In this document: piece by piece, positions 1-53,642 of the stretch | Numbering within the stretch: position 1 is the stretch's first letter | Layout of the letters: each line of letters begins with the position of its first letter | Assembly (NCBI GenBank): GCA_024400135.1 | Contig: JAKSNE010000001.1 | Span: 1-53,642 of the forward strand | Length of the DNA: 53,642 nt | DNA from: Paludibacteraceae bacterium | GTDB taxonomy: Bacteria; Bacteroidota; Bacteroidia; Bacteroidales; Paludibacteraceae | Direction: 5' to 3' | Translations under genes and position numbers: made by a program | The notes under the pieces: generated by a model | Told to the model about the DNA's origin: nothing | Databases searched by the model: none | Seen by the model: the letters and a program-made list of their open reading frames with translations, nothing else

Positions 1-3000
1 CGCCCTTGAGGAAGTCTTCAAACTGCTCCCATTGCGGTTCTTTGCTATCCAACGTGAAGGGGTTCTTACCTTCAACCTCTAACTGCGGGTTATAACGCCA
101 CAAGTGCCAATAACCACAAGCCACTGCTTTTGCCTCTTCCTCTTGCGACTTACCCATTCCGGCCTTCAGACCATGGTTGATACAAGGCGCATAAGCAATG
201 ACAAGCGACGGTCCGGGATAAGCCTCGGCTTCGCGGATGGCTTTCAGCGTCTGCGCTTGGTCTGCACCCATAGCCACTTGAGCCACATAGACATAGCCGT
301 AGGTAGTAGCAATCATACCTAAGTCTTTCTTACGCACGCGCTTACCCATAGCTGCGAACTTAGCGATAGCTCCGAGCGGAGTCGATTTGGAAGCCTGTCC
401 ACCGGTGTTGGAATAAACCTCGGTATCGAGTACGAGGATATTCACGTCCTCACCCGAAGCGATGACGTGGTCTAAGCCTCCGTAACCGATATCGTACGAA
501 GCACCGTCACCACCAACGATCCATTGGCTACGTTTAACAATATGATCTTTGTATTTGAGAATCTCTTTACAAGTGTCGCAACCGCAAGCCGTCATCGCTG
601 CTACCATCGGCTCGTAGAGGCGCTTGGTTACTTCGGCAGAGTTCTTATTCTCTAACCACTCGCGGAACATCGCTTTCAGTTCGTCCGAGCAGCAAGTGCA
701 GTCTTGCGCTTTGGTCATAAGGCGTGCCAAACGCTCTTTGATCTTACGGTGAGCGATTTGCATACCCAAACCGTATTCGCAGAAGTCCTCAAACAGCGAG
801 TTCGACCATGCAGGACCATGCCCTTTCTCGTTCGTGGTATAAGGAGTAGAAGGAACAGAACCCGAATAGATAGAGGTGCAACCCGTTGCGTTAGCCACAA
901 TCTCACGATCGCCAAAGAGTTGGCTGATGAGTTTGAGATACGGTGTCTCACCGCAACCCGAGCAAGCGCCCGAGAACTCAAACAGCGGTGTAGCGAATTG
1001 CGAGTTCTTCACATTCGATTGGATATCTATCAGTTCCTGTTTGCTCTTGACATTGTTCACGCAGTAATCCCAGTTCTTAGCTTCTGCCTCTTGTCCCTCC
1101 AGCGGAACCATCGTCAAGGCTTTGCCTAACTTCGGATTGCCCGGACATACATCAACGCAGTTACCGCAACCAAGGCAGTCCATAACGCCCACCTGCATAC
1201 GGAAATGCATACCCTTGAGAGCTGCCGGAGCTTTCATCTCACGCGTAGTCGCCTCAAAACCTTGTTTCTCCTGCTCGTCCAAAACGAACGGACGGATACA
1301 AGCGTGAGGACAAACGTATGCGCACTTGTTACACTCGATACAGTTATCGGCATTCCAAACGGGAACGAACGCACTCACACCGCGTTTCTCATATTTAGCC
1401 GTACCGCTTGGCCATGTACCATCCTCAATACTCTTGAAGGAAGATACGGGCAGTAAGTCACCGGCTTGGGCATTGATAGGACGAACGAGTTTAGCGATGA
1501 ACGCAGGATCACCGGCTACGCCTTCATCCTCCTTCACTTCGATGTTCTTCCAAGCGGGATCAATGTCTAACAAGTGATATTCGCCTCCACGATCCACGGC
1601 AGCGTAGTTCTTGTTGACTACATCTTCGCCCTTCTTCCCGTAGGACTTGAGGATGAAGTGTTTCATCTCCTCAACCGCTTTCTCAACGGGGATAACCTCG
1701 GTGATACGGAAGAAGGCAGATTGCAGGATCGTGTTCGTGCGGTTGCCCAAACCAATCTCTTGTGCAATCTTCGTTGCATTGATATAGTAGCAACGGATAT
1801 CGTTGTCGGCAAAGTATTTCTTCACTTTGTCGGGCAGGTTCTTCTTGAGTTCGTCTCCACTCCAAATCGTATTGAGCAGGAACGTACCGCCTTTCTGCAA
1901 ACCGCGCGTCACATCGTACATCTTCAGGTAAGCCTGTACGTGGCAAGCCACGAAGTTAGGCGTGGTCACCAGATAGGTCGAGCGGATAGGCTCATCACCA
2001 AAACGCAAGTGCGAGCAGGTGAAACCACCCGATTTCTTACTATCATAACTGAAATATGCTTGACAATACTTATCGGTTCCCTCACCGATGATCTTCACGG
2101 AGTTCTTGTTGGCACCCACCGTACCATCGGCACCCAAGCCATAGAACTTAGCTTGGAACAGGCTCTTATCGCCCATCGCAATCTCCTCACCTACGGGCAG
2201 AGAAGTGAAGGTCACATCGTCGTTGATACCGACCGTGAAATGGTTCTTGGGTTGCGGTAAGTTGAGGTTCTCATAAACCGCCAACATCTGTGCCGGCGTG
2301 GTATCGTTACTTCCTAAACCGTAACGACCGCCGACTACCTCGATGTGGTTCAGACCCAACTCTTGCAAAGCATCTTTCACGTCCAGATACAAAGGCTCAC
2401 CATTCGCACCCGGCTCTTTCGTGCGGTCAAGCACGCAGATACGTTTAACCGACTTAGGCAATGCCTCTTGTAAGTATTTGAGGGAGAAGGGACGATAGAG
2501 GTGTACGTTGATCATTCCGAGTTTCTTTCCCTTAGCTGCCTCGTAGTCAATCACTTCCTTCAAGCACTCGCATACGCTACCCATAGCAATCACCACCTGT
2601 TCGGCATCTGCTGCACCATAATAGGTAAACGGACGATACTCGCGACCGGTGATCTTAGAGATCTCCTTCATGTAGTCGGAAACGATATCCGCCACCTTAT
2701 CATAATAGGTGTTGCAACTCTCACGGTGAGCAAAGAACACATCGGGGTTCTCCGCCATTCCACGCATCACAGGACGCATTGGGCTGAGTGCGCGTTGGCG
2801 GAACTCATTGAGCGCCTCCATATCTACGAGCGGACGAAGGTCCTCCATATCTACGACTTCTACTTTCTGATACTCGTGCGAAGTGCGAAAACCATCAAAG
2901 AAATTGAGGAACGGGACTCTACTCTTAATCGTACTGAGGTGCGCCACACCGGCAAGGTCCATTACTTCTTGTACACTACCTTCAGCGAGCATCGCGAAAC

Positions 3001-3412
3001 CTGTTTGACGGCAAGCCATCACATCTTGGTGGTCACCAAAGATACAAAGCACATGACTCGCCAGCGTACGAGCCGATACGTGGAAGACCGTAGGAATCAA
3101 CTCACCTGCAATCTTATACATATTCGGGATCATCAACAACAATCCCTGACTGGCGGTAAACGTCGTCGTTAATGCACCCGCAGCCAACGAACCGTGCACA
3201 GCACCGGCTGCGCCACCTTCGGACTGCATCTCTTGTACTAATACCTGTTCTCCAAACATGTTTTGACGGCCACCGGCTGCCCATTCATCTACGTTCTCCG
3301 CCATTGGAGAGGATGGAGTGATAGGATAGATAGCGGCTACCTCGGTAAACATATACGCTATATGCGCCGCAGCCGTATTACCATCACAAGTCAAAAACTT
3401 CTTTTCTTTCAT
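1..3412 (-). CDS. nifJ: Pyruvate:ferredoxin/flavodoxin oxidoreductase (PFOR). N-terminus is complete; the C-terminal ~50 aa run off the window edge.
   Basis: Not in the supplied ORF track because there is no stop inside the window. A reverse-strand ATG at 3412-3410 opens MKEKKFLTCDGNTAAAHIAY. Hand translation shows PFOR hallmarks: GMINVHLYRPFS (~2470-2510), the 4Fe-4S motif MQVGVMDCLGCGNCVDVCP (~1145-1200) and the TPP site VYSNTGGQASKSTPLGAIA (~365-420). The + strand ORFs at 104-3172 are antisense shadows. Confidence 0.9.
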   Translation of the reverse strand, partial: MKEKKFLTCDGNTAAAHIAYMFTEVAAIYPITPSSPMAENVDEWAAGGRQNMFGEQVLVQEMQSEGGAAGAVHGSLAAGALTTTFTASQGLLLMIPNMYKIAGELIPTVFHVSARTLASHVLCIFGDHQDVMACRQTGFAMLAEGSVQEVMDLAGVAHLSTIKSRVPFLNFFDGFRTSHEYQKVEVVDMEDLRPLVDMEALNEFRQRALSPMRPVMRGMAENPDVFFAHRESCNTYYDKVADIVSDYMKEISKITGREYRPFTYYGAADAEQVVIAMGSVCECLKEVIDYEAAKGKKLGMINVHLYRPFSLKYLQEALPKSVKRICVLDRTKEPGANGEPLYLDVKDALQELGLNHIEVVGGRYGLGSNDTTPAQMLAVYENLNLPQPKNHFTVGINDDVTFTSLPVGEEIAMGDKSLFQAKFYGLGADGTVGANKNSVKIIGEGTDKYCQAYFSYDSKKSGGFTCSHLRFGDEPIRSTYLVTTPNFVACHVQAYLKMYDVTRGLQKGGTFLLNTIWSGDELKKNLPDKVKKYFADNDIRCYYINATKIAQEIGLGNRTNTILQSAFFRITEVIPVEKAVEEMKHFILKSYGKKGEDVVNKNYAAVDRGGEYHLLDIDPAWKNIEVKEDEGVAGDPAFIAKLVRPINAQAGDLLPVSSFKSIEDGTWPSGTAKYEKRGVSAFVPVWNADNCIECNKCAYVCPHACIRPFVLDEQEKQGFEATTREMKAPAALKGMHFRMQVGVMDCLGCGNCVDVCPGNPKLGKALTMVPLEGQEAEAKNWDYCVNNVKSKQELIDIQSNVKNSQFATPLFEFSGACSGCGETPYLKLISQLFGDREIVANATGCTSIYSGSVPSTPYTTNEKGHGPAWSNSLFEDFCEYGLGMQIAHRKIKERLARLMTKAQDCTCCSDELKAMFREWLENKNSAEVTKRLYEPMVAAMTACGCDTCKEILKYKDHIVKRSQWIVGGDGASYDIGYGGLDHVIASGEDVNILVLDTEVYSNTGGQASKSTPLGAIAKFAAMGKRVRKKDLGMIATTYGYVYVAQVAMGADQAQTLKAIREAEAYPGPSLVIAYAPCINHGLKAGMGKSQEEEAKAVACGYWHLWRYNPQLEVEGKNPFTLDSKEPQWEQFEDFLKG

Positions 3413-3456
3413 ATTGTTTGTTATCTTAATTGTTAATTTTTAAATTCACTTTCACT

Positions 3457-4677
3457 TTAATATAAGAACCCTAACAGCCACAACGGCATATAATTGCCGC
3501 GCCCGGTTTCCAAGTCACCCACGGCACAAGGACGGATACTATCACGCTCCGTAACATGTTCTTTCACGTCGAAATAGTACTTGCCATCCACCACAAACAT
3601 CGCATTGCGCTCCGTTGCATTCACTCTATGATCCGAGTGCAACGCCTGATAGAAATACGTCTCATACTCCTCCATGGGCGACAAGTCGCGCTCCAAAGCC
3701 ATGTTGGCAATGTTCGTGTTTTGCATATATACCTTCGTAGGCTTCATCGGATATTGCTTACCATCCATATACAAGAGATTCAGCAGACGCGCATCCTTGA
3801 GGCATTTGATATAGTTCATCGTTGTGGCACGCGACATCGAGATATCCTCCGAGATATTACTGATATTCAACGCACATGGTGCCTCGCGAAGCATAATATG
3901 CAGTAGTTTGCGCAACTTCGGAAGACACGATACATCAATCTGCTTAATAATCAATATATCCACCTCCAACATCATATTCATCATCTTTAGTAGCTCGGTC
4001 TTATAATCTTTATTCTCACGATAAGAGGGGAAATAGCCGCTGCGTAAGTAGTTCTTGAAATAGTACAAGGGGTGTACAAACTCACAAATCTCACGCGAAA
4101 TCGAACCGTGCGAGCGCACGATCTCATCCAGCGTATAAGGTTGCAAGTGCAAGCCCGTCTGCAAGTTCAGATACTCACGGAACGAGAATCCACGCAGGTT
4201 GTACATCTTAACGATGCCATTCAAATCCCTATTATCCTCTATTAACCGCATCACCGGAGAGGCGGAGAAGACTATGTGCAAGTCATGGAAGCGATCGTGA
4301 CAACGACGCAACTCCTTCGACCAGTTCGGATATTTGAACGTCTGGTCAAGGAACAAATACTTACCTCCCGATTTAACAAAGACGGACGCAAACTCCACGA
4401 GCGAGTGCTCCGTAAAATAGAAGTTATTGAGGTTCACATATAGACACGGACGACCGGTGGCTTTCTTCTTACGAACACCGGCAGCCATCTCGTCACTGAC
4501 CTGAGACTCTACTTCACGAGCACGAACTAATAACAAATCCGTCTTCCCTACTCCACGTCCTCCTTTGATGGCAATCAGACGATCTTCCCAATCAATCTCG
4601 TCCATTAATAAACGGCGAATCGGCATCTCTGCATGTGCCACCAAATAATCGTGCATTTGATAAAAAGCTTCTAACAT
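3457..4677 (-). CDS. AAA+ ATPase (multi-copy Bacteroidales ATP-binding protein, AAA/DUF4143-like)
   Basis: 406-aa ORF with P-loop GGRGVGKTDLLL near the N-terminus. It has its own consensus promoter 27 nt upstream. Confidence 0.7.
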   Translation of the reverse strand: MLEAFYQMHDYLVAHAEMPIRRLLMDEIDWEDRLIAIKGGRGVGKTDLLLVRAREVESQVSDEMAAGVRKKKATGRPCLYVNLNNFYFTEHSLVEFASVFVKSGGKYLFLDQTFKYPNWSKELRRCHDRFHDLHIVFSASPVMRLIEDNRDLNGIVKMYNLRGFSFREYLNLQTGLHLQPYTLDEIVRSHGSISREICEFVHPLYYFKNYLRSGYFPSYRENKDYKTELLKMMNMMLEVDILIIKQIDVSCLPKLRKLLHIMLREAPCALNISNISEDISMSRATTMNYIKCLKDARLLNLLYMDGKQYPMKPTKVYMQNTNIANMALERDLSPMEEYETYFYQALHSDHRVNATERNAMFVVDGKYYFDVKEHVTERDSIRPCAVGDLETGRGNYMPLWLLGFLY

Positions 4678-4703
4678 AATAACGCAAATATTGAAATTTG
4701 GTG

Positions 4704-4735
4704 CAAAGATACAACTTTTTTTTCATATATGCAAG
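4704..4735 (-). promoter_or_regulatory. Bacteroides-type promoter for the AAA+ ATPase gene
   Basis: Minus strand reads CTTG, a 20-nt spacer, then TATCTTTG (-7 box TAnnTTTG at 4711-4704). It lies 27 nt upstream of the ATG at 4677. Confidence 0.4.
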
Positions 4736-4770
4736 CGCGCGCGCAATTTTCCTTATAAAAAATATAAAAA

Positions 4771-4807
4771 AGGCAAAAAAGAAAGGGGCTGCTTGGCAGT
4801 CCCTTTC
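4771..4807 (-). terminator. Rho-independent terminator downstream of the ferredoxin gene
   Basis: Minus-strand hairpin GAAAGGGACTGCCAAGCAGCCCCTTTC (4807-4781) is followed by CTTTTTTGCC. Confidence 0.5.
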
Positions 4808-4827
4808 ACTATACTCGCTAACGGCAA

Positions 4828-4992
4828 TTATTTGGAAATTGCGCCGCTCGGGCATACATCTGCGCATGTACCGCACTCGGTGCACACATCAGGGTCAATG
4901 GAATAATGATCGCCTTCGGAAATAGCTCCCATCGGGCACTCATCTTTACAGGTGCCACAAGCGATACAATCATCAGAAATAACGTAAGCCAT
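4828..4992 (-). CDS. 2x[4Fe-4S] ferredoxin, 54 aa
   Basis: Below the ORF-track size cutoff. Hand translation gives MAYVISDDCIACGTCKDECPMGAISEGDHYSIDPDVCTECGTCADVCPSGAISK with two CxxCxxCxxxCP motifs. ATG at 4992-4990, TAA at 4830-4828. Confidence 0.85.
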   Translation of the reverse strand: MAYVISDDCIACGTCKDECPMGAISEGDHYSIDPDVCTECGTCADVCPSGAISK

Positions 4993-5041
4993 AATACAAA
5001 ATTTTTAAGTTATACTTAGGGTTGATTTTTTAATTCGAGTG

Positions 5042-5073
5042 CAAAGATACTGCTTTTTTTTGATATGTGCAAA
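5042..5073 (-). promoter_or_regulatory. Bacteroides-type promoter for the ferredoxin gene
   Basis: Minus strand reads TTTG (5073-5070), a 20-nt spacer, then TATCTTTG (5049-5042). It lies 50 nt upstream of the ATG. Confidence 0.45.
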
Positions 5074-5103
5074 TATATTCGCAAAAAAGTGCAAAATTAT
5101 CAA

Positions 5104-5730
5104 TTATTTTTTCTTTTGCGCTAAGGCAGCCAATAATTGTGCATTCGGTCCGGTGAGTTTACCCGAAGCCAATCCCTTCTGCTTGGCGTAGGTTGTCCAG
5201 TCTTTCGCGCCGTGCTCCATCTTAAGGGGCAATCCCAACTGTAAGAAATGGCAATAAGCAATACCCAACGCGTCCGTGGCATCTAATTTTTTAGGCATTT
5301 TCTCATCGGGAATCTTCAAGAACCGTTGCAGCATATCCGCCACCTGCGATTTATCCGAATGCCCATTGCCCGTAATCGCCATTTTGACCTTCATCGGAGA
5401 GTATTCGTTAATGGGTATATCGCGACTCAAAGCCGCCGCTATCGCCACCCCTTGCGCATGGACAATCTTAATCATTGTTTGCGGGTTTTTATCCACAAAC
5501 TGCGTCTCAATCGCCAACTCCGTAGGGTGCTGATTATCAATTAGTTGTTGCAAGAAAAAGAACTCCTTTTGCAGACGCGCATACTGCCCGTCTAACTTGT
5601 GTACATCCTCCACACCAAAGTCCACCAACTGCACCTTAGAGCCCTCGGTATCAAGTATCGCCCAACCCATAAAAAGAGTACCCGGGTCGATACCTAAAAT
5701 ACGATGATGAGAAACCAGTTTATCTATCAT
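5104..5730 (-). CDS. ruvC: Crossover junction endodeoxyribonuclease RuvC
   Basis: N-terminus ILGIDPGTLFMGWAILD carries the RNase H-fold catalytic Asp, and the rest shows RuvC-like conservation. It has a longer-than-usual basic C-terminal tail. Confidence 0.85.
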   Translation of the reverse strand: MIDKLVSHHRILGIDPGTLFMGWAILDTEGSKVQLVDFGVEDVHKLDGQYARLQKEFFFLQQLIDNQHPTELAIETQFVDKNPQTMIKIVHAQGVAIAAALSRDIPINEYSPMKVKMAITGNGHSDKSQVADMLQRFLKIPDEKMPKKLDATDALGIAYCHFLQLGLPLKMEHGAKDWTTYAKQKGLASGKLTGPNAQLLAALAQKKK

Positions 5731-6035
5731 TTTTCGGGAACAACATACACATCCTCGTCGGGCGTATGCATGTAGTATTTTTCACGGGCATACTTCTCCA
5801 GACTGTCAGGATTTTGCAACATAATAAGTTCGCGTTCCGCCTCTTTCGTGCCTTGATGGTACTGCTCCAAGCGGCGCTCCAACAGGTGAATCTGGTGCGC
5901 ACGACGCATGCGCTCAAGCAAACTCTGATCACCCACGAACATGATTACTACAAAGAACACTAAAAGCGTAATCGAATACTTGTTCAACAAGTATTTTTTA
6001 CACCAATCTCCTATTTTTGACCAATTTATCTGCAT
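5727..6035 (-). CDS. Septum formation initiator (FtsB/DivIC-like)
   Basis: Single N-terminal TM segment (YSITLLVFFVVIMFV) followed by a coiled-coil (LLERRLEQYHQGTKEAERELIMLQN). I moved the start to the ATG at 6035 because the 13 upstream codons of the ORF overlap the promoter. It overlaps the ruvC start by 4 nt. Confidence 0.65.
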   Translation of the reverse strand: MQINWSKIGDWCKKYLLNKYSITLLVFFVVIMFVGDQSLLERMRRAHQIHLLERRLEQYHQGTKEAERELIMLQNPDSLEKYAREKYYMHTPDEDVYVVPEK

Positions 6036-6043
6036 TTCGGGTG

Positions 6044-6091
6044 CAAAATTACAAAAAAGTTTGCACATATGCAAAAAAAATTGTAACTTTG
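6044..6091. promoter_or_regulatory. Divergent promoter pair sharing a near-palindromic -33 element
   Basis: Plus strand reads TTTG (6060-6063), 20 nt, TAACTTTG (6084-6091), then the ATG at 6103. Minus strand reads TTTG (6075-6072), 20 nt, TAATTTTG (6051-6044), then the ATG at 6035. The core TTTGCACATATGCAAA supplies TTTG on both strands. Confidence 0.45.
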
Positions 6092-6102
6092 CACGCTAAA
6101 AT

Positions 6103-10175
<4,073 letters not shown>

Positions 10176-10179
<4 letters not shown>

Positions 10180-11093
10180 TTCACGGTCTCGGTACAGCAC
10201 TTATCACTCCTTTCCACGCAGATGGTTCGGTGGATTACGAAGGACTGGATAAACTTTTAGATATACAATTGACTGGACACGTCGATTTTCTCGTTGTTCT
10301 CGGTACCACGGCAGAAGCCGCGACGATGACCGAACTCGAGAAACTGAACGTGTGGCAGTTCGTGATTAACAAAGTCAATGGTCGCCTGCCCCTCGTCCTC
10401 GGTCTTGGGGGGAACAACACCCAAGCACTTATCAATCGAATCAACAATCAACAACAGGCACTCAGTAAGTATTGCGAGGCAATCTTGAGCGTTTGCCCTT
10501 ACTACAACAAGCCTTCTCAAGAGGGTCTTTTCCAGCATTTCTCTGCCATAGCTCAGGTCAGTCCCGTACCTATTATTTTATATAACGTGCCCGGGCGCAC
10601 GGGCGTGAACCTCTTGCCCGAGACGGTGATGCGTATCTACGAAGCCTTCCCCGACAAGATCATGGGTATCAAAGAAGCCTCCGGCAACCTCGAACAAATC
10701 AAACACCTACTCGCCTTACGAGATAACTTTAAACTCTCAACTAATAAACTAAACAACTACTCTAAACTCTCAACTCTAAACTCTACACTAAAAATATTCA
10801 GTGGCGACGACAACCTCGCCGCCGAACTGATGGCAGCGGGTGCGGACGGACTGATTTCTGTGGCTTCGAATGCTTATCCCGAGGCGTTTGGGCAGATTGT
10901 ACACAATGCCGACCAAGCGCTTCAAGACCACTATGCCGACTTAGTCAAATACTTATTTATCGAGGGTAATCCCAGCGGTATCAAGACCGTCCTCAGCCAG
11001 ATGGGCGTTATCGAGAACCATCTGCGTTTGCCTCTCGTTCCTAACTCCGAATCAATACAAAAACTTATTCAACAATGTTTACTTTCATTATAG
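10176..11093 (+). CDS. dapA: 4-hydroxy-tetrahydrodipicolinate synthase
   Basis: Motifs TALITPF, VLGTTAEA, YNVPGRTG and the Schiff-base Lys context GIKEASGN. It contains a ~22-aa heptamer-encoded insertion. Confidence 0.9.
10726..10794 (+). repeat. CTCTAAA-type heptamer array inside dapA
   Basis: aactttaaactctcaactaataaactaaacaactactctaaactctcaactctaaactctacactaaaa encodes NFKLSTNKLNNYSKLSTLNSTLK. Confidence 0.9.
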
Positions 11094-12580
11094 CTCTTGC
11101 CGTTCTCGTAGTGGGTTTCTTCTTGTACGGAACCCTTGTAGAAAAGGTTTTTGGTATCAACCCGAAAGCACAAACACCGGCGGTGGCGCATCCCGATGGA
11201 GTCGATTATGTACCGATGTCGGGTTGGCGCATTTTCCTCGTTCAGTTCCTTAATATCGCCGGACTCGGTCCTATCTTTGGTGCGATTATGGGTATTTTCT
11301 TTGGTCCTGCCGCTTTCCTTTGGATTGTGTTGGGAACGATCTTCGGAGGTGGCGTACACGACTACATGGCGGGAATGCTCTCCGTTCGCAAGAACGGCGC
11401 TTCTATGCCGGAGATTGTCAAGGACGAGATTGGTTCGGGCTTGGCTTACGTAGTGCGTATTTTTATTCTCGTGCTGCTCGTGCTGCTGACCACCACGTTC
11501 ATGACCGGTCCTGCCGCCCTACTGCAAAACATGTGTCCGCTACCCTCTTGGTATATCTGGTTAGGGATTATCTTCCTCTATTACACCTTGGCAACCTTAC
11601 TCCCTGTCGATAAACTCATCGGACGTTTCTACCCTGTCTTCGGTGCCATACTTTTGTTTATGGGGTTAGGTATCATGGTCGTTATGCTGGGTTGGCATAG
11701 TACCGAGATGCCCGAACTCTCGGACGGCTTATACAACCGCCAAACGAACGGGTTGCCTATTTTCCCGATGATGTTCGTGAGTATTGCTTGCGGTGCTATC
11801 AGCGGTTTCCATAGCACTCAATCGCCCCTTATGGCACGTTGCATGACCAATGAGCGCCAAGGACGTTGGATCTTCTACGGAGCGATGGTAGCGGAAGGTA
11901 TCTTAGCCCTTATTTGGGCGGCGGCTGCCGGTACGTTCTTTGCCGTTCCCGAACAAGGTATCTATGGTATTGACGGTCTGCAAGCGTTTGCAGCGCAACA
12001 CCCGAATGAGAACATTGCCGCACTCGTGGTTGATAAGATTAGTAAGTCGTGGCTGGGTCAAGTAGGCGGATTTCTTGCCGTCTTGGGTGTAGTCGTAGCG
12101 CCTATCACTTCGGGTGATACCGCTTTGCGCAGTGCCCGACTGACCGTAGCGGACTTCTTACATATTGACCAAAAACCCATCCTCAATCGTTTGAAGATTG
12201 CTCTGCCTTTGTTCGCAGCGGTGTTTGGAATGGCGTTTGTCGATTTCAATATCGTGTGGCGGTATTTCTCTTGGACGAACCAAACGATATCCGTCTTTAT
12301 CTTGTGGTCTGCGACCCTCTTCCTATATTCCAACAAGAAGGGCTATGGGTTCCTTATTACACTCATTCCCGCCTTGTTTATGACGATGGTGAGTGTTAGT
12401 TATATCTTTATGGCTCCCGAAGGCTTAGACCTCGATCCTGAGAATCGTTGGATTGGTTATGTGGTCGGCGCACTCATTTGCAATGGGCTATTGTTGGCGT
12501 TCGTCAGCTGGACCAAGTACCACTCCCTCCACCACATTGATAAACTCAAAAAACTCCTCAAAAACTGGAGACATGCTTGA
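11075..12580 (+). CDS. cstA: Carbon starvation protein CstA (peptide/pyruvate transporter family)
   Basis: 501-aa polytopic membrane protein. N-terminus ...VDYVPMSGWRIFLVQFLNIAGLGPIFGAIMG is typical of CstA. Confidence 0.85.
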   Translation: MFTFIIALAVLVVGFFLYGTLVEKVFGINPKAQTPAVAHPDGVDYVPMSGWRIFLVQFLNIAGLGPIFGAIMGIFFGPAAFLWIVLGTIFGGGVHDYMAGMLSVRKNGASMPEIVKDEIGSGLAYVVRIFILVLLVLLTTTFMTGPAALLQNMCPLPSWYIWLGIIFLYYTLATLLPVDKLIGRFYPVFGAILLFMGLGIMVVMLGWHSTEMPELSDGLYNRQTNGLPIFPMMFVSIACGAISGFHSTQSPLMARCMTNERQGRWIFYGAMVAEGILALIWAAAAGTFFAVPEQGIYGIDGLQAFAAQHPNENIAALVVDKISKSWLGQVGGFLAVLGVVVAPITSGDTALRSARLTVADFLHIDQKPILNRLKIALPLFAAVFGMAFVDFNIVWRYFSWTNQTISVFILWSATLFLYSNKKGYGFLITLIPALFMTMVSVSYIFMAPEGLDLDPENRWIGYVVGALICNGLLLAFVSWTKYHSLHHIDKLKKLLKNWRHA

Positions 12581-13178
12581 CGACATTCGTTATATCCACT
12601 GTCTCAATCGTTCGCGTATCATCCAGCAGCACCTCAACGACTGCCGTGACGAGCGCCGCCCCTACGTCTTCATAACGGATACGATGACTTTATCAACTTT
12701 TAACTCTCAACTATCGCCGTCAGGCGCAACAACTCTACACTCTACACTCTACACTCTAAACTCTATCCTCGTTCCAATCTCAATGCTCGAAGAGGAAGTC
12801 TATAAATCCGAGATCTGCACTTACCTCGCTCGGAAGACGGGTGCAGAGATATTGCTTTTGCTCGCGAACGATTATGGGACGAAAGCGAAACAGAACTTAG
12901 ACAAGATTATCACGCATATTGAGAAGGTCAAAGAACGCACAGGCGAAGACATCCGTTATCGGGTGTTACAAGCGAAAAAGAACAGTTTCAGCCTTGCCAA
13001 AGAGGCGGTAGAGCGTCAATCCGAATGGAAAAACGACTTACTCATCCTCACCGCCAGTCGGGAGTACGGGTTAGACGATATCCTTTTCGGTCCGCCCGAA
13101 CGCCACGCCATTGCACGCAGTCGTGTTCCGGTCATGCTCATCAATCCCCGTGCCGATTTATTTTCTTTATGCGATTAA
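12573..13178 (+). CDS. Universal stress protein (UspA)-like protein; start uncertain
   Basis: USP-like beta1 strand ILVPIS and C-terminal DLLILTASREYGLDDILFGPPERHAIARSRVPVMLI. I chose the ATG at 12573 (ATGCTTGA overlap with the cstA stop) over the ORF-track start at 12453, which lies inside cstA. Confidence 0.5.
   Translation: MLDDIRYIHCLNRSRIIQQHLNDCRDERRPYVFITDTMTLSTFNSQLSPSGATTLHSTLYTLNSILVPISMLEEEVYKSEICTYLARKTGAEILLLLANDYGTKAKQNLDKIITHIEKVKERTGEDIRYRVLQAKKNSFSLAKEAVERQSEWKNDLLILTASREYGLDDILFGPPERHAIARSRVPVMLINPRADLFSLCD
12687..12766 (+). repeat. Heptamer arrays (CTCTCAA/CTCTACA units) in the 5' part of the USP-like ORF
   Basis: actttatcaacttttaactctcaacta ... aactctacactctacactctacactctaaactctat. 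Confidence 0.85.
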
Positions 13179-13249
13179 AAACTTATAAACTTATAAACTC
13201 TCAACTACTCTAAACTCTACACTAGCCCAAAGGGCGTCAACTCTAAACT
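13179..13249 (+). repeat. Intergenic heptamer array (CTTATAA/CTCTAAA units) between the USP-like gene and gmk
   Basis: aaacttataaacttataaactctcaactactctaaactctacacta...caactctaaacta ends 3 nt before the gmk ATG. Confidence 0.85.
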
Positions 13250-13252
13250 AAT

Positions 13253-13807
13253 ATGATACTCATCATCTGTGCTCCCAGCGGCAGTGGCAAATCCACGATG
13301 GTACACCACTTGCTCACCACCTATCCGGGTCGTTTTGAACTCTCCGTCTCTTGTACTACGCGTGCTCCGCGTGGGCAGGAAGTCGATGGTCGCGAATACT
13401 ATTTCATCTCGCGCGAAGCCTTTGAGCAGAAGATTGCCGAAGGCGCTTTCATTGAACACGAACAGGTGTACGAAGGGCTGTATTACGGTACGCTGTATTC
13501 CGAGATCGACCGTATCCAAGCCAAAGGGGCTATTCCTATCTTCGATGTCGATGTGAAGGGAGGAATCAACTTAGAGCACATCTTTAGGGACAAGGCGCTC
13601 AGTATTTTCGTGTGCCCGCCGAGTCTGGAGGAACTCTCTCGTCGTCTTCATGGTCGAGGCGACACCTCCGAGGAGATGATTGAGAAACGTTTAGCCAAAG
13701 CGTCTATTGAGATGGCGGACGCTCATGAGTTTGATGTTCAACTCGTTAACGATAACCTCGAGTCCGCTTTTCAGCAACTCGACGCCCTCGTCACCCCCCT
13801 ACTCTAA
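13253..13807 (+). CDS. gmk: Guanylate kinase
   Basis: P-loop APSGSGKST plus SCTTRAPRGQEVDGREYYF and the rest of the GMP-binding region. Confidence 0.9.
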   Translation: MILIICAPSGSGKSTMVHHLLTTYPGRFELSVSCTTRAPRGQEVDGREYYFISREAFEQKIAEGAFIEHEQVYEGLYYGTLYSEIDRIQAKGAIPIFDVDVKGGINLEHIFRDKALSIFVCPPSLEELSRRLHGRGDTSEEMIEKRLAKASIEMADAHEFDVQLVNDNLESAFQQLDALVTPLL

Positions 13808-13872
13808 GTACGATTTTTTTCGTTACGAAATTTTTCGTTACGGTACAACTTTTTCTTAATATGTGCAAATAA

Positions 13873-13913
13873 ATTCCTATTTTTGTGGTATTTTGATTCC
13901 TATTTTTGTGGTA
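13873..13913 (+). repeat. 18-bp direct repeat x2 (ATTCCTATTTTTGTGGTA), period 23
   Basis: Identical copies at 13873-13890 and 13896-13913. Confidence 0.9.
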
Positions 13914-14078
13914 CACAATCCACGATCCCCCTTTTGAAGGTCAGGCGGCTTCAAGAGCCCTATTGGGGATAAGCACCCTTGCTTAAGGATTGCTTATTCC
14001 TTGCTGATTGGACTTAGGTTGACCTTGCGAAGATAGTATTTTTGTGAGCTCCTCGCTATGTGTTTTCAGCCTCCAACT

Positions 14079-14116
14079 CCGCGTGATTTCCGCGTGATTA
14101 CCGCGTGATTTCCGCC
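14079..14116 (+). repeat. 11-nt tandem repeat x3.4 (CCGCGTGATTT)
   Basis: ccgcgtgatttccgcgtgattaccgcgtgatttccgcc. Confidence 0.9.
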
Positions 14117-14174
14117 TTTGTCAAGGAGGATGCCCGAGGGATACCCGTCCTTGATGATTACTAGATTCCCTAGA

Positions 14175-14262
14175 AAGTAGGACATGTCCTAGTGTCCTAC
14201 TTTATGTAAAAGTCTGGCAGAGTGTGAGTTATAGAGAGTAGGACAGTTGGACATGTCCTACT
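14175..14262. repeat. Two interrupted copies of the palindrome AGTAGGACATGTCCTACT
   Basis: 14175-14202 reads aagtaggac-atgtcctagt-gtcctactt. 14237-14262 reads agtaggac-agttggacat-gtcctact. Each contains the GGACATGTCC core plus a duplicated half-site. Confidence 0.85.
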
Positions 14263-14272
14263 TAGAAATATG

Positions 14273-14362
14273 CAAACTGCCACGTGGCAGTTTGGCAATT
14301 TGTTATAACATACTGTTCTATAGTCTATTACACAGAACTGCCAAACTGCCATTGGCAGTTTG
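14273..14362. repeat. Two palindromes with identical arms CAAACTGCCA / TGGCAGTTTG
   Basis: 14273-14294 is a perfect 22-bp palindrome, caaactgccacgtggcagtttg. 14342-14362 reads caaactgcca-t-tggcagtttg. Confidence 0.9.
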
Positions 14363-14439
14363 CATGTGTAAACAAAAATAGGACGATGTCAACGTTTTTG
14401 GGAAAGTGTCAACGAGGTTAGGAAAAGTGAGATAAAACC

Positions 14440-15648
14440 TTAAAATAACCCCATCACCTTCTCGATAATCGGTGCCATATCATAGTACTTATACTCCGCT
14501 AAGCGACCACCAAAGAGTACGTTCTCCTCTCTTTCTGCAAGTTCTCGATACTGCTCTGCAAGCGCATTATTTTTGTCGTCATTGACAGGATAGTATTGCT
14601 CCATACTCGGTTTATATTCTGTCGAATATTCCTCACTCACTACCGTCTTTGGACAGTCATAAACCGCTTGACCAAACATCTCAAAATGCTTGTGTTCAAT
14701 AACTCGTGTATAAGGTTCGTTATGGCTCGTATAGTTAATAACTGCATTGCCTTGATAGTTTGGTGTATCTTCTATACGTGTCTTGAAAGTTACTGTTCTC
14801 CAATCTAATCTTCCTAAACTATATCCAAAATACTCGTCTAAGGGTCCTGTATAAACGAGTTGATTAGCAATGTCTCGCCAATGATCTTTATACTCTTTGA
14901 AGAAGTCGCAATTAGTACGAGTGTCTACACCTTCGAGGAGTTTATTTATTAGCACATTGTACCCACCAATCGGGATACCTTGATACCGATTATTGAAGTA
15001 GTTATTATCAAAGACAAAGCGAACAGGAAGACGTTTGATGATAAAAGCAGGTAGGTCTTTACAACTGCGTCCCCATTGTTTTTCTGTATATTCCTTAATG
15101 AGTTTCTCAAAGATATCTTTACCCACCAAACACAAGGCTTGTTCCTCTAAGTTGAGAGCCCCTTCCCAACCTTCCCCTAAAGGGGCAGGAGTAAGCAATG
15201 GGAATCCTTCCTCTGCATGACGAGCATTGATTTGTTCCACTGCTTCATGTACTTGGATTGCTATCTTAGCTAGTGCCTCTTCTGGTGTGTGTACATCTTT
15301 CCACATTTGGCAGAAGGTGTTCATATTGAAGGGTAAGTTGTAGAGTTCACCCTTGTAGTTGGCGACAGGACAGTTCGTATAGCGATTAAACTCCACGAGC
15401 GAGTTGACAAAGTCCCAAACCTCTTTGTTGTTAGTGTGGAAGATGTGAGCGCCATATTGGTGGACGTTGATAATAGCCTCTCCCCGTCCCTCCCCTAAAG
15501 GGAAGGGGGTTGGTCTGCAATATACATTGCCACCCAATTGAGGGCGTTTGTCAATAACGAGACAGCGCTTACCGGCTTTGTGAGCAAAGAAAGCGAACGT
15601 GGCACCAAATAAGCCGGAGCCTACAATGAGATAGTCGTATTTAGTCAT
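14440..15648 (-). CDS. glf: UDP-galactopyranose mutase
   Basis: FAD motif YDYLIVGSGLFG, plus YGAHIFHTNNKEVWDFV, YTEKQWG, NYQGNAVINYT, YYPVND and GRLAEYKYYDM. At 402 aa it is longer than canonical ~365-385-aa Glf because of two G-rich inserts. Confidence 0.9.
   Translation of the reverse strand: MTKYDYLIVGSGLFGATFAFFAHKAGKRCLVIDKRPQLGGNVYCRPTPFPLGEGRGEAIINVHQYGAHIFHTNNKEVWDFVNSLVEFNRYTNCPVANYKGELYNLPFNMNTFCQMWKDVHTPEEALAKIAIQVHEAVEQINARHAEEGFPLLTPAPLGEGWEGALNLEEQALCLVGKDIFEKLIKEYTEKQWGRSCKDLPAFIIKRLPVRFVFDNNYFNNRYQGIPIGGYNVLINKLLEGVDTRTNCDFFKEYKDHWRDIANQLVYTGPLDEYFGYSLGRLDWRTVTFKTRIEDTPNYQGNAVINYTSHNEPYTRVIEHKHFEMFGQAVYDCPKTVVSEEYSTEYKPSMEQYYPVNDDKNNALAEQYRELAEREENVLFGGRLAEYKYYDMAPIIEKVMGLF
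15158..15193. repeat. G/C-rich hairpin-type insert in glf (CCCC-TAAA-GGGG core)
   Basis: gccccttcccaaccttcccctaaaggggcaggagt encodes TPAPLGEGWEG. The adjacent sequence ctctaagttgagag is an inverted heptamer pair. Confidence 0.75.
15477..15513. repeat. G/C-rich hairpin-type insert in glf
   Basis: cctctccccgtccctcccctaaagggaagggggttgg encodes TPFPLGEGRGEA. Confidence 0.75.
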
Positions 15649-15654
15649 TTTGCC

Positions 15655-17130
15655 CTATTTTAAAAAATGTTGTTCTCGATCTCCTAAGACCTTATATAAC
15701 TTATATTGTCTAATATCGCACACATACTCTAATTCCAAAACCTTACCCCATTCCGTGATTTCTTGTTCGTCACGTAGTATCATTTTTGTCATAATCTTAG
15801 GATATTTACTCGAACCTTGGAAATATAAATTATTATTACTTGTTGCTAAATAATAATACCATTTATATGGAATATAAGTCGCTTCATTCGGGTTAATTTG
15901 CACTGCAGCAATATCTTTTAAATTTTGAGTATCTATATCTCTCTTGAAATCAACCCGCTTCAGATCACTATATTGAGGCGAAATTATAAACCACGTAACC
16001 ATACCAATACAAAGTAGCGGAACCAATATCTTTTCTATCTCAATATTTTGGAGCAAAACAAACAAGGCAATAATGCAAGGGACATAGGCTGCCCATGAGT
16101 AATAAGTGGCATAACGTCCTGCTAATACGTATACCCATGGTATTAGGATAGAACCTATAATAAACATTTTTGAAGAGGAAGCAAATATCTTCCATTGATC
16201 CTTTACTATGAAAATGATCATCAAAATGATAACAAAACAAATTAATACTAGATATTCTTTATTATTCGCCACCCCATCAATTGTTAAACTATTGATTTTT
16301 TGCAATAATGTCATCGTATCATTCAAAGGGACATTATTTTCAAAAGACATATTTCCAGTTTCTATAAAATGAAAAATAGTATTCAAAGTATAACTAAAAC
16401 CAAATATCGTTCTTAAAAATGCTTTTCCACAATTATGATAAACCATCCAAGCTAATACAGCTCCGAATGACAATATTGATGAAAATGCATAACCAATATA
16501 TATATACCACTTTGATAAGGAAATACGTATTTGTAAGCAGGAATAAATAACAATAAATACAGCGACAAACATAACTCCTTCAAACCCAGTTGCCATTTCT
16601 AAACAACTCCATAAACAAAACAATAAATAGTTTTTCCAACCACCAATTTCATAAGTTTGAATAAAAGCATCTATTGTCAATATTCCTAATAGTAAACATA
16701 AGGTATCTACCCTGCCACAACTAAAAATCCAAAATAAAGTATCTGAAAACCAGAAACAAATAGCAAAACCGATAATAGATAAATTTGTCCTTAACATAGG
16801 ACTCACTTTAAATCTTAAGCATATTACTAAATATGTCATCAATGCAAAAATAAGATTGGGCAATTGTGCTGTAAAGAAAGAAAATCCTACAACCTTATAC
16901 CACAATGCCATTATTAAAGCGTACAATGGACTATATGATGGTTGTCCTCCTCCCCACACATGTGTGACAAACTCTCCTTTGGATAGCTTATATGCCCAAT
17001 CTGCCCAAAATGCATCATCATACCACGATTCTTGGGGGCGAAAATACAATAAAAAAACAGTAATAGCAAAAAAAAGTAATCCTAAAATAATTGATAGTTG
17101 CTTCGTTGATATTTCTTGCAAGCGTTTCAT
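15655..17130 (-). CDS. Polytopic GT-C-fold glycosyltransferase (GT39/ArnT/GtrC-like)
   Basis: 491 aa with more than 10 predicted TM segments and an acidic motif in the first loop (WYDDAFWADW). It sits 6 nt upstream of glf and has a 4-nt overlap with the gtrB-like gene. Confidence 0.65.
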   Translation of the reverse strand: MKRLQEISTKQLSIILGLLFFAITVFLLYFRPQESWYDDAFWADWAYKLSKGEFVTHVWGGGQPSYSPLYALIMALWYKVVGFSFFTAQLPNLIFALMTYLVICLRFKVSPMLRTNLSIIGFAICFWFSDTLFWIFSCGRVDTLCLLLGILTIDAFIQTYEIGGWKNYLLFCLWSCLEMATGFEGVMFVAVFIVIYSCLQIRISLSKWYIYIGYAFSSILSFGAVLAWMVYHNCGKAFLRTIFGFSYTLNTIFHFIETGNMSFENNVPLNDTMTLLQKINSLTIDGVANNKEYLVLICFVIILMIIFIVKDQWKIFASSSKMFIIGSILIPWVYVLAGRYATYYSWAAYVPCIIALFVLLQNIEIEKILVPLLCIGMVTWFIISPQYSDLKRVDFKRDIDTQNLKDIAAVQINPNEATYIPYKWYYYLATSNNNLYFQGSSKYPKIMTKMILRDEQEITEWGKVLELEYVCDIRQYKLYKVLGDREQHFLK

Positions 17131-17843
17131 TTCAAATTCTTTTTAATAGTTCTAAAATCTCTTAACGCTTGCCATCCTATTTTGAAGATACGCTTCATAT
17201 TGATGCTATTTACTCCGCCTTGACGTGGTTTGAACGTAATCGGCATAAAACGCACCTGCTCTCTAAAACGAACAAAACACATTGTCAAGATGATATTTGG
17301 CAAGTTGTATTCCTTCGGCATAACGTCAATATATCGTTTCAACGCTTCCGTCTGCATTAGCCTAAAAGGAGCATTAGCATCGGGCAATTTAACTCGGAAG
17401 AATATCCGAACGAGTAAGCAAACTACTTTTTCTACAAAAGCGCGTTGTTGCCCGTCTCCTCGTTCTGTACGATTACCAAACTGACCCGTATAGTTTGCCC
17501 TCTTAGCCCAAAAATCGTAAAACTCATCAGGATTAGTTTGCCCATCACTATCCGTTTGGAAGATGTAATCGGCTCCATTATCAATCGCATAACGGTAAAG
17601 GTAAAGAACCGTTGCTCCGTGACCGCCATTCGGCTTATCTAAAGGCTCTAAGTGGGGATACTTAGATTTGAGTTGAGCCAATACTTTTCCTGTATTGTCC
17701 TTACTGCCATCATTGGCAATTACTAATTTTGCAGCATTCCCCTCTGCATTAATCTTTTCGCAAACGGGATGCCATTGTTTGATGGTTGTTTCAATGTTCG
17801 CCTCTTCATTATAGGCTGGCATTACAATGTAAAGTGTGTCCAT
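17127..17843 (-). CDS. GT2 polyprenyl-phosphate glycosyltransferase (GtrB-like)
   Basis: YIVMPAYNEEANI start, DGSKDNT, a DSDGQ (DxD-type) motif, and a size of ~240 aa. It lacks the C-terminal TM pair seen in some GtrB proteins. Confidence 0.75.
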   Translation of the reverse strand: MDTLYIVMPAYNEEANIETTIKQWHPVCEKINAEGNAAKLVIANDGSKDNTGKVLAQLKSKYPHLEPLDKPNGGHGATVLYLYRYAIDNGADYIFQTDSDGQTNPDEFYDFWAKRANYTGQFGNRTERGDGQQRAFVEKVVCLLVRIFFRVKLPDANAPFRLMQTEALKRYIDVMPKEYNLPNIILTMCFVRFREQVRFMPITFKPRQGGVNSINMKRIFKIGWQALRDFRTIKKNLK

Positions 17844-17844
17844 A

Positions 17845-18258
17845 TTATTTGGTCTTAAAGGTTATAAATCTATTCAATAAATATTGCACTAACGCCACAA
17901 CGACTATGCTAATCAGTTTACAAACAATCTCATTCCATTCGGATAGTTCCACCATCAGATAAAGCATAAGTTCACTTATTCCTAGACCGATTAGACCGAC
18001 AGTATAAAAAGATAGGAAACGAAGCCAAGGCTTATCTTTAACCTTGAAATTCACTCCTCTATTTAGGAAGAAACTACAGATGATACCACAGTGAATACTA
18101 ATGACATTTGCCCATAAATAAGGCAGAATGTCAAAGTGGCATAACAAGGTATAAACACCAAAATCAAGAGCGGCACAAAAGCCCCCTATAAGCCCGTACA
18201 AAATGAGCGTACGGAAACGAGAGAAAAGAGTTTTAATTAATTTTTGTACTTGTATCAT
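17845..18258 (-). CDS. GtrA-family small membrane protein (putative lipid-linked sugar flippase)
   Basis: 137 aa from the internal ATG (MIQVQKLIKT...). It has four hydrophobic segments and ends in NRFITFK, typical of GtrA. The ORF-track start at 18387 adds 43 unlikely residues. Confidence 0.7.
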   Translation of the reverse strand: MIQVQKLIKTLFSRFRTLILYGLIGGFCAALDFGVYTLLCHFDILPYLWANVISIHCGIICSFFLNRGVNFKVKDKPWLRFLSFYTVGLIGLGISELMLYLMVELSEWNEIVCKLISIVVVALVQYLLNRFITFKTK

Positions 18259-18617
18259 AAAAACGCGGATCTCTTCCTTGCTTACTCGCTTCTTGAGGTC
18301 CTGAGAAAACCTGTCATTTCGAATAAGCTTTAGAAATCCACGCCGTGTATAGCAACCTATGCAAAAAAGCATAGGTATAGAATACACCCATGGACATCTA
18401 CCACTTACTTGTTCTCGAAAATGACAATTTGAAATTTCTCAGGTTTCAAGAAGTCGATAACAAGCGTTAGTAAACGCCTTTGCGATTAGTGCCGAAGCAC
18501 GTCTCGCTAATATGTCCCGAAATCTCGCTTGGCGAGTTACGAGTGAGACACTTCTCTGCCCTGAAGGGCGCGATCGGCAAAGCCGTTACCCTCCCGCTCA
18601 CCCTGCGTGGATTTCGT

Positions 18618-18672
18618 TATTTTCTCACTGTTTCACATCTCGTGAGCGATGGGCAGGTACGTCTGCCGGACG
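18618..18672. repeat. Repeat A copy 1 (55 bp, 54/55 identical to 20254-20308)
   Basis: tattttctcactgtttcacatctcgtgagcgatgggcaggtacgtctgccggacg abuts the stop codon of the RhuM-like gene. Confidence 0.9.
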
Positions 18673-18674
18673 AT

Positions 18675-19556
18675 TTATCTTACTTGATTCAGTATATCTT
18701 CTGGGTTAATACCCATTTGACTAATGGCACTTAAGTGCTTACCCATGGCATTGAGCGAGTGACCACAATGATAGAGCGTGTCATCAATAATCAACCACCT
18801 ATCATGGCTCTCATTCTTCCATTTATATACCTCAATGTGCTCCTTGTTTACTTCTTTATCGTGCGTCTCCATTAAACGACGCATTCCTGCTCCAACACCA
18901 TTCGTATAAATCTCTGCTTTTACCCCTTTTGCACGCACATCTAAGATGTCGAAAGTGAGTGCATCCACATAGCCATCAATAATAATGGCTCTTTGTTTAG
19001 CCGTCTTAACCAAAACTTCTAATGCTACACGTGCTTCAAAGAAATTCCCTTCAAAGAATACCTGTTCGGCAGGTGGTAAAGCCGTTTTGACAAAGAAGTC
19101 TATCTTATCTTGGTGCTCTGCTAATATACGCCCTTGCTGTGCGAACCCTCTATCAACCTTTTCTTCTAACGCCAATAACCGCTGATTTACTGCATAACCG
19201 CGGAGCATATAATCCTTGAGAACATTTGTCGCCCAACGGCGGAACATTGTCGCGTTTAGGCTATTTACACGATATCCCACAGAGATTATCATATCCAAAT
19301 TGTAGAAATCTATACTACGTTCAACTTGACGATTACCTTCTAATCGAACTACTCGAATTTTTTGAGCAGTTGCATCAAGTTGTAGTTCGTGTACTTTATA
19401 AATTTCTTTAATATGGTATGTAATCGTATTTTCTTTAACGCCAAACAATTGTGCCATTTGTTGTTGACTTAGCCATACGGTTTCTTCCTCAATGCGAACT
19501 TCCAACTTGGTCAATTCGTTGGGCTGATAGAGTACTATTTCGTTTTGTTCGTTCAC
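18675..19556 (-). CDS. RhuM-family (virulence protein RhuM-like) DNA-binding protein
   Basis: The N-terminal half (WLSQQQMAQLFGVKENTITYHIKEIY ... DMIISVGYRVNSLNATMFRRWATNVLKDYMLRGYAVN) matches the RhuM family. The C-terminal half carries an HDRWLIIDD...YHCGHSLNAMGK motif. GTG start. Confidence 0.6.
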   Translation of the reverse strand: MNEQNEIVLYQPNELTKLEVRIEEETVWLSQQQMAQLFGVKENTITYHIKEIYKVHELQLDATAQKIRVVRLEGNRQVERSIDFYNLDMIISVGYRVNSLNATMFRRWATNVLKDYMLRGYAVNQRLLALEEKVDRGFAQQGRILAEHQDKIDFFVKTALPPAEQVFFEGNFFEARVALEVLVKTAKQRAIIIDGYVDALTFDILDVRAKGVKAEIYTNGVGAGMRRLMETHDKEVNKEHIEVYKWKNESHDRWLIIDDTLYHCGHSLNAMGKHLSAISQMGINPEDILNQVR

Positions 19557-19563
19557 AACTATA

Positions 19564-19600
19564 ATCTTTACAACCGATGCCGGTCAATCATAGGCGGGTG
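19564..19600. repeat. Repeat B copy 1 (28-bp identical core plus flanking similarity to 20332-20369)
   Basis: The core accgatgccggtcaatcataggcgggtg occurs at 19573-19600 and 20342-20369. In both copies it sits just 5' of a minus-strand start codon. Confidence 0.9.
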
Positions 19601-19612
19601 TTATTTGTCTTT

Positions 19613-20035
19613 TTATTTAGTATTGAATATTAATTCTAAACCTTGATTTCGATAAAATGGAAAACGAGTATCACTAGAGATAAGAGGTAACTTTTCCGTA
19701 ATTGCTTGAGCAATAATGATATGATCAGAAGGATCTTTATGACCTTGCATCTCATTGAGTTGCATGCGAGAATATGTTTCCAAATGTTGTTCGGTGATAG
19801 GTAAAATGGTGATTAACCCACTTTGCTTTATAGCTTCTATCATTTCAAGAGCAGTTTTCCATTTCTTAGAGCACAATCTCTTGTTGTTATATCCCACTAT
19901 CAATTCTTTTATAGATTCGGCACTCATAAAGAACTGATTATTGTAATCCTCAAAAATAGCACGAACATCATGACTGAGCAAATCTCGGTCAGTCATTAGA
20001 TATACGAAGATATTGGTGTCAATTAGGTATCGCAT
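19613..20035 (-). CDS. PIN-domain toxin (VapC-like)
   Basis: MRYLIDTNIFVY start carries the first acidic PIN residue, and SSD lies near the C-terminus. 140 aa. Confidence 0.8.
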   Translation of the reverse strand: MRYLIDTNIFVYLMTDRDLLSHDVRAIFEDYNNQFFMSAESIKELIVGYNNKRLCSKKWKTALEMIEAIKQSGLITILPITEQHLETYSRMQLNEMQGHKDPSDHIIIAQAITEKLPLISSDTRFPFYRNQGLELIFNTK

Positions 20036-20145
20036 TAAAGCAAAAAGATGGGATCGTTTACGATTAAATTACCTTTCCACTCCTTAGCTAACTCCCATAA
20101 AGACTTTCTTTTGGTTTGTCCTTGTTGTACTTCTTTTGTTGCCAT
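20035..20145 (-). CDS. Putative 36-aa antitoxin
   Basis: Below the ORF-track cutoff. Translation is MATKEVQQGQTKRKSLWELAKEWKGNLIVNDPIFLL. Its TAA overlaps the PIN ATG by 1 nt (TAATG), and a consensus promoter lies 28 nt upstream. Confidence 0.5.
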   Translation of the reverse strand: MATKEVQQGQTKRKSLWELAKEWKGNLIVNDPIFLL

Positions 20146-20172
20146 AAGACTATATTTTTCCAATTTCGACTG

Positions 20173-20204
20173 CAAAGGTACGGATTTTTTTTGATATATG
20201 CAAA
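20173..20204 (-). promoter_or_regulatory. Bacteroides-type promoter for the antitoxin-PIN(-RhuM) operon
   Basis: Minus strand reads TTTG (20204-20201), 20 nt, then TACCTTTG (20180-20173). Confidence 0.45.
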
Positions 20205-20244
20205 TAAAAAAGCACTTTTCTGCTAAATTGATACAGGAAAGTGC
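20203..20244 (-). terminator. Rho-independent terminator of the mini-ORF unit
   Basis: Minus-strand stem GCACTTTCCTG / CAGAAAAGTGC (20244-20234 / 20222-20212, one mismatch) is followed by TTTTTTATTT. Confidence 0.5.
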
Positions 20245-20253
20245 ATTTAGAAG

Positions 20254-20308
20254 TATTTTCTCACTGTTTTACATCTCGTGAGCGATGGGCAGGTACGTCT
20301 GCCGGACG
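20254..20308. repeat. Repeat A copy 2
   Basis: 54/55 identical to 18618-18672. The single C>T change converts the in-frame TGA to TAA. Confidence 0.9.
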
Positions 20309-20340
20309 GCGGAGAGCCTCCGCGAGCAAATATCTTTCAT
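20269..20340 (-). other. 23-codon mini-ORF (MKDICSRRLSAVRQTYLPIAHEM) between repeat B2 and repeat A2. It could be a small protein, an sRNA or a deletion remnant.
   Basis: It has its own promoter (20390-20421), a 5' leader equal to repeat B, and a terminator (20203-20244). Its last 13 codons are the repeat-A sequence that also follows the RhuM-like stop in frame. Confidence 0.25.
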
Positions 20341-20369
20341 GACCGATGCCGGTCAATCATAGGCGGGTG
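20332..20369. repeat. Repeat B copy 2
   Basis: See 19564-19600. Confidence 0.9.
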
Positions 20370-20389
20370 GTGTTTTGCAGTTTGCGCTG

Positions 20390-20421
20390 CAAAGTTACAA
20401 CTTTTTTCTCAATTATGCAAG
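20390..20421 (-). promoter_or_regulatory. Bacteroides-type promoter for the mini-ORF unit
   Basis: Minus strand reads CTTG (20421-20418), 20 nt, then TAACTTTG (20397-20390). Confidence 0.4.
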
Positions 20422-20422
20422 A

Positions 20423-20455
20423 AAAAAGCGAAAAAAATCACTTTTCTCGCTTTTT
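20423..20455 (-). terminator. A/T-rich hairpin, a possible terminator for yicC read-through
   Basis: aaaaagcgaaaa ... ttttctcgcttttt is an inverted repeat with U-rich arms. It lies ~185 nt downstream of the yicC stop. Confidence 0.3.
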
Positions 20456-20639
20456 GTTCAAGCCTTCTTCGCACTTGTTTGATTATACCCACACAGAAGG
20501 GTTACCGAAGGATTACCGAAAGGGCAAGATATATTTCTTAGCCCAAAGGCACGATTAACTTCGTTTGTCATATATTATATTTTCCTTTCAAAAAACTTTG
20601 CAACTGCAAAATTGCAACTTTTTCCCCATCTTATTGCCA

Positions 20640-21551
20640 TTATAAGACATTGAGGACTTGTTCCTTGATTTGTTCAAGCAGGTCCTTCATCTTCACCACG
20701 ATAATCTGCATCTGCGATTGGTTGGACTTACTGCCTAACGTATTGATCTCGCGACCCATCTCTTGCGCAATGAAGCCTAACTTCTTGCCTACACCCGTTC
20801 CGTCGCCGTCCATCGTCTCACGGAAATATTTGATGTGGTTCGTCAAACGTACCTTCTCTTCCGTGATATCCAACTTCTCCAAGTAATAAATCATCTCCTG
20901 CTCGAGGCGATTACTGTCAATGCGTTGCTTGGTTTCCTCCGCCAGTTTATCGAGGTTACTGAGCAAATGCTCACGTATATGCTCTACCCTACCTTTCTCA
21001 AACGGCTCGACCTCAGCCTTCAACGCCTCAATAGCATCCAGCTGCTCCGTGAACTTTGCCTGCAAAGCCGCCCCTTCCTGTGTTCGGAACGCGATGAATG
21101 CATCCAGTGCCTCATTGAGGGTGTCTATCACCGCCTTGGCTAACTCAGGATCGAGGGAAGAAGACGCTTCTTGTGTCTCCGCTTTCGTGACCGCCGGCAG
21201 GCGCATAACGGCTCCCACCAAATCAGCAGAAGCAGGAATACCCAACTCACTCTGCAAGTCCGCCAGTTGTTTGTAGTAGAACTTAAACGCTTCCGCGTTG
21301 ATAGGAGGGAATTGAGAGTTTAGAGTGGAGAGTGTAGAGTTTAGAGTAATGGAGATGTTCAGGTCCACTTTGCCGCGTTCGAGGCGGGTAGCGATTAGTT
21401 GACGGATATCTAATTCTTTCTCGAATAGATACGAAGGCATACGGGTGCTTAAATCCAGCGATTTGGAATTAACACCACGGAGTTCGACGGTAATCGTCTG
21501 ATCTTGGTAATCTTTTACGGCCTTACCATAGCCGGTCATAGATTTTATCAT
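20640..21551 (-). CDS. yicC: YicC/YloC-family stress-induced protein (endoribonuclease family)
   Basis: MIKSMTGYG start, and the C-terminal region GFIAQEMGREINTLGSKSN is typical of YicC. It contains a heptamer insert. Confidence 0.85.
   Translation of the reverse strand: MIKSMTGYGKAVKDYQDQTITVELRGVNSKSLDLSTRMPSYLFEKELDIRQLIATRLERGKVDLNISITLNSTLSTLNSQFPPINAEAFKFYYKQLADLQSELGIPASADLVGAVMRLPAVTKAETQEASSSLDPELAKAVIDTLNEALDAFIAFRTQEGAALQAKFTEQLDAIEALKAEVEPFEKGRVEHIREHLLSNLDKLAEETKQRIDSNRLEQEMIYYLEKLDITEEKVRLTNHIKYFRETMDGDGTGVGKKLGFIAQEMGREINTLGSKSNQSQMQIIVVKMKDLLEQIKEQVLNVL
21312..21347 (-). repeat. CTCTAAA-type heptamer array inside yicC
   Basis: The coding strand actctaaactctacactctccactctaaactctcaa encodes TLNSTLSTLNSQ. 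Confidence 0.9.
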
Positions 21552-21561
21552 AAAGCATAAA

Positions 21562-22911
21562 TCATAATAAACAAGCCATATATAGAGGTAGATACAACAT
21601 TCCGTTCTCTTGCCTTACATCTTGGGCATGTAACACAATCGGTGTAGTTGTTTGTTGTCCAAATTTCGTTTGAAACTTATGAATGGAAGTCAAAGTATAT
21701 TTTTTTCCGCTTTTAACTTCTATCGGAATAATATTATGGCGAGACGTGATTTTTGATTTCGCAATCAAGAAGTCTATTTCCATATTTTCTGAAGCCACCT
21801 GTTTGTCGTAATTTGAGAAGAAAAACAATTGATGACCGGCGGCTCTTAACATTTGTGCTACGATATTCTCCACAAACATTCCCTCATTGACTTCCAATTT
21901 GTCAAGCAGCAGTTTTTGATATAGCGCATCTCCCATGATCTGATTTTCGCTGAAAGCATGGCTAATGAGCAAACCAGTATCTGCCATATAGACTTTTAGT
22001 GTAGAGTTTTCTTGTTTCATATTAAGACCTATTGATGGTTCCGTTGCCGAATAACATAGATTAACTACATCCGCCTCTTTCAGCCAAAAAAAGGCTTTTT
22101 CATAAGCACGGAAACGCGCTCCCGCTTGCATAGCAGCCAATTTGAATTTCTTCTCATGTTTTTGCAACTGTCCGGGAAGGGAATCCCATATACTGGTTAC
22201 TTTCTCTACCATTTCATCCGCGTAATTTTGGATGTCGTTGCGATATAAGTACAATATATCTCTCTTAACCCTATCCACTTTCATAAAGTCACGCGTTTGT
22301 ACAAAAGTTTGAATTGCTTGTGGCATTCCACCTATTATAAGGTACTGACGGAAAAGATCCATCACTTTTCTGTGTACAGGTCCTAAGGGACGACAATGTT
22401 CGTAACAATCTTTGATGAAAGGCATCGTTACTCGATCACCTAATGCCCATAAGAACTCCTCAAAATCCATCGGATACATTTTCAACTGACGTTCCTCCGA
22501 AGGAATTAAAATGCCCTTCGTATTCTTTTTGATGCTTACTAATGACCCCGTCTCTATATAATCGTATCGCCCATCAGCTACGAGAGACTTAACCGCCTCC
22601 CTTGCCTTTGGATAGAATTGCACTTCATCAAAGATGATAAGCGATTCACGCTCATACAAAGTAATACCCGTCAACGTTTGCAGATATAAAAAGAAAGAAT
22701 CCAAGTCGTGAAGGTAATGATCAAACACATTACGCATCGCTGTTGAGATTTGAGAAAAATCAATAAGAATATACGAGCGATATTCTTGTTTAGCAAATTG
22801 TTCCACCAAATAGCTCTTACCTATTCGGCGTGCTCCTTCTATCATTAAAGCCACTTTCCCATTATCATTTTTTCGCCAAGACAACAGCTCTTGATATAAC
22901 TTTCTATCCAT
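21562..22911 (-). CDS. AAA+ ATPase with C-terminal DUF4143-like domain
   Basis: 449 aa with P-loop GARRIGKSYLVEQF and Walker B IIFDEVQ. The family is common in Bacteroidales. Confidence 0.75.
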   Translation of the reverse strand: MDRKLYQELLSWRKNDNGKVALMIEGARRIGKSYLVEQFAKQEYRSYILIDFSQISTAMRNVFDHYLHDLDSFFLYLQTLTGITLYERESLIIFDEVQFYPKAREAVKSLVADGRYDYIETGSLVSIKKNTKGILIPSEERQLKMYPMDFEEFLWALGDRVTMPFIKDCYEHCRPLGPVHRKVMDLFRQYLIIGGMPQAIQTFVQTRDFMKVDRVKRDILYLYRNDIQNYADEMVEKVTSIWDSLPGQLQKHEKKFKLAAMQAGARFRAYEKAFFWLKEADVVNLCYSATEPSIGLNMKQENSTLKVYMADTGLLISHAFSENQIMGDALYQKLLLDKLEVNEGMFVENIVAQMLRAAGHQLFFFSNYDKQVASENMEIDFLIAKSKITSRHNIIPIEVKSGKKYTLTSIHKFQTKFGQQTTTPIVLHAQDVRQENGMLYLPLYMACLL

Positions 22912-23037
22912 ATTATTGATTATAAGTAAATTACGTTATATGTATGCACCATTCCCAAAGATTACTTGTGAGCAATATGCACCATTCCTAAAGATTATTT
23001 GGCTATTTTTTACACCAATCCAAACTATTTTCGACTG

Positions 23038-23069
23038 CAAAGGTACTCATTTTTTTGAATATATGCAAA
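23038..23069 (-). promoter_or_regulatory. Bacteroides-type promoter for the AAA+ ATPase / yicC unit
   Basis: Minus strand reads TTTG (23069-23066), 20 nt, then TACCTTTG (23045-23038). Confidence 0.4.
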
Positions 23070-23084
23070 TATTTCACGCAAAAA

Positions 23085-23116
23085 TTTGCATATTTAAGAA
23101 ATTTGTTGTAATTTTG
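23085..23116 (+). promoter_or_regulatory. Bacteroides-type promoter for the RecQ-family helicase gene
   Basis: TTTG (23085-23088), 20 nt, TAATTTTG (23109-23116), with the ATG at 23128. Confidence 0.45.
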
Positions 23117-23127
23117 TAGCGATTTAT

Positions 23128-24798
23128 ATGACACCACAAGAGGTTTTACATAAGTATTTCGGTTACGAGTCCTTCCGACCCTTGCAGGAAGAGATTATCT
23201 CTTCGGTCTTGGAAGGTCGCGACACGCTGGCACTGATGCCCACAGGTGGCGGTAAGTCGCTTTGCTTTCAAGTGCCGACGATGGTGCTCGCCGAAGAAGG
23301 CAAACCGTCCTTGTGCCTCGTTATCACACCGCTTATCGCGCTGATGAAAGACCAAGTGGAGAACCTCAAGAAACGCGACATCTTAGCCGCAGCCATCTAT
23401 TCGGGTATGCGCACCAGTCAACAAGCAGCGGCGCTCGACAACTGTCAGTTCGGTCCGTACCACTTCCTCTACGTCTCTCCCGAACGACTGGAGAACGAGG
23501 ATTTTCGCAAGCGATTAGCCGAACTCCCCATCGGTCTCATCGCCGTGGATGAGGCACACTGTATCAGCCAATGGGGATACGACTTCCGCCCATCCTACCT
23601 GCACATCGCTCAGGTTCGCGAACTCATTCCCTGTCCCCTCCTCGCCCTCACCGCTACCGCCACACCCAAGGTGGTGGAGGATATATGTGAAAGGCTGGAA
23701 GCCCCCTCCAACTCCCCCTATAGGGGAGAGAATAATGCGAAGAAGATGAACGTATTTACACAATCCTTTGAGCGGAAGAACTTACAGTATGTGGTTCGTC
23801 GGACGGACGATAAATGGGGTCAGTTACAGCATATATTATCGAAAGTGCCCGGTTCAGCCATCGTCTATGTACGCAATCGCAAACGCGCAGAAGACTTGGC
23901 GCAAGCCTTGCCAAATGCCGACTTCTACCACGCCGGACTCACCTCGTTGGAGCGCAGCACCAAGCAGCAAACGTGGAAAGAGGGTAAGAGGCGCATCATG
24001 GTCTGCACAAACGCTTTTGGAATGGGAATAGACAAACCCGACGTAAGGCTCGTCATTCATTACGATATCCCCGATAGCATCGAAGCCTATTTCCAAGAAG
24101 CCGGACGTGCCGGACGCGACGGACAGACCGCCTACGCTGTGCTACTCTACGACCCCACCGATAAGACGAAAGTACGCAAACGAGTGACGGACAGTTATCC
24201 GTCGAAGGAGTTTATAGAAGAAGTCTATCACAAGACCTGCGACTACCTCGGCGTAGGAGCAGGTAGCGGATTGGGACACTCGTTTGCGTTGCACATAGAA
24301 GACTTGCTGCACGTGATGAGTCTGCCCTTACTGCCCACCTATTCTGCATTGCATATTCTCTCGAACGCAGGTTATATCGACTTTGAGGAAGACCAAGAGA
24401 TGCGTGCCCGCGTACAACTCAGAATCACCACCTCGCAATGGAAAGAATATAGCCTTAGTCCCTCCGAACAGGAGTTGTTAGAGACGCTTATGCGCCGCTA
24501 TACGGGTATCTTTGCGGAGTTGCAGTATATAGATTTAGAGGCAGAAGGGCAGAAGGGGGGAGAGGCAGAAAGGCTCTTGAGTGGTTTGGCAGCGAGAGGT
24601 ATCCTTACTTATATTCCGCGCACGTGTGCGTGTAGGTTCACTTTTGTACAAGAAAGGCAGGAATCTATCTTCCTGCCTAAACGAGTATATGACGATCGCA
24701 AGGATCAATACGTCGAGCGCCTGAGCGCGATGGTGCACTATGCCGAGCAGACGGAGTTACCTCCCAGTCAAGTACTCTTGCACTATTTCGGGCAGTAA
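23128..24798 (+). CDS. RecQ-family ATP-dependent DNA helicase (short form, no obvious HRDC)
   Basis: YFGYESFRPLQEEII, PTGGGKSLCFQ, DEAHCISQWGYDFRPSY, TATAT and QEAGRAGRDG motifs. Confidence 0.85.
   Translation: MTPQEVLHKYFGYESFRPLQEEIISSVLEGRDTLALMPTGGGKSLCFQVPTMVLAEEGKPSLCLVITPLIALMKDQVENLKKRDILAAAIYSGMRTSQQAAALDNCQFGPYHFLYVSPERLENEDFRKRLAELPIGLIAVDEAHCISQWGYDFRPSYLHIAQVRELIPCPLLALTATATPKVVEDICERLEAPSNSPYRGENNAKKMNVFTQSFERKNLQYVVRRTDDKWGQLQHILSKVPGSAIVYVRNRKRAEDLAQALPNADFYHAGLTSLERSTKQQTWKEGKRRIMVCTNAFGMGIDKPDVRLVIHYDIPDSIEAYFQEAGRAGRDGQTAYAVLLYDPTDKTKVRKRVTDSYPSKEFIEEVYHKTCDYLGVGAGSGLGHSFALHIEDLLHVMSLPLLPTYSALHILSNAGYIDFEEDQEMRARVQLRITTSQWKEYSLSPSEQELLETLMRRYTGIFAELQYIDLEAEGQKGGEAERLLSGLAARGILTYIPRTCACRFTFVQERQESIFLPKRVYDDRKDQYVERLSAMVHYAEQTELPPSQVLLHYFGQ
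23700..23732. repeat. Hairpin insert CTCCCC-CTATA-GGGGAG inside the recQ-family gene
   Basis: It has a perfect 6-bp stem at 23712-23728 and encodes SNSPYRGE. Confidence 0.8.
24538..24575 (+). repeat. GGCAGAA-type 7/8-nt array inside the recQ-family gene
   Basis: gaggcagaagggcagaaggggggagaggcagaaaggc encodes EAEGQKGGEAER. The 10-mer gaggcagaag recurs on the minus strand near 37585. Confidence 0.75.
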
Positions 24799-24823
24799 CA
24801 TCCAACGGCTCACCATCATTCTT

Positions 24824-25450
24824 TTATTTAATCATCCTTTTTTGTTTCACATATTTGAGGTGCTCTCTGCGACGACGATGACTAGTGATATTCGCCTCTC
24901 GAAGTATTTTCGCAGCGCGTTGAGCCGTATCCCAATCCATTTGGACGTCTTGATATTTGCGGATAGTCTGACATAAGCGATTAAAATAGACAATCTCACA
25001 TCTATCGGATTTAATCATCAACTTTGCTGCTTTTGGAAATGTGATGATAGAATACACACGAGATCCAATCTTAGCATTCGTAAGAATGCGTGCTACAGCA
25101 CGTATATGTGTTTGATTTTGTTCGATAGGATTATGTAGGGAAAACTTATGTCCGAACATATTCTTGGTCCATATTTCCCCATATTCACTTCCCGTGATGA
25201 TGCCTGAATAATTTTTTGTTTCAATAACGAAAACGCCATATTCAGATACCACAAGATGATCAATCTGCGTGGATCCTTGTCCTGTAGTAGGTAGTAGTAG
25301 GTCATTGAGGACAATATAGCCGTGAGGCAACCGCCTGAGTTTACGTGCGACTATTCGTTCTCCTTCCCACCCTTTTCCTCTTGCCTTCCGAAGAACAAGG
25401 ATAGCAACAAGCAGTATGGCTAATATTGCAAATAGTATTTCAGAGGGCAT
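24824..25450 (-). CDS. NERD domain-containing protein with N-terminal TM anchor
   Basis: GERIVARKLRRLPHGYIVLNDLLLP...QIDHLVVSEYGVFVIETKNY is a NERD nuclease-related motif. Confidence 0.75.
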   Translation of the reverse strand: MPSEILFAILAILLVAILVLRKARGKGWEGERIVARKLRRLPHGYIVLNDLLLPTTGQGSTQIDHLVVSEYGVFVIETKNYSGIITGSEYGEIWTKNMFGHKFSLHNPIEQNQTHIRAVARILTNAKIGSRVYSIITFPKAAKLMIKSDRCEIVYFNRLCQTIRKYQDVQMDWDTAQRAAKILREANITSHRRRREHLKYVKQKRMIK

Positions 25451-25459
25451 AGTGATGGA

Positions 25460-26587
25460 CTATTCCTTCTCCAACAAGATATTCACGAGTTCGAGGTCTT
25501 TGTAGTCCTCTTTAGTTTGGTCATAGAAGCCGAAGTCGGCATCGTAACACCAAGTACACCAAGCCACATTAAAGCGGTTGAAGACCTTAATCATGTCGCG
25601 CGTCCAAGCGTACGCCCATTCGCGATCCACGTTCTCATAAACACCCCACTCGCCGCAGAAGAGTTGCAGACCCAAGGAGTCAGCCACATCGATGGCTTGT
25701 TTCATACGTTGGTAGAGCACTTCCTCGTTCCACTCTTGGTGATAATCAGCTACAGTAGGTTTAACCTCGTCAGGACAAGCGTTCCAGTCCTCATCGGAGA
25801 TGAGTTGACCCGGGTAATGCACATCGCCCGTATAGAAACGTATCGGATTCCACCACGTGTTATAATGGGTCAGCACCATCGGCTCATAGAAATGGAAGGA
25901 GAGGATGATGTTCTTATCATTCTCCGGCACACGCAGGTATTGGAAAGTCCCTACCCCTTGCCAGAGGTTAGAACCGATGACGAGGGTACGTTGGGGTTCC
26001 ACTTCGCGCAAAACTTTGTGAACCTTCGCGATGAGTTGGTTCCATTGTTCGTGCTCGGGAGCAACGGGTTCGTTCATGAATTCGTAAGCCACGGAGTCCA
26101 CGCTGTAATGGCGGAGCACCTCGCTCAACTGATACCACATGTTGATGAGTTGTTGTTGGCTTTCGTCAGAGGTAAAGAGGGTGTTTGCCGACTTGCCGTC
26201 CTCGTTCTCCGCATTGAAATAGTGCGAACGGATGATGTGCAGATCCACTACGACGCGCAGGTGGTGCTTGATGGCGAGGTCGATACCATTAGTGAGTAAG
26301 TCCCATGCTTCGGGCAGTTTATTGCCGTCCTCGTCCCACATCTGTACCTCGTCAATAGGGATACGGACGAAGTCAAAACCAAGGGATTCGAGACGAGCCA
26401 TATCATCCTCTTGGATGTGTTTGGCACGTTCCTCTCCACGTACTTCGGATTGAGAGAGCCAGTGACTGAGGTTCGTTCCACGATGAACCTTGAAGTTGTT
26501 TTCCTTTGGTGTGCAAGCCGTTACCAGCGCGCAGAGCGCTGTTAAAATGATGAATTGATGAATGATGGAATGATGAATTGTTTTCAT
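25460..26587 (-). CDS. Glycoside hydrolase family 5 (endo-beta-1,4-glucanase-like), lipoprotein
   Basis: GFDFVRIPI, the acid/base context YEFMNEP, and FHFYEP. Lipobox LVTAC. Confidence 0.8.
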   Translation of the reverse strand: MKTIHHSIIHQFIILTALCALVTACTPKENNFKVHRGTNLSHWLSQSEVRGEERAKHIQEDDMARLESLGFDFVRIPIDEVQMWDEDGNKLPEAWDLLTNGIDLAIKHHLRVVVDLHIIRSHYFNAENEDGKSANTLFTSDESQQQLINMWYQLSEVLRHYSVDSVAYEFMNEPVAPEHEQWNQLIAKVHKVLREVEPQRTLVIGSNLWQGVGTFQYLRVPENDKNIILSFHFYEPMVLTHYNTWWNPIRFYTGDVHYPGQLISDEDWNACPDEVKPTVADYHQEWNEEVLYQRMKQAIDVADSLGLQLFCGEWGVYENVDREWAYAWTRDMIKVFNRFNVAWCTWCYDADFGFYDQTKEDYKDLELVNILLEKE

Positions 26588-26628
26588 AATGAATAAATTT
26601 AGTGATTTGTGATTTATAGTTGTGATTT
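26546..26628. repeat. AATGATG 7/8-mer array (GH5 signal-peptide codons) plus GTGATTT heptamer array (GH31 stop region)
   Basis: aatgatgaattgatgaatgatggaatgatgaattg (26546-26580) and gtgatttgtgatttatagttgtgattt (26602-26628). Confidence 0.85.
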
Positions 26629-29076
26629 ATTTCTCAGGAAGATGGGACTATGGTCGTAGGGGGCGGGGACGGTGAGGGTCTCGTTGCCGTTGGAGACGAG
26701 TTCACCGGTATAGTAGTCGTACCACGTTCCCGCAGGGAAATAGACGCTCCACTCACGAGCACCATACGTATAGACAGGACAAACCATGATGTCGGGTCCG
26801 AACATATACTGCCATCCGCAGTTGACGGCTTTTGGATCCGTCGGATAATCCATCGCGAGCGGACGCATAAGCGTATAATCCTCCTCGCTGACGCGGCGGT
26901 TCATCTCTTGCAGGTACGGCATCAGTTTATAGCGCTCGTTGAGGCAAGCCACAATCGCCTCGTATGCAGGATGACCTTCGGGAGCGATGTTCCAAGGCTC
27001 ACGATAGGGGAACTGTCCGTGACTACGATAGATAGGCGTGAACACTCCCCATTGGTGCCAACGCACATTGAGTTCGCGCCACTCTTTAAGGTCAGCATTC
27101 TCCTTGCCGGTTGCCTCAAAAGCATACTGCGCCGCAGCGTAACGATTCTCTACGGAGAAACCGCCAATGTCTTGGCTCCACCAAGGAATGCCCGATACGG
27201 AGAAGTTCAGTCCTGCCGTGATCTGCGCTTTCATATCCTCCCAACGCGTACCGATATCACCCGACCAAGTGGCTGTGGAGTAGCGTTGCTGACCAAGGAA
27301 GCCGTTACGGGTGAGTTGGAAGATATCCTGTACGCCTTTGCGTTGGAGTCCTTCGTAGATAGACTGGGCATTAACCAGTGCATAGGCATTGAAATACTCA
27401 TCGGACGAGCCGAGATAGGTAGGACCGCACAAGGCTTTGCGATAGTCGATAGGCGTGCAGTCTTTGATATTCGGTTCGGAAGCGTCCATCCACCACGCGT
27501 CAATACCCATCGTGCCGAGGTGCTCCCATAGTTGTTCGAAGAACAGTTTGCCGGCTTCAGGGTTATAGGCATCATAGAAAGCATACGGGAAACCGAGCCA
27601 GTCGATGAGCGAGTCACGAATGGATTGGGGATAGAGCCAGCCTTTGGCTAACATCTCTTGGTAGTGATCGGTGAACGGATAATACTTAGGCCAGCAAGAG
27701 ATCATGATGTGAGCGTCCAAAGCGTGGATGGTATCAATCATGGCTTGTGGGTTAGGGAAACGAGACTCTTCGAAGGTGAAAGCACCCCATTGCGAAGGCT
27801 CCCAATAGTTCCAGTCCATGACGATATTGTCGATAGGCAGGTTACGCGAACGGAAGCCACGAAGGGCATCCACGATCTCGTCTTGGGTCTTATAGCGTTC
27901 ACGCGACTGCCAATAACCAAGCACCCAATCGGGCATGAGGGTCGCCTTGCCGGTAAGCGTACGATAGGAGTGGATAAGACTATCGAGGTTGTCGCCACCA
28001 AAGACATAGTAGTCGAGGTTCGGATTCATCTCCGACCAGAAACGCAGTTGTTGGTGCTGTTCGGGTGTCTCCGGTGCATGGGCGGTAAGCGAACAATACG
28101 CCACATCGCCATCGGGTTGCCACGTGAGGCGGATACGATAAGCGCGTCCCGCTTCCATGTAATAACGATACTTGCGCTCGTTCGGATTCCAAGCCGTACG
28201 CCAGATAGTCGAACTCAGCGGTTGACCATCAATAAAGAGTTGTTGATAACCCGAATAGTAGTGCAAGAAACGATACTCGCCCGTAGCGCGAGGGGTGATA
28301 GTGCCCTCGTAAACGATGGTAGAAGCCCCTACCCGACCTCCCCCTGTAGGGGAGGAGTATGAGGCAACAGTATCTACTTCGAAGAGCTCCTCCAATGCCT
28401 TATAGGGTTCAGGATTGCCCCAACGGCAGAGACTATAAGTATCAAACATCAGTCCGTAGCCTTCGGTAGAGAAGATAATAGGCAGACTGACTTTGGTATT
28501 ATACTGATAGAGTTCCTCGTCACGCCCCTTCCAGTTCCATTCGTCGGCTTGGTGTTGACCAAGACCAAAGAGTCCTTCCTCGTTGTAGAGGTTATCAAAC
28601 GTGACGGCATACGTCCAACCTTTATAGTTTAGAGTGGAGAGTTTAGAGTTTAGAGTAGTGGAAAGTGTAGAGTTTAGAGGTTGAGGTTGAGTACATTCGT
28701 ATGGTGTAAAACGAGGACTGCCGGCGGTCTCTTTGAGTAACGGCTTACCGTCATGACGAGTAACCCACACTTGACCGGTGGTGCGAAGCACGTAAGCGGT
28801 CATATAAGAGATGGATAAGGCAACGGTGTCGCCGGTATAGTTGAGAGTGGAGAGTTTAGAGTTGAGAGTAGTTTTAGAGTTTAAAGTTACGAGACTCTTG
28901 CGGTCGCGCAGTTGGTCTTCCGCGGTGGAAGTGACACGAATGATGTTATCGTCCACCGCTTGTAGGCGAACAATCTTAGGACCATTCTCGGTGGGGTTAG
29001 TGACGTGAATTGTTACTTCGTTCTTAGCGCACGAGGCGAGCATTAAGACCGCTAACGCAGTTAGAATGTGTTTCAT
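26614..29076 (-). CDS. Glycoside hydrolase family 31 with PA14 insert (alpha-xylosidase/alpha-glucosidase-like), lipoprotein
   Basis: GH31 catalytic-region motifs (IDAWWMDASEP, WSGDI) and a PA14-like segment (TGEYRFLHYYSGYQQLFIDG). The likely start is MKHILTALAVLMLASC at 29076. The ORF extends to 29097. Confidence 0.85.
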   Translation of the reverse strand: MKHILTALAVLMLASCAKNEVTIHVTNPTENGPKIVRLQAVDDNIIRVTSTAEDQLRDRKSLVTLNSKTTLNSKLSTLNYTGDTVALSISYMTAYVLRTTGQVWVTRHDGKPLLKETAGSPRFTPYECTQPQPLNSTLSTTLNSKLSTLNYKGWTYAVTFDNLYNEEGLFGLGQHQADEWNWKGRDEELYQYNTKVSLPIIFSTEGYGLMFDTYSLCRWGNPEPYKALEELFEVDTVASYSSPTGGGRVGASTIVYEGTITPRATGEYRFLHYYSGYQQLFIDGQPLSSTIWRTAWNPNERKYRYYMEAGRAYRIRLTWQPDGDVAYCSLTAHAPETPEQHQQLRFWSEMNPNLDYYVFGGDNLDSLIHSYRTLTGKATLMPDWVLGYWQSRERYKTQDEIVDALRGFRSRNLPIDNIVMDWNYWEPSQWGAFTFEESRFPNPQAMIDTIHALDAHIMISCWPKYYPFTDHYQEMLAKGWLYPQSIRDSLIDWLGFPYAFYDAYNPEAGKLFFEQLWEHLGTMGIDAWWMDASEPNIKDCTPIDYRKALCGPTYLGSSDEYFNAYALVNAQSIYEGLQRKGVQDIFQLTRNGFLGQQRYSTATWSGDIGTRWEDMKAQITAGLNFSVSGIPWWSQDIGGFSVENRYAAAQYAFEATGKENADLKEWRELNVRWHQWGVFTPIYRSHGQFPYREPWNIAPEGHPAYEAIVACLNERYKLMPYLQEMNRRVSEEDYTLMRPLAMDYPTDPKAVNCGWQYMFGPDIMVCPVYTYGAREWSVYFPAGTWYDYYTGELVSNGNETLTVPAPYDHSPIFLRNKSQL
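28325..28356. repeat. Hairpin insert CCTCCCC-CTGTA-GGGGAGG inside GH31
   Basis: It has a perfect 7-bp stem at 28337-28355 and encodes SSPTGGGRVGAS. Confidence 0.8.
28625..28692 (-). repeat. CTCTAAA-type heptamer array inside GH31 (copy 1)
   Basis: Encodes [24 protein letters not shown]. Confidence 0.9.
28839..28888 (-). repeat. CTCTAAA-type heptamer array inside GH31 (copy 2)
   Basis: Encodes [17 protein letters not shown]. Confidence 0.9.
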
Positions 29077-31006
29077 AAATAATTTGTGCATGACCATTGA
29101 AGGCGGGGAGGGTTATTGAATTTTGAATTATGAATTTTGAATTTTGAAGGTGGGCGGTGGGGTTGCCGTTGTGGTAACCTAAGACGCGGACGGGTTGTGC
29201 CCATTCGATTTGAATAGAGTCGCAAGCGGTGGGACAGAAGTGCCCTTTCTTATCAAGCAACGTGATATCCATAATCGTAGTACCGCTATAGGTAACGGTA
29301 TCGAACGTCACTTGCGTAGCGGGTCCGGCGGTATAGACTTTCTCGCGTTTAGCGACACGACCGTTCTTATATCCGATGGCTTCGACCAAACCGGGTTGAT
29401 AGACGGTTTTCCACTCAAGGTGTCCTACTTTAGGCATCGTTTGGCGAGCGAGGCGTTTGCCATTGACGCGCAGTTCGACCTCGTCCATATTCGAATAGAC
29501 CCATACAGCGACGCTATCGCCTTCCTGTCCCTCAAGATTCCAGTGGGGAAGAATATGTAGCACAGGTTTATTGGTCCAAACAGATTGCAGGAAATACGCT
29601 TCGTCTTTCATGAATCCGCATAGGTCGAGTACGCCAAACAGGCTACTGACGGAGGGCCACTGAGCGGGATTAGGTTCGCCTTTGTAGTCAAAACCGGTCC
29701 AATAGAAGATTCCTCGTATCCAGTCGTTAGCAAGCACATTCTGCCAGCCGTGTTCGATGGCATCGTTATAGGTAGCAACGCCTCGCGTACCGCAGCCGGT
29801 GGTTTCTTCCGTCATGACAGCCAGACGATCGGAGAAGGAGTCGTGAAAAGCGGCGAGGTTGTTTTGTTTCATATAGTTGAATCCCGCCACATCAACACCC
29901 CAAACGATATTTGGTCCGGAGGAGGTTGCGACGGTCACGGGTCGGGTGCTATCGAGTTCGTGGCACCACTTAGTCATCGTACGAGCGATACGTTCGCCTG
30001 TCTCGTTCCATTCCAGTCCCCACTCCTCGTTGCCTATGCTCCAAAGGATGATAGAGGGGTGATGTTTATCGCGTTCAATCATCTGCTTGAGGGCTTGATA
30101 GTCTCGCTCGGAAGCGCCCATCAACCTATTCTCGGCAATGACGTATAGTCCGAGGCTGTCACATAAGTCGAGCAAGTCGGGTGCCGCAGGGTTATGGCTC
30201 ATACGGATAGCGTTCACACCGATATCCATGAGTTTGCGAAGGCGATACTCCATCAGTCCTTTCGTGACGGCTATACCGACGCCGCCGTGGTCTTGGTGGA
30301 GGCAGACGCCACGGAGTGGCGAAAGGATCGCCTCCGGCTGAAAGACCGCTGCGCTGTAAGACCGCTGCGCTGAAAGACCGCTCGTTTCACTCGCTGTAAG
30401 ACCCGCTGACGCTCCTTCGGCTGAAGGATTATTGTTGCCTATTGTCAAATAGACGTTGCGGTAGATTCCTGCACCTTCGTAGAACCAGCCTTCTTGGAGA
30501 GATGCATCGACGCGCACACAGATGAGGTTTTCGCCCGCGTGCAGGTAATCGGTCACGGTATAGGTTTGGGTTAGGTATCCGCTTTCGGTGTGTCCCACAT
30601 AGAACCCGTTGACCCACACACGCGCGTCGCGGAAGATCCCCTCAAACACAAGGCGATGAGGGGTGGTATAATCGACCGTATCGAGCGTAACGATCTTGCG
30701 ATACCACCCTACACTATTTTCAGGATAGGCATAACCAATCGTTTGGTAGCCATGGCTATGGCTGGCTTTGGGGTCGTGAGGGAGCGTTGTTGCCCAATCG
30801 TGAGGGACTTGTACCACCTGCCAAGCGGAGTCGTTGAACGAAAGAGTATAAGGTCCCTCGTTATGGATACTGTTCGCTTTGGTAAGGTAGTTAAAATATT
30901 CGGTCCCGCAGCCGAAGTCCTTTGAAGGATCGGCACCGTTACCCAATGCAAAACGCCAATCGGCGTTGAGGTTGAAGACCGTTAGAAAAATGAGTAGCAG
31001 GCGCAT
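29024..31006 (-). CDS. Glycoside hydrolase family 2 (beta-galactosidase-like), apparently lacking the Ig-like domain 2
   Basis: The sugar-binding domain ends at GWFYEGAGIYRNVYLT. TIM-barrel motifs include LRGVCLHQDHGGVG, IRMSHNP and WSIGNEE. At 660 aa it is short for GH2. Confidence 0.7.
   Translation of the reverse strand: MRLLLIFLTVFNLNADWRFALGNGADPSKDFGCGTEYFNYLTKANSIHNEGPYTLSFNDSAWQVVQVPHDWATTLPHDPKASHSHGYQTIGYAYPENSVGWYRKIVTLDTVDYTTPHRLVFEGIFRDARVWVNGFYVGHTESGYLTQTYTVTDYLHAGENLICVRVDASLQEGWFYEGAGIYRNVYLTIGNNNPSAEGASAGLTASETSGLSAQRSYSAAVFQPEAILSPLRGVCLHQDHGGVGIAVTKGLMEYRLRKLMDIGVNAIRMSHNPAAPDLLDLCDSLGLYVIAENRLMGASERDYQALKQMIERDKHHPSIILWSIGNEEWGLEWNETGERIARTMTKWCHELDSTRPVTVATSSGPNIVWGVDVAGFNYMKQNNLAAFHDSFSDRLAVMTEETTGCGTRGVATYNDAIEHGWQNVLANDWIRGIFYWTGFDYKGEPNPAQWPSVSSLFGVLDLCGFMKDEAYFLQSVWTNKPVLHILPHWNLEGQEGDSVAVWVYSNMDEVELRVNGKRLARQTMPKVGHLEWKTVYQPGLVEAIGYKNGRVAKREKVYTAGPATQVTFDTVTYSGTTIMDITLLDKKGHFCPTACDSIQIEWAQPVRVLGYHNGNPTAHLQNSKFIIQNSITLPAFNGHAQIIYETHSNCVSGLNARLVR
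29115..29148. repeat. TTGAATT heptamer array x5 in the GH2 3' region
   Basis: ttgaattttgaattatgaattttgaattttgaagg encodes LQNSKFIIQNS. It lies 18-39 nt upstream of the GH31 start candidates. Confidence 0.85.
30337..30427. repeat. 16-nt tandem repeat CTG(A/T)AAGACCGCTGCG (3 good units plus degenerate units) inside GH2
   Basis: ctgaaagaccgctgcg ctgtaagaccgctgcg ctgaaagaccgctcg... encodes SAEGASAGLTASETSGLSAQRSYSAAVFQP. Confidence 0.85.
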
Positions 31007-31017
31007 AGTTGGCGGGA

Positions 31018-32265
31018 TTAATACGTGAGGCGATAAACGACTACATCGTGAGACGGGATAGTGACTTTGCGCGATTTGTTCGATGGTGCTTCTTCTTTTC
31101 CTGCCCAGATGTTATACACCTTATAATTATGAGAGCCCGTTTCGAAAGTGAGTCGAGAGAGGTTGTCGAACATGTGGAAGTCGGCAAAGTCCAGCGTGAT
31201 GGTGCGAGAGCTGAGGGTGCGGTTGAGGATACAGAATGCCCATGCTCCGGACTGGAGAGGTTTGAGCCAATACTCAAGTCCGGATTCGGTGCGGTATCTG
31301 AGTCCTTGTATGCCTAGCGGGTCTTGGTCGATAGCGATCATGTCTTTATTCATCACGAGAGCTGCCGTAGCGGGAGACATCGAGCGGATATCGTTACCGA
31401 GGATGAGCGGAGCAGCCATCATACACCACATAGAGAAGTGAGCTCTGTCTTCGCTCTCGGTCATACCATTTCCAACCTCCATCATGTCGGGGTCGTTCCA
31501 ATGGTTAGGTCCGGCAAACTGACGCAGTTTCTCGTTCTTGTCCATGATTTGTAGCACGCCGAGTGATTTCCATCCGCCGTGGTCAAGTTCGCAGTCGAAG
31601 CAGCAGTTGACGTCACCGGTGGTACGCCAGAGGTGACCCACATTCTCCGCCCAGCTATAAGCCTGAGTGTCCCCCCATTCGCAGAGCGAGAAGACAATGT
31701 CTCGACCGGAAGCACGCAGGGCTTTTGCCATGAGGGAGTAAGCACCTTTGGAGTTGACATTCTCGGTGTTACACCAGTCATACTTGAGGTAGTCGATACC
31801 CCAGCGAGCATATTGGAGTGCGTCTTGATATTCGTGTCCTAAGCTACCGGGTTTGCCTCCGCAGGTGGCGGAACCGGCATCGGAGTAGATACCTATCTTC
31901 AGTCCTTTGCTATGCACATAGTCTGCGAGGGCTTTCATACCAGAGGGGAAACGGACCGGATCGGGTTGAATGAAACCGTCGGCATCGCGCTCGCCGTGCC
32001 AGCAATCGTCGAGGTTAAGATAGATATATCCGGCATCTTTAAGTCCGGTAGCGACCATCTCGTCGGCCATAGCCTTGATAAGGTCTTCGTTAATGTCGCA
32101 AGCAAACGTGTTCCAAGACGACCAACCCATAGGAGGTGTCGGGCAGAGGAGTGGTTTGGCAGGTATATCTTCAGAGAAGATAACCGGTTGCGGTTGTTGA
32201 GCACTTAGAGGGGTAAATGACAAAGTGCAGAGCACTAATAGAATGATGGATTGATGAGTTTTCAT
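31018..32265 (-). CDS. Alpha-galactosidase, glycoside hydrolase family 27
   Basis: PPMGWSSWNTFACDINE, YIYLNLDDCW and YLKYDWC motifs, plus a signal peptide. Confidence 0.9.
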   Translation of the reverse strand: MKTHQSIILLVLCTLSFTPLSAQQPQPVIFSEDIPAKPLLCPTPPMGWSSWNTFACDINEDLIKAMADEMVATGLKDAGYIYLNLDDCWHGERDADGFIQPDPVRFPSGMKALADYVHSKGLKIGIYSDAGSATCGGKPGSLGHEYQDALQYARWGIDYLKYDWCNTENVNSKGAYSLMAKALRASGRDIVFSLCEWGDTQAYSWAENVGHLWRTTGDVNCCFDCELDHGGWKSLGVLQIMDKNEKLRQFAGPNHWNDPDMMEVGNGMTESEDRAHFSMWCMMAAPLILGNDIRSMSPATAALVMNKDMIAIDQDPLGIQGLRYRTESGLEYWLKPLQSGAWAFCILNRTLSSRTITLDFADFHMFDNLSRLTFETGSHNYKVYNIWAGKEEAPSNKSRKVTIPSHDVVVYRLTY

Positions 32266-33302
32266 TATTTTTGCAGGTTATGATGACGAATGATATTAAG
32301 AGTCGTGGTATCCGTCGGCAGAACGGAGTTCAGTCCCTGAGGCTCTTGCGGAGGGTCTTGCTTCCAGCACCAGAAATTAGCCCCAATAAGATGCGGTACG
32401 GTCTGAAGGCTTTCGAAGATAAGACGATACATCTCGTCGCGTTGAGTGGTGGGGGTACCGGGCTCTAACGAACCATTATCGCGCGGGAAACCAAACTCCT
32501 CGATGATAAACGGCTTATCAATACGGGTAGCGATATCCTCATGCCATTGGATATAGGCTTTGACGTTCGCTTTCCAGTCGATACCCTCCTTTAGCCAACC
32601 CCAGTTATAGGGCCATATATGGCAGGTCATATAATCGATCTCGGGTATCTCGTGGATACGGCGGCAGAGAACGGAGTCCTCGTTGCAGCCCCATATACCT
32701 TCCGAACCGGTAGTGACTTTATGATTAGGGTCGAGTTTTTTGATAAGTTTAGCCTCATGGTCAATGAAGGCAACAAACACGTTGGGGTCTTGCCCGAAAG
32801 CGCGTGGTTCATTGGCTATTTGCCAAGCATAGATAGAGCGATAGTGTTTGTATTTATTAACCACCGTGGTGACATATTCGTCAAACAATGCCACGGCTTC
32901 GGGGTTGCTCAGGAATCGTCCTGCATGCTCCATATAGTAAGGATAACCTACTTCGGCAGGCAGCAGAACGGGTTCACCCGTAGCTCGGTTATGATACTGC
33001 TCATAGCCGGTGGACCACTCCCACGCGTTGGTGAGGAAGAGCACGGCTTGCATATTGCGTTTTTCGAGTTCGGCGAGTAGCGGATCGAGGTCTTCACCAT
33101 CGGTCGCTTTCACGCGGATGTTATTGACTCCGATAGCCTGTAAGGCATCGAGTTCGTTGATGTCACCGTTCCATAAGTTAGCGCCCACAAAAGTGGACTC
33201 TTTAACTTGACGATTGGACTTTTTGAAAAGGTTGAAAAAGCTAATAGCAGCACAAAAAAGGGAACAAGCTATTAGAAAATAAAAAATTTTTTCTTTTTTC
33301 AT
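32265..33302 (-). CDS. Glycoside hydrolase family 5, beta-mannanase-like
   Basis: The WQIANEPR acid/base context is typical of GH5 mannanases. TAATG 1-nt overlap with the GH27 start and ATGA overlap with the esterase stop. Confidence 0.65.
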   Translation of the reverse strand: MKKEKIFYFLIACSLFCAAISFFNLFKKSNRQVKESTFVGANLWNGDINELDALQAIGVNNIRVKATDGEDLDPLLAELEKRNMQAVLFLTNAWEWSTGYEQYHNRATGEPVLLPAEVGYPYYMEHAGRFLSNPEAVALFDEYVTTVVNKYKHYRSIYAWQIANEPRAFGQDPNVFVAFIDHEAKLIKKLDPNHKVTTGSEGIWGCNEDSVLCRRIHEIPEIDYMTCHIWPYNWGWLKEGIDWKANVKAYIQWHEDIATRIDKPFIIEEFGFPRDNGSLEPGTPTTQRDEMYRLIFESLQTVPHLIGANFWCWKQDPPQEPQGLNSVLPTDTTTLNIIRHHNLQK

Positions 33303-34771
33303 TGTTTATCAGTTCTAAATGGAACAATCGGTAAATAGCGCATATTGGCAAGGTTGCCTATTTGGAAATTGCGGAAGCAATAACGAACGGCAGCCGGATG
33401 TTCTACACCTTCGGCAGTGAAACGAAGGGCGTGAGGCACATCTTGTATGCCATTGATGATAGCGGGATGTACGTTTCCGTTCTCGTCAATGACTTCAAAG
33501 CCCTTGTAGTCGTGCCAACGCGAGAAACCATCGGCGCAGTTGGTGAAATATACATCAATATGGTTATCCTTCATCTCGTGACGCGCATAACGCGGTGCAT
33601 CGGCATAAACGGTATGGAAGCCATAGTCATGGTTGAGGGCGAGATAAGCGAGGCGTTCGCCTACGACTTGTTTCTGGGCAGGATGGACATTGTCAATCTC
33701 GTAGTCATAGACGAGGTCATTGGTGCTCACGCCTTTGCAGTAAGGTACGCGGTCCTCCAATGCCCATTGTGATTCGCGCAGTTCGGCCGCCCAAGCGGCA
33801 TCGGCATCGCCGTGGCGGAAGGGCGCTATCTCAACGAAATAGAACGGCATCTTATCGTTGTTCCATAGTCCGCGAACATACTTAACGAGCGTCTCCATAC
33901 GGTCGGTATAGGTGTCAGCGTGACCAACGTTCGAGCAACCTTGATACCAAAGCCAGCCTTTAACCGTATAATAATGACAAGGCCAAAGCATACCATCGTG
34001 CATGATGAGCGGACTGAGATAGAGTTGTTTGTCTGCAATCTCTTTCATCGCTTTGTCGGAAAGGTCCACATCCTTGTAAGTGTTGAGGATCTCACGAGGC
34101 AACCAGCCTTCTACGCGGCTACCACCCCAAGAGCAGTTGATGATACCCACCGGAATATCCAGTGCTTGTTGCAATAACTTAGCGAAGAAATAAGCCGTCG
34201 CACCAAAACGAGGAGCATTGAAAGCATTGCACTCGTACCAGCCTCCCGACACATTCTCTTGCGGTGTGGTGGCTTGGATATGGTCGATGATAGCATAGCG
34301 AATCTTACCTGCATATTGACCGGCAAGAGCGATCTCTTTGTTCGCACCTTCGGTAGGACATTGCCAGAAGCCCATGAGGGGCATCTCCATGTTAGATTGT
34401 CCGCTACCGAACCATACCTCACCGATGAGCACGTTATTGACTTGAACGGGATCGGGATTGTAATAAGCGCGTTTAGTAGGCGTCTCTACAAACGTAAGCG
34501 TGTGCTCCGTATAAGAGGCAGCGGGTGTGGCTAAGGTCACAGACCAACGTCCGTCTTTACCTACGGTTGTTTCGGCTTGTTCGCCCCAAGTGGCATAAAC
34601 GGAAACGGTGTTACCCGGAGTAGCCGTACCCCAAAGGTTAACGTTCGTTTGCTGTTGTAACAACATGTTGTCGCAAATAAGCGATGGCAATTCAAGCGCC
34701 ATTACTGTGGACAGAGGACAAAGGACAAGAGACAAAAGACAAAAGAGTGAGAAAAATTTTAAGTGTTTCAT
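33299..34771 (-). CDS. Sialate O-acetylesterase-family (SASA/SGNH-like) carbohydrate acetylesterase
   Basis: GEVWFGSGQSNME has the GQSN nucleotide-free SGNH block, and WYQGCSN is also present. 490 aa with a signal peptide. Confidence 0.7.
   Translation of the reverse strand: MKHLKFFSLFCLLSLVLCPLSTVMALELPSLICDNMLLQQQTNVNLWGTATPGNTVSVYATWGEQAETTVGKDGRWSVTLATPAASYTEHTLTFVETPTKRAYYNPDPVQVNNVLIGEVWFGSGQSNMEMPLMGFWQCPTEGANKEIALAGQYAGKIRYAIIDHIQATTPQENVSGGWYECNAFNAPRFGATAYFFAKLLQQALDIPVGIINCSWGGSRVEGWLPREILNTYKDVDLSDKAMKEIADKQLYLSPLIMHDGMLWPCHYYTVKGWLWYQGCSNVGHADTYTDRMETLVKYVRGLWNNDKMPFYFVEIAPFRHGDADAAWAAELRESQWALEDRVPYCKGVSTNDLVYDYEIDNVHPAQKQVVGERLAYLALNHDYGFHTVYADAPRYARHEMKDNHIDVYFTNCADGFSRWHDYKGFEVIDENGNVHPAIINGIQDVPHALRFTAEGVEHPAAVRYCFRNFQIGNLANMRYLPIVPFRTDKQ
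34709..34752. repeat. GGACAAA-type heptamer array forming the esterase signal-peptide codons
   Basis: ggacagaggacaaaggacaagagacaaaagacaaaagagtgag encodes (on the minus strand) SLFCLLSLVLCPLS. Confidence 0.85.
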
Positions 34772-34783
34772 AAGATTATTAAA

Positions 34784-35911
34784 TTATGAGTTATAAGATA
34801 ATATTTGTAAACATAAACGTGAATTATGATAGGGGCATTTCCAGAAGCCCGCTTTATCTGCCAGACCGCTAACGCTGGCAGACCGCTGCGCTGAAAGATT
34901 GGGATATTCCCACCACTCGCCGTGGTCAAAGTCGATGAAGTATTGTTGGGTTGCTTCCCAACAATGCTCGGCAATGCGTAGGTTCTCTTCGCCTCCGAAA
35001 CGATGGTAGATATTCGTATAACCGATGATGGTCTCGCATTGTTCCCACCAAGTACCTTCCATCAGGCCATTAGGCTGCAAGCCTTCTTTCGCGGCTTGGG
35101 CTACACGACGCACCGTCTCGTCTTCGTTGACACCAATCACCTCGCAGGCTTCATCCAGCAACCACGAGAACTCGATGTCGTGACCGCAAGAGTGCGCTGT
35201 ATTCATAGGTTTCCAATCCATGTCAAAGAATAGACCCAAATGCCCATTCGGCTGAATAATATGCTGTTTGAAGACATCGATGAGGCGTAAGATAGAGTGT
35301 TTAAGTTCCTCCGTAGGCCATACGCGATAGAGGTTCGTATAGGGTTCTAAGATATGCAAGTGCGTGTTTTGAGACTTGGGTGCATTGAGGTCTTTCTCGC
35401 TCAAACGATAGTCCTCGATCTTACTCCAATCGCGCTGCGTAGCCTCTATGTATCCGCCTTGCCTAGGATCCCAAGCGTGCTGCTCAAGGCAGTGGTAAAG
35501 GTCGATGGCGTATGGTAAAACCGTGACGTCTCCCGTCGCGCGGACATACTCCGTTAGCCCATAAATGACAAATCCTAAGGCATAGAACTGTTTACGGTCG
35601 TTGACGGGATTGCCTAAATAATCGAGTTCCCAATACACGCCACCGTATTGGCGATCAATGAAATGCTCTAAGATATAGTTCTTGGCATTCGTGGCTGCCT
35701 CCAAGTATTCCTTATTACCTAACGCGCGATAGGCAGCAGAGAAGGTCCAAAGAATACGACCATAAAGGATGGCTCCCCTATTGGCATTCTGTACAACCGT
35801 CTCGTCTGCGAGCACCTGCCCGTAGAACCCACCGTGTTCCTTATCCTGCAACCGCAGCCAATAAGGTAAGATATTCGTCGTTAAGACTTCTTTAAACTCT
35901 AAACTTTCCAC
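34784..35911 (-). CDS. AGE-superfamily cellobiose/mannobiose 2-epimerase
   Basis: ILPYWLRLQDKEHGGFYG, the NTHLHILEPYTNLY histidine motif, and CGHDIEFSWLL. GTG start 6 nt after the MFS stop. Confidence 0.8.
   Translation of the reverse strand: MESLEFKEVLTTNILPYWLRLQDKEHGGFYGQVLADETVVQNANRGAILYGRILWTFSAAYRALGNKEYLEAATNAKNYILEHFIDRQYGGVYWELDYLGNPVNDRKQFYALGFVIYGLTEYVRATGDVTVLPYAIDLYHCLEQHAWDPRQGGYIEATQRDWSKIEDYRLSEKDLNAPKSQNTHLHILEPYTNLYRVWPTEELKHSILRLIDVFKQHIIQPNGHLGLFFDMDWKPMNTAHSCGHDIEFSWLLDEACEVIGVNEDETVRRVAQAAKEGLQPNGLMEGTWWEQCETIIGYTNIYHRFGGEENLRIAEHCWEATQQYFIDFDHGEWWEYPNLSAQRSASVSGLADKAGFWKCPYHNSRLCLQILSYNS
34858..34896. repeat. Second locus of the 16-nt CTGNNAGACCGCTGCG repeat, inside the epimerase gene
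   Basis: ctgccagaccgctaacg ctggcagaccgctgcg ctgaaag encodes LSAQRSASVSGLADK. Confidence 0.8.
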
Positions 35912-35920
35912 TCTACACTA
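35892..35920. repeat. Heptamer array (antisense orientation) spanning the MFS stop and the epimerase start
   Basis: ttaaactctaaactttccactctacacta. The minus strand reads TAG-tgt-aga-GTG-gaa-agt-tta-gag-ttt-aaa. Confidence 0.8.
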
Positions 35921-37315
35921 CTTTTTAATTGGGAATCGATATACCAGCCAAGCCATGATCAAGGCTATTCCTGCCGGAATCAGCGAGAACAAGCACCAGA
36001 TCATCGTCTGTACTGCCGATTCGTTCGTGATGGTCACAATCGTTTCGCCCGTCAACATATCTTGAGAGGACACTAAACCTGCCCAACCTAATAGAGCTGC
36101 AATGAGCGAACCCGAGATAGCTCCGCCGAGTTTTTGAGCCATCGTACCCGAGGAGAAGATCAATCCCGTAGAAGAAGTTCCGAAAGTCTCTGTAGCATAG
36201 TCTGCCACATCGGCATACATCGACCACAATAGAGGTGAATAAATACCTATACCCATGGAAGTAAGGATAACCACTAAAATCATAAGCCACATATAAGCCG
36301 AATCCATCGGGATGAAGAAGAACATAACCGAAGTCACAACGCAAATAAACGCGGCAATGATAAAGGCTTTACGTTTGCTGCCCACCCATTTCGTGAAGGC
36401 GGGCGAGATACCGCCAAAAATCATACACGTCACCTCACCTATCGCCATAAAGACGGTGAAGTTAATAATGATAGTAGGATCAATGTTCCAATTACCAATG
36501 TGTATTGTTCCTATCCATTCCGATAATCCGGTCAGGAGCACGTCACCACCCAAGCAGTACGTAAACAGATAAGCGGCAACAGCATAACGGAAACCGTTAA
36601 AGAAATTAGTGAATATTCCGGTAGCGGTCAGATAGAGCCAAGGTTTGTTCTTGAACAAATCCACAAACTGCTTAAAGTCATATTTCTCTGCGCGTTTGGG
36701 TTTGATACGCTCCTTGGTCATCAGTCCGCAAAGCATAGTCATCAACGCAGCCAGTCCGCCAAAGACCGCACCGATAACTGCATATTGGTGCGCCTCTGTC
36801 CCGCCAATCCATTTCTGAACGTAGGGGAAGATAAGAAGGGTGATAAAGCCCATCAGATAAGCACCCACCATACGATAAGACGAGAACTGGTTTTTCTCGT
36901 TATCATCATCGGTCATCACACCCAGCAGCGAACCGTAAGGCACATTAACAGCAGTATAAGCCGCCATCATAAGCAGGTAGAACGTATAAGCATAGATGCG
37001 TTTGCCCACGGGACCGAGGTCGGGAGTAAAGAGCAAAAGCGCAAAGATCAATCCGTAAGGGATAGCTCCGAAGATGAGCCACGGACGATACGTACCCCAT
37101 TTGGATTGCGTACGGTCTGCCAGCGAGCCCATCAGCGGGTCAGTCACTACGTCAAACAGACGAGCAATCAACATAAGGATAGCGGCATCCGCAAAACTAA
37201 GTCCGAAAACATTGGTAAAAAACACAGGAAAAGCAATCGACATGATTTTCCACGTGATACCGCCCGCAGCGGCGTCGCCCATTGCATAAGCGAGTTTTTC
37301 TTTAATTGAAGCCAT
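35918..37315 (-). CDS. GPH-family (glycoside-pentoside-hexuronide):cation symporter, MFS superfamily
   Basis: 465 aa with 12 TM segments. N-terminus KLAYAMGDAA... and LADRTQSKWGTYRPW are typical of MelB/GPH transporters. Confidence 0.85.
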   Translation of the reverse strand: MASIKEKLAYAMGDAAAGGITWKIMSIAFPVFFTNVFGLSFADAAILMLIARLFDVVTDPLMGSLADRTQSKWGTYRPWLIFGAIPYGLIFALLLFTPDLGPVGKRIYAYTFYLLMMAAYTAVNVPYGSLLGVMTDDDNEKNQFSSYRMVGAYLMGFITLLIFPYVQKWIGGTEAHQYAVIGAVFGGLAALMTMLCGLMTKERIKPKRAEKYDFKQFVDLFKNKPWLYLTATGIFTNFFNGFRYAVAAYLFTYCLGGDVLLTGLSEWIGTIHIGNWNIDPTIIINFTVFMAIGEVTCMIFGGISPAFTKWVGSKRKAFIIAAFICVVTSVMFFFIPMDSAYMWLMILVVILTSMGIGIYSPLLWSMYADVADYATETFGTSSTGLIFSSGTMAQKLGGAISGSLIAALLGWAGLVSSQDMLTGETIVTITNESAVQTMIWCLFSLIPAGIALIMAWLVYRFPIKK

Positions 37316-37551
37316 ATTATTAGTGATTAGTATTATTGTGTTAATTTTCTTTGGTTGTTTTTATCTCTCACAGATTACACTGATTACACTGATTATTTTT
37401 TATTATTTCCTCCTATTTATTTATTCTCGGATTGTGAGTAAACTCTCATCCATCAAATAAATCAATAGTAGGAGAAGGCTTGCTCCGCTAAACCTTCTGT
37501 GTCTGCTATGCAGCCACAATAAGAGCTTATTAGCGGTTTTATTCCACAGAT

Positions 37552-37592
37552 CCTCTTGTTTCTTGTTTCTTGTTCTTTCTCTTCTGCCTCCG
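37552..37592. repeat. TCTTGTT heptamer array (3 perfect units plus degenerate units)
   Basis: tcttgtttcttgtttcttgttctttctcttctgcc is followed by the GC-rich hairpins ggggc...gcccc and gggg-cgct-cccc. Confidence 0.85.
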
Positions 37593-37647
37593 CTCGTCGG
37601 GGCATTCCGTCGCCCCTTGCCGCGGGGCGCTCCCCTTCGTTGCGAGG

Positions 37648-38022
37648 TTAGTTAATAATTCTAATTACACTTTTTTCATCAAGCGATGTAGCGTTAAAGT
37701 TAATAAGCAGTCCTAACTTCTTGTCTGCTAATCGCAAGTACGATAATAATTGTTTTTTATGTAAATCCGTTAATGTATCAACGGATTTTAGTTCTATAAT
37801 CACTCGATCTTCTACCAATAAATCCATCTTTAGTTCGTTGCCAATCTCGTGACCATTGTATAGTATAGGTATCGCAACCTCTCGTCTCACATTATACCCT
37901 GCATCTAAAAGTTCGTAGTATAGTGCCTTTTGGTACAGGCTCTCTAATAGTCCCGGACCCAAAGTCGCGTGTACCTTAAATGCCGCACCTCGTATCGCGT
38001 ATGTCAACTCATTATCTGTCAT
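37648..38022 (-). CDS. GxxExxY protein (PD-(D/E)XK-like, PDDEXK_3 family)
   Basis: 124 aa. It has the signature GPGLLESLY (GxxExxY) and the nuclease-like core DLLVEDRVIIELK. Confidence 0.85.
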   Translation of the reverse strand: MTDNELTYAIRGAAFKVHATLGPGLLESLYQKALYYELLDAGYNVRREVAIPILYNGHEIGNELKMDLLVEDRVIIELKSVDTLTDLHKKQLLSYLRLADKKLGLLINFNATSLDEKSVIRIIN

Positions 38023-38257
38023 ATTTGTTTCTTTACATCTGTGTAATATATCCCTAATATAATTTATTATTAGTGCCGTTAGGCACGGGATGTGAGTTTA
38101 CGAACATTCCCTTTTTAGTTCTTCTTTTTTGGTAGTGAGAGTTTACTCACAACTAGCGAAAAAAAGAAATAAAAAAATAATAAATTATCAATCTATCTGC
38201 GAAATCTGTGGAATCTGTGAGAGATTCAAATCAAAATTTGTGGTTATTGCTTAGTGA

Positions 38258-39310
38258 CTATTGTAAATCTTTTAGGAACAGTGTCCTTGGGTTATTGTAT
38301 AACTTAATAAAATCTTCTTCGGTTTTGAGACCTTTGGCTGCACCGAAATGCTCTTTATGCCAGTTGCGCCAAGGCAGGAAATAGCACACCTCTTTGCCTT
38401 CGGTCAAGGGCAGGAAGACGCGCGTCCACCAGTCGGCCACGGGTGAGTTCTGGATACCGCACTCACTAATAGTAAAGAGCATATTATGCGCTTGCGCATA
38501 AGCATAAAGGAATTCGATATCCGCCTTAGACTGCGTCACGAAGTCATTCTCCGTGCCCCATTGGTAGGTATCGTAGCCAAGAATATCCACGCGTTCTTTT
38601 TCGGGGAAACGAGACTCTAAATACTCGGTCGTGAAGTTACCATCAAGGTTCGGCGAGCAGCACCAAACGATATTCGTCGGCATACGCTCGTTCATATAGT
38701 CTTGGAACATGTTCCACAAAGCGAGCCATTGTTCGTTGGTGCAGTTCTTCCAGCCCCACCAGAACCACGAACCGTTATACTCGTGCCACGGACGAAGGAT
38801 AAACGGAATAGGTTGACCGTTCTCATCCACTAACGTCTCCAAAAACGTTGCCACATCGTTCATCCACTCTACGAAGAGTTCGTGTTGTTCGCCTCCGGGC
38901 AGGATATTGAGTACGGTCGTAGGATCGCTTACGTCCCAAGCATTGCTGCCGGTACGAGGGTTACGCGGGTGCCACGAGAAGGTGATAATACCGCCGTTCT
39001 TAACATGATTGATTGCTTCCTCGCGCATCCAATCAAAGGGTACGCTATCGAGGTTCTTGTCGTGTTTCTCTTCCAGTCCACCAAGGTCAAAGCCCATCAC
39101 GCCCGGATAGTCTCCCACCAGTTCGTAGGTATCCGAGCGACCTTTCTCCCACTGCCACGTCGTACCGTAGAAGGGGTCGTCTTGGTGACCAAACATGATA
39201 CCTTTTTTACTAAGTTCAGTCATGCGCTCTATCAGCGCCTGTGCCGGAGTAGGTGCTTGACTGCAAGCGGTCAAGACCAATCCTAACAAAATGTAAGTTA
39301 CGTTTTTCAT
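38258..39310 (-). CDS. Glycoside hydrolase family 26 endo-beta-1,4-mannanase, lipoprotein
   Basis: The GH26 signature [14 protein letters not shown] is present. I placed the start at [17 protein letters not shown] (ATG 39310), which forms an ATGA overlap with the GH94 stop. The ORF-track N-terminal extension to 39466 lies inside GH94. Confidence 0.85.
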
Positions 39311-41844
39311 AATATTATTTCTATGGTTTGTTTGCCGGGTTGATAAGCCACTATTGTCGGCTTGTCCGCTTTCTGCTTGTGGTTCGGATTGCGAACGATA
39401 ATCTCGTATTCCGCCTCGCGCCACTTGCGATACACCGTAAAGCCTTCCATATCCGCCGGTAAGCAAGGATCAATGATGAGTTCATTGAACCCGGGTTGGA
39501 TACCTAAGATATATTGCGATACCGTAAGCCAGTTCCAAGCCGCTGTACCCGTGAGCCAAGAGTTCTTGCCTTCGCCCGGTTTGGCAGCATCCTTACCGGC
39601 TACCATCTGACAATAAACGTAGGGCTCAATCTTGTGCAAGTCTTGGTCTTTTATCCATGCAGGAGCAATCTTCGTATAGTGTTCCCAAGCGTCGTTACCA
39701 CGCCCCGCTTTGGCTTCGCCAATGATTACCCACGGATTATTGTGACAGAAGATACCGGCATTCTCTTTGTAGCCTGCCGGATAGGAAGAGATCTCGCCCA
39801 TCTCCACGTGATAGGTTGTGAAAGCAGGATGGTTGAGCACCATGCCGTGAGGGGTATCGAGATAACGTTTGCAACTGTCGAGGGCTTTATCTACAAGTCC
39901 GTCCTCTTTGCCTATTTCCGCCATTGTGCAGAAGCCTTGCGACTCGATGAAGATCTTGCCTTCCTCGTTCTCGTTGGAGCCAATCTTATTGCCGAAGAAA
40001 TCGTAAGCGCGTAAGTACCACTCGCCGTCCCAGCCGTACTGCTTAACGGCTTCAATCATCTTATCTATCTCCTTCTGCGCTCTTACTGCTTCCACTCTCA
40101 ACTTCTCAACTTGTCCTTTGTCCTTTGTCCTTGCTCTTTGTTCTAATAACGAAACATAGTCTCTCCCGCAGAACACGAACAGACCGGCAATCATCAACGA
40201 TTGGGCCTTACTGCCTTCGGTTTTGTTCTCGGTGGTTTGGAAGCTCTCATTCGGGTCCCAACTGAAGCAGTTGAGATTCAGACAGTCGTTCCAGTCGGCA
40301 CGACCGATCAAGGGTAGATGTTGCGGTCCGAGGTTATTGACTACGTGGTCAAAACTGATACGTAGGTGTTCGAGTAGGGTCACTTCCGTTCCGGGTTGGT
40401 TATCGAAAGGCACCATCTCGTCCAAGATCGAGTAGTCGCCCGTCTCTTTGATATAAGCCACCGTACCAAAGATCAGCCACATCGGGTCGTCATTGAATCC
40501 GCCTCCAATATCGTTGTTTCCGCGTTTGGAGAGCGGTTGGTATTGGTGGTAGCAGCCGCCGTCGGAGAACTGTGTAGAAGCAATATCAATGATTCGTTCG
40601 CGGGCACGCTCGGGTATCTGGTGTACAAATCCGACGAGGTCTTGGTTACTATCGCGGAAGCCCATACCACGACCGATACCACTCTCAAAGAACGAGGCGG
40701 AACGGCTGAAGCAGAACGTGATCATACATTGGTATTGGTTCCAGATGTTCACCATACGGTTGAGGCGTTCGTCCTTACTCTCGACCGTAAACGTACTGAG
40801 CAATCCGTCCCAAAGCGTGCGGAGCTCAGCAAAAGCCTTATCCACCGCTTCCACGGTAGCGAAACGCTCAATAAGCTCGTGAGCGCGCGCCTTATTAACT
40901 AAGGTCACGTCGCTATCTTGAGAACTAATCAGTTCGCCTTTGCGTTTACGCTCGATATCGGCAGCACAGAACTTGTTATCTTGCTCGTTCTCTACATATC
41001 CGAGCAGGAAGATAAGGTCTTGGCTCTCGCCGGGTTGAAGAGTCAGTTCCACGTAGTGAGACGCAATCGGACTCCAACCATGAGCCACGGACATAGACGG
41101 CTTGCCGTTCATCACGCATTGCGGATTGCTAAAGTCGTTGTATAAACCGATAAACGACTCGCGGTCGGTATCGAACCCCTCCGCCTTGCGGTTGGCAAGC
41201 GCATAGAAAGCGTAGTGATTCCGCCTCTCCTTATATTCGGTCTTATGGTATATACTAGTGAACCCTACTCCTCTACCCTCTACTCCCCTACTCCCATTTT
41301 CAACTTCAATCTCCCCCGTGGACCAGTTGCGTTGGAAGTTCTCCATATCCGTCGAGGCATTCCAAAGGCACCATTCGGCAAAGCTAAAGATCTTCAGATT
41401 CTTGACTTGCGAATCGTGATTGGTGAGGGTCAGTTTATGCACTTCTGCCCACGTATGCAAGGGTACAAAAGTGAGCAAGGAAGCCTCTACCCCATTCTTC
41501 GTTCCCGTGATGCGGGTATAGTTCAAGCCGTGGCGGCACTCATAACTATCGAGCGGGGTCTTACATGGTTTCCATCCGGGATTCCAAACCATGTCGCCAT
41601 CCTTGATATAGAAATATCGACCGCCGGCATCCATCGGCACGCCGTTATAACGATAGCGGGTGATACGGCGGAACTTAGCGTCCTTACAGAAGGTGTAACC
41701 ACCGGCTGTATTGGATATCAGTCCGAAGAAATCTTCGTTACCAAGGTAGTTTATCCACGGGAAAGGGGTTGCAGGATTAGTTATCACATACTCCCTGTTC
41801 TTATCATCAAAAAAACCATATTCTTTCATATCAAAAACTTTCAA
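39307..41844 (-). CDS. Glycoside hydrolase family 94 phosphorylase (cellobiose phosphorylase-like)
   Basis: N-terminus [62 protein letters not shown] closely resembles known cellobiose phosphorylases. 845 aa. Confidence 0.9.
40091..40146. repeat. Composite heptamer array (ACTCTCA units plus TTGTCCT x3) inside GH94
   Basis: tccactctcaacttctcaacttgtcctttgtcctttgtccttgctctttgttc encodes [18 protein letters not shown]. Confidence 0.85.
41263..41295. repeat. CCTCTAC-type heptamer array inside GH94
   Basis: ccctactcctctaccctctactcccctactccc encodes [11 protein letters not shown]. Confidence 0.8.
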
Positions 41845-41896
41845 CTATAAACTATTAAACTAATCGGCTTCTCTAAACTCTAAACTCTAAACTATT
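41838..41896 (+). repeat. Intergenic heptamer array between GH94 and GH5, including 3 pure CTCTAAA units
   Basis: ctttcaactataaactattaaacta...ctctaaactctaaactctaaacta. The pure units are at 41871-41893. Confidence 0.9.
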
Positions 41897-43379
41897 ACTT
41901 CGGTGCTTTATTATAAACAGATTCGAGGGTATAGGTTGGGTCGGTCGAGGTCGCCGCTTTTATCATCAACTTAACGAGGGGCTCGTTATAGAGACTACCA
42001 TCGTTATGGTTAATAAAATAGAAGCGCTCGCCATTGCCATTGTTATTATTATCCCACAACATCACGGGCAGGTTGTGCATATACGCACAGCGGCAGAAGT
42101 ATTCGAAGTAATAATTACGGAATTGCTCACCGCGCGCCGTAGGTTGTACCACGCACCCGTATTCGCCCAAGTAGCAAGGGATATTGTTTGCGATATACTT
42201 GTCGTAGAGTTGTTGGAAGAGGTCATTGAAGTATGCCTCGTCACAGTCTTTATTACTGCTTGTGTGTCCCCATTCGTTTTTCTCTGCTTTCTGAGCAAAT
42301 TGATAAGGATCGTAGTTATGCACACCGACCATAATCTTACTGGCAGGGTCTTTCGGAAGAACCAGCCCCTCCATCGTGAATTTCGGATTAGCGCAGAACC
42401 CCGGAACGCCGATCCAGCGAGTAGCGTTATTACCACCGGTAGCGCGGATAGCATCGACGGCTACTTGGTTCCATTCGTTTTGGAGCGCATAGTAACGAGC
42501 ATTGCTACTTCCCCAACCCCAAGCTTCATTATGCAGCTCATTGAAAGTCTCCATAATCAGATGGTCGCCTGCATAGTTGAAGGCATTGGCAATCTGTGTC
42601 CACGTGATGGTGATACGGTTCGAGATAGAGTCCTTGAGCGAAGCGTTGATGGCCGCACCCACGATATCAATCCAATACTCATCGTGGTGGGTATTGAGGA
42701 TAACGTATAAACCGGCATTGAGTGCCCAATCTACGTTTTGTTTAACCAGTGCCATATAATCGGCATCAATAGCGTAGTTATTCTCTACATCTTGATAATT
42801 ACCCCAAGTCACGGGCATACGAACGGTCGAGGCACCCATCGCTTTGAGGTTTTTATACAGTTGTTCCGTCGGCTTGGCGTTATCCCAGAAATTAGATTTT
42901 TTACCATCCTTTCCGGAAGAAGTGTCAAAGTGATTGCCTAAGTTCCAACCCCAACCCAATTGGCGCAAGAACGAGGCAACAGGAGGCGTAGGTTTCCACG
43001 TCCCGTATGTATAGAAATGCAGCGTATAAGCGGGAGCTATATGATTGGCATCTTTCGAATTGGCAATAGCGCCTTTTTCAATAGATAACGTATAAGCTAC
43101 GCTATCTTGCAATTCAAGAGGAAAGACGAGCTCACGCATCGTGTTTCCACGGGTAGGCACGATAGGTTGTCCATTAAGCGTAATGGACTTGCCTGCCACG
43201 ACTTGTACATTGGCAGAATACGTAAGTACCAGACCGCTCACTTCACTTGCCAAAAGGGTATCCCCCTCTTGGATGGAAGAAACAGACACATTAACATCCT
43301 CTACAATAGAGGGTTCTTCGGGTTTGGGTTTACAAGACAAGAGTGCCAGCCCGATAAAAACGAATAGTAACTTTTTCAT
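41895..43379 (-). CDS. Glycoside hydrolase family 5 endoglucanase with N-terminal Ig-like domain, lipoprotein
   Basis: Lipobox LLSCK. GH5 motifs NLGNHFD, VRMPVTW, METFNELHNE and LGEYG. Confidence 0.85.
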   Translation of the reverse strand: MKKLLFVFIGLALLSCKPKPEEPSIVEDVNVSVSSIQEGDTLLASEVSGLVLTYSANVQVVAGKSITLNGQPIVPTRGNTMRELVFPLELQDSVAYTLSIEKGAIANSKDANHIAPAYTLHFYTYGTWKPTPPVASFLRQLGWGWNLGNHFDTSSGKDGKKSNFWDNAKPTEQLYKNLKAMGASTVRMPVTWGNYQDVENNYAIDADYMALVKQNVDWALNAGLYVILNTHHDEYWIDIVGAAINASLKDSISNRITITWTQIANAFNYAGDHLIMETFNELHNEAWGWGSSNARYYALQNEWNQVAVDAIRATGGNNATRWIGVPGFCANPKFTMEGLVLPKDPASKIMVGVHNYDPYQFAQKAEKNEWGHTSSNKDCDEAYFNDLFQQLYDKYIANNIPCYLGEYGCVVQPTARGEQFRNYYFEYFCRCAYMHNLPVMLWDNNNNGNGERFYFINHNDGSLYNEPLVKLMIKAATSTDPTYTLESVYNKAPK

Positions 43380-43410
43380 ACAATCATTTAATATTATTCA
43401 AATTTGGCTA

Positions 43411-43442
43411 CAAAGTTACAAAAACTTTTGCATATATGCAAA
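43411..43442 (-). promoter_or_regulatory. Bacteroides-type internal PUL promoter (GH5-GH94-GH26... unit)
   Basis: Minus strand reads TTTG (43442-43439), 20 nt, then TAACTTTG (43418-43411). It lies 32 nt upstream of the ATG at 43379. Confidence 0.45.
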
Positions 43443-43597
43443 TATAATGCACTATTGCAAACGTTTAGATAAATTAGTATCATCTACCCATTACGCTTCA
43501 CAGCGTAACGCTACAATGGTGTAATGAAGAATATAATATTGCCAAAACACCCAATTCCCCAGCGATTTTAATCACAGAAATCTCTATCATTCCCCCA

Positions 43598-43629
43598 CAA
43601 AAAACAGGGGAGGTCTTGCGACTTCCCCT
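43598..43629 (-). terminator. Rho-independent terminator after the second SGBP gene
   Basis: Minus-strand hairpin AGGGGAAGTCGCAAGACCTCCCCT (43629-43606) is followed by GTTTTTTG. Confidence 0.6.
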
Positions 43630-43654
43630 GAATTTGTATGGATATTCCGAACAA

Positions 43655-45583
43655 TTATTGAGGATTACTAATAGAAACCTTGGTGCACTTCACGTTGTTG
43701 GCGTTGAGCAGGAAGGCATTACCCCAATTTTGCACGGTGACAAGTTGGTCGTAAATTTCCTGTGTGATTTGCAACGGCAAGATATTATTATGCTCTTCTA
43801 ACTTCCAAAGAACAAATTCTTCAGAGGTATTCTCATCATCGCAATAGAAGACGAAGCACGGTCCCCAGTGACCTTCGGTAATCTTACAAGCATAAAACTC
43901 GTCCGGACGGATCTTCTCGATGGTGAAGTAAACAGTGCTACCTACCGTCATTCCTGCATTCAGCAGTTCAGCTGCTCCATCAGAGAAGAATACGGGTTGG
44001 TTACCCCAGCCATCGGCAATAGCTTCATCTTTCCAGACAATCGTAGGATCGCCATCTCCATGGAACTCGAAGGAAGTGATCGTCACCTCATTTCCGTAGA
44101 ATACCCAACCCGGGTTATCAACGGCCGTGGTGGTGAAGAAGTCAATATCCGCTTGGCTAATCTGGATAGCAACACTCTTATCGCCCTCGCTAAGTCCGAA
44201 TCCGTCAGCAGGAGCATTACCGAGAGCGGTTGCCCAGTCTAACCATTGGCACTTGAGGTTCCAATAACCACCGGCAGGATTTTCGTTGAGCGTGAAGTTG
44301 ATAGTCAACTTACCGGGCTTGGTGATAGTCTTCATAAAGATAGCCTGGATATCAGGATTATTAGGACCTACCTCCATATTGTGATCCCATGTGTTGACAT
44401 TCCATCCGCCCGCAGGAGCGTAGAAGATGTCGTACGAATCCTTGTGCATACTCAACGCAGCAGATTTAACACTGTAATTGGCATTTTGTACCAATACTAC
44501 ACCACCGTCGCCTTGGTCTCTGACAACCTTGAAGGAGATTTGGGTACCATCTGCGCTCAGTTCATATTGTTGTTTCACATACTTGATGTTCTCCAATATT
44601 TCACCGCTCGGCAACTCAATGTACTTAACGCGGTCAAAGCGTTGACCGGTAATAACGATCTCGTCACCCACCTTCAAATCTTCCACCTTCGGACCGATAG
44701 ACTCATACTCTATCATCGGCAGGTTGATGGTGTCGGACTTAACAGATAATCCTGCATACGAATTCAGCGAGATAACACCCGGAACAGCGTCTTCAGGAAT
44801 AACCACTTGAATCTGAGTATTCTCTTGGTTTACTTTGAACTCAACCTCTTTGATACCGAGTACATCCACGCTCTTAACGAGTTGGAAGTATTCACCGGTA
44901 ATGGTGATGGTCTCACCAAAGTCAGATTCGGTAGTACTCAATTCTTTGATGCTGATATTGTGTACCTCCAGCTCTCCTGCTTCGAACTCATCTTCGCCGG
45001 CGAGCAAGGTAACCTTACCGCTAACAGCCTCGATAGGCACAGTTACTTGAACATACTTACGTCCCACTTTCACGAAGTCAGCAGTCTCTATGGTTACACC
45101 ACCGGCGAAAGTAACGGAAGTGATGTTCCACATATACTCACCTTCAATGGTAACAATGTCACCTGCTGTAACAGGAGTCTCGGGTTTAATGCCCTTAATC
45201 TCTACTTGCTCAAGATACGAAACAACGGTAGAAGACCAGATGGTATCTTTATCTGCTACCAACGCGATTTTAGAAGAAATAGCGTTTTCCGGAACCTTGA
45301 TATAGAATTTCTCCTCAGGAGTTTCGGAGGCAATAAAACTGCTTCTCTCAATGGCTAAATAGCCGGGTACATCCTCGTTAGCAACGGGGAAAATAACCTT
45401 GCTTACTCTGTCCATGTGAGCACCTACCACAACGATAGTGTCGCCACGTAAAACGGGGCACGGACCAAAGGCATTGAGACTAACGTCTTTGCCAAATTGG
45501 TTGGTATCCAATCCCTGCTGTTTGCAAGCAGAGAAGGATAGAGCAACAATGGCAATAAATGCTATAATAATATTTCTTTTCAT
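43655..45583 (-). CDS. Surface glycan-binding lipoprotein (multiple IPT/TIG-like Ig domains plus C-terminal binding domain)
   Basis: Lipobox SFSACK. It has repeated ~85-aa beta-rich modules and sits downstream of susD, like SusE/F-type SGBPs. Confidence 0.6.
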   Translation of the reverse strand: MKRNIIIAFIAIVALSFSACKQQGLDTNQFGKDVSLNAFGPCPVLRGDTIVVVGAHMDRVSKVIFPVANEDVPGYLAIERSSFIASETPEEKFYIKVPENAISSKIALVADKDTIWSSTVVSYLEQVEIKGIKPETPVTAGDIVTIEGEYMWNITSVTFAGGVTIETADFVKVGRKYVQVTVPIEAVSGKVTLLAGEDEFEAGELEVHNISIKELSTTESDFGETITITGEYFQLVKSVDVLGIKEVEFKVNQENTQIQVVIPEDAVPGVISLNSYAGLSVKSDTINLPMIEYESIGPKVEDLKVGDEIVITGQRFDRVKYIELPSGEILENIKYVKQQYELSADGTQISFKVVRDQGDGGVVLVQNANYSVKSAALSMHKDSYDIFYAPAGGWNVNTWDHNMEVGPNNPDIQAIFMKTITKPGKLTINFTLNENPAGGYWNLKCQWLDWATALGNAPADGFGLSEGDKSVAIQISQADIDFFTTTAVDNPGWVFYGNEVTITSFEFHGDGDPTIVWKDEAIADGWGNQPVFFSDGAAELLNAGMTVGSTVYFTIEKIRPDEFYACKITEGHWGPCFVFYCDDENTSEEFVLWKLEEHNNILPLQITQEIYDQLVTVQNWGNAFLLNANNVKCTKVSISNPQ

Positions 45584-45608
45584 AACATATAGTCTTTATA
45601 GTTAAACA

Positions 45609-46976
45609 TTATAAGTTAGGAACAACACGGAAGTTATCCATCAAGAACACCGGCTTACAAGCGGTACCCATAGCGCCACCATTCCAAGGCCAGATGATAA
45701 AGCTGTCAAAGCTTTCCTCACTGATCTTAACGGAACCCTTCGTACCATCGGCATTGTAGATAAAGTCACTGATAGGTATCGTAACGGTAATCCACTCATC
45801 GTTGGTATCGAACGAACCGGTAGCCTGCCAAGGAATCCACAAGCCACGGCAGAGGTCCAGACCGCCTTCTTCAGCAGAGGTATGGATATATTTATTGTTC
45901 TGCCAAGAATCGTTAGCGCATTGCTGGTTGTTTACAAACAGGATTTGCATTGCAGCAGCAGACCAAGGATTGTTCTTCGGAATGCAGATTTCGAACTTGA
46001 AGGACATAGAGGAAGGATCAGCATAGTAACCTTTCTCTTGTGTGTTACGCAATGGAACACCTACTTCTTCTTTGGTAATAGACATAGGATCACCATTCCA
46101 GTTACCGCACCAGAAAGGCAGCTTGAAGTTCTCTGCCCATGCGTCACCGGTCAACTCAGATGCGCCATCGCCCATAATAACGAAGCGACCAGAAACGCCC
46201 GGGATACCCTCAAACTCTGTTGCATATTGAGCGGAGATGTTCCAACCTTGCGGTTTAACACCACTTTCCGAGCACAAGAATTGACCACCATCTTCAGCAC
46301 CATCAAAGTCGGTAATGATACCGCGGGTATCCTTGTACACGAAACGAGACAAGCTTTCACCAAAGACGGTGTGAACCATGATACGGCCTGCAGGAGCACC
46401 TTCAGGAACGATGAATTGGATCTCGTTATCCGTTACGCTCTTAACCTCTGCAGGAAGCGGAGCTGTGCTACCCTCACCCATAAAGGAAACGGTCAAAGGA
46501 TCATTAGCATTGTTCTCGAAATACAAACCGGTGATAATAGCCAACGAACCGGGAGCTGCATACTCGTTCTTCATAGCACTTACTTGAGGACCGGGTACAA
46601 CTACATGGAAAGGATATGTAACTTTCGCATCACTCTTGGTTATCATAATAATCTGATCCGTTATGTTCTTTGGAATAGCATTCGGAATGGTTACCAGCAT
46701 CGTGTTAGAGGTGATATAACTGGTATTGAGGACCGCTTTCTTATCGTTGAAATACAACTCCTTAATACTTGTTAAGTTCTCACCAACAATCGTTAATCCG
46801 GAACCCAGACTGGCTTCTGTTAACAGGGAGTCTTTTTGGGTTACGTTTTGCGGACGGATGTACTTAATGGTAGGTACGCCATCCGTAAGCTCAAAAGCGT
46901 TGGGCTGATCCTTGCAGGAAGTAACTGCAAACACCGTCATCACGCTTACTAAAGCAATTATAAGATAATTTTTCAT
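45609..46976 (-). CDS. Surface glycan-binding lipoprotein (IPT/TIG-like N-terminal domains)
   Basis: Lipobox AVTSCKD. It lies immediately downstream of susD and resembles SGBPs in size and composition. Confidence 0.6.
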   Translation of the reverse strand: MKNYLIIALVSVMTVFAVTSCKDQPNAFELTDGVPTIKYIRPQNVTQKDSLLTEASLGSGLTIVGENLTSIKELYFNDKKAVLNTSYITSNTMLVTIPNAIPKNITDQIIMITKSDAKVTYPFHVVVPGPQVSAMKNEYAAPGSLAIITGLYFENNANDPLTVSFMGEGSTAPLPAEVKSVTDNEIQFIVPEGAPAGRIMVHTVFGESLSRFVYKDTRGIITDFDGAEDGGQFLCSESGVKPQGWNISAQYATEFEGIPGVSGRFVIMGDGASELTGDAWAENFKLPFWCGNWNGDPMSITKEEVGVPLRNTQEKGYYADPSSMSFKFEICIPKNNPWSAAAMQILFVNNQQCANDSWQNNKYIHTSAEEGGLDLCRGLWIPWQATGSFDTNDEWITVTIPISDFIYNADGTKGSVKISEESFDSFIIWPWNGGAMGTACKPVFLMDNFRVVPNL

Positions 46977-46994
46977 AATGATATTATTTACAAA

Positions 46995-48812
46995 TTAATA
47001 GTGATAGGTTGTGCGTACATCTACATGAATAGCGGGTGCATCCGACTTCAAGTTAGGATTCAGAGCCACATCCTCGTTCGGGAAAGGCAAAGTGAATACC
47101 GCCGGAGTCACATTGGGAGCCGCAGCATCGTTGTTATAATCAATCGGTTTTTCAGGATCGATAGTCATGGACCAACCCGAACGATCTGCCAACCAGAAAG
47201 CCTTAAACATAGCATCGCAGTTCCAGATTTGGTTACGATATTGTGCTTTAATCTCAGCGATGCAAGCATCCATATCGTAATAAGCACGACGAACGAAATC
47301 GTACCAACGATCCCCTTCACCGGCAAGCTCAAGACGACGCTCTTTCCAAACTTGGTCAAACGTTAACGAACCAACAGCAGCAGCACTCGGAATAGCACGT
47401 TGGTGAACTTTATTGAACGCGGAGAGAGCCTCAGCATCCGTAGTTGTACCATTCCCCATCAGCACAGAAGCCTCAGCAGCTACCAGATAAACGTCAGCCA
47501 GACGAAGAATATGCGTTGCGTAAGCGTATGCCATACGAGCGGCACTGATACCGGTCTCAGCTACGTGGTCAGCATTATCACCATACATGTGTTTAGCCCA
47601 GTTACTACCGCAAGGACCTTGGCATTGACCCTCAGAGAAAGCCTTACCGTATGCAGCATCCTCGGTATCATAGATAGCATCTAAGTAGTCAAAACCTGCA
47701 CCCTTACCACTTGCGTGAGGACCGGTATAAGTCTTATCGCGCCAGAAATAGGTATAATGGTCACCGGCAGTCATCATGGTTGCTTTACGACGAGTGTCTA
47801 ATTGAGGAGTGGTCGTAGGATCCGGCCAAGCAGCCACTTCTGCATCTACACCACTCTCGCCTGTCATTTCGATTACGCCAAAAGCAGCCATCAAGTCAGC
47901 CGAAGGACCACCCCAGCCACCCCAAGTATCACCAAACTCATCAAAGCCGACGATACCAAGGTCAGATTGCAGCGTGTTTTGGCTGGTCCATTGCGAACCT
48001 ACCGTCCAACGCCATGCGAACAGGCTCTCGGAGCATTTATTGCAGTGACCCAAGAAGATGTCAGCATAGTTAGGTTCCAACGTACGACCCGAGTTGTTCT
48101 TCACGTCGATAGCGTAGTCGTAAGCCTTTTGCAAATCCTCGTTATTAAGAGAACCACTCAAACCGGCTTTGGTCAGATAAACCTTTGCCAATAAGCCTTT
48201 AGCGCAGTATTGGTCAATACGACCGGCTGCACCTTGTGCAGGGAGCAGTTCAATGGCTTTTTCAAGCGTCATGATGATATACTCATACACGTCTGCTTTT
48301 TGCACTTTCTTTAGCTCATTGTAGTCTGCTTTAGCCAAAGACTCAGAGTTACTATGGATAATAGGCACCTCACCGAACGAACGAACAAGGTAGAAATAAG
48401 CCATTGCTTTCCAAGCTAAGCATTCGCCCATGCATTGGTTTACAACAGATTGAGAGCAACCTTGCGCATTCTTCAACGATTCATAAACGGTCGAGCAGTG
48501 AGCAATCTCAGCCCAAAGAGAATAAGACATATTCACCAAGTCCACATCCGTACCGTTAACGGAGAAGTTCAGATAAGGACAACTGCCCCAATACATATTA
48601 CCGGAGAAAACCTCACCTACTTTAATGAAACCACGTTGGAAATCATACCAGGGCGAGTTGTACAGATAATTCACACCCGAGATACAAGCAGCATCCGAAG
48701 TGTAGTAGTTATCCGTATTATAACTATCCTCAGCGGGACGATTTAAGAAAGTCTCGCAAGAGGGAAGCATGAAGATCATGCTAAGCGCTAATACTAAATA
48801 TTTGTTTTTCAT
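46995..48812 (-). CDS. susD: SusD/RagB-family nutrient-binding outer-membrane lipoprotein
   Basis: Lipobox MLPSCE. 605 aa, TPR-like, with the WRWTVG... and RRLELAGEGDRWYDFVR motif characteristic of SusD. Confidence 0.9.
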   Translation of the reverse strand: MKNKYLVLALSMIFMLPSCETFLNRPAEDSYNTDNYYTSDAACISGVNYLYNSPWYDFQRGFIKVGEVFSGNMYWGSCPYLNFSVNGTDVDLVNMSYSLWAEIAHCSTVYESLKNAQGCSQSVVNQCMGECLAWKAMAYFYLVRSFGEVPIIHSNSESLAKADYNELKKVQKADVYEYIIMTLEKAIELLPAQGAAGRIDQYCAKGLLAKVYLTKAGLSGSLNNEDLQKAYDYAIDVKNNSGRTLEPNYADIFLGHCNKCSESLFAWRWTVGSQWTSQNTLQSDLGIVGFDEFGDTWGGWGGPSADLMAAFGVIEMTGESGVDAEVAAWPDPTTTPQLDTRRKATMMTAGDHYTYFWRDKTYTGPHASGKGAGFDYLDAIYDTEDAAYGKAFSEGQCQGPCGSNWAKHMYGDNADHVAETGISAARMAYAYATHILRLADVYLVAAEASVLMGNGTTTDAEALSAFNKVHQRAIPSAAAVGSLTFDQVWKERRLELAGEGDRWYDFVRRAYYDMDACIAEIKAQYRNQIWNCDAMFKAFWLADRSGWSMTIDPEKPIDYNNDAAAPNVTPAVFTLPFPNEDVALNPNLKSDAPAIHVDVRTTYHY

Positions 48813-48824
48813 AATCTCAACACA

Positions 48825-51800
48825 TTATAAGCCAATACTTAAACCAACTGTCCAGGACATAGGCGAAGGATAACGGCCGTTATCTAAGCCCATTACGTTG
48901 GCACTCGTTGTGGATGCACCAACTTCAGGATCATAGCCCGTATATTTGGTAGCGGTGAACAGGTTGTTACCGGTAACCGATAGACGGAGGTGATCAATCT
49001 TGTTCTTGAACATCTTCTTACCAAAGGTATAAGCTACCGTTAAGGTCTTCAGACGCAGATAGGAACCATCCTCGATATAACGACTTGACCAAGCGTCGTT
49101 GTCGTTCGGGTCATTGATAGAAGCACGAGGCAGCGTTGCATTCGGATTCGTTACGTGTACGTTATCAATATGCTCGTACCAGTCAGCTTGACCGGAAGTG
49201 ATAGCACCTAAGCGAGCGCGATCATTAACCGCAGATGTTTGGTTCGTCCAAGCCGAATTCATGTGCGTAAGCTTCATTGCGGTGTAGTTACCCACTTTGT
49301 TACCTACACTACCGTTGAAGAACAGGATAACCTCTAAACCTTTATAACGGAAGGTGTTGTTCCAACCAAACGTCATAACGGGCAGCGGGCTACCGATGTT
49401 CGTCTTATCGTTTTCATCAATCACGCCATCACCATTGACATCCTTATACTTGATATCACCTACGAAGGTGGTATTAGCGCGGCTATACTTGGTAGGATCC
49501 GTGCTCCAAGATTTCGAACCATCGGCATTGGTTACAATAGGATTGTTCTTTTGTAACATATTTACCGGAGAGTTCAGAATGTCGTTGAAGTCTTGGTAAA
49601 CGCCCTCTACAACGTATCCGTAGAAGTTATACAAGCTTTGACCTACTTCGGTACGGCTTACCACGTCAGTCCATTGACCATAACCAACCAATGCGGTGGA
49701 GTTGCTCAACGATAAGAGTTTGTTTTGGTTGAAGCTCATCGATACATCGCTATTCCAACTGAAACCGGCTACGTCAACGGGTTTGGTGTTGAGGGCGATT
49801 TCAATACCGCGGTTGCGGATGTCACCATAGTTACCGTATGGAGCAGCCAAAGCGGACGATGCGTTACCCGATGTACCCATGATAGAGGGCAATACGAGTT
49901 GCATCAACATGTCTTTACTGTTCTTTTGATACAGGTCAACAACTAAGTTCAAGCGATCCCACAAGAAGTTCAAGTCGATACCGATATTGAATTGCTCTTG
50001 AGTCTCCCACTTGATATCCAAGTTCTTCAAGTTAGCCGGACGATAGCTCAAACCGAGGTCGGTTGCCATGGTGCTCATAGCCGAACCCCACTTGTAACCA
50101 CCGATGTTCGAGTTACCCGTTTGTCCCCAACCGAAACGGATCTTACCATTGGTTAAGATACCTTTATCACGAGCTTCCTTCATGAAGTTCTCCTCACTGA
50201 AGCGCCATGCAACGGCTACAGAGTGGAACGGAGCCCAACGTTTGTTAGGACCGAAGTTCGAACTACCATCATAACGGAAGGTGTAAGTTAACAGATAACG
50301 AGAAGCGTAGTTGTAATTAGCACGAACGAAGAAAGACGCCATCGAAGCGCTACCAAATCCACTGAAGATTTGAGGATCACCCGTACCTAACGATGGGTTA
50401 TGAACCACATCACTCGGCAGACCGGTATTCATCATACCTTTATAGTCCCAACGGCTTACCCACATTTCTTGACCGACCATCGCACCTACGTTGTGGTTTT
50501 TCTCTTTACCGAAGCTTCCATTGTAAGTCAAGAAGTTCTTGAAGCTAATAAATGTGCTGCTGTTATCTTGCTTACGGCTCTCATTACTTGGACGGCTCCA
50601 AGTACCTAAGTTAATCATCGGCTTATAGGTCTCACCTTGGCTCCAGTTCAGGTCATAACCGAACTCTGTGTGCCATACCAAACCCGGGTAGAACGTAACG
50701 TCAAAGAATAGGTTACCATTCAGTTTATGACGTTTCAGCGTAATCGTATTGTACTCTGCCAATGCAATGGGGTTAGGATTGGTAAATCCTTCCTTAGCAA
50801 CTACAGAATATCCACCATCAATATTGTAAATTGGAATATCAGGAGGCGTAGTCAGAGAGTAAGTAATCAAACCTTCTTCACCATCAGCCAACTTCAGGTC
50901 ATCACTGGTGTTAGCGTAAGCTACGTTGACACCCATCTTTAACCATTTACGCAGTTGAGCGTCGATGTTAGCACGTAGGTTAATACGTTGGAACTCGGAA
51001 CCGATAATGGTACCTTTCTGGTCCATAAAACCACCGGCTACATAGTAGTGGATTTTATCCGTACCGCCTTGAGCGGAGAGTTGATGCTGGTGTTGGAAAC
51101 CGGTTTGGAAGACAGCGTCTTGCCAGTTCGTACCTAAACCGAGAACAGAAGGATCGGAATAAGCTTGATCGCGGCTTGCAGCGTAGATCTCACCTTGGTC
51201 AACCAAGTCGTTGTAGAATCCGGCGAAGTCGCGGAGGTTCAACATATTGAGACGTTTGGTTTGTTTGTTCCAAGTTACTTGACCGTCATATTGGAATTTA
51301 GCTTCACCTTCTTTACCGTGTTTGGTGGTAATGAGGATGACACCGTTAGAACCTTGGGCACCATAGATGGCGGTAGCCGAAGCGTCCTTCAATACTTCCA
51401 TAGACTCAATATCCTGAGGGTTAATCGAGGACAGCGGAGAGATAGTCGAAACGGCACCATTACCAAGAGCATCACCTAAACCGAAGTCGGCACCGGACGA
51501 ACCGGTGGATTGGTAGATAACACCATCGATAACGTACAGAGGCTCAGCACCGGCATTGATGGTAGCGATACCACGAACGCGTACGGACGAAGCGGAACCC
51601 GGGGCACCACTGGTTTGTACAGAGCTAACACCGGTAACACGACCTGCTAACGCTTGGTCAATGTTCGTAACCGACGGGTCAGCGAATGCCTTAGCGTCCA
51701 AGGTCTGCGAAGCACCGGCTAAGTCACTCTTCTTTGCCGTACCATAACCTACTACTACAACCTCATCCAGCACCTCCGTATTAGCGGAAAGCTCAACCTT

Positions 51801-52085
51801 GAGGCTCGTTTTACCTTTTACTTCAATTTCTTGGGTGGTTAAACCCACATAAGAGAAGACGAGAACTGCATTTGCGTCTTTTACTTCAAGAGCAAAGTTT
51901 CCGTCAAAATCCGTTACGGTTCCGTTTTGCGTACCCTTCTCCATAACGGTGGCTCCAATAACGGGATCACCCGTTTGTTCTGTGACCAGACCGGTCACTG
52001 TTACCTGAGCCCACATGGCTAGCGGCAAGAAAAGTGCCGCTAACAATGTAGAAACTCGGATAGCCATAGATTTTGCTTTTAACAT
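48825..52085 (-). CDS. susC: SusC/RagA-family TonB-dependent outer-membrane transporter
   Basis: 1086 aa with a carboxypeptidase-regulatory-like N-terminal domain (VTGLVTEQTGDPVIGATV), a plug (VVVVGYGTAKK) and a C-terminal beta-barrel ending in WTVGLSIGL. Confidence 0.95.
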   Translation of the reverse strand: MLKAKSMAIRVSTLLAALFLPLAMWAQVTVTGLVTEQTGDPVIGATVMEKGTQNGTVTDFDGNFALEVKDANAVLVFSYVGLTTQEIEVKGKTSLKVELSANTEVLDEVVVVGYGTAKKSDLAGASQTLDAKAFADPSVTNIDQALAGRVTGVSSVQTSGAPGSASSVRVRGIATINAGAEPLYVIDGVIYQSTGSSGADFGLGDALGNGAVSTISPLSSINPQDIESMEVLKDASATAIYGAQGSNGVILITTKHGKEGEAKFQYDGQVTWNKQTKRLNMLNLRDFAGFYNDLVDQGEIYAASRDQAYSDPSVLGLGTNWQDAVFQTGFQHQHQLSAQGGTDKIHYYVAGGFMDQKGTIIGSEFQRINLRANIDAQLRKWLKMGVNVAYANTSDDLKLADGEEGLITYSLTTPPDIPIYNIDGGYSVVAKEGFTNPNPIALAEYNTITLKRHKLNGNLFFDVTFYPGLVWHTEFGYDLNWSQGETYKPMINLGTWSRPSNESRKQDNSSTFISFKNFLTYNGSFGKEKNHNVGAMVGQEMWVSRWDYKGMMNTGLPSDVVHNPSLGTGDPQIFSGFGSASMASFFVRANYNYASRYLLTYTFRYDGSSNFGPNKRWAPFHSVAVAWRFSEENFMKEARDKGILTNGKIRFGWGQTGNSNIGGYKWGSAMSTMATDLGLSYRPANLKNLDIKWETQEQFNIGIDLNFLWDRLNLVVDLYQKNSKDMLMQLVLPSIMGTSGNASSALAAPYGNYGDIRNRGIEIALNTKPVDVAGFSWNSDVSMSFNQNKLLSLSNSTALVGYGQWTDVVSRTEVGQSLYNFYGYVVEGVYQDFNDILNSPVNMLQKNNPIVTNADGSKSWSTDPTKYSRANTTFVGDIKYKDVNGDGVIDENDKTNIGSPLPVMTFGWNNTFRYKGLEVILFFNGSVGNKVGNYTAMKLTHMNSAWTNQTSAVNDRARLGAITSGQADWYEHIDNVHVTNPNATLPRASINDPNDNDAWSSRYIEDGSYLRLKTLTVAYTFGKKMFKNKIDHLRLSVTGNNLFTATKYTGYDPEVGASTTSANVMGLDNGRYPSPMSWTVGLSIGL

Positions 52086-52113
52086 GTGGCTTAATATTTA
52101 AAGTTATTCCTAT

Positions 52114-53642
52114 TTACTTATTACGCACGCACGCGCCTACGATGTTGTAGGTTTTGCCGTCGCGGATAATAAACATTTGACCATTCTCCATTAATTTAAT
52201 AGCTTGTGCGCCATCCTTAATGGAGTTCAAACCGGTAGGTATTTCGTAACGAACACCTGCTTTCGTATCATTGTCTTGATAGCAGATGGTAACTTCCGTT
52301 CCTACTGCAGGTTCGGGCATTTCCTCACCTTCCGGAGAGATATAAGTGACATCAGCACTATTAGCAGCGAACCATAAAGCACCATTGTCGTATGGACCGG
52401 CAGCATTGATATTGAAGCCTTGACCGCCCCAAATACCAACATATTCCCATTGATGGAGTTCCTCGTTGCGGGTCATCATAGCCCAAGTCCATTCGCCGCT
52501 CTCCCACGGATGTTTAACATAGGTAGGACGAGCAAGAACTTTAGCAGTAAAAGTGTTGCCAAGGAACTCGAAACAATTGAACTCAACCTCATCACCTACG
52601 AGCAGTTCTTTACCGGTGATTTCAGCAATCTCGCTGATCTTGTAAGCAACCGTCTCTTTTGGTTCAGCCTCAAAGGCGAGTAATACCTCATTGCTACCAA
52701 GAACACCGGTAATTGTCCAATCACCGTGGTTGTCGGTACTCATCTCGCGGAACGATACTTCTTCTGCGCCATCCCACTTGTTACCTAAGTAATAGGTCGG
52801 ATATTCAACTTGGCTGAAACAGATGCTATTAAGTTTAACCGAACCAACCTCTTGAGCAACGAAGATGAATTGCATCAATTTTGCCATATCGACATTAGCC
52901 AGATAGTGGTAAACAACGATGTTCGTATCAGCATCAGCTACGAATTGCTCCTCGCCTTGTGCGTCTTGCAACAGCACTTGGAAGTCGGTAGTAGCCTCAT
53001 ACTCAATCGTTAAGGTATTCAACTCATTCAGGTCGATACCGCCTAACCACATATTCATTGCGCTGTTAGCAGCTGCAAAATAAATCGTATCATTTACGTA
53101 AGTAGCATTCTCGTCTAATGGGTTGAAGGCTTCTTCAACGATTTCGAAGCACTCTACGGAAGGTCCGTCTTGATGCGGGAAGCAAACATCAACGCCTTTG
53201 ATAGTCAAGCCATTACCGCAAATAACCAAACCGCCCTCATTAACGAGAACATCAATATCGGCTTGCGACAAGATAATAGACATAGAGGTCTTTTCGTCCA
53301 AACCACCATAGGTTCCGTCTTCAGAAGAAGCAGGATCAGCTAAAGTCGTAGGCAGAGCAGCCCAAGAACCATTACCGAAGCGAAGGTTCGTATATTCAGC
53401 ACCTTCCGTCTTAGCAAAATAAGCAGTGACAAGTGTACCGACAGTAGCCTTCGTCCAATCGTAACCACCCCATGAGAGGTCGCCCATAGCAGTAGAAGGA
53501 TTCCAAGAAATGGCGGTTTCACCGGCCCAAGCCTGTTCGCAATCAACGACAATAGCTGAACATAATTCAACACCTTTGATAGTCAAGCCATTACCGCAAA
53601 TAACCAAACCGCCCTCATTAACGAGAACATCAATATCGGCTT
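52114..53642 (-). CDS. Secreted repeat-domain protein (partial, N-terminus beyond window); a putative glycan-binding/accessory protein of the PUL
   Basis: The reading frame stays open to the window edge. It has ~126-aa tandem modules each ending ...DIDVLVNEGGLVICGNGLTIKGV. The C-terminal tail KLMENGQMFIIRDGKTYNIVGACV resembles beta-strand sorting tails. It ends 28 nt upstream of susC. Confidence 0.55.
   Translation of the reverse strand, partial: ADIDVLVNEGGLVICGNGLTIKGVELCSAIVVDCEQAWAGETAISWNPSTAMGDLSWGGYDWTKATVGTLVTAYFAKTEGAEYTNLRFGNGSWAALPTTLADPASSEDGTYGGLDEKTSMSIILSQADIDVLVNEGGLVICGNGLTIKGVDVCFPHQDGPSVECFEIVEEAFNPLDENATYVNDTIYFAAANSAMNMWLGGIDLNELNTLTIEYEATTDFQVLLQDAQGEEQFVADADTNIVVYHYLANVDMAKLMQFIFVAQEVGSVKLNSICFSQVEYPTYYLGNKWDGAEEVSFREMSTDNHGDWTITGVLGSNEVLLAFEAEPKETVAYKISEIAEITGKELLVGDEVEFNCFEFLGNTFTAKVLARPTYVKHPWESGEWTWAMMTRNEELHQWEYVGIWGGQGFNINAAGPYDNGALWFAANSADVTYISPEGEEMPEPAVGTEVTICYQDNDTKAGVRYEIPTGLNSIKDGAQAIKLMENGQMFIIRDGKTYNIVGACVRNK
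53195..53642. repeat. 378-nt-period intragenic tandem duplication
   Basis: 70 nt at 53195-53264 are identical to 53573-53642 (window end). Confidence 0.9.

Follow-up and report, generated by a model that had tools for sequence, protein, structure and literature searches.

Heptanucleotide repeats have been known since 2007 to be in excess in bacteria, and we know of no mechanism that has been established for this. The heptamers of cyanobacteria were reportedly named STRR (short tandemly repeated repetitive) sequences by Mazel in 1990, and their units are CCCCAGT, TTGGTCA and CAACAGT. The arrays of the gut Paludibacteraceae lineage described here are similar to the STRR sequences in that several heptamer families, tandem and dispersed, occur per genome and are lineage-specific, but the STRR units use four letters, belong to another phylum and form arrays described as mainly intergenic. 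An assignment to STRR1-3 of heterocystous cyanobacteria was rejected, as the units found were CTCTAAA, ATTGAAG, TGATTGG and others and the host was a Paludibacteraceae bacterium. In Borg extrachromosomal elements, repeats inside ORFs are said to have much longer units, with lengths divisible by three. Borg repeats resemble our arrays in being pervasive and fast-evolving, arising independently, being absent from close relatives and creating new low-complexity or disordered protein segments (PMC9879509), although they are hosted by archaeal elements.

As cited in PMC4679880 and PMC4692102, the survey of Mrázek 2007 found heptanucleotides to be the most abundant class of long simple sequence repeats (LSSRs) in most surveyed genomes, with lineage-specific units. 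As presented there, LSSRs share with our arrays units of 5-11 nt, the dominance of period 7, a sporadic phylogenetic distribution, a higher density between genes and a proposed origin by slippage of the polymerase in a 7-nt register. Three tandemly repeated heptanucleotides are cited for Calothrix PCC 7601 (in PMC4692102). The GGGAATC repeats of Xanthomonas and GGGGA(T/C)T repeats of Nostoc also lie between the same genes in relatives, with very variable length and sequence, and are limited to one genus within a class; however, they are G-rich, quadruplex-capable and 7-11% intragenic (PMC4692102), whereas the Paludibacteraceae arrays are G+C-poor (mean unit G+C of 0.35) and mostly intragenic. 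Direct TAACTGA repeats occur in marine Beggiatoaceae, some cyanobacteria and five Bacteroidetes, including Paludibacter propionicigenes, and are likewise patchy across lineages and concentrated just upstream of start codons (PMC4679880). The forward TAACTGA unit contains a stop codon and its coding occupancy is therefore limited, which is a further likeness, but stop-containing Paludibacteraceae units persist in ORFs by frame-specific mutation. Additionally, one unit dominates that system, and each set in the Guaymas genome holds 2-6 copies (PMC4679880), whereas the Paludibacteraceae arrays use many. Gut Paludibacteraceae were not among the lineages in the reports of heptanucleotide repeats that we found.

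The window, which is the whole stretch of 53,642 nucleotides analyzed here, contained 13 period-7 arrays in a diagonal-score scan, compared with 0.2 expected from order-3 Markov shuffles, and 0-5 arrays at each of the other periods from 2 to 24. The excess was thus particular to period 7, as the original prediction had claimed, and no other period was close. Head-to-tail units of 5-11 nt in runs longer than chance, which define the LSSR class, were present in the window by the same comparison and by TRF. The arrays of the window are listed in Table 1. TRF and the sequence itself placed every array listed in the original prediction at, or a few bases from, its predicted position. A unit of approximately 7 nt, ascribed to all of them, was found in most; GGCAGAA and CCTCTAC had period 8 (TRF), and AATGATG was a mixture of periods 7 and 8. 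The TCTTGTT array consisted of three perfect units but did not extend to 37592, and the TTGAATT array, assigned to the GH2 3' end and the region upstream of GH31, lay within GH2 coding sequence and was followed by a conserved PAFNGHAQ. The gene designated recQ encodes a RecQ-family helicase (TIGR00614 score above the cutoff). Using our gene map, we found that 8 of the 21 period-7/8 arrays lay no more than 40 nt from a start or stop codon (2.2 expected, P=0.002), which bore out the predicted proximity to gene ends, and that 7 of the 21 were intergenic (1.4 expected). The arrays were not confined to the PUL, however, and the original prediction did not hold fully in this respect: at 8.8-21.6 kb, they also occurred within LigA, DapA and YicC and ahead of gmk.

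Table 1. Tandem arrays in the window, in order of position.
Feature	Position	Array	Method
ligA	8869-8898	CTCTAAA x4.3, inside gene	TRF
dapA	10439-10454	AATCAAC x2.3, inside gene, residues 88-93	TRF
dapA	10723-10800	G-free 78-nt block, CTCTAAA-family units	TRF
201-aa ORF (12573-13178) downstream of cstA	12732-12765	ACTCTAC x4.9, inside ORF	TRF
Spacer before gmk start	13175-13252	nearly all heptamer/octamer units: TTATAAAC x3, ACTCTAAACT x2, AACTCTAAACT	TRF
yicC	21315-21347	AGAGTKK x4.7, inside gene	TRF
yicC start codon	21549-21567	CATAAAG x2.7, spanning start	TRF
RecQ-family helicase, C-terminal region	24539-24574	AGGCAGAA x4.5, period 8	TRF
GH5 signal-peptide n-region (MKTIHHSIIHQFII)	26546-26580	AATGATG/AATTGATG units, mixed 7 and 8 nt	TRF
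GH31 stop codon and spacer to GH5 start	26597-26628	GTGATTT units	TRF
GH31	28320-28360	octamer-family block and its inverse (CCTCCCC...GGGGAGG), encoding SSPTGGGRVGAS	
GH31 site 2	28621-28693	C-free 73-nt block, TTTAGAG-family units, 20 residues read	TRF
GH31 site 1	28834-28889	C-free 56-nt block, TTTAGAG/AGTTGAG units, 17 residues read	TRF
GH2 C-terminal domain	29116-29148	TTGAATT x4.7, 40 nt upstream of GH31 start	TRF
GH2	30337-30382	GCTGAAAGACCGCTGC x2.9, 16-nt repeat	TRF
GH27 signal-peptide start (MKTHQSII)	32242-32258	AATGATG-like units	
Esterase signal-peptide hydrophobic core	34709-34752	GGACAAA x5	TRF
MFS stop/epimerase start junction	35886-35930	CTCTAAA-family units	
Intergenic, GxxExxY gene cassette	37554-37574	TCTTGTT x3, perfect	TRF
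GH94 near 3' end	39354-39380	TTGTCCGC x3.5, period 8	TRF
GH94 site B, residues 567-578	40096-40146	TCTCAACT x2, then TTGTCCT x3	TRF
GH94 site A, residues 184-194	41261-41317	CTACTCCT/CCTCTAC units; CCTCTAC at 41265-41294	TRF
Spacer from GH5 stop to GH94 start	41835-41897	nearly all heptamers: ACTTTCA ACTATAA ACTATTA ... CTCTAAA x3 ACTATTA	TRF

Comparison with related loci revealed that the trait was limited to particular lineages, in agreement with the prediction. The window and seven congeners (gut Paludibacteraceae MAGs) together contained 80 period-7 arrays in 199 kb (0.40 per kb; TRF), whereas TRF detected none in the sister clade (58 kb) and only 22 in the remaining loci from the same query (776 kb; 0.028 per kb). 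The arrays were short, with a median of approximately four units, and internally heterogeneous. Periods 6, 8 and 9 gave 5, 26 and 14 arrays in the same 199 kb; this dominance of period 7 refers to the approximately 250 kb sampled per lineage. Among the loci around ligA, arrays were present in L200, L201, L202, L206 and L207, and none were found in L203-L205. Heptanucleotide microsatellites have probably proliferated in one gut Paludibacteraceae lineage and, independently or patchily, in a few neighbors.

Array sites were common to several species, and the unit, the copy number and even the presence of an array varied among them, which indicated that the arrays are dynamic, as predicted, rather than ancient sequence kept in all relatives. 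Many different units were involved, as noted in the original prediction. At the GH2 tail alone, five unit families were found among six species, and the length differences were 0, +21, +27, +30 and +33 nt, all multiples of 3. The GH31-stop site contained (AATTWTG)x8 in L005 and no array in L001, L003 and L009; the site at 28320-28360 contained GGGGAGTA x4 in L002 and TGGTGTT x3 in L001; and GH31 site 1 contained GTGCATC x4 in L009. The esterase site was occupied by GTGGATA (L002), AGTTGAA (L004) or AGTGGAA (L006) or had no repeat (L005), the GH5 signal-peptide site was non-repetitive or of different sequence in the congeners, and the MFS/epimerase array was kept, with variants, in L001, L002, L005, L006 and L009. 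The first dapA site carried CAATCAG x4.6 (L200), CAATCTT x4.6 (L201) and AAATCTC x4.7 (L202). GH94 site B was an insertion relative to the sister clade, empty there and in L006 and L009, and filled by ACTCTxx units in L002 and L004 and by CTTTCxA in L005. At GH94 site A, the window had 12 inserted residues in comparison with L009 and the sister-clade locus L007, both of which had an empty site, and the source sample also held a related strain with this site empty (joint 41250->41318). The 16-nt repeat in GH2 corresponded to AGTTGAG heptamers in the congeners. A GH2 segment conserved in two sister-clade sequences, FLVDGKKVELRGV, was overwritten by arrays, which suggests that drive rather than passive tolerance may be at work.

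In the housekeeping genes, the ligA array encoded the 13-residue linker that joins the OB fold to the zinc finger (Pfam domains). An ungapped alignment with E. coli LigA (2owo) revealed that this linker was replaced at equal length, and its sequence varied among the congeners. The 78-nt block of dapA was a 16-residue insertion (...NFKLSTNKLNNYSKLSTLNSTLK) relative to the DHDPS structure 3pb2, and the yicC array, part of a 63-nt C-free block, read ACTCTAA... on the sense strand. The orthologous ORFs of the window and congeners were all intact despite the arrays, and no frameshifted alleles were found among 8 genomes. No within-population +/-7 variants were found in contigs of related samples, which drop rare variants; because the runs are stored as such contigs, we infer continuing slippage from the between-species comparison only. 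We also observed that conserved flanks matched the units of their own sites: GAAGTTGAA corresponded to AGTTGAG at GH94 site A, TTGAAGrTGGG to ATTGAAG at the GH2 tail and TATAGTTGTGATTT to GTGATTT at the GH31 stop.

The units themselves were neither independent nor sequence-unrelated, as had been supposed, since they had a common composition and overlapping family memberships. The CTCTAAA/AGAGTKK family, as defined for the analysis, comprised 27 of 79 arrays, and 40 of 79 were within two mismatches of CTCTAAA, so that this one family accounted for about a third to a half of the arrays, depending on how loosely it was drawn. A three-letter alphabet per strand was used by 69 of 89 units (78%), compared with 37.8 expected. 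For example, the window favored CTCTAAA, L207 favored TAATGCA and L206 favored TAATTTG, and the L001/L201 genome favored both ATTGAAG and TGGTGTT. Pairs of different sites in one genome had an identical unit in 29 cases, compared with 16.9 expected (P=0.005), in a test of small numbers in which sites related by descent are not independent. This reuse of units within each genome at unrelated sites points to a sequence-dependent component: arrays may be copied from one locus to another, or certain units may be preferred. The depth over the TTTAGAG arrays in gut metagenomes, including GH31 site 2, agrees with this, as it was approximately 100 times that of the flanks, and the flanking sequence was heterogeneous.

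The midpoints of 51 of the 80 arrays (64%) were in ORFs, where the arrays are translated even though 7 is not a multiple of 3; the array density was 2.2 per kb in intergenic and 0.27 per kb in coding sequence, an 8-fold difference. The coding sequences concerned included LigA, DapA, YicC, GH31, GH94 and GH2, together with several signal peptides. This is in contrast to the LSSRs of Mrázek's survey, in which, as summarized in PMC4679880, coding regions hold chiefly multiple-of-three units; non-triplet units were not largely kept out of coding sequence in our lineage, and its units were largely three-letter. In coding CTCTAAA arrays, the TAA was always mutated where it would be in frame (retained in 0 of 17 units), whereas it was retained in 25 of 46 units where it would be out of frame. 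The sense strand of coding arrays was G-poor in 48 cases and C-poor in 13, while intergenic arrays were split 15 to 17. Purifying selection alone would leave the clustering at cistron junctions and signal peptides noted in the original prediction, and no targeting is required. Some arrays were in signal peptides, and a few were perfect (x3-4); most were short and interrupted, and many were in cytoplasmic housekeeping genes. Nothing that we observed indicated that the arrays themselves serve a function.

On balance, we consider it probable, though far from certain, that these arrays are heptanucleotide microsatellites (long simple sequence repeats), comparable to those of Mrázek 2007 and to the cyanobacterial STRR sequences, that arise by slippage from local seeds, are spread or homogenized between loci and are filtered by selection. 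A local 7-mer would be duplicated through slipped-strand mispairing in replication or repair, and the comparison of species indicates that units are then quickly gained, lost and replaced. The statistical evidence suggests that arrays may also exchange with others elsewhere in the genome, and such exchange would give each genome its own preferred units. Under selection, arrays build up in intergenic sequence and in those parts of genes that tolerate them (signal peptides, linkers and surface loops), where they are read as low-complexity peptides with a 7-residue period. The marks of this filter within genes are that in-frame stops are mutated away, a G-poor sense strand is favored and only multiple-of-three length changes survive. 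Plain slippage is unable to account for the switch of a site to a quite different unit, for the 16-nt repeat at a heptamer site in GH2 or for the 78% of units that avoid C on one strand. The sole published idea for the 7-nt register known to us is that the footprint of the polymerase affects slippage. The findings fit a register-specific generating process rather than one mobile sequence, as in the original prediction, but the units were not independent, and no polymerase, reverse transcriptase or primase was linked to the trait in the data analyzed.

A dedicated, lineage-specific enzyme, such as a telomerase-like reverse transcriptase, a primase-polymerase or a repeat-specific recombinase, could write or copy the arrays, and a template or recognition sequence that differs per genome would account for the fixed register as well as for the units particular to each genome. 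The variable units in a fixed register, their preference by each genome at unrelated sites, the patchiness of the trait among related lineages and the swapping of unit families at a fixed site are consistent with such an enzyme, and CTCTAAA is one base from the telomere unit CCCTAAA, with which it intergrades in some metagenome contigs. Nevertheless, we regard this explanation as unlikely, as no reverse transcriptase, primase or unusual polymerase was found in the window or in the congener loci inspected (approximately 190 kb), many arrays match the conserved sequence beside them, as local birth predicts, the arrays are short and heterogeneous, and their flanks have no conserved sequence or target-site duplications. 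A templated or recombination-based activity that writes or copies repeats, which would use a 7-nt register and a genome-specific unit and overwrite tolerant gene stretches as a molecular drive in the array-rich Paludibacteraceae, is rather improbable; if it were real, it would continually supply new low-complexity protein segments and intercistronic spacers. True telomere-type repeats were rejected because the arrays are internal, have 3-8 units and lie inside ORFs; some metagenome matches were true CCCTAAA telomere-like arrays of other organisms. CRISPR arrays were rejected as well, since the 7-nt units abut directly, compared with 24-48 nt repeats with unique spacers, and so was a diversity-generating retroelement, since no reverse-transcriptase domain was found among the window ORFs scanned and the A<->C unit variation at two positions follows from stop avoidance rather than adenine-specific changes.

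The arrays might instead be functional, as unstructured three-letter spacers that help Shine-Dalgarno-independent translation initiation at cistron junctions, as sites for nucleic-acid-binding proteins or as +/-7 frameshift contingency loci for PUL genes. Their enrichment at 40 nt or less from start and stop codons and in the 5' portions of genes for secreted enzymes, a composition that rules out G-C pairing within an array, the perfection of some arrays (GGACAAA x4 in L001 and AGTTGAA x4 in L004) and the similar role proposed for TAACTGA upstream of start codons in Beggiatoaceae (PMC4679880) agree with a function. It is nonetheless doubtful: arrays upstream of starts had no orientation preference (sense strand G-poor in 12 and C-poor in 10), sites were kept but sequences were not, some species had no array at a given junction, and no covariance model of Rfam matched at the gathering threshold anywhere in the window. 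Phase-variable contingency loci in particular are unlikely, given the intact ORFs, the multiple-of-three lengths and the lack of frameshifted alleles and of +/-7 variants in contigs that drop rare ones, and arrays occur in ligA and dapA, which are expected to be essential and where switching off should be lethal. It is very unlikely that a single small MITE-like or REP-like element gave rise to the CTCTAAA arrays as its copies and to the other arrays as decayed derivatives. The share of this family, its great abundance in the source metagenomes, the exact CTCTAAA x3 in 21 viral and at least 120 metagenome contigs, and the same final variant, ACTAT, at several unrelated sites would suit such an element. 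However, the flanks of different CTCTAAA sites were unrelated, no conserved termini, inverted or terminal repeats or target-site duplications were present, and the units that occur with this period in other lineages are quite different. Additionally, the ACTAT end at GH31 site 2 aligned, at the protein level only, with ITYNGW of L009, which has no array at this site, so that the ACTAT unit may derive from former flanking sequence and not from the end of an element. Although the window and the related sequences come from metagenome-assembled genomes, an assembly or binning artefact has a negligible chance of being the explanation and was effectively refuted, since MAGs obtained in independent studies with different assemblers have arrays at the same sites, reading frames are kept through the arrays and stop avoidance is frame-specific.

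The Paludibacteraceae arrays are a real, fast-evolving case of the known bacterial heptanucleotide excess and not a demonstrable new molecular machine. Array-rich and array-free relatives are syntenic, and the same sites can be compared empty, occupied and replaced, which makes the lineage good study material; since the arrays are inside well-understood enzymes (LigA, DapA, GH31, GH94 and GH2), their cost and turnover are measurable. The arrays also matter for the annotation and assembly of gut Bacteroidales MAGs, because assemblies are broken and contig depth spikes approximately 100-fold. As evident from this lineage, repeats that are not multiples of three can colonize coding sequence at scale, rewriting signal peptides and loops with a 7-residue period, and the arrays bear on the pace of PUL protein divergence.

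We performed a diagonal-match scan of the window with order-3 Markov controls and found a large excess of period-7 arrays: 13 arrays scored at least 9, compared with an expectation of 0.2, and 11 scored at least 11, compared with an expectation of 0.0; every other period from 2 to 24 gave at most five. Seven was also the commonest period among the 49 TRF rows obtained for the 53.6-kb window at a low threshold. All of the arrays named in the original prediction were recovered with small corrections, and the observation itself is real and statistically strong; its interpretation proved half right overall. GGCAGAA and CCTCTAC were present but scored as period 8 rather than 7, AATGATG was found to mix 7- and 8-nt units, and the extent of TCTTGTT was corrected to three perfect units. 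The arrays had been placed between 26546 and 41896, but CTCTAAA-family arrays were also found beyond these limits (Table).

Table. Coordinates of the polysaccharide utilisation locus (PUL), repeat arrays and neighbouring features in the window
Feature	Position	Strand	Content
PUL (Pfam/NCBIfam)	25.4-53.6 kb	minus	GH5, GH31 (with PA14 insert), GH2, GH27, GH2-like protein, SASA esterase, epimerase, MFS transporter, GxxExxY protein, GH26, GH94, GH5, TIG-domain protein, SGBP-B, SusD, SusC
Low-G+C island	14400-20100		Glf, GT2 glycosyltransferase, GtrA, RhuM-family protein, PIN-domain protein
RecQ-family helicase	23128-24798		octamer array in C-terminal region
CTCTAAA-family arrays	8869, 10759, 12732, 13197, 21315, 35896
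GGCAGAA array	24539-24574
AATGATG array	26546-26580
Octamer block and its inverse	28320-28360		CCTCCCC...GGGGAGG, within GH31
GH2/GH31 overlap	29024-29097
16-nt repeat	30337-30382		GCTGAAAGACCGCTGC x2.9; GH2 residues 209-224
GxxExxY cassette (~941 nt)	37318-38258
Imperfect inverted repeats of cassette	37358-37393, 38195-38230
TCTTGTT array	37554-37574
GxxExxY / PDDEXK_3 gene	37648-38022
CCTCTAC array	41265-41294

The gene map was derived from Pfam and NCBIfam scans; an Rfam scan of the window gave zero matches. The housekeeping genes ruvC, ligA, dapA, cstA, gmk and yicC lie to the left of the PUL, as does a RecQ-family helicase, which matched the RecQ equivalog model over the helicase core only (model positions 2-356 of 591) and below the cutoff. 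Heptamer arrays are few in the low-G+C island (0.35-0.41 versus approximately 0.47), which may have been acquired recently. Exact matches to the esterase protein were found only in assembly GCA_024500545.1.

The predicted clustering near gene boundaries held: on this gene map, eight of the 21 period-7/8 arrays had a start or stop codon no more than 40 nt away, compared with 2.2 expected (P = 0.002), and seven of the 21 were intergenic, compared with 1.4 expected. Most arrays were deep within ORFs and were read through. In GH31, two array blocks were translated as stretches of 17 and 20 residues; in LigA, the array encoded the 13-residue linker that runs from the OB fold to the zinc finger, and this linker could be aligned gap-free with that of E. 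coli; and in DapA, the array inserted 16 residues that are absent from solved DHDPS structures. The GH2 coding sequence extended beyond the GH31 start codon, giving an overlap of approximately 50-70 nt, and the conserved motif PAFNGHAQ shows this tail to be real coding sequence.

Array density was 2.2 per kb between genes versus 0.27 per kb in ORFs. Within coding CTCTAAA-family arrays, none of the 17 in-frame units kept TAA (TCC in nine, TCA in six, TAC in one and TCT in one); among out-of-frame units, TAA was kept in 25 of 46. The sense strand of coding arrays was G-poor in 48 cases versus 13 in the opposite orientation, and on a G-poor sense strand TAA is the sole possible stop; intergenic arrays showed no preference (15 versus 17). 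The coding GH2 tail differed among species by 0, +21, +27, +30 and +33 nt, and all orthologous ORFs were intact. Density, stop avoidance, orientation, lengths and intact ORFs together show that the arrays are translated, under constraints on stops and frame. They also show that tolerance is enough by itself to account for the clustering of arrays at junctions, signal peptides and linkers. A G-less translational leader was dropped as a general explanation, since arrays upstream of genes had no orientation bias.

A search with the esterase assigned the window to gut Paludibacteraceae and retrieved seven congeners (L001-L006 and L009; 80-92% identity), a sister group of three loci (L007, L008 and L010; 55-58%) and 48 more distant loci. 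The window and its congeners contained 80 period-7 arrays in 199 kb (0.40 per kb), the sister group none in 58 kb (0 per kb) and the other loci 22 in 776 kb (0.028 per kb); the excess is specific to lineage as well as to period. Arrays made up 1.25% of ingroup bases. A search with LigA, together with eight additional loci, showed that the housekeeping region also bore arrays in two ingroup genomes (L200, L201). In the wider family, among lineages at approximately 72-75% LigA identity, the trait was patchy: three loci around ligA were array-rich, each with its own units (AAATCTC in L202, TAATTTG and CAATGYA in L206, TAATGCA in L207), and three (L203-L205) contained zero arrays. In L206 and L207, the arrays placed on gene maps were mostly intergenic, and units of L202, L206 and L207 were four-letter (TAATGCA, CAATGCA) more often than those of the window's clade.

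Projection of the arrays onto the window revealed that species share array sites whose contents differ. The esterase signal peptide carried GGACAAA in the window and L001, GTGGATA in L002, AGTTGAA in L004, AGTGGAA in L006 and no repeat in L005, and the GH2 tail carried TTGAATT in the window (x4.7) and L005 (x8), ATTGAAG in L002, TGATTGG in L004 and TAGTGTT in L009. Of two array sites inside GH94, site A was empty in L009 and the sister-clade locus L007, and site B in L006, L009 and sister-clade loci; the remaining species had insertions of 7-25 residues with shared borders and different cores. Sites switch from one unit to another unlike it, or to a repeat of 16 nt. Ancient arrays identical in all relatives, the second refuting case named in the original prediction, are not what we found, because the sites are shared and the contents are not: shared sites carry different units or are empty. 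Units often matched the conserved flank, which agrees with the prediction of birth by local duplication: conserved GAAGTTGAA adjoins AGTTGAG at GH94 site A, conserved TTGAAGrTGGG adjoins ATTGAAG in the GH2 tail, and conserved TATAGTTGTGATTT adjoins GTGATTT at the GH31 stop. Logan contigs of the runs holding the window, which cannot show rare variants, contained no +/-7 indels at high likeness.

At GH2 residues 209-224, where the window has the 16-nt repeat, L004, L005 and L009 have AGTTGAG heptamers. The two sister-clade GH2 sequences read FLVDGKKVELRGVNLHQDH there; this segment, conserved between the two, is overwritten by the repeats. Congener P0010 has the peptide motif of the 16-nt repeat, GLSA(Q/K)RS(Y/F)S, in its LigA linker, and L005 has it in GH2; this repeat family is therefore also dispersed.

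The units had been described as unrelated in sequence; this did not hold, as 27 of 79 ingroup arrays belonged to the AGAGTKK (CTCTAAA) family as defined here, and 40 of 79 were within two mismatches of CTCTAAA. Units lacking C on one strand numbered 69 of 89 versus 37.8 expected when conditioned on the G+C count of each unit, so that low G+C does not account for this three-letter alphabet. The excess came mostly from the CTCTAAA family and was weaker in other positive lineages (8/15). The longest C-free or G-free stretches of the window coincided with array blocks. Identical units were commoner among arrays at different sites of one genome than among arrays of different genomes, with 29 pairs versus 16.9 expected (P = 0.005), or 71 versus 51.5 with one mismatch allowed (P = 0.004).

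In four gut metagenomes, contig depth over TTTAGAG blocks was approximately 100 times that of the flanks, with heterogeneous flanking sequence, indicating very many such arrays per community. Exact CTCTAAA x3 was present in at least 120 metagenome contigs (30-65% G+C), and contigs with CTCTAAA arrays tended to carry other heptamer arrays too. The 21 IMG/VR viral contigs containing it (30-60% G+C) were heterogeneous and uninformative about this host. In some of the metagenome contigs (L087, L102, L121, L142, L148, L152 and L153), CTCTAAA units grade into CCCTAAA telomere-type arrays; these are presumably eukaryotic chromosome ends with no relation to the bacterial arrays.

The GxxExxY cassette, which imperfect inverted repeats delimit, was absent from all seven congeners, where the junction held no more than a few bases or one heptamer array, and two related samples had contigs joining 37317 directly to 38259. 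The cassette ends were at 5-8 times the flanking depth, which suggests that it is a small mobile unit present in multiple copies. We also observed tiny G+C-rich hairpins (GCCC-N3-4-GGGC) inside heptamer arrays, in L201 (12916-12928) and at the GH2/GH31 junction of L003 and L009; in relatives they were translated in frame as SPSGV. The peptide SPTGGGR(V/E)GA was present in the window GH31 and again in L004 GH94.

On the best-supported account, these arrays arise much as microsatellites do, with a register of 7 nt. Local seeds would be duplicated, probably by slippage, and the arrays would grow, shrink and drift fast; those of one genome would affect each other, through ectopic exchange between loci or a genome-specific unit preference, and selection would eliminate harmful ones. 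A dedicated templated or recombinational enzyme that makes the arrays is kept alive as a rival by the genome-specific vocabulary, its sole evidence beyond what heptanucleotide microsatellite proliferation also explains. Candidate generators encoded in the window were LigA, RuvC, the RecQ-family helicase, a NERD nuclease, an EEP-family (endonuclease/exonuclease/phosphatase) protein and the GxxExxY protein; on the available data, none could be tied to the array trait. The reading of the arrays as copies of a single mobile element was rejected: when the flanks of all CTCTAAA-family arrays in 8 genomes, and of those at 80 metagenome loci, were aligned by eye, shared flanks were found only in orthologous groups. 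This reading, like those of functional spacers or contingency loci and of an artefact, has no positive evidence beyond the reach of microsatellite proliferation.

The Paludibacteraceae arrays belong to the heptanucleotide-repeat kind. Those of Calothrix were reportedly described by Mazel et al. in 1990 as STRR families. Three tandemly repeated heptanucleotides in Calothrix PCC 7601 are cited in PMC4692102, which also describes GGGAATC repeats in Xanthomonas; TAACTGA repeats occur in Beggiatoaceae, with a few in five Bacteroidetes including Paludibacter propionicigenes (PMC4679880). As Mrázek et al. 2007 are cited in PMC4679880 and PMC4692102, heptanucleotides were the top class of long SSR in most genomes surveyed and occurred sporadically in Burkholderia, Xanthomonas, cyanobacteria and actinobacteria; the passages concerned also mention polymerase-footprint slippage as a proposed origin, and PMC4679880 relays that units of multiples of three were likeliest in coding regions. 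The arrays here differ from these in host lineage, unit composition and genome-specific vocabularies at fixed sites and, chiefly, in occupying coding sequence in frame on a large scale. Borg tandem repeats (PMC9879509) are alike in their effect on coding sequence but unlike in unit length. Our literature searches retrieved no account of heptamer arrays in Paludibacteraceae. The lineage is a tractable natural system both for the unsolved question of 'why seven' and for repeat-driven protein change.

Follow-up and report, generated by a model that had tools for sequence, protein, structure and literature searches.

The window, a stretch of 53,642 nt from a Paludibacteraceae bacterium, carries a PUL operon in which two neighbouring genes on the minus strand are set apart by a long spacer. 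The upstream neighbour codes for a GH26 protein (38258–39466; PF02156, E = 1.6e-36) and the downstream one for an MFS_2 sugar symporter (35918–37315; PF13347, E = 8.5e-73). The spacer contains a small gene, also on the minus strand (37648–38022), whose 124-residue product belongs to the GxxExxY/PDDEXK_3 family (PF13366, E = 6e-41; TIGR04256, E = 3e-42), and this gene is enclosed by nested inverted repeats.

Insertion at the operon junction

Contigs of related strains revealed an empty allele of this site, in which 37317 is joined to 38259. Such contigs were recovered from runs X2, X9 and X18 (in X18 a 2533-nt contig with a depth of 17.7, marked "DNA?") and from RNA run X14. In the empty allele 1 nt separates the stop codon of GH26 from the ATG of the symporter; therefore, the entire GH26-symporter spacer of 941 nt (37318–38258) is inserted DNA. 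The original prediction that a block was inserted at the operon junction, and that relatives should retain an empty site, is borne out by these contigs. Its extent had been misjudged: an 863-nt block was proposed, removal of which would leave a spacer of about 79 nt, while the natural empty allele lacks all 941 nt and has a 1-nt spacer.

The four letters TATT fit either side of the joint and stand at both insertion borders as a 4-nt direct repeat (37318–37321 and 38259–38262). They form a possible target-site duplication, weakly indicated by this one clean empty-site joint; beside the termini of 16 other copies no duplication of fixed length was consistently present. The insertion borders fall 33–45 nt outside the conserved termini of the element. 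At a second empty site (locus L070) the whole spacer is likewise missing in related strains, and its ends could not be defined because 14 unrelated letters lie at the joint. One orthologous site was found in three states: with the ORF (L091), with an ORF-less element (L033) and with no element (L007).

Architecture of the window copy

The symporter-proximal outer arm (37358–37451) consists of a terminal ATCTCTC, three tandem 9-mers at 37369–37395 (CACAGATTA, CACTGATTA and again CACTGATTA), an AT-rich segment and a 17-mer. The GH26-proximal outer arm (38136–38230) has the matching parts: a 17-mer, an AT-rich segment, three inverse 9-mers at 38193–38219 and a terminal GAGAGAT ending at 38225. 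The arms contain two perfect inverted repeats, nested and collinear. One, of 14 nt, has ATCTCTCACAGATT at 37363–37376 and its exact reverse complement at 38212–38225; the other, of 17 nt, has TTGTGAGTAAACTCTCA at 37432–37448 and its complement at 38136–38152. Each word was found at its two places only within the window, the chance expectation being 0.53 matches for the 14-nt word with up to two mismatches and 0.17 matches for the 17-nt word with up to three. Complementarity between the two pairs is imperfect and AT-rich (81% over arms of 36 nt, 83% over arms of 29 nt). Folding of the spacer as gene-strand RNA paired both ends of about 105 nt, with an MFE of −249.9 kcal/mol and z = −8.4 (20 shuffles).

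Inside the outer arms lies a second, shorter pair, at 37535–37551 (…ATTCCACAGAT) and at 38037–38053 (ATCTGTGTAAT…, on the gene strand 14 nt upstream of where the ORF starts), in which ttccacagat at 37542–37551 pairs with atctgtgtaat at 38037–38047. Between the ORF stop and the inner arm runs a GC-rich and then purine-rich segment (37552–37647, minus strand), which is multi-copy and conserved in loci L001 and L002. The perfect inverted repeats of 14 and 17 nt, the reiteration of CACAGAT motifs and the GxxExxY ORF had all been predicted, and reading together with repeat finding recovered every one of them in place.

Metagenome depth over the outer arms is 6–20 times that of the flanks and over bins 37537–37670 it is 5–10 times, while the ORF stays at about 1×. 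Other genomic copies diverge from the window outward of 37358 at one end and past 38225/38226 at the other. ORF-less copies join the inner arms to each other directly, with joints 37551 to 38035/38038 and 37554 to 38036 and 10–21 other letters between. The window copy is a composite, with an inner mini-hairpin (CACAGAT/ATCTGTG) that holds the ORF and the GC-rich module set inside an outer hairpin with arms of about 100 nt; the latter also occurs in many copies that lack the ORF within this group of Paludibacteraceae. The arms are 88–91% identical between the window and locus L002 though synonymous sites differ at 41%, and by this comparison they are under constraint.

The GxxExxY protein

Scores of the protein against the two family profiles passed both curated cut-offs (143.6 bits, cut-off 35; 140 bits, cut-off 22). 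The residues G24-x-x-E27-x-x-Y30, D67 and E77-x-K79 are invariant in 40 homologues, with E27, D67, E77 and K79 as the predicted catalytic positions. The AlphaFold2 model (pLDDT 94.5) is confidently of the PD-(D/E)XK fold. Values of dN/dS between 0.01 and 0.08 indicate strong purifying selection on the ORF, with the putative catalytic residues intact. Close homologues (80–92% identity) lie in unrelated gene surroundings with the same termini. No recent jump was caught, because the copies of the ORF carried by different genomes are old (dS from 0.25 to saturated). A homologue is transcribed: in a cultured organism an RNA contig spans its ORF.

A sequence search of the PDB with the window protein gave no match. 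Foldseek against the PDB gave generic PD-(D/E)XK matches only, none with E ≤ 0.001, and neither a Holliday-junction resolvase nor I-Ssp6803I stood out among them. The best structural match was Cas4 (SSO0001, TM 0.58–0.60), with which the protein has a D…ExK metal site in common and, by profile, only weak similarity. The window protein differs from Cas4 in having no Fe-S cysteines, in being half the size and in lying outside any CRISPR context. A role as a defence gene was considered; the window gene was not filed as such because PADLOC and PHROGs gave only marginal, weak matches to the Cas4-like core.

The family is very large, with at least 7,996 GxxExxY/PDDEXK_3 matches in a sequence search. 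Its name is used in routine genome annotation with the function given as unknown (PMC3424549). Our searches of the literature on GxxExxY, PDDEXK_3/PF13366, TIGR04256, the terminal sequence, REPIN/RAYT and IVS found neither a paper devoted to the family nor a description of an association between these genes and repeat arrays.

Dispersed copies of the repeat

The terminal pattern of the window copy, CTCTC followed by three copies of CACAGATTN, was found in at least 114 intergenic stretches, in Bacteroidota, Ignavibacteria, Cloacimonadota and others. Among the matches listed, the ORF is nearby in 10 of 118 sources, and about 90% of copies are ORF-less. The latter are hairpins of 100–570 nt overall, either simple (100–130 nt) or composite (450–570 nt), and they lie in convergent, divergent and co-directional intergenic regions. 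When all ORFs lying up to 1.2 kb from the motif were clustered (118 sources, matches listed), only GxxExxY (PF13366) recurred, with no transposase or other recurrent protein. Nothing related was found between the wider-spaced motif pairs at loci L066, L087 and L095. Rfam gave no credible family in the window region or in 17 related loci. We also considered intrinsic terminators, which were rejected because a consistent U-run is missing after the hairpins.

Inverted arrays flank the GxxExxY family in general

We compared the flanks of 89 GxxExxY genes with controls. At least three copies of one core 7-mer (family pattern C[ACG]C[ACGT][AG]A[AGT]) are present within 250 nt of 81% of these genes, compared with 2.7% of controls. 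A perfect inverted repeat of 11 nt or more spans the flanks of 57% of GxxExxY genes, compared with none of 112 other genes and 2% of shuffles. The arrays directly adjoin the start codon and the stop codon, and the same architecture is present in isolates, Bacteroides finegoldii and Bernardetia. About a fifth of the genes have no arrays, some have arrays of opposite polarity or direct repeats, and at some loci, L162 and L186 among them, two complete hairpins flank the gene. The original prediction of a multi-copy family whose genes are in general bracketed by inverted repeats holds in this census, with conserved inverted termini dispersed across taxa. What did not survive is the notion that the repeat is special to GxxExxY genes or to operon spacers, given the many ORF-less copies and those between convergent or divergent genes.

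The motif dialect tracks the protein clade, being common to 45 of 71 nearest neighbours compared with 16% by chance. Recognition need not be the cause of this correlation, which joint descent and the base composition of the hosts could produce instead. The conserved 7-mer arrays resemble an array recognised by a protein more than they do a plain dsRNA stem, since the 7-mer is specific and tandem, spacers are variable and arm-to-arm mismatches are tolerated. Judged from sequence comparison, GxxExxY genes of many bacterial phyla almost always lie between inverted arrays of one and the same short motif, which points to a mobile system of nuclease and repeat not described before.

A proposed nuclease-plus-repeat element

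We consider the chances slightly better than even that the inserted block is one copy of a selfish hairpin repeat family, mobile or formerly mobile, a minority of whose members carry a PD-(D/E)XK nuclease gene. The basic unit is two arrays of a 7-nt core in inverted orientation, with 8–10 nt spacing and an outer TCTC-like end, of which the CTCTC and triple-repeat array of the window is one version. Most copies are bare hairpins, and in a minority the loop between the arms holds the GxxExxY gene. The nuclease may bind and cut the tandem core motifs, those of its own arms as well as those of ORF-less copies. Cutting could mobilise the units, as an IS does with MITEs or a RAYT with REPINs; or repair of the break could copy the ORF into ORF-less hairpins in the manner of a homing endonuclease. 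Where transcription reads through the operon, the paired arms of the RNA would enclose the ORF, so that translation of the nuclease is probably low and the element is tolerated between cistrons. A more general statement, that GxxExxY proteins are the dedicated nucleases of a new, non-HUH class of REPIN/MITE-like elements found throughout many bacterial phyla, each lineage recognising its own dialect of the tandem 7-mer array and either moving hairpins or homing its gene into ORF-less ones, seems to us a little short of probable.

If true, this would provide a function for many thousands of "hypothetical" GxxExxY genes and would account for a large class of intergenic repeats. The gene is almost always embedded in inverted arrays that are also dispersed as ORF-less hairpins, which makes recognition of the array by the nuclease directly testable. 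There would be a second repeat-enzyme system beside REPIN-RAYT, with a different enzyme fold. Long odd spacers in otherwise tight operons, such as the one here, where stop and start stood 1 nt apart before insertion, would be explained, which bears on how operons are expressed in gut Bacteroidota and on breaks in metagenome assemblies.

Alternative explanations

The strong closing stem (z as given above) invites an explanation at the RNA level, as originally proposed, in which the arm stem in the polycistronic transcript would be cut by RNase III, the ORF RNA released and the GH26 and symporter messages separated or stabilised, the array serving as stem material only. Several observations fit: GxxExxY ORFs tend to be co-oriented with both neighbours (25 same/same, 5 opposite/opposite), the 3′ arm often ends 13–47 nt before the next start codon and is then followed by an A-rich leader, and the RNA contigs of the cultured relative span the ORF with none extending past the downstream hairpin. 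A stem, however, needs only complementarity and no particular 7-mer, yet the core is conserved in different phyla next to variable spacers, and the two arms show uncompensated differences (CACAGAT opposite CACTGAT). Hairpins also occur between convergent and divergent genes, the element behaves as a DNA insertion polymorphism, and there is no Rfam match. We regard it as unlikely that an RNA-level role accounts for the element; such a role and a selfish element are compatible, not exclusive.

A comparably low probability attaches to the arrays being domesticated REP-type sequences (terminators, mRNA stabilisers or nucleoid-protein sites) with GxxExxY as their vertically inherited caretaker, as proposed for single-copy RAYTs. 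That the ORF is about single-copy and the arms many-copy, the age of the ORF copies and the selection acting on them, the retention of the element at an orthologous site by two Chitinophagaceae genomes, and the genes at L162 and L186, placed as RAYTs are between REPINs, would all be expected of a caretaker. Such a caretaker role fits poorly with the presence of the ORF at different loci in sister genomes, with a presence that varies among close strains and with the occurrence of one dialect in several phyla, which suggests horizontal spread. The association might also be incidental, an unrelated MITE-like repeat having captured, or landed around, a GxxExxY gene whose product has a defence, toxin or other role. 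Most repeat copies are without the gene, and the weak Cas4-type similarity came from defence and phage libraries. This explanation is already disfavoured, and we consider it very improbable, in view of the excess of arrays over controls at 89 diverse loci with differing dialects in several phyla, of arrays that adjoin the codons at both gene ends and of the failure of any other protein family to recur beside the repeat among the matches listed.

Comparison with known systems

Like REPIN-RAYT, the element combines dispersed intergenic short repeats, whose inverted pairs form hairpins, with a low-copy gene that has the repeats, inverted, or else two complete hairpins on its flanks, and its dialects match enzyme lineages. 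The ORF has a depth of about 1× in metagenomes and lies at different loci in sister MAGs. The two systems differ in their enzymes, a 124-residue PD-(D/E)XK nuclease here and an HUH/Y1 (IS200/IS605 TnpA-like) protein in RAYT. The repeat is a tandem 7-mer-core array and not the single 20–40-nt REP palindrome with its GTAG/CGTC tag, and many copies here hold the gene inside the hairpin loop.

With IS and MITEs the element has in common terminal inverted repeats, a large number of ORF-less copies for each one that bears an ORF, insertion between genes, transcription together with its neighbours, polymorphism for presence or absence and possibly a short target duplication; Correia elements of Neisseria and enterobacterial ERIC, which are transcribed MITEs processed in mRNA, belong to the same comparison. 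It differs in that no DDE, serine, tyrosine or HUH transposase was found within 1.2 kb in the 118 sources (matches listed), that the termini are multi-site arrays and that the inserted DNA of the window reaches beyond the conserved termini. To our knowledge, known transposases are much larger than the GxxExxY protein.

Intervening sequences of rRNA, which RNase III excises and some of which carry an ORF (PF05635), resemble the element as long-stem insertions with a small ORF in a transcript that tolerates cuts. The window element lies in an mRNA spacer between protein-coding genes and not in 23S rRNA, has no Rfam match, carries an ORF of another family and has arms made of specific repeated motifs. 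An integron attC cassette was considered and rejected: arms stand on both sides of the gene instead of a single 3′ attC with R″/L″-L′/R′, the core is CRCARAK and not GTTRRRY, and the window region has no cassette array or integrase.

Homing endonuclease genes, which include the PD-(D/E)XK enzyme I-Ssp6803I, differ in their setting, the window gene lying outside any intron or intein, and I-Ssp6803I has no detectable sequence similarity or close structural similarity to the window protein. The likeness is in the arrangement, a nuclease gene where ORF-less hairpins have a short loop. By analogy, the split target would make an ORF-bearing copy immune and the flanking arms could act as a repair template. 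Copies with and without the ORF do occur at a site that is otherwise conserved, as seen in the 37551 to 38036 joints of other copies and in L091 compared with L033.

Insertion in the GH26–symporter spacer

Contigs from public sequencing runs were aligned to the 36800–38800 region of the window. In four runs (X2, X9, X18 and the RNA run X14) position 37317 is joined directly to 38259; the X18 contig is 2,533 nt long with a depth of 17.7. Since the flanks of this empty allele are 4–9% divergent from the window, it comes from a sister lineage. On the gene strand it reads GATTTACAATAATATGGCT, i.e., the …LQ codons of GH26, TAA, one base and the ATG of the symporter gene. With a single base between GH26 stop and symporter start, all 941 nt at 37318–38258 are therefore extra DNA. 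The block was originally described as inserted into the intercistronic spacer, and it is inserted DNA, larger than the proposed 863-bp repeat-bounded segment (37363–38225). The element ends and any target duplication were judged from one clean joint, where a 4-nt TATT is compatible with both borders. Going outward, further copies in the same metagenomes depart from the window sequence at 37358 and 38226 (loose ends of contigs), about where the ends of the repeated unit had been placed, so that 45 nt and 33 nt are inside the insertion yet beyond the conserved termini. On either side, these outer segments (37318–37362 and 38226–38258) are made up of directly oriented CACTAAK/CAATAAC/CACAAAT-like words, and comparable AATCACTAAGCAATAA runs are found in loops of two other loci, L040 and L089.

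The predicted inverted repeats are present. A perfect 14-nt pair (ATCTCTCACAGATT at 37363–37376 and its exact complement at 38212–38225) and a perfect 17-nt pair (TTGTGAGTAAACTCTCA at 37432–37448 and its complement at 38136–38152) are nested collinearly, with AT-rich, imperfectly complementary arms between them (36 nt at 81% and 29 nt at 83%). Neither word occurs again in the 53.6-kb window, the chance expectation being 0.53 and 0.17 matches, respectively, with 2–3 mismatches tolerated. The outer ends are formed by tandem 9-mers: CACAGATTA, CACTGATTA, CACTGATTA at 37369–37395 and the inverse of CGCAGATAG, CACAGATTT, CACAGATTC at 38193–38219, with ATCTCT and AGAGAT caps. A third inverted pair (…ATTCCACAGAT at 37541–37551 and ATCTGTGTAAT… at 38037–38047) is tighter around the ORF. 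The predicted fold of the gene-strand RNA brings the ~105-nt ends together in a stem that encloses the entire spacer (−249.9 kcal/mol, z = −8.4). The GC-rich and then purine-rich piece located 3′ of the ORF stop (37552–37647, …GGGGAGCGCCCCGCGGCAAGGGGCGACGGAATGCCCC…) looks like a separate repeat module, multi-copy at a 5–10-fold level in metagenomes. This piece was also seen, with GGCGGAGAGG-type tandem variants, in the ORF-less copies L070 and L105.

The GxxExxY protein

The minus-strand ORF at 37648–38022 (124 aa) clearly belongs to both PDDEXK_3 (E 6e-41) and TIGR04256 “GxxExxY” (E 3e-42), in agreement with its initial assignment. Four residues do not vary across 40 diverse homologues: E27 in the GxxExxY helix, and D67, E77 and K79, which make up the D…ExK site. 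Between GxxExxY copies, dN/dS is 0.01–0.08. The gene encodes an intact predicted nuclease that is under selection. Foldseek searches with a confident AlphaFold2 model (pLDDT 94.5) gave no match with E ≤ 0.001 and general PD-(D/E)XK neighbours only: the best overlap was with Cas4 SSO0001 (TM 0.58–0.60), followed at E of about 0.01 by a tRNA-intron endonuclease, a lambda-exonuclease-like enzyme and Bax1. Sequence search of the PDB produced no match, and defence and phage libraries yielded marginal Cas4-like matches. PDDEXK_3 is given as “Unknown” in a 2012 superfamily survey (PMC3424549), and no publication dealing with the GxxExxY family or with these repeats turned up in our full-text searches.

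Dispersed hairpin copies of the arms

In four metagenomes the arms (37336–37469 and 38073–38273) and the GC-rich piece (37604–37670) are covered at 6–20 times the depth of flanking genes, the ORF body at about the depth of the flanks. Metagenome contigs with joints 37551→38035/38038 and 37554→38036, with 10–21 unrelated letters between, show copies elsewhere in which a short loop replaces the ORF and the GC-rich piece. A scan of one genome per species with the exact pattern CTCTCACAGATTN{1,2}CACWGATT returned at least 114 stretches of 8 kb, most from MAGs. The matches listed come from Paludibacteraceae (many contigs per MAG), other Bacteroidales, Muribaculaceae, Prevotella, Alistipes, Chitinophagaceae, Saprospirales, Chryseobacterium, a cultured Pararhodonellum, Ignavibacteria and Cloacimonadota, and from single, possibly mis-binned MAGs labelled Chloroflexota, Actinomycetota and Eubacterium. 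Among them a GxxExxY ORF adjoins the motif in only 10 of 118 sources. The motif lies between co-directional (76), divergent (23) or convergent (20) genes and in 9 cases within an ORF proxy. Clustering of every ORF up to 1.2 kb from the motif in these matches gave no transposase and no recurrent protein except GxxExxY. Some copies are near-perfect 100–130-nt hairpins of 9-mers (L006, L020, L072, L092, L097, L102), others 450–570-nt ORF-less elements with internal modules of the window type (L004, L051, L070, L077, L089, L093, L105). The window arms are members of a conserved hairpin repeat with dispersed copies; the ORF is its rarer part.

Three to five complete CACAGAT-type hairpins stand in tandem at L030 (~2240–2440), L069 (2067–2358) and L095 (2004–2883), in Chitinophagaceae, Saprospirales and a MAG labelled Actinomycetota, a label that may be a binning error.

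Other Paludibacteraceae MAGs contain genes for proteins with 80–92% identity to that of the window. The L001 gene lies between pgi and an ABC-2 gene, the L002 gene is upstream of an M23 peptidase gene and the L003 gene is located between susD and a GH16 operon; all three have the orientation of their neighbours. Both termini and the modules of the window element are common to L002 and L003; L001 has the 5′ terminus. Non-coding arms of the window and L002 are 88–91% identical and 41% of ORF synonymous sites differ; therefore, the arms are constrained or homogenised. One orthologous site occurs in three states, with an ORF-bearing element (L091), an ORF-less partial element (L033) that has the right arm in common with it, and no element (L007). 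The L001 copy is without a recognisable 3′ arm, and upstream of it (5516–5575) the terminal word CTCTCACAGATTG is found three times at ~24-nt spacing.

GxxExxY genes are associated with repeat arrays

A metagenome scan yielded 80 further GxxExxY loci (45–57% identity). Perfect inverted repeats of at least 11 nt, matching 250 nt upstream with 250 nt downstream, were present in 57% of the 70 loci with enough flank, compared to 0 of 112 other genes in those loci and 2% of shuffled flanks. Reading of the flanks revealed a common plan: a TTCTC-like end is followed by three or four 7-mer cores 8–10 nt apart up to the start codon, and inverse arrays lie directly 3′ of the stop. The core (CACAGAT, CGCAGAG, CGCAAAG, CGCCAAG, CGCAGAT, CACAGAA or CACTAAG) varies by lineage, as a dialect, and is the same in the nearest protein relative (<85% identity) in 45 of 71 cases versus 16% expected. 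One such 7-mer occurs three or more times within 250 nt at 72 of 89 GxxExxY loci (81%), versus in 2.7% of 261 control windows. Inward-pointing arrays are commonest (26 loci; opposite polarity, 7 loci), and several loci have a complete hairpin on either side of the gene (L162, L186). In a Bacteroides finegoldii isolate the gene occupies the spacer between radA and the next gene, flanked by TTCAC-CACAGAGGA-CGCAGAGGA-CACGGAGGA and its inverse; CACAGAGAT-type arrays follow the same plan in a Bernardetia isolate. GxxExxY genes as a family sit inside or between such arrays, as the original prediction had raised for the inverted repeats.

Next to these counts, incidental association of gene and repeat is not a serious alternative. 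We cautiously favour a selfish, mobile or formerly mobile nuclease/repeat family. The GxxExxY nuclease would recognise the arrays and would spread them, or spread itself among them, by the same logic as in IS/MITE and REPIN/RAYT systems and homing endonucleases. As a serious alternative, the arrays would have been domesticated into a host-serving, REP-like role, with GxxExxY acting as their caretaker. That the core is conserved while spacers vary and mismatches between the arms are tolerated is easier to reconcile with an array recognised by a protein than with a plain stem; an RNA stem, which would enclose the ORF in read-through transcripts and might be cut by RNase III, likely matters too. 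The GxxExxY protein family and MITE/REPIN-like repeats are known already; what appears undescribed is their linkage, together with the layout of the arrays and the dialects.

A distant homologue in Prevotella nigrescens (L199, 2300–2960; 37% identity, 141 aa) is an exception, flanked by direct repeats (GGATTTGGAAAGATTT…GCCGACTG…), not by inverted 7-mer arrays. Arrays of two dialects abut in single genomes (TCTCGCAGAAAACGCAGAA or TCTCCCGCAGATTACGCAGATT next to CTCTCACAGATT; L013, ~4490–4560, and L007, ~560–640), which suggests nesting of elements of different dialects.

Neighbourhood and expression

The window ORF lies on the same strand as GH26 and the MFS_2 symporter gene, with GH94-type phosphorylase and epimerase genes beyond. 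Together, the phosphorylase, GH26, symporter and 2-epimerase genes look like an operon for a beta-mannan/mannobiose pathway. The GH26 ORF as listed (38258–39466) has a TTG start and overlaps the end of the GH94-type gene (39307–41844); the true start is probably internal, at a lipoprotein-like signal, and the GH94–GH26 junction would then be short. Across loci, the GxxExxY ORF is co-oriented with both neighbours in 25 cases versus 5 opposite to both, a bias that would fit an element living inside operons.

In a metatranscriptome run for the window the depth of the ORF contig is close to that of its neighbours, with DNA carry-over possible. For the cultured organism of L162, one RNA contig from pure culture spans the ORF, extending from the upstream to the downstream hairpin, at a depth of 272, compared to 508 for the upstream gene. 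No RNA contig extends past the second hairpin; these contig ends are not RNA ends, because contigs break at repeats. At L162 position 3450, a 12.6-kb contig from run X41 stops inside the forward array of the downstream hairpin and continues into Nextera adaptor. This may reflect a fragment that physically ended at the array, or else no more than an assembly artefact.
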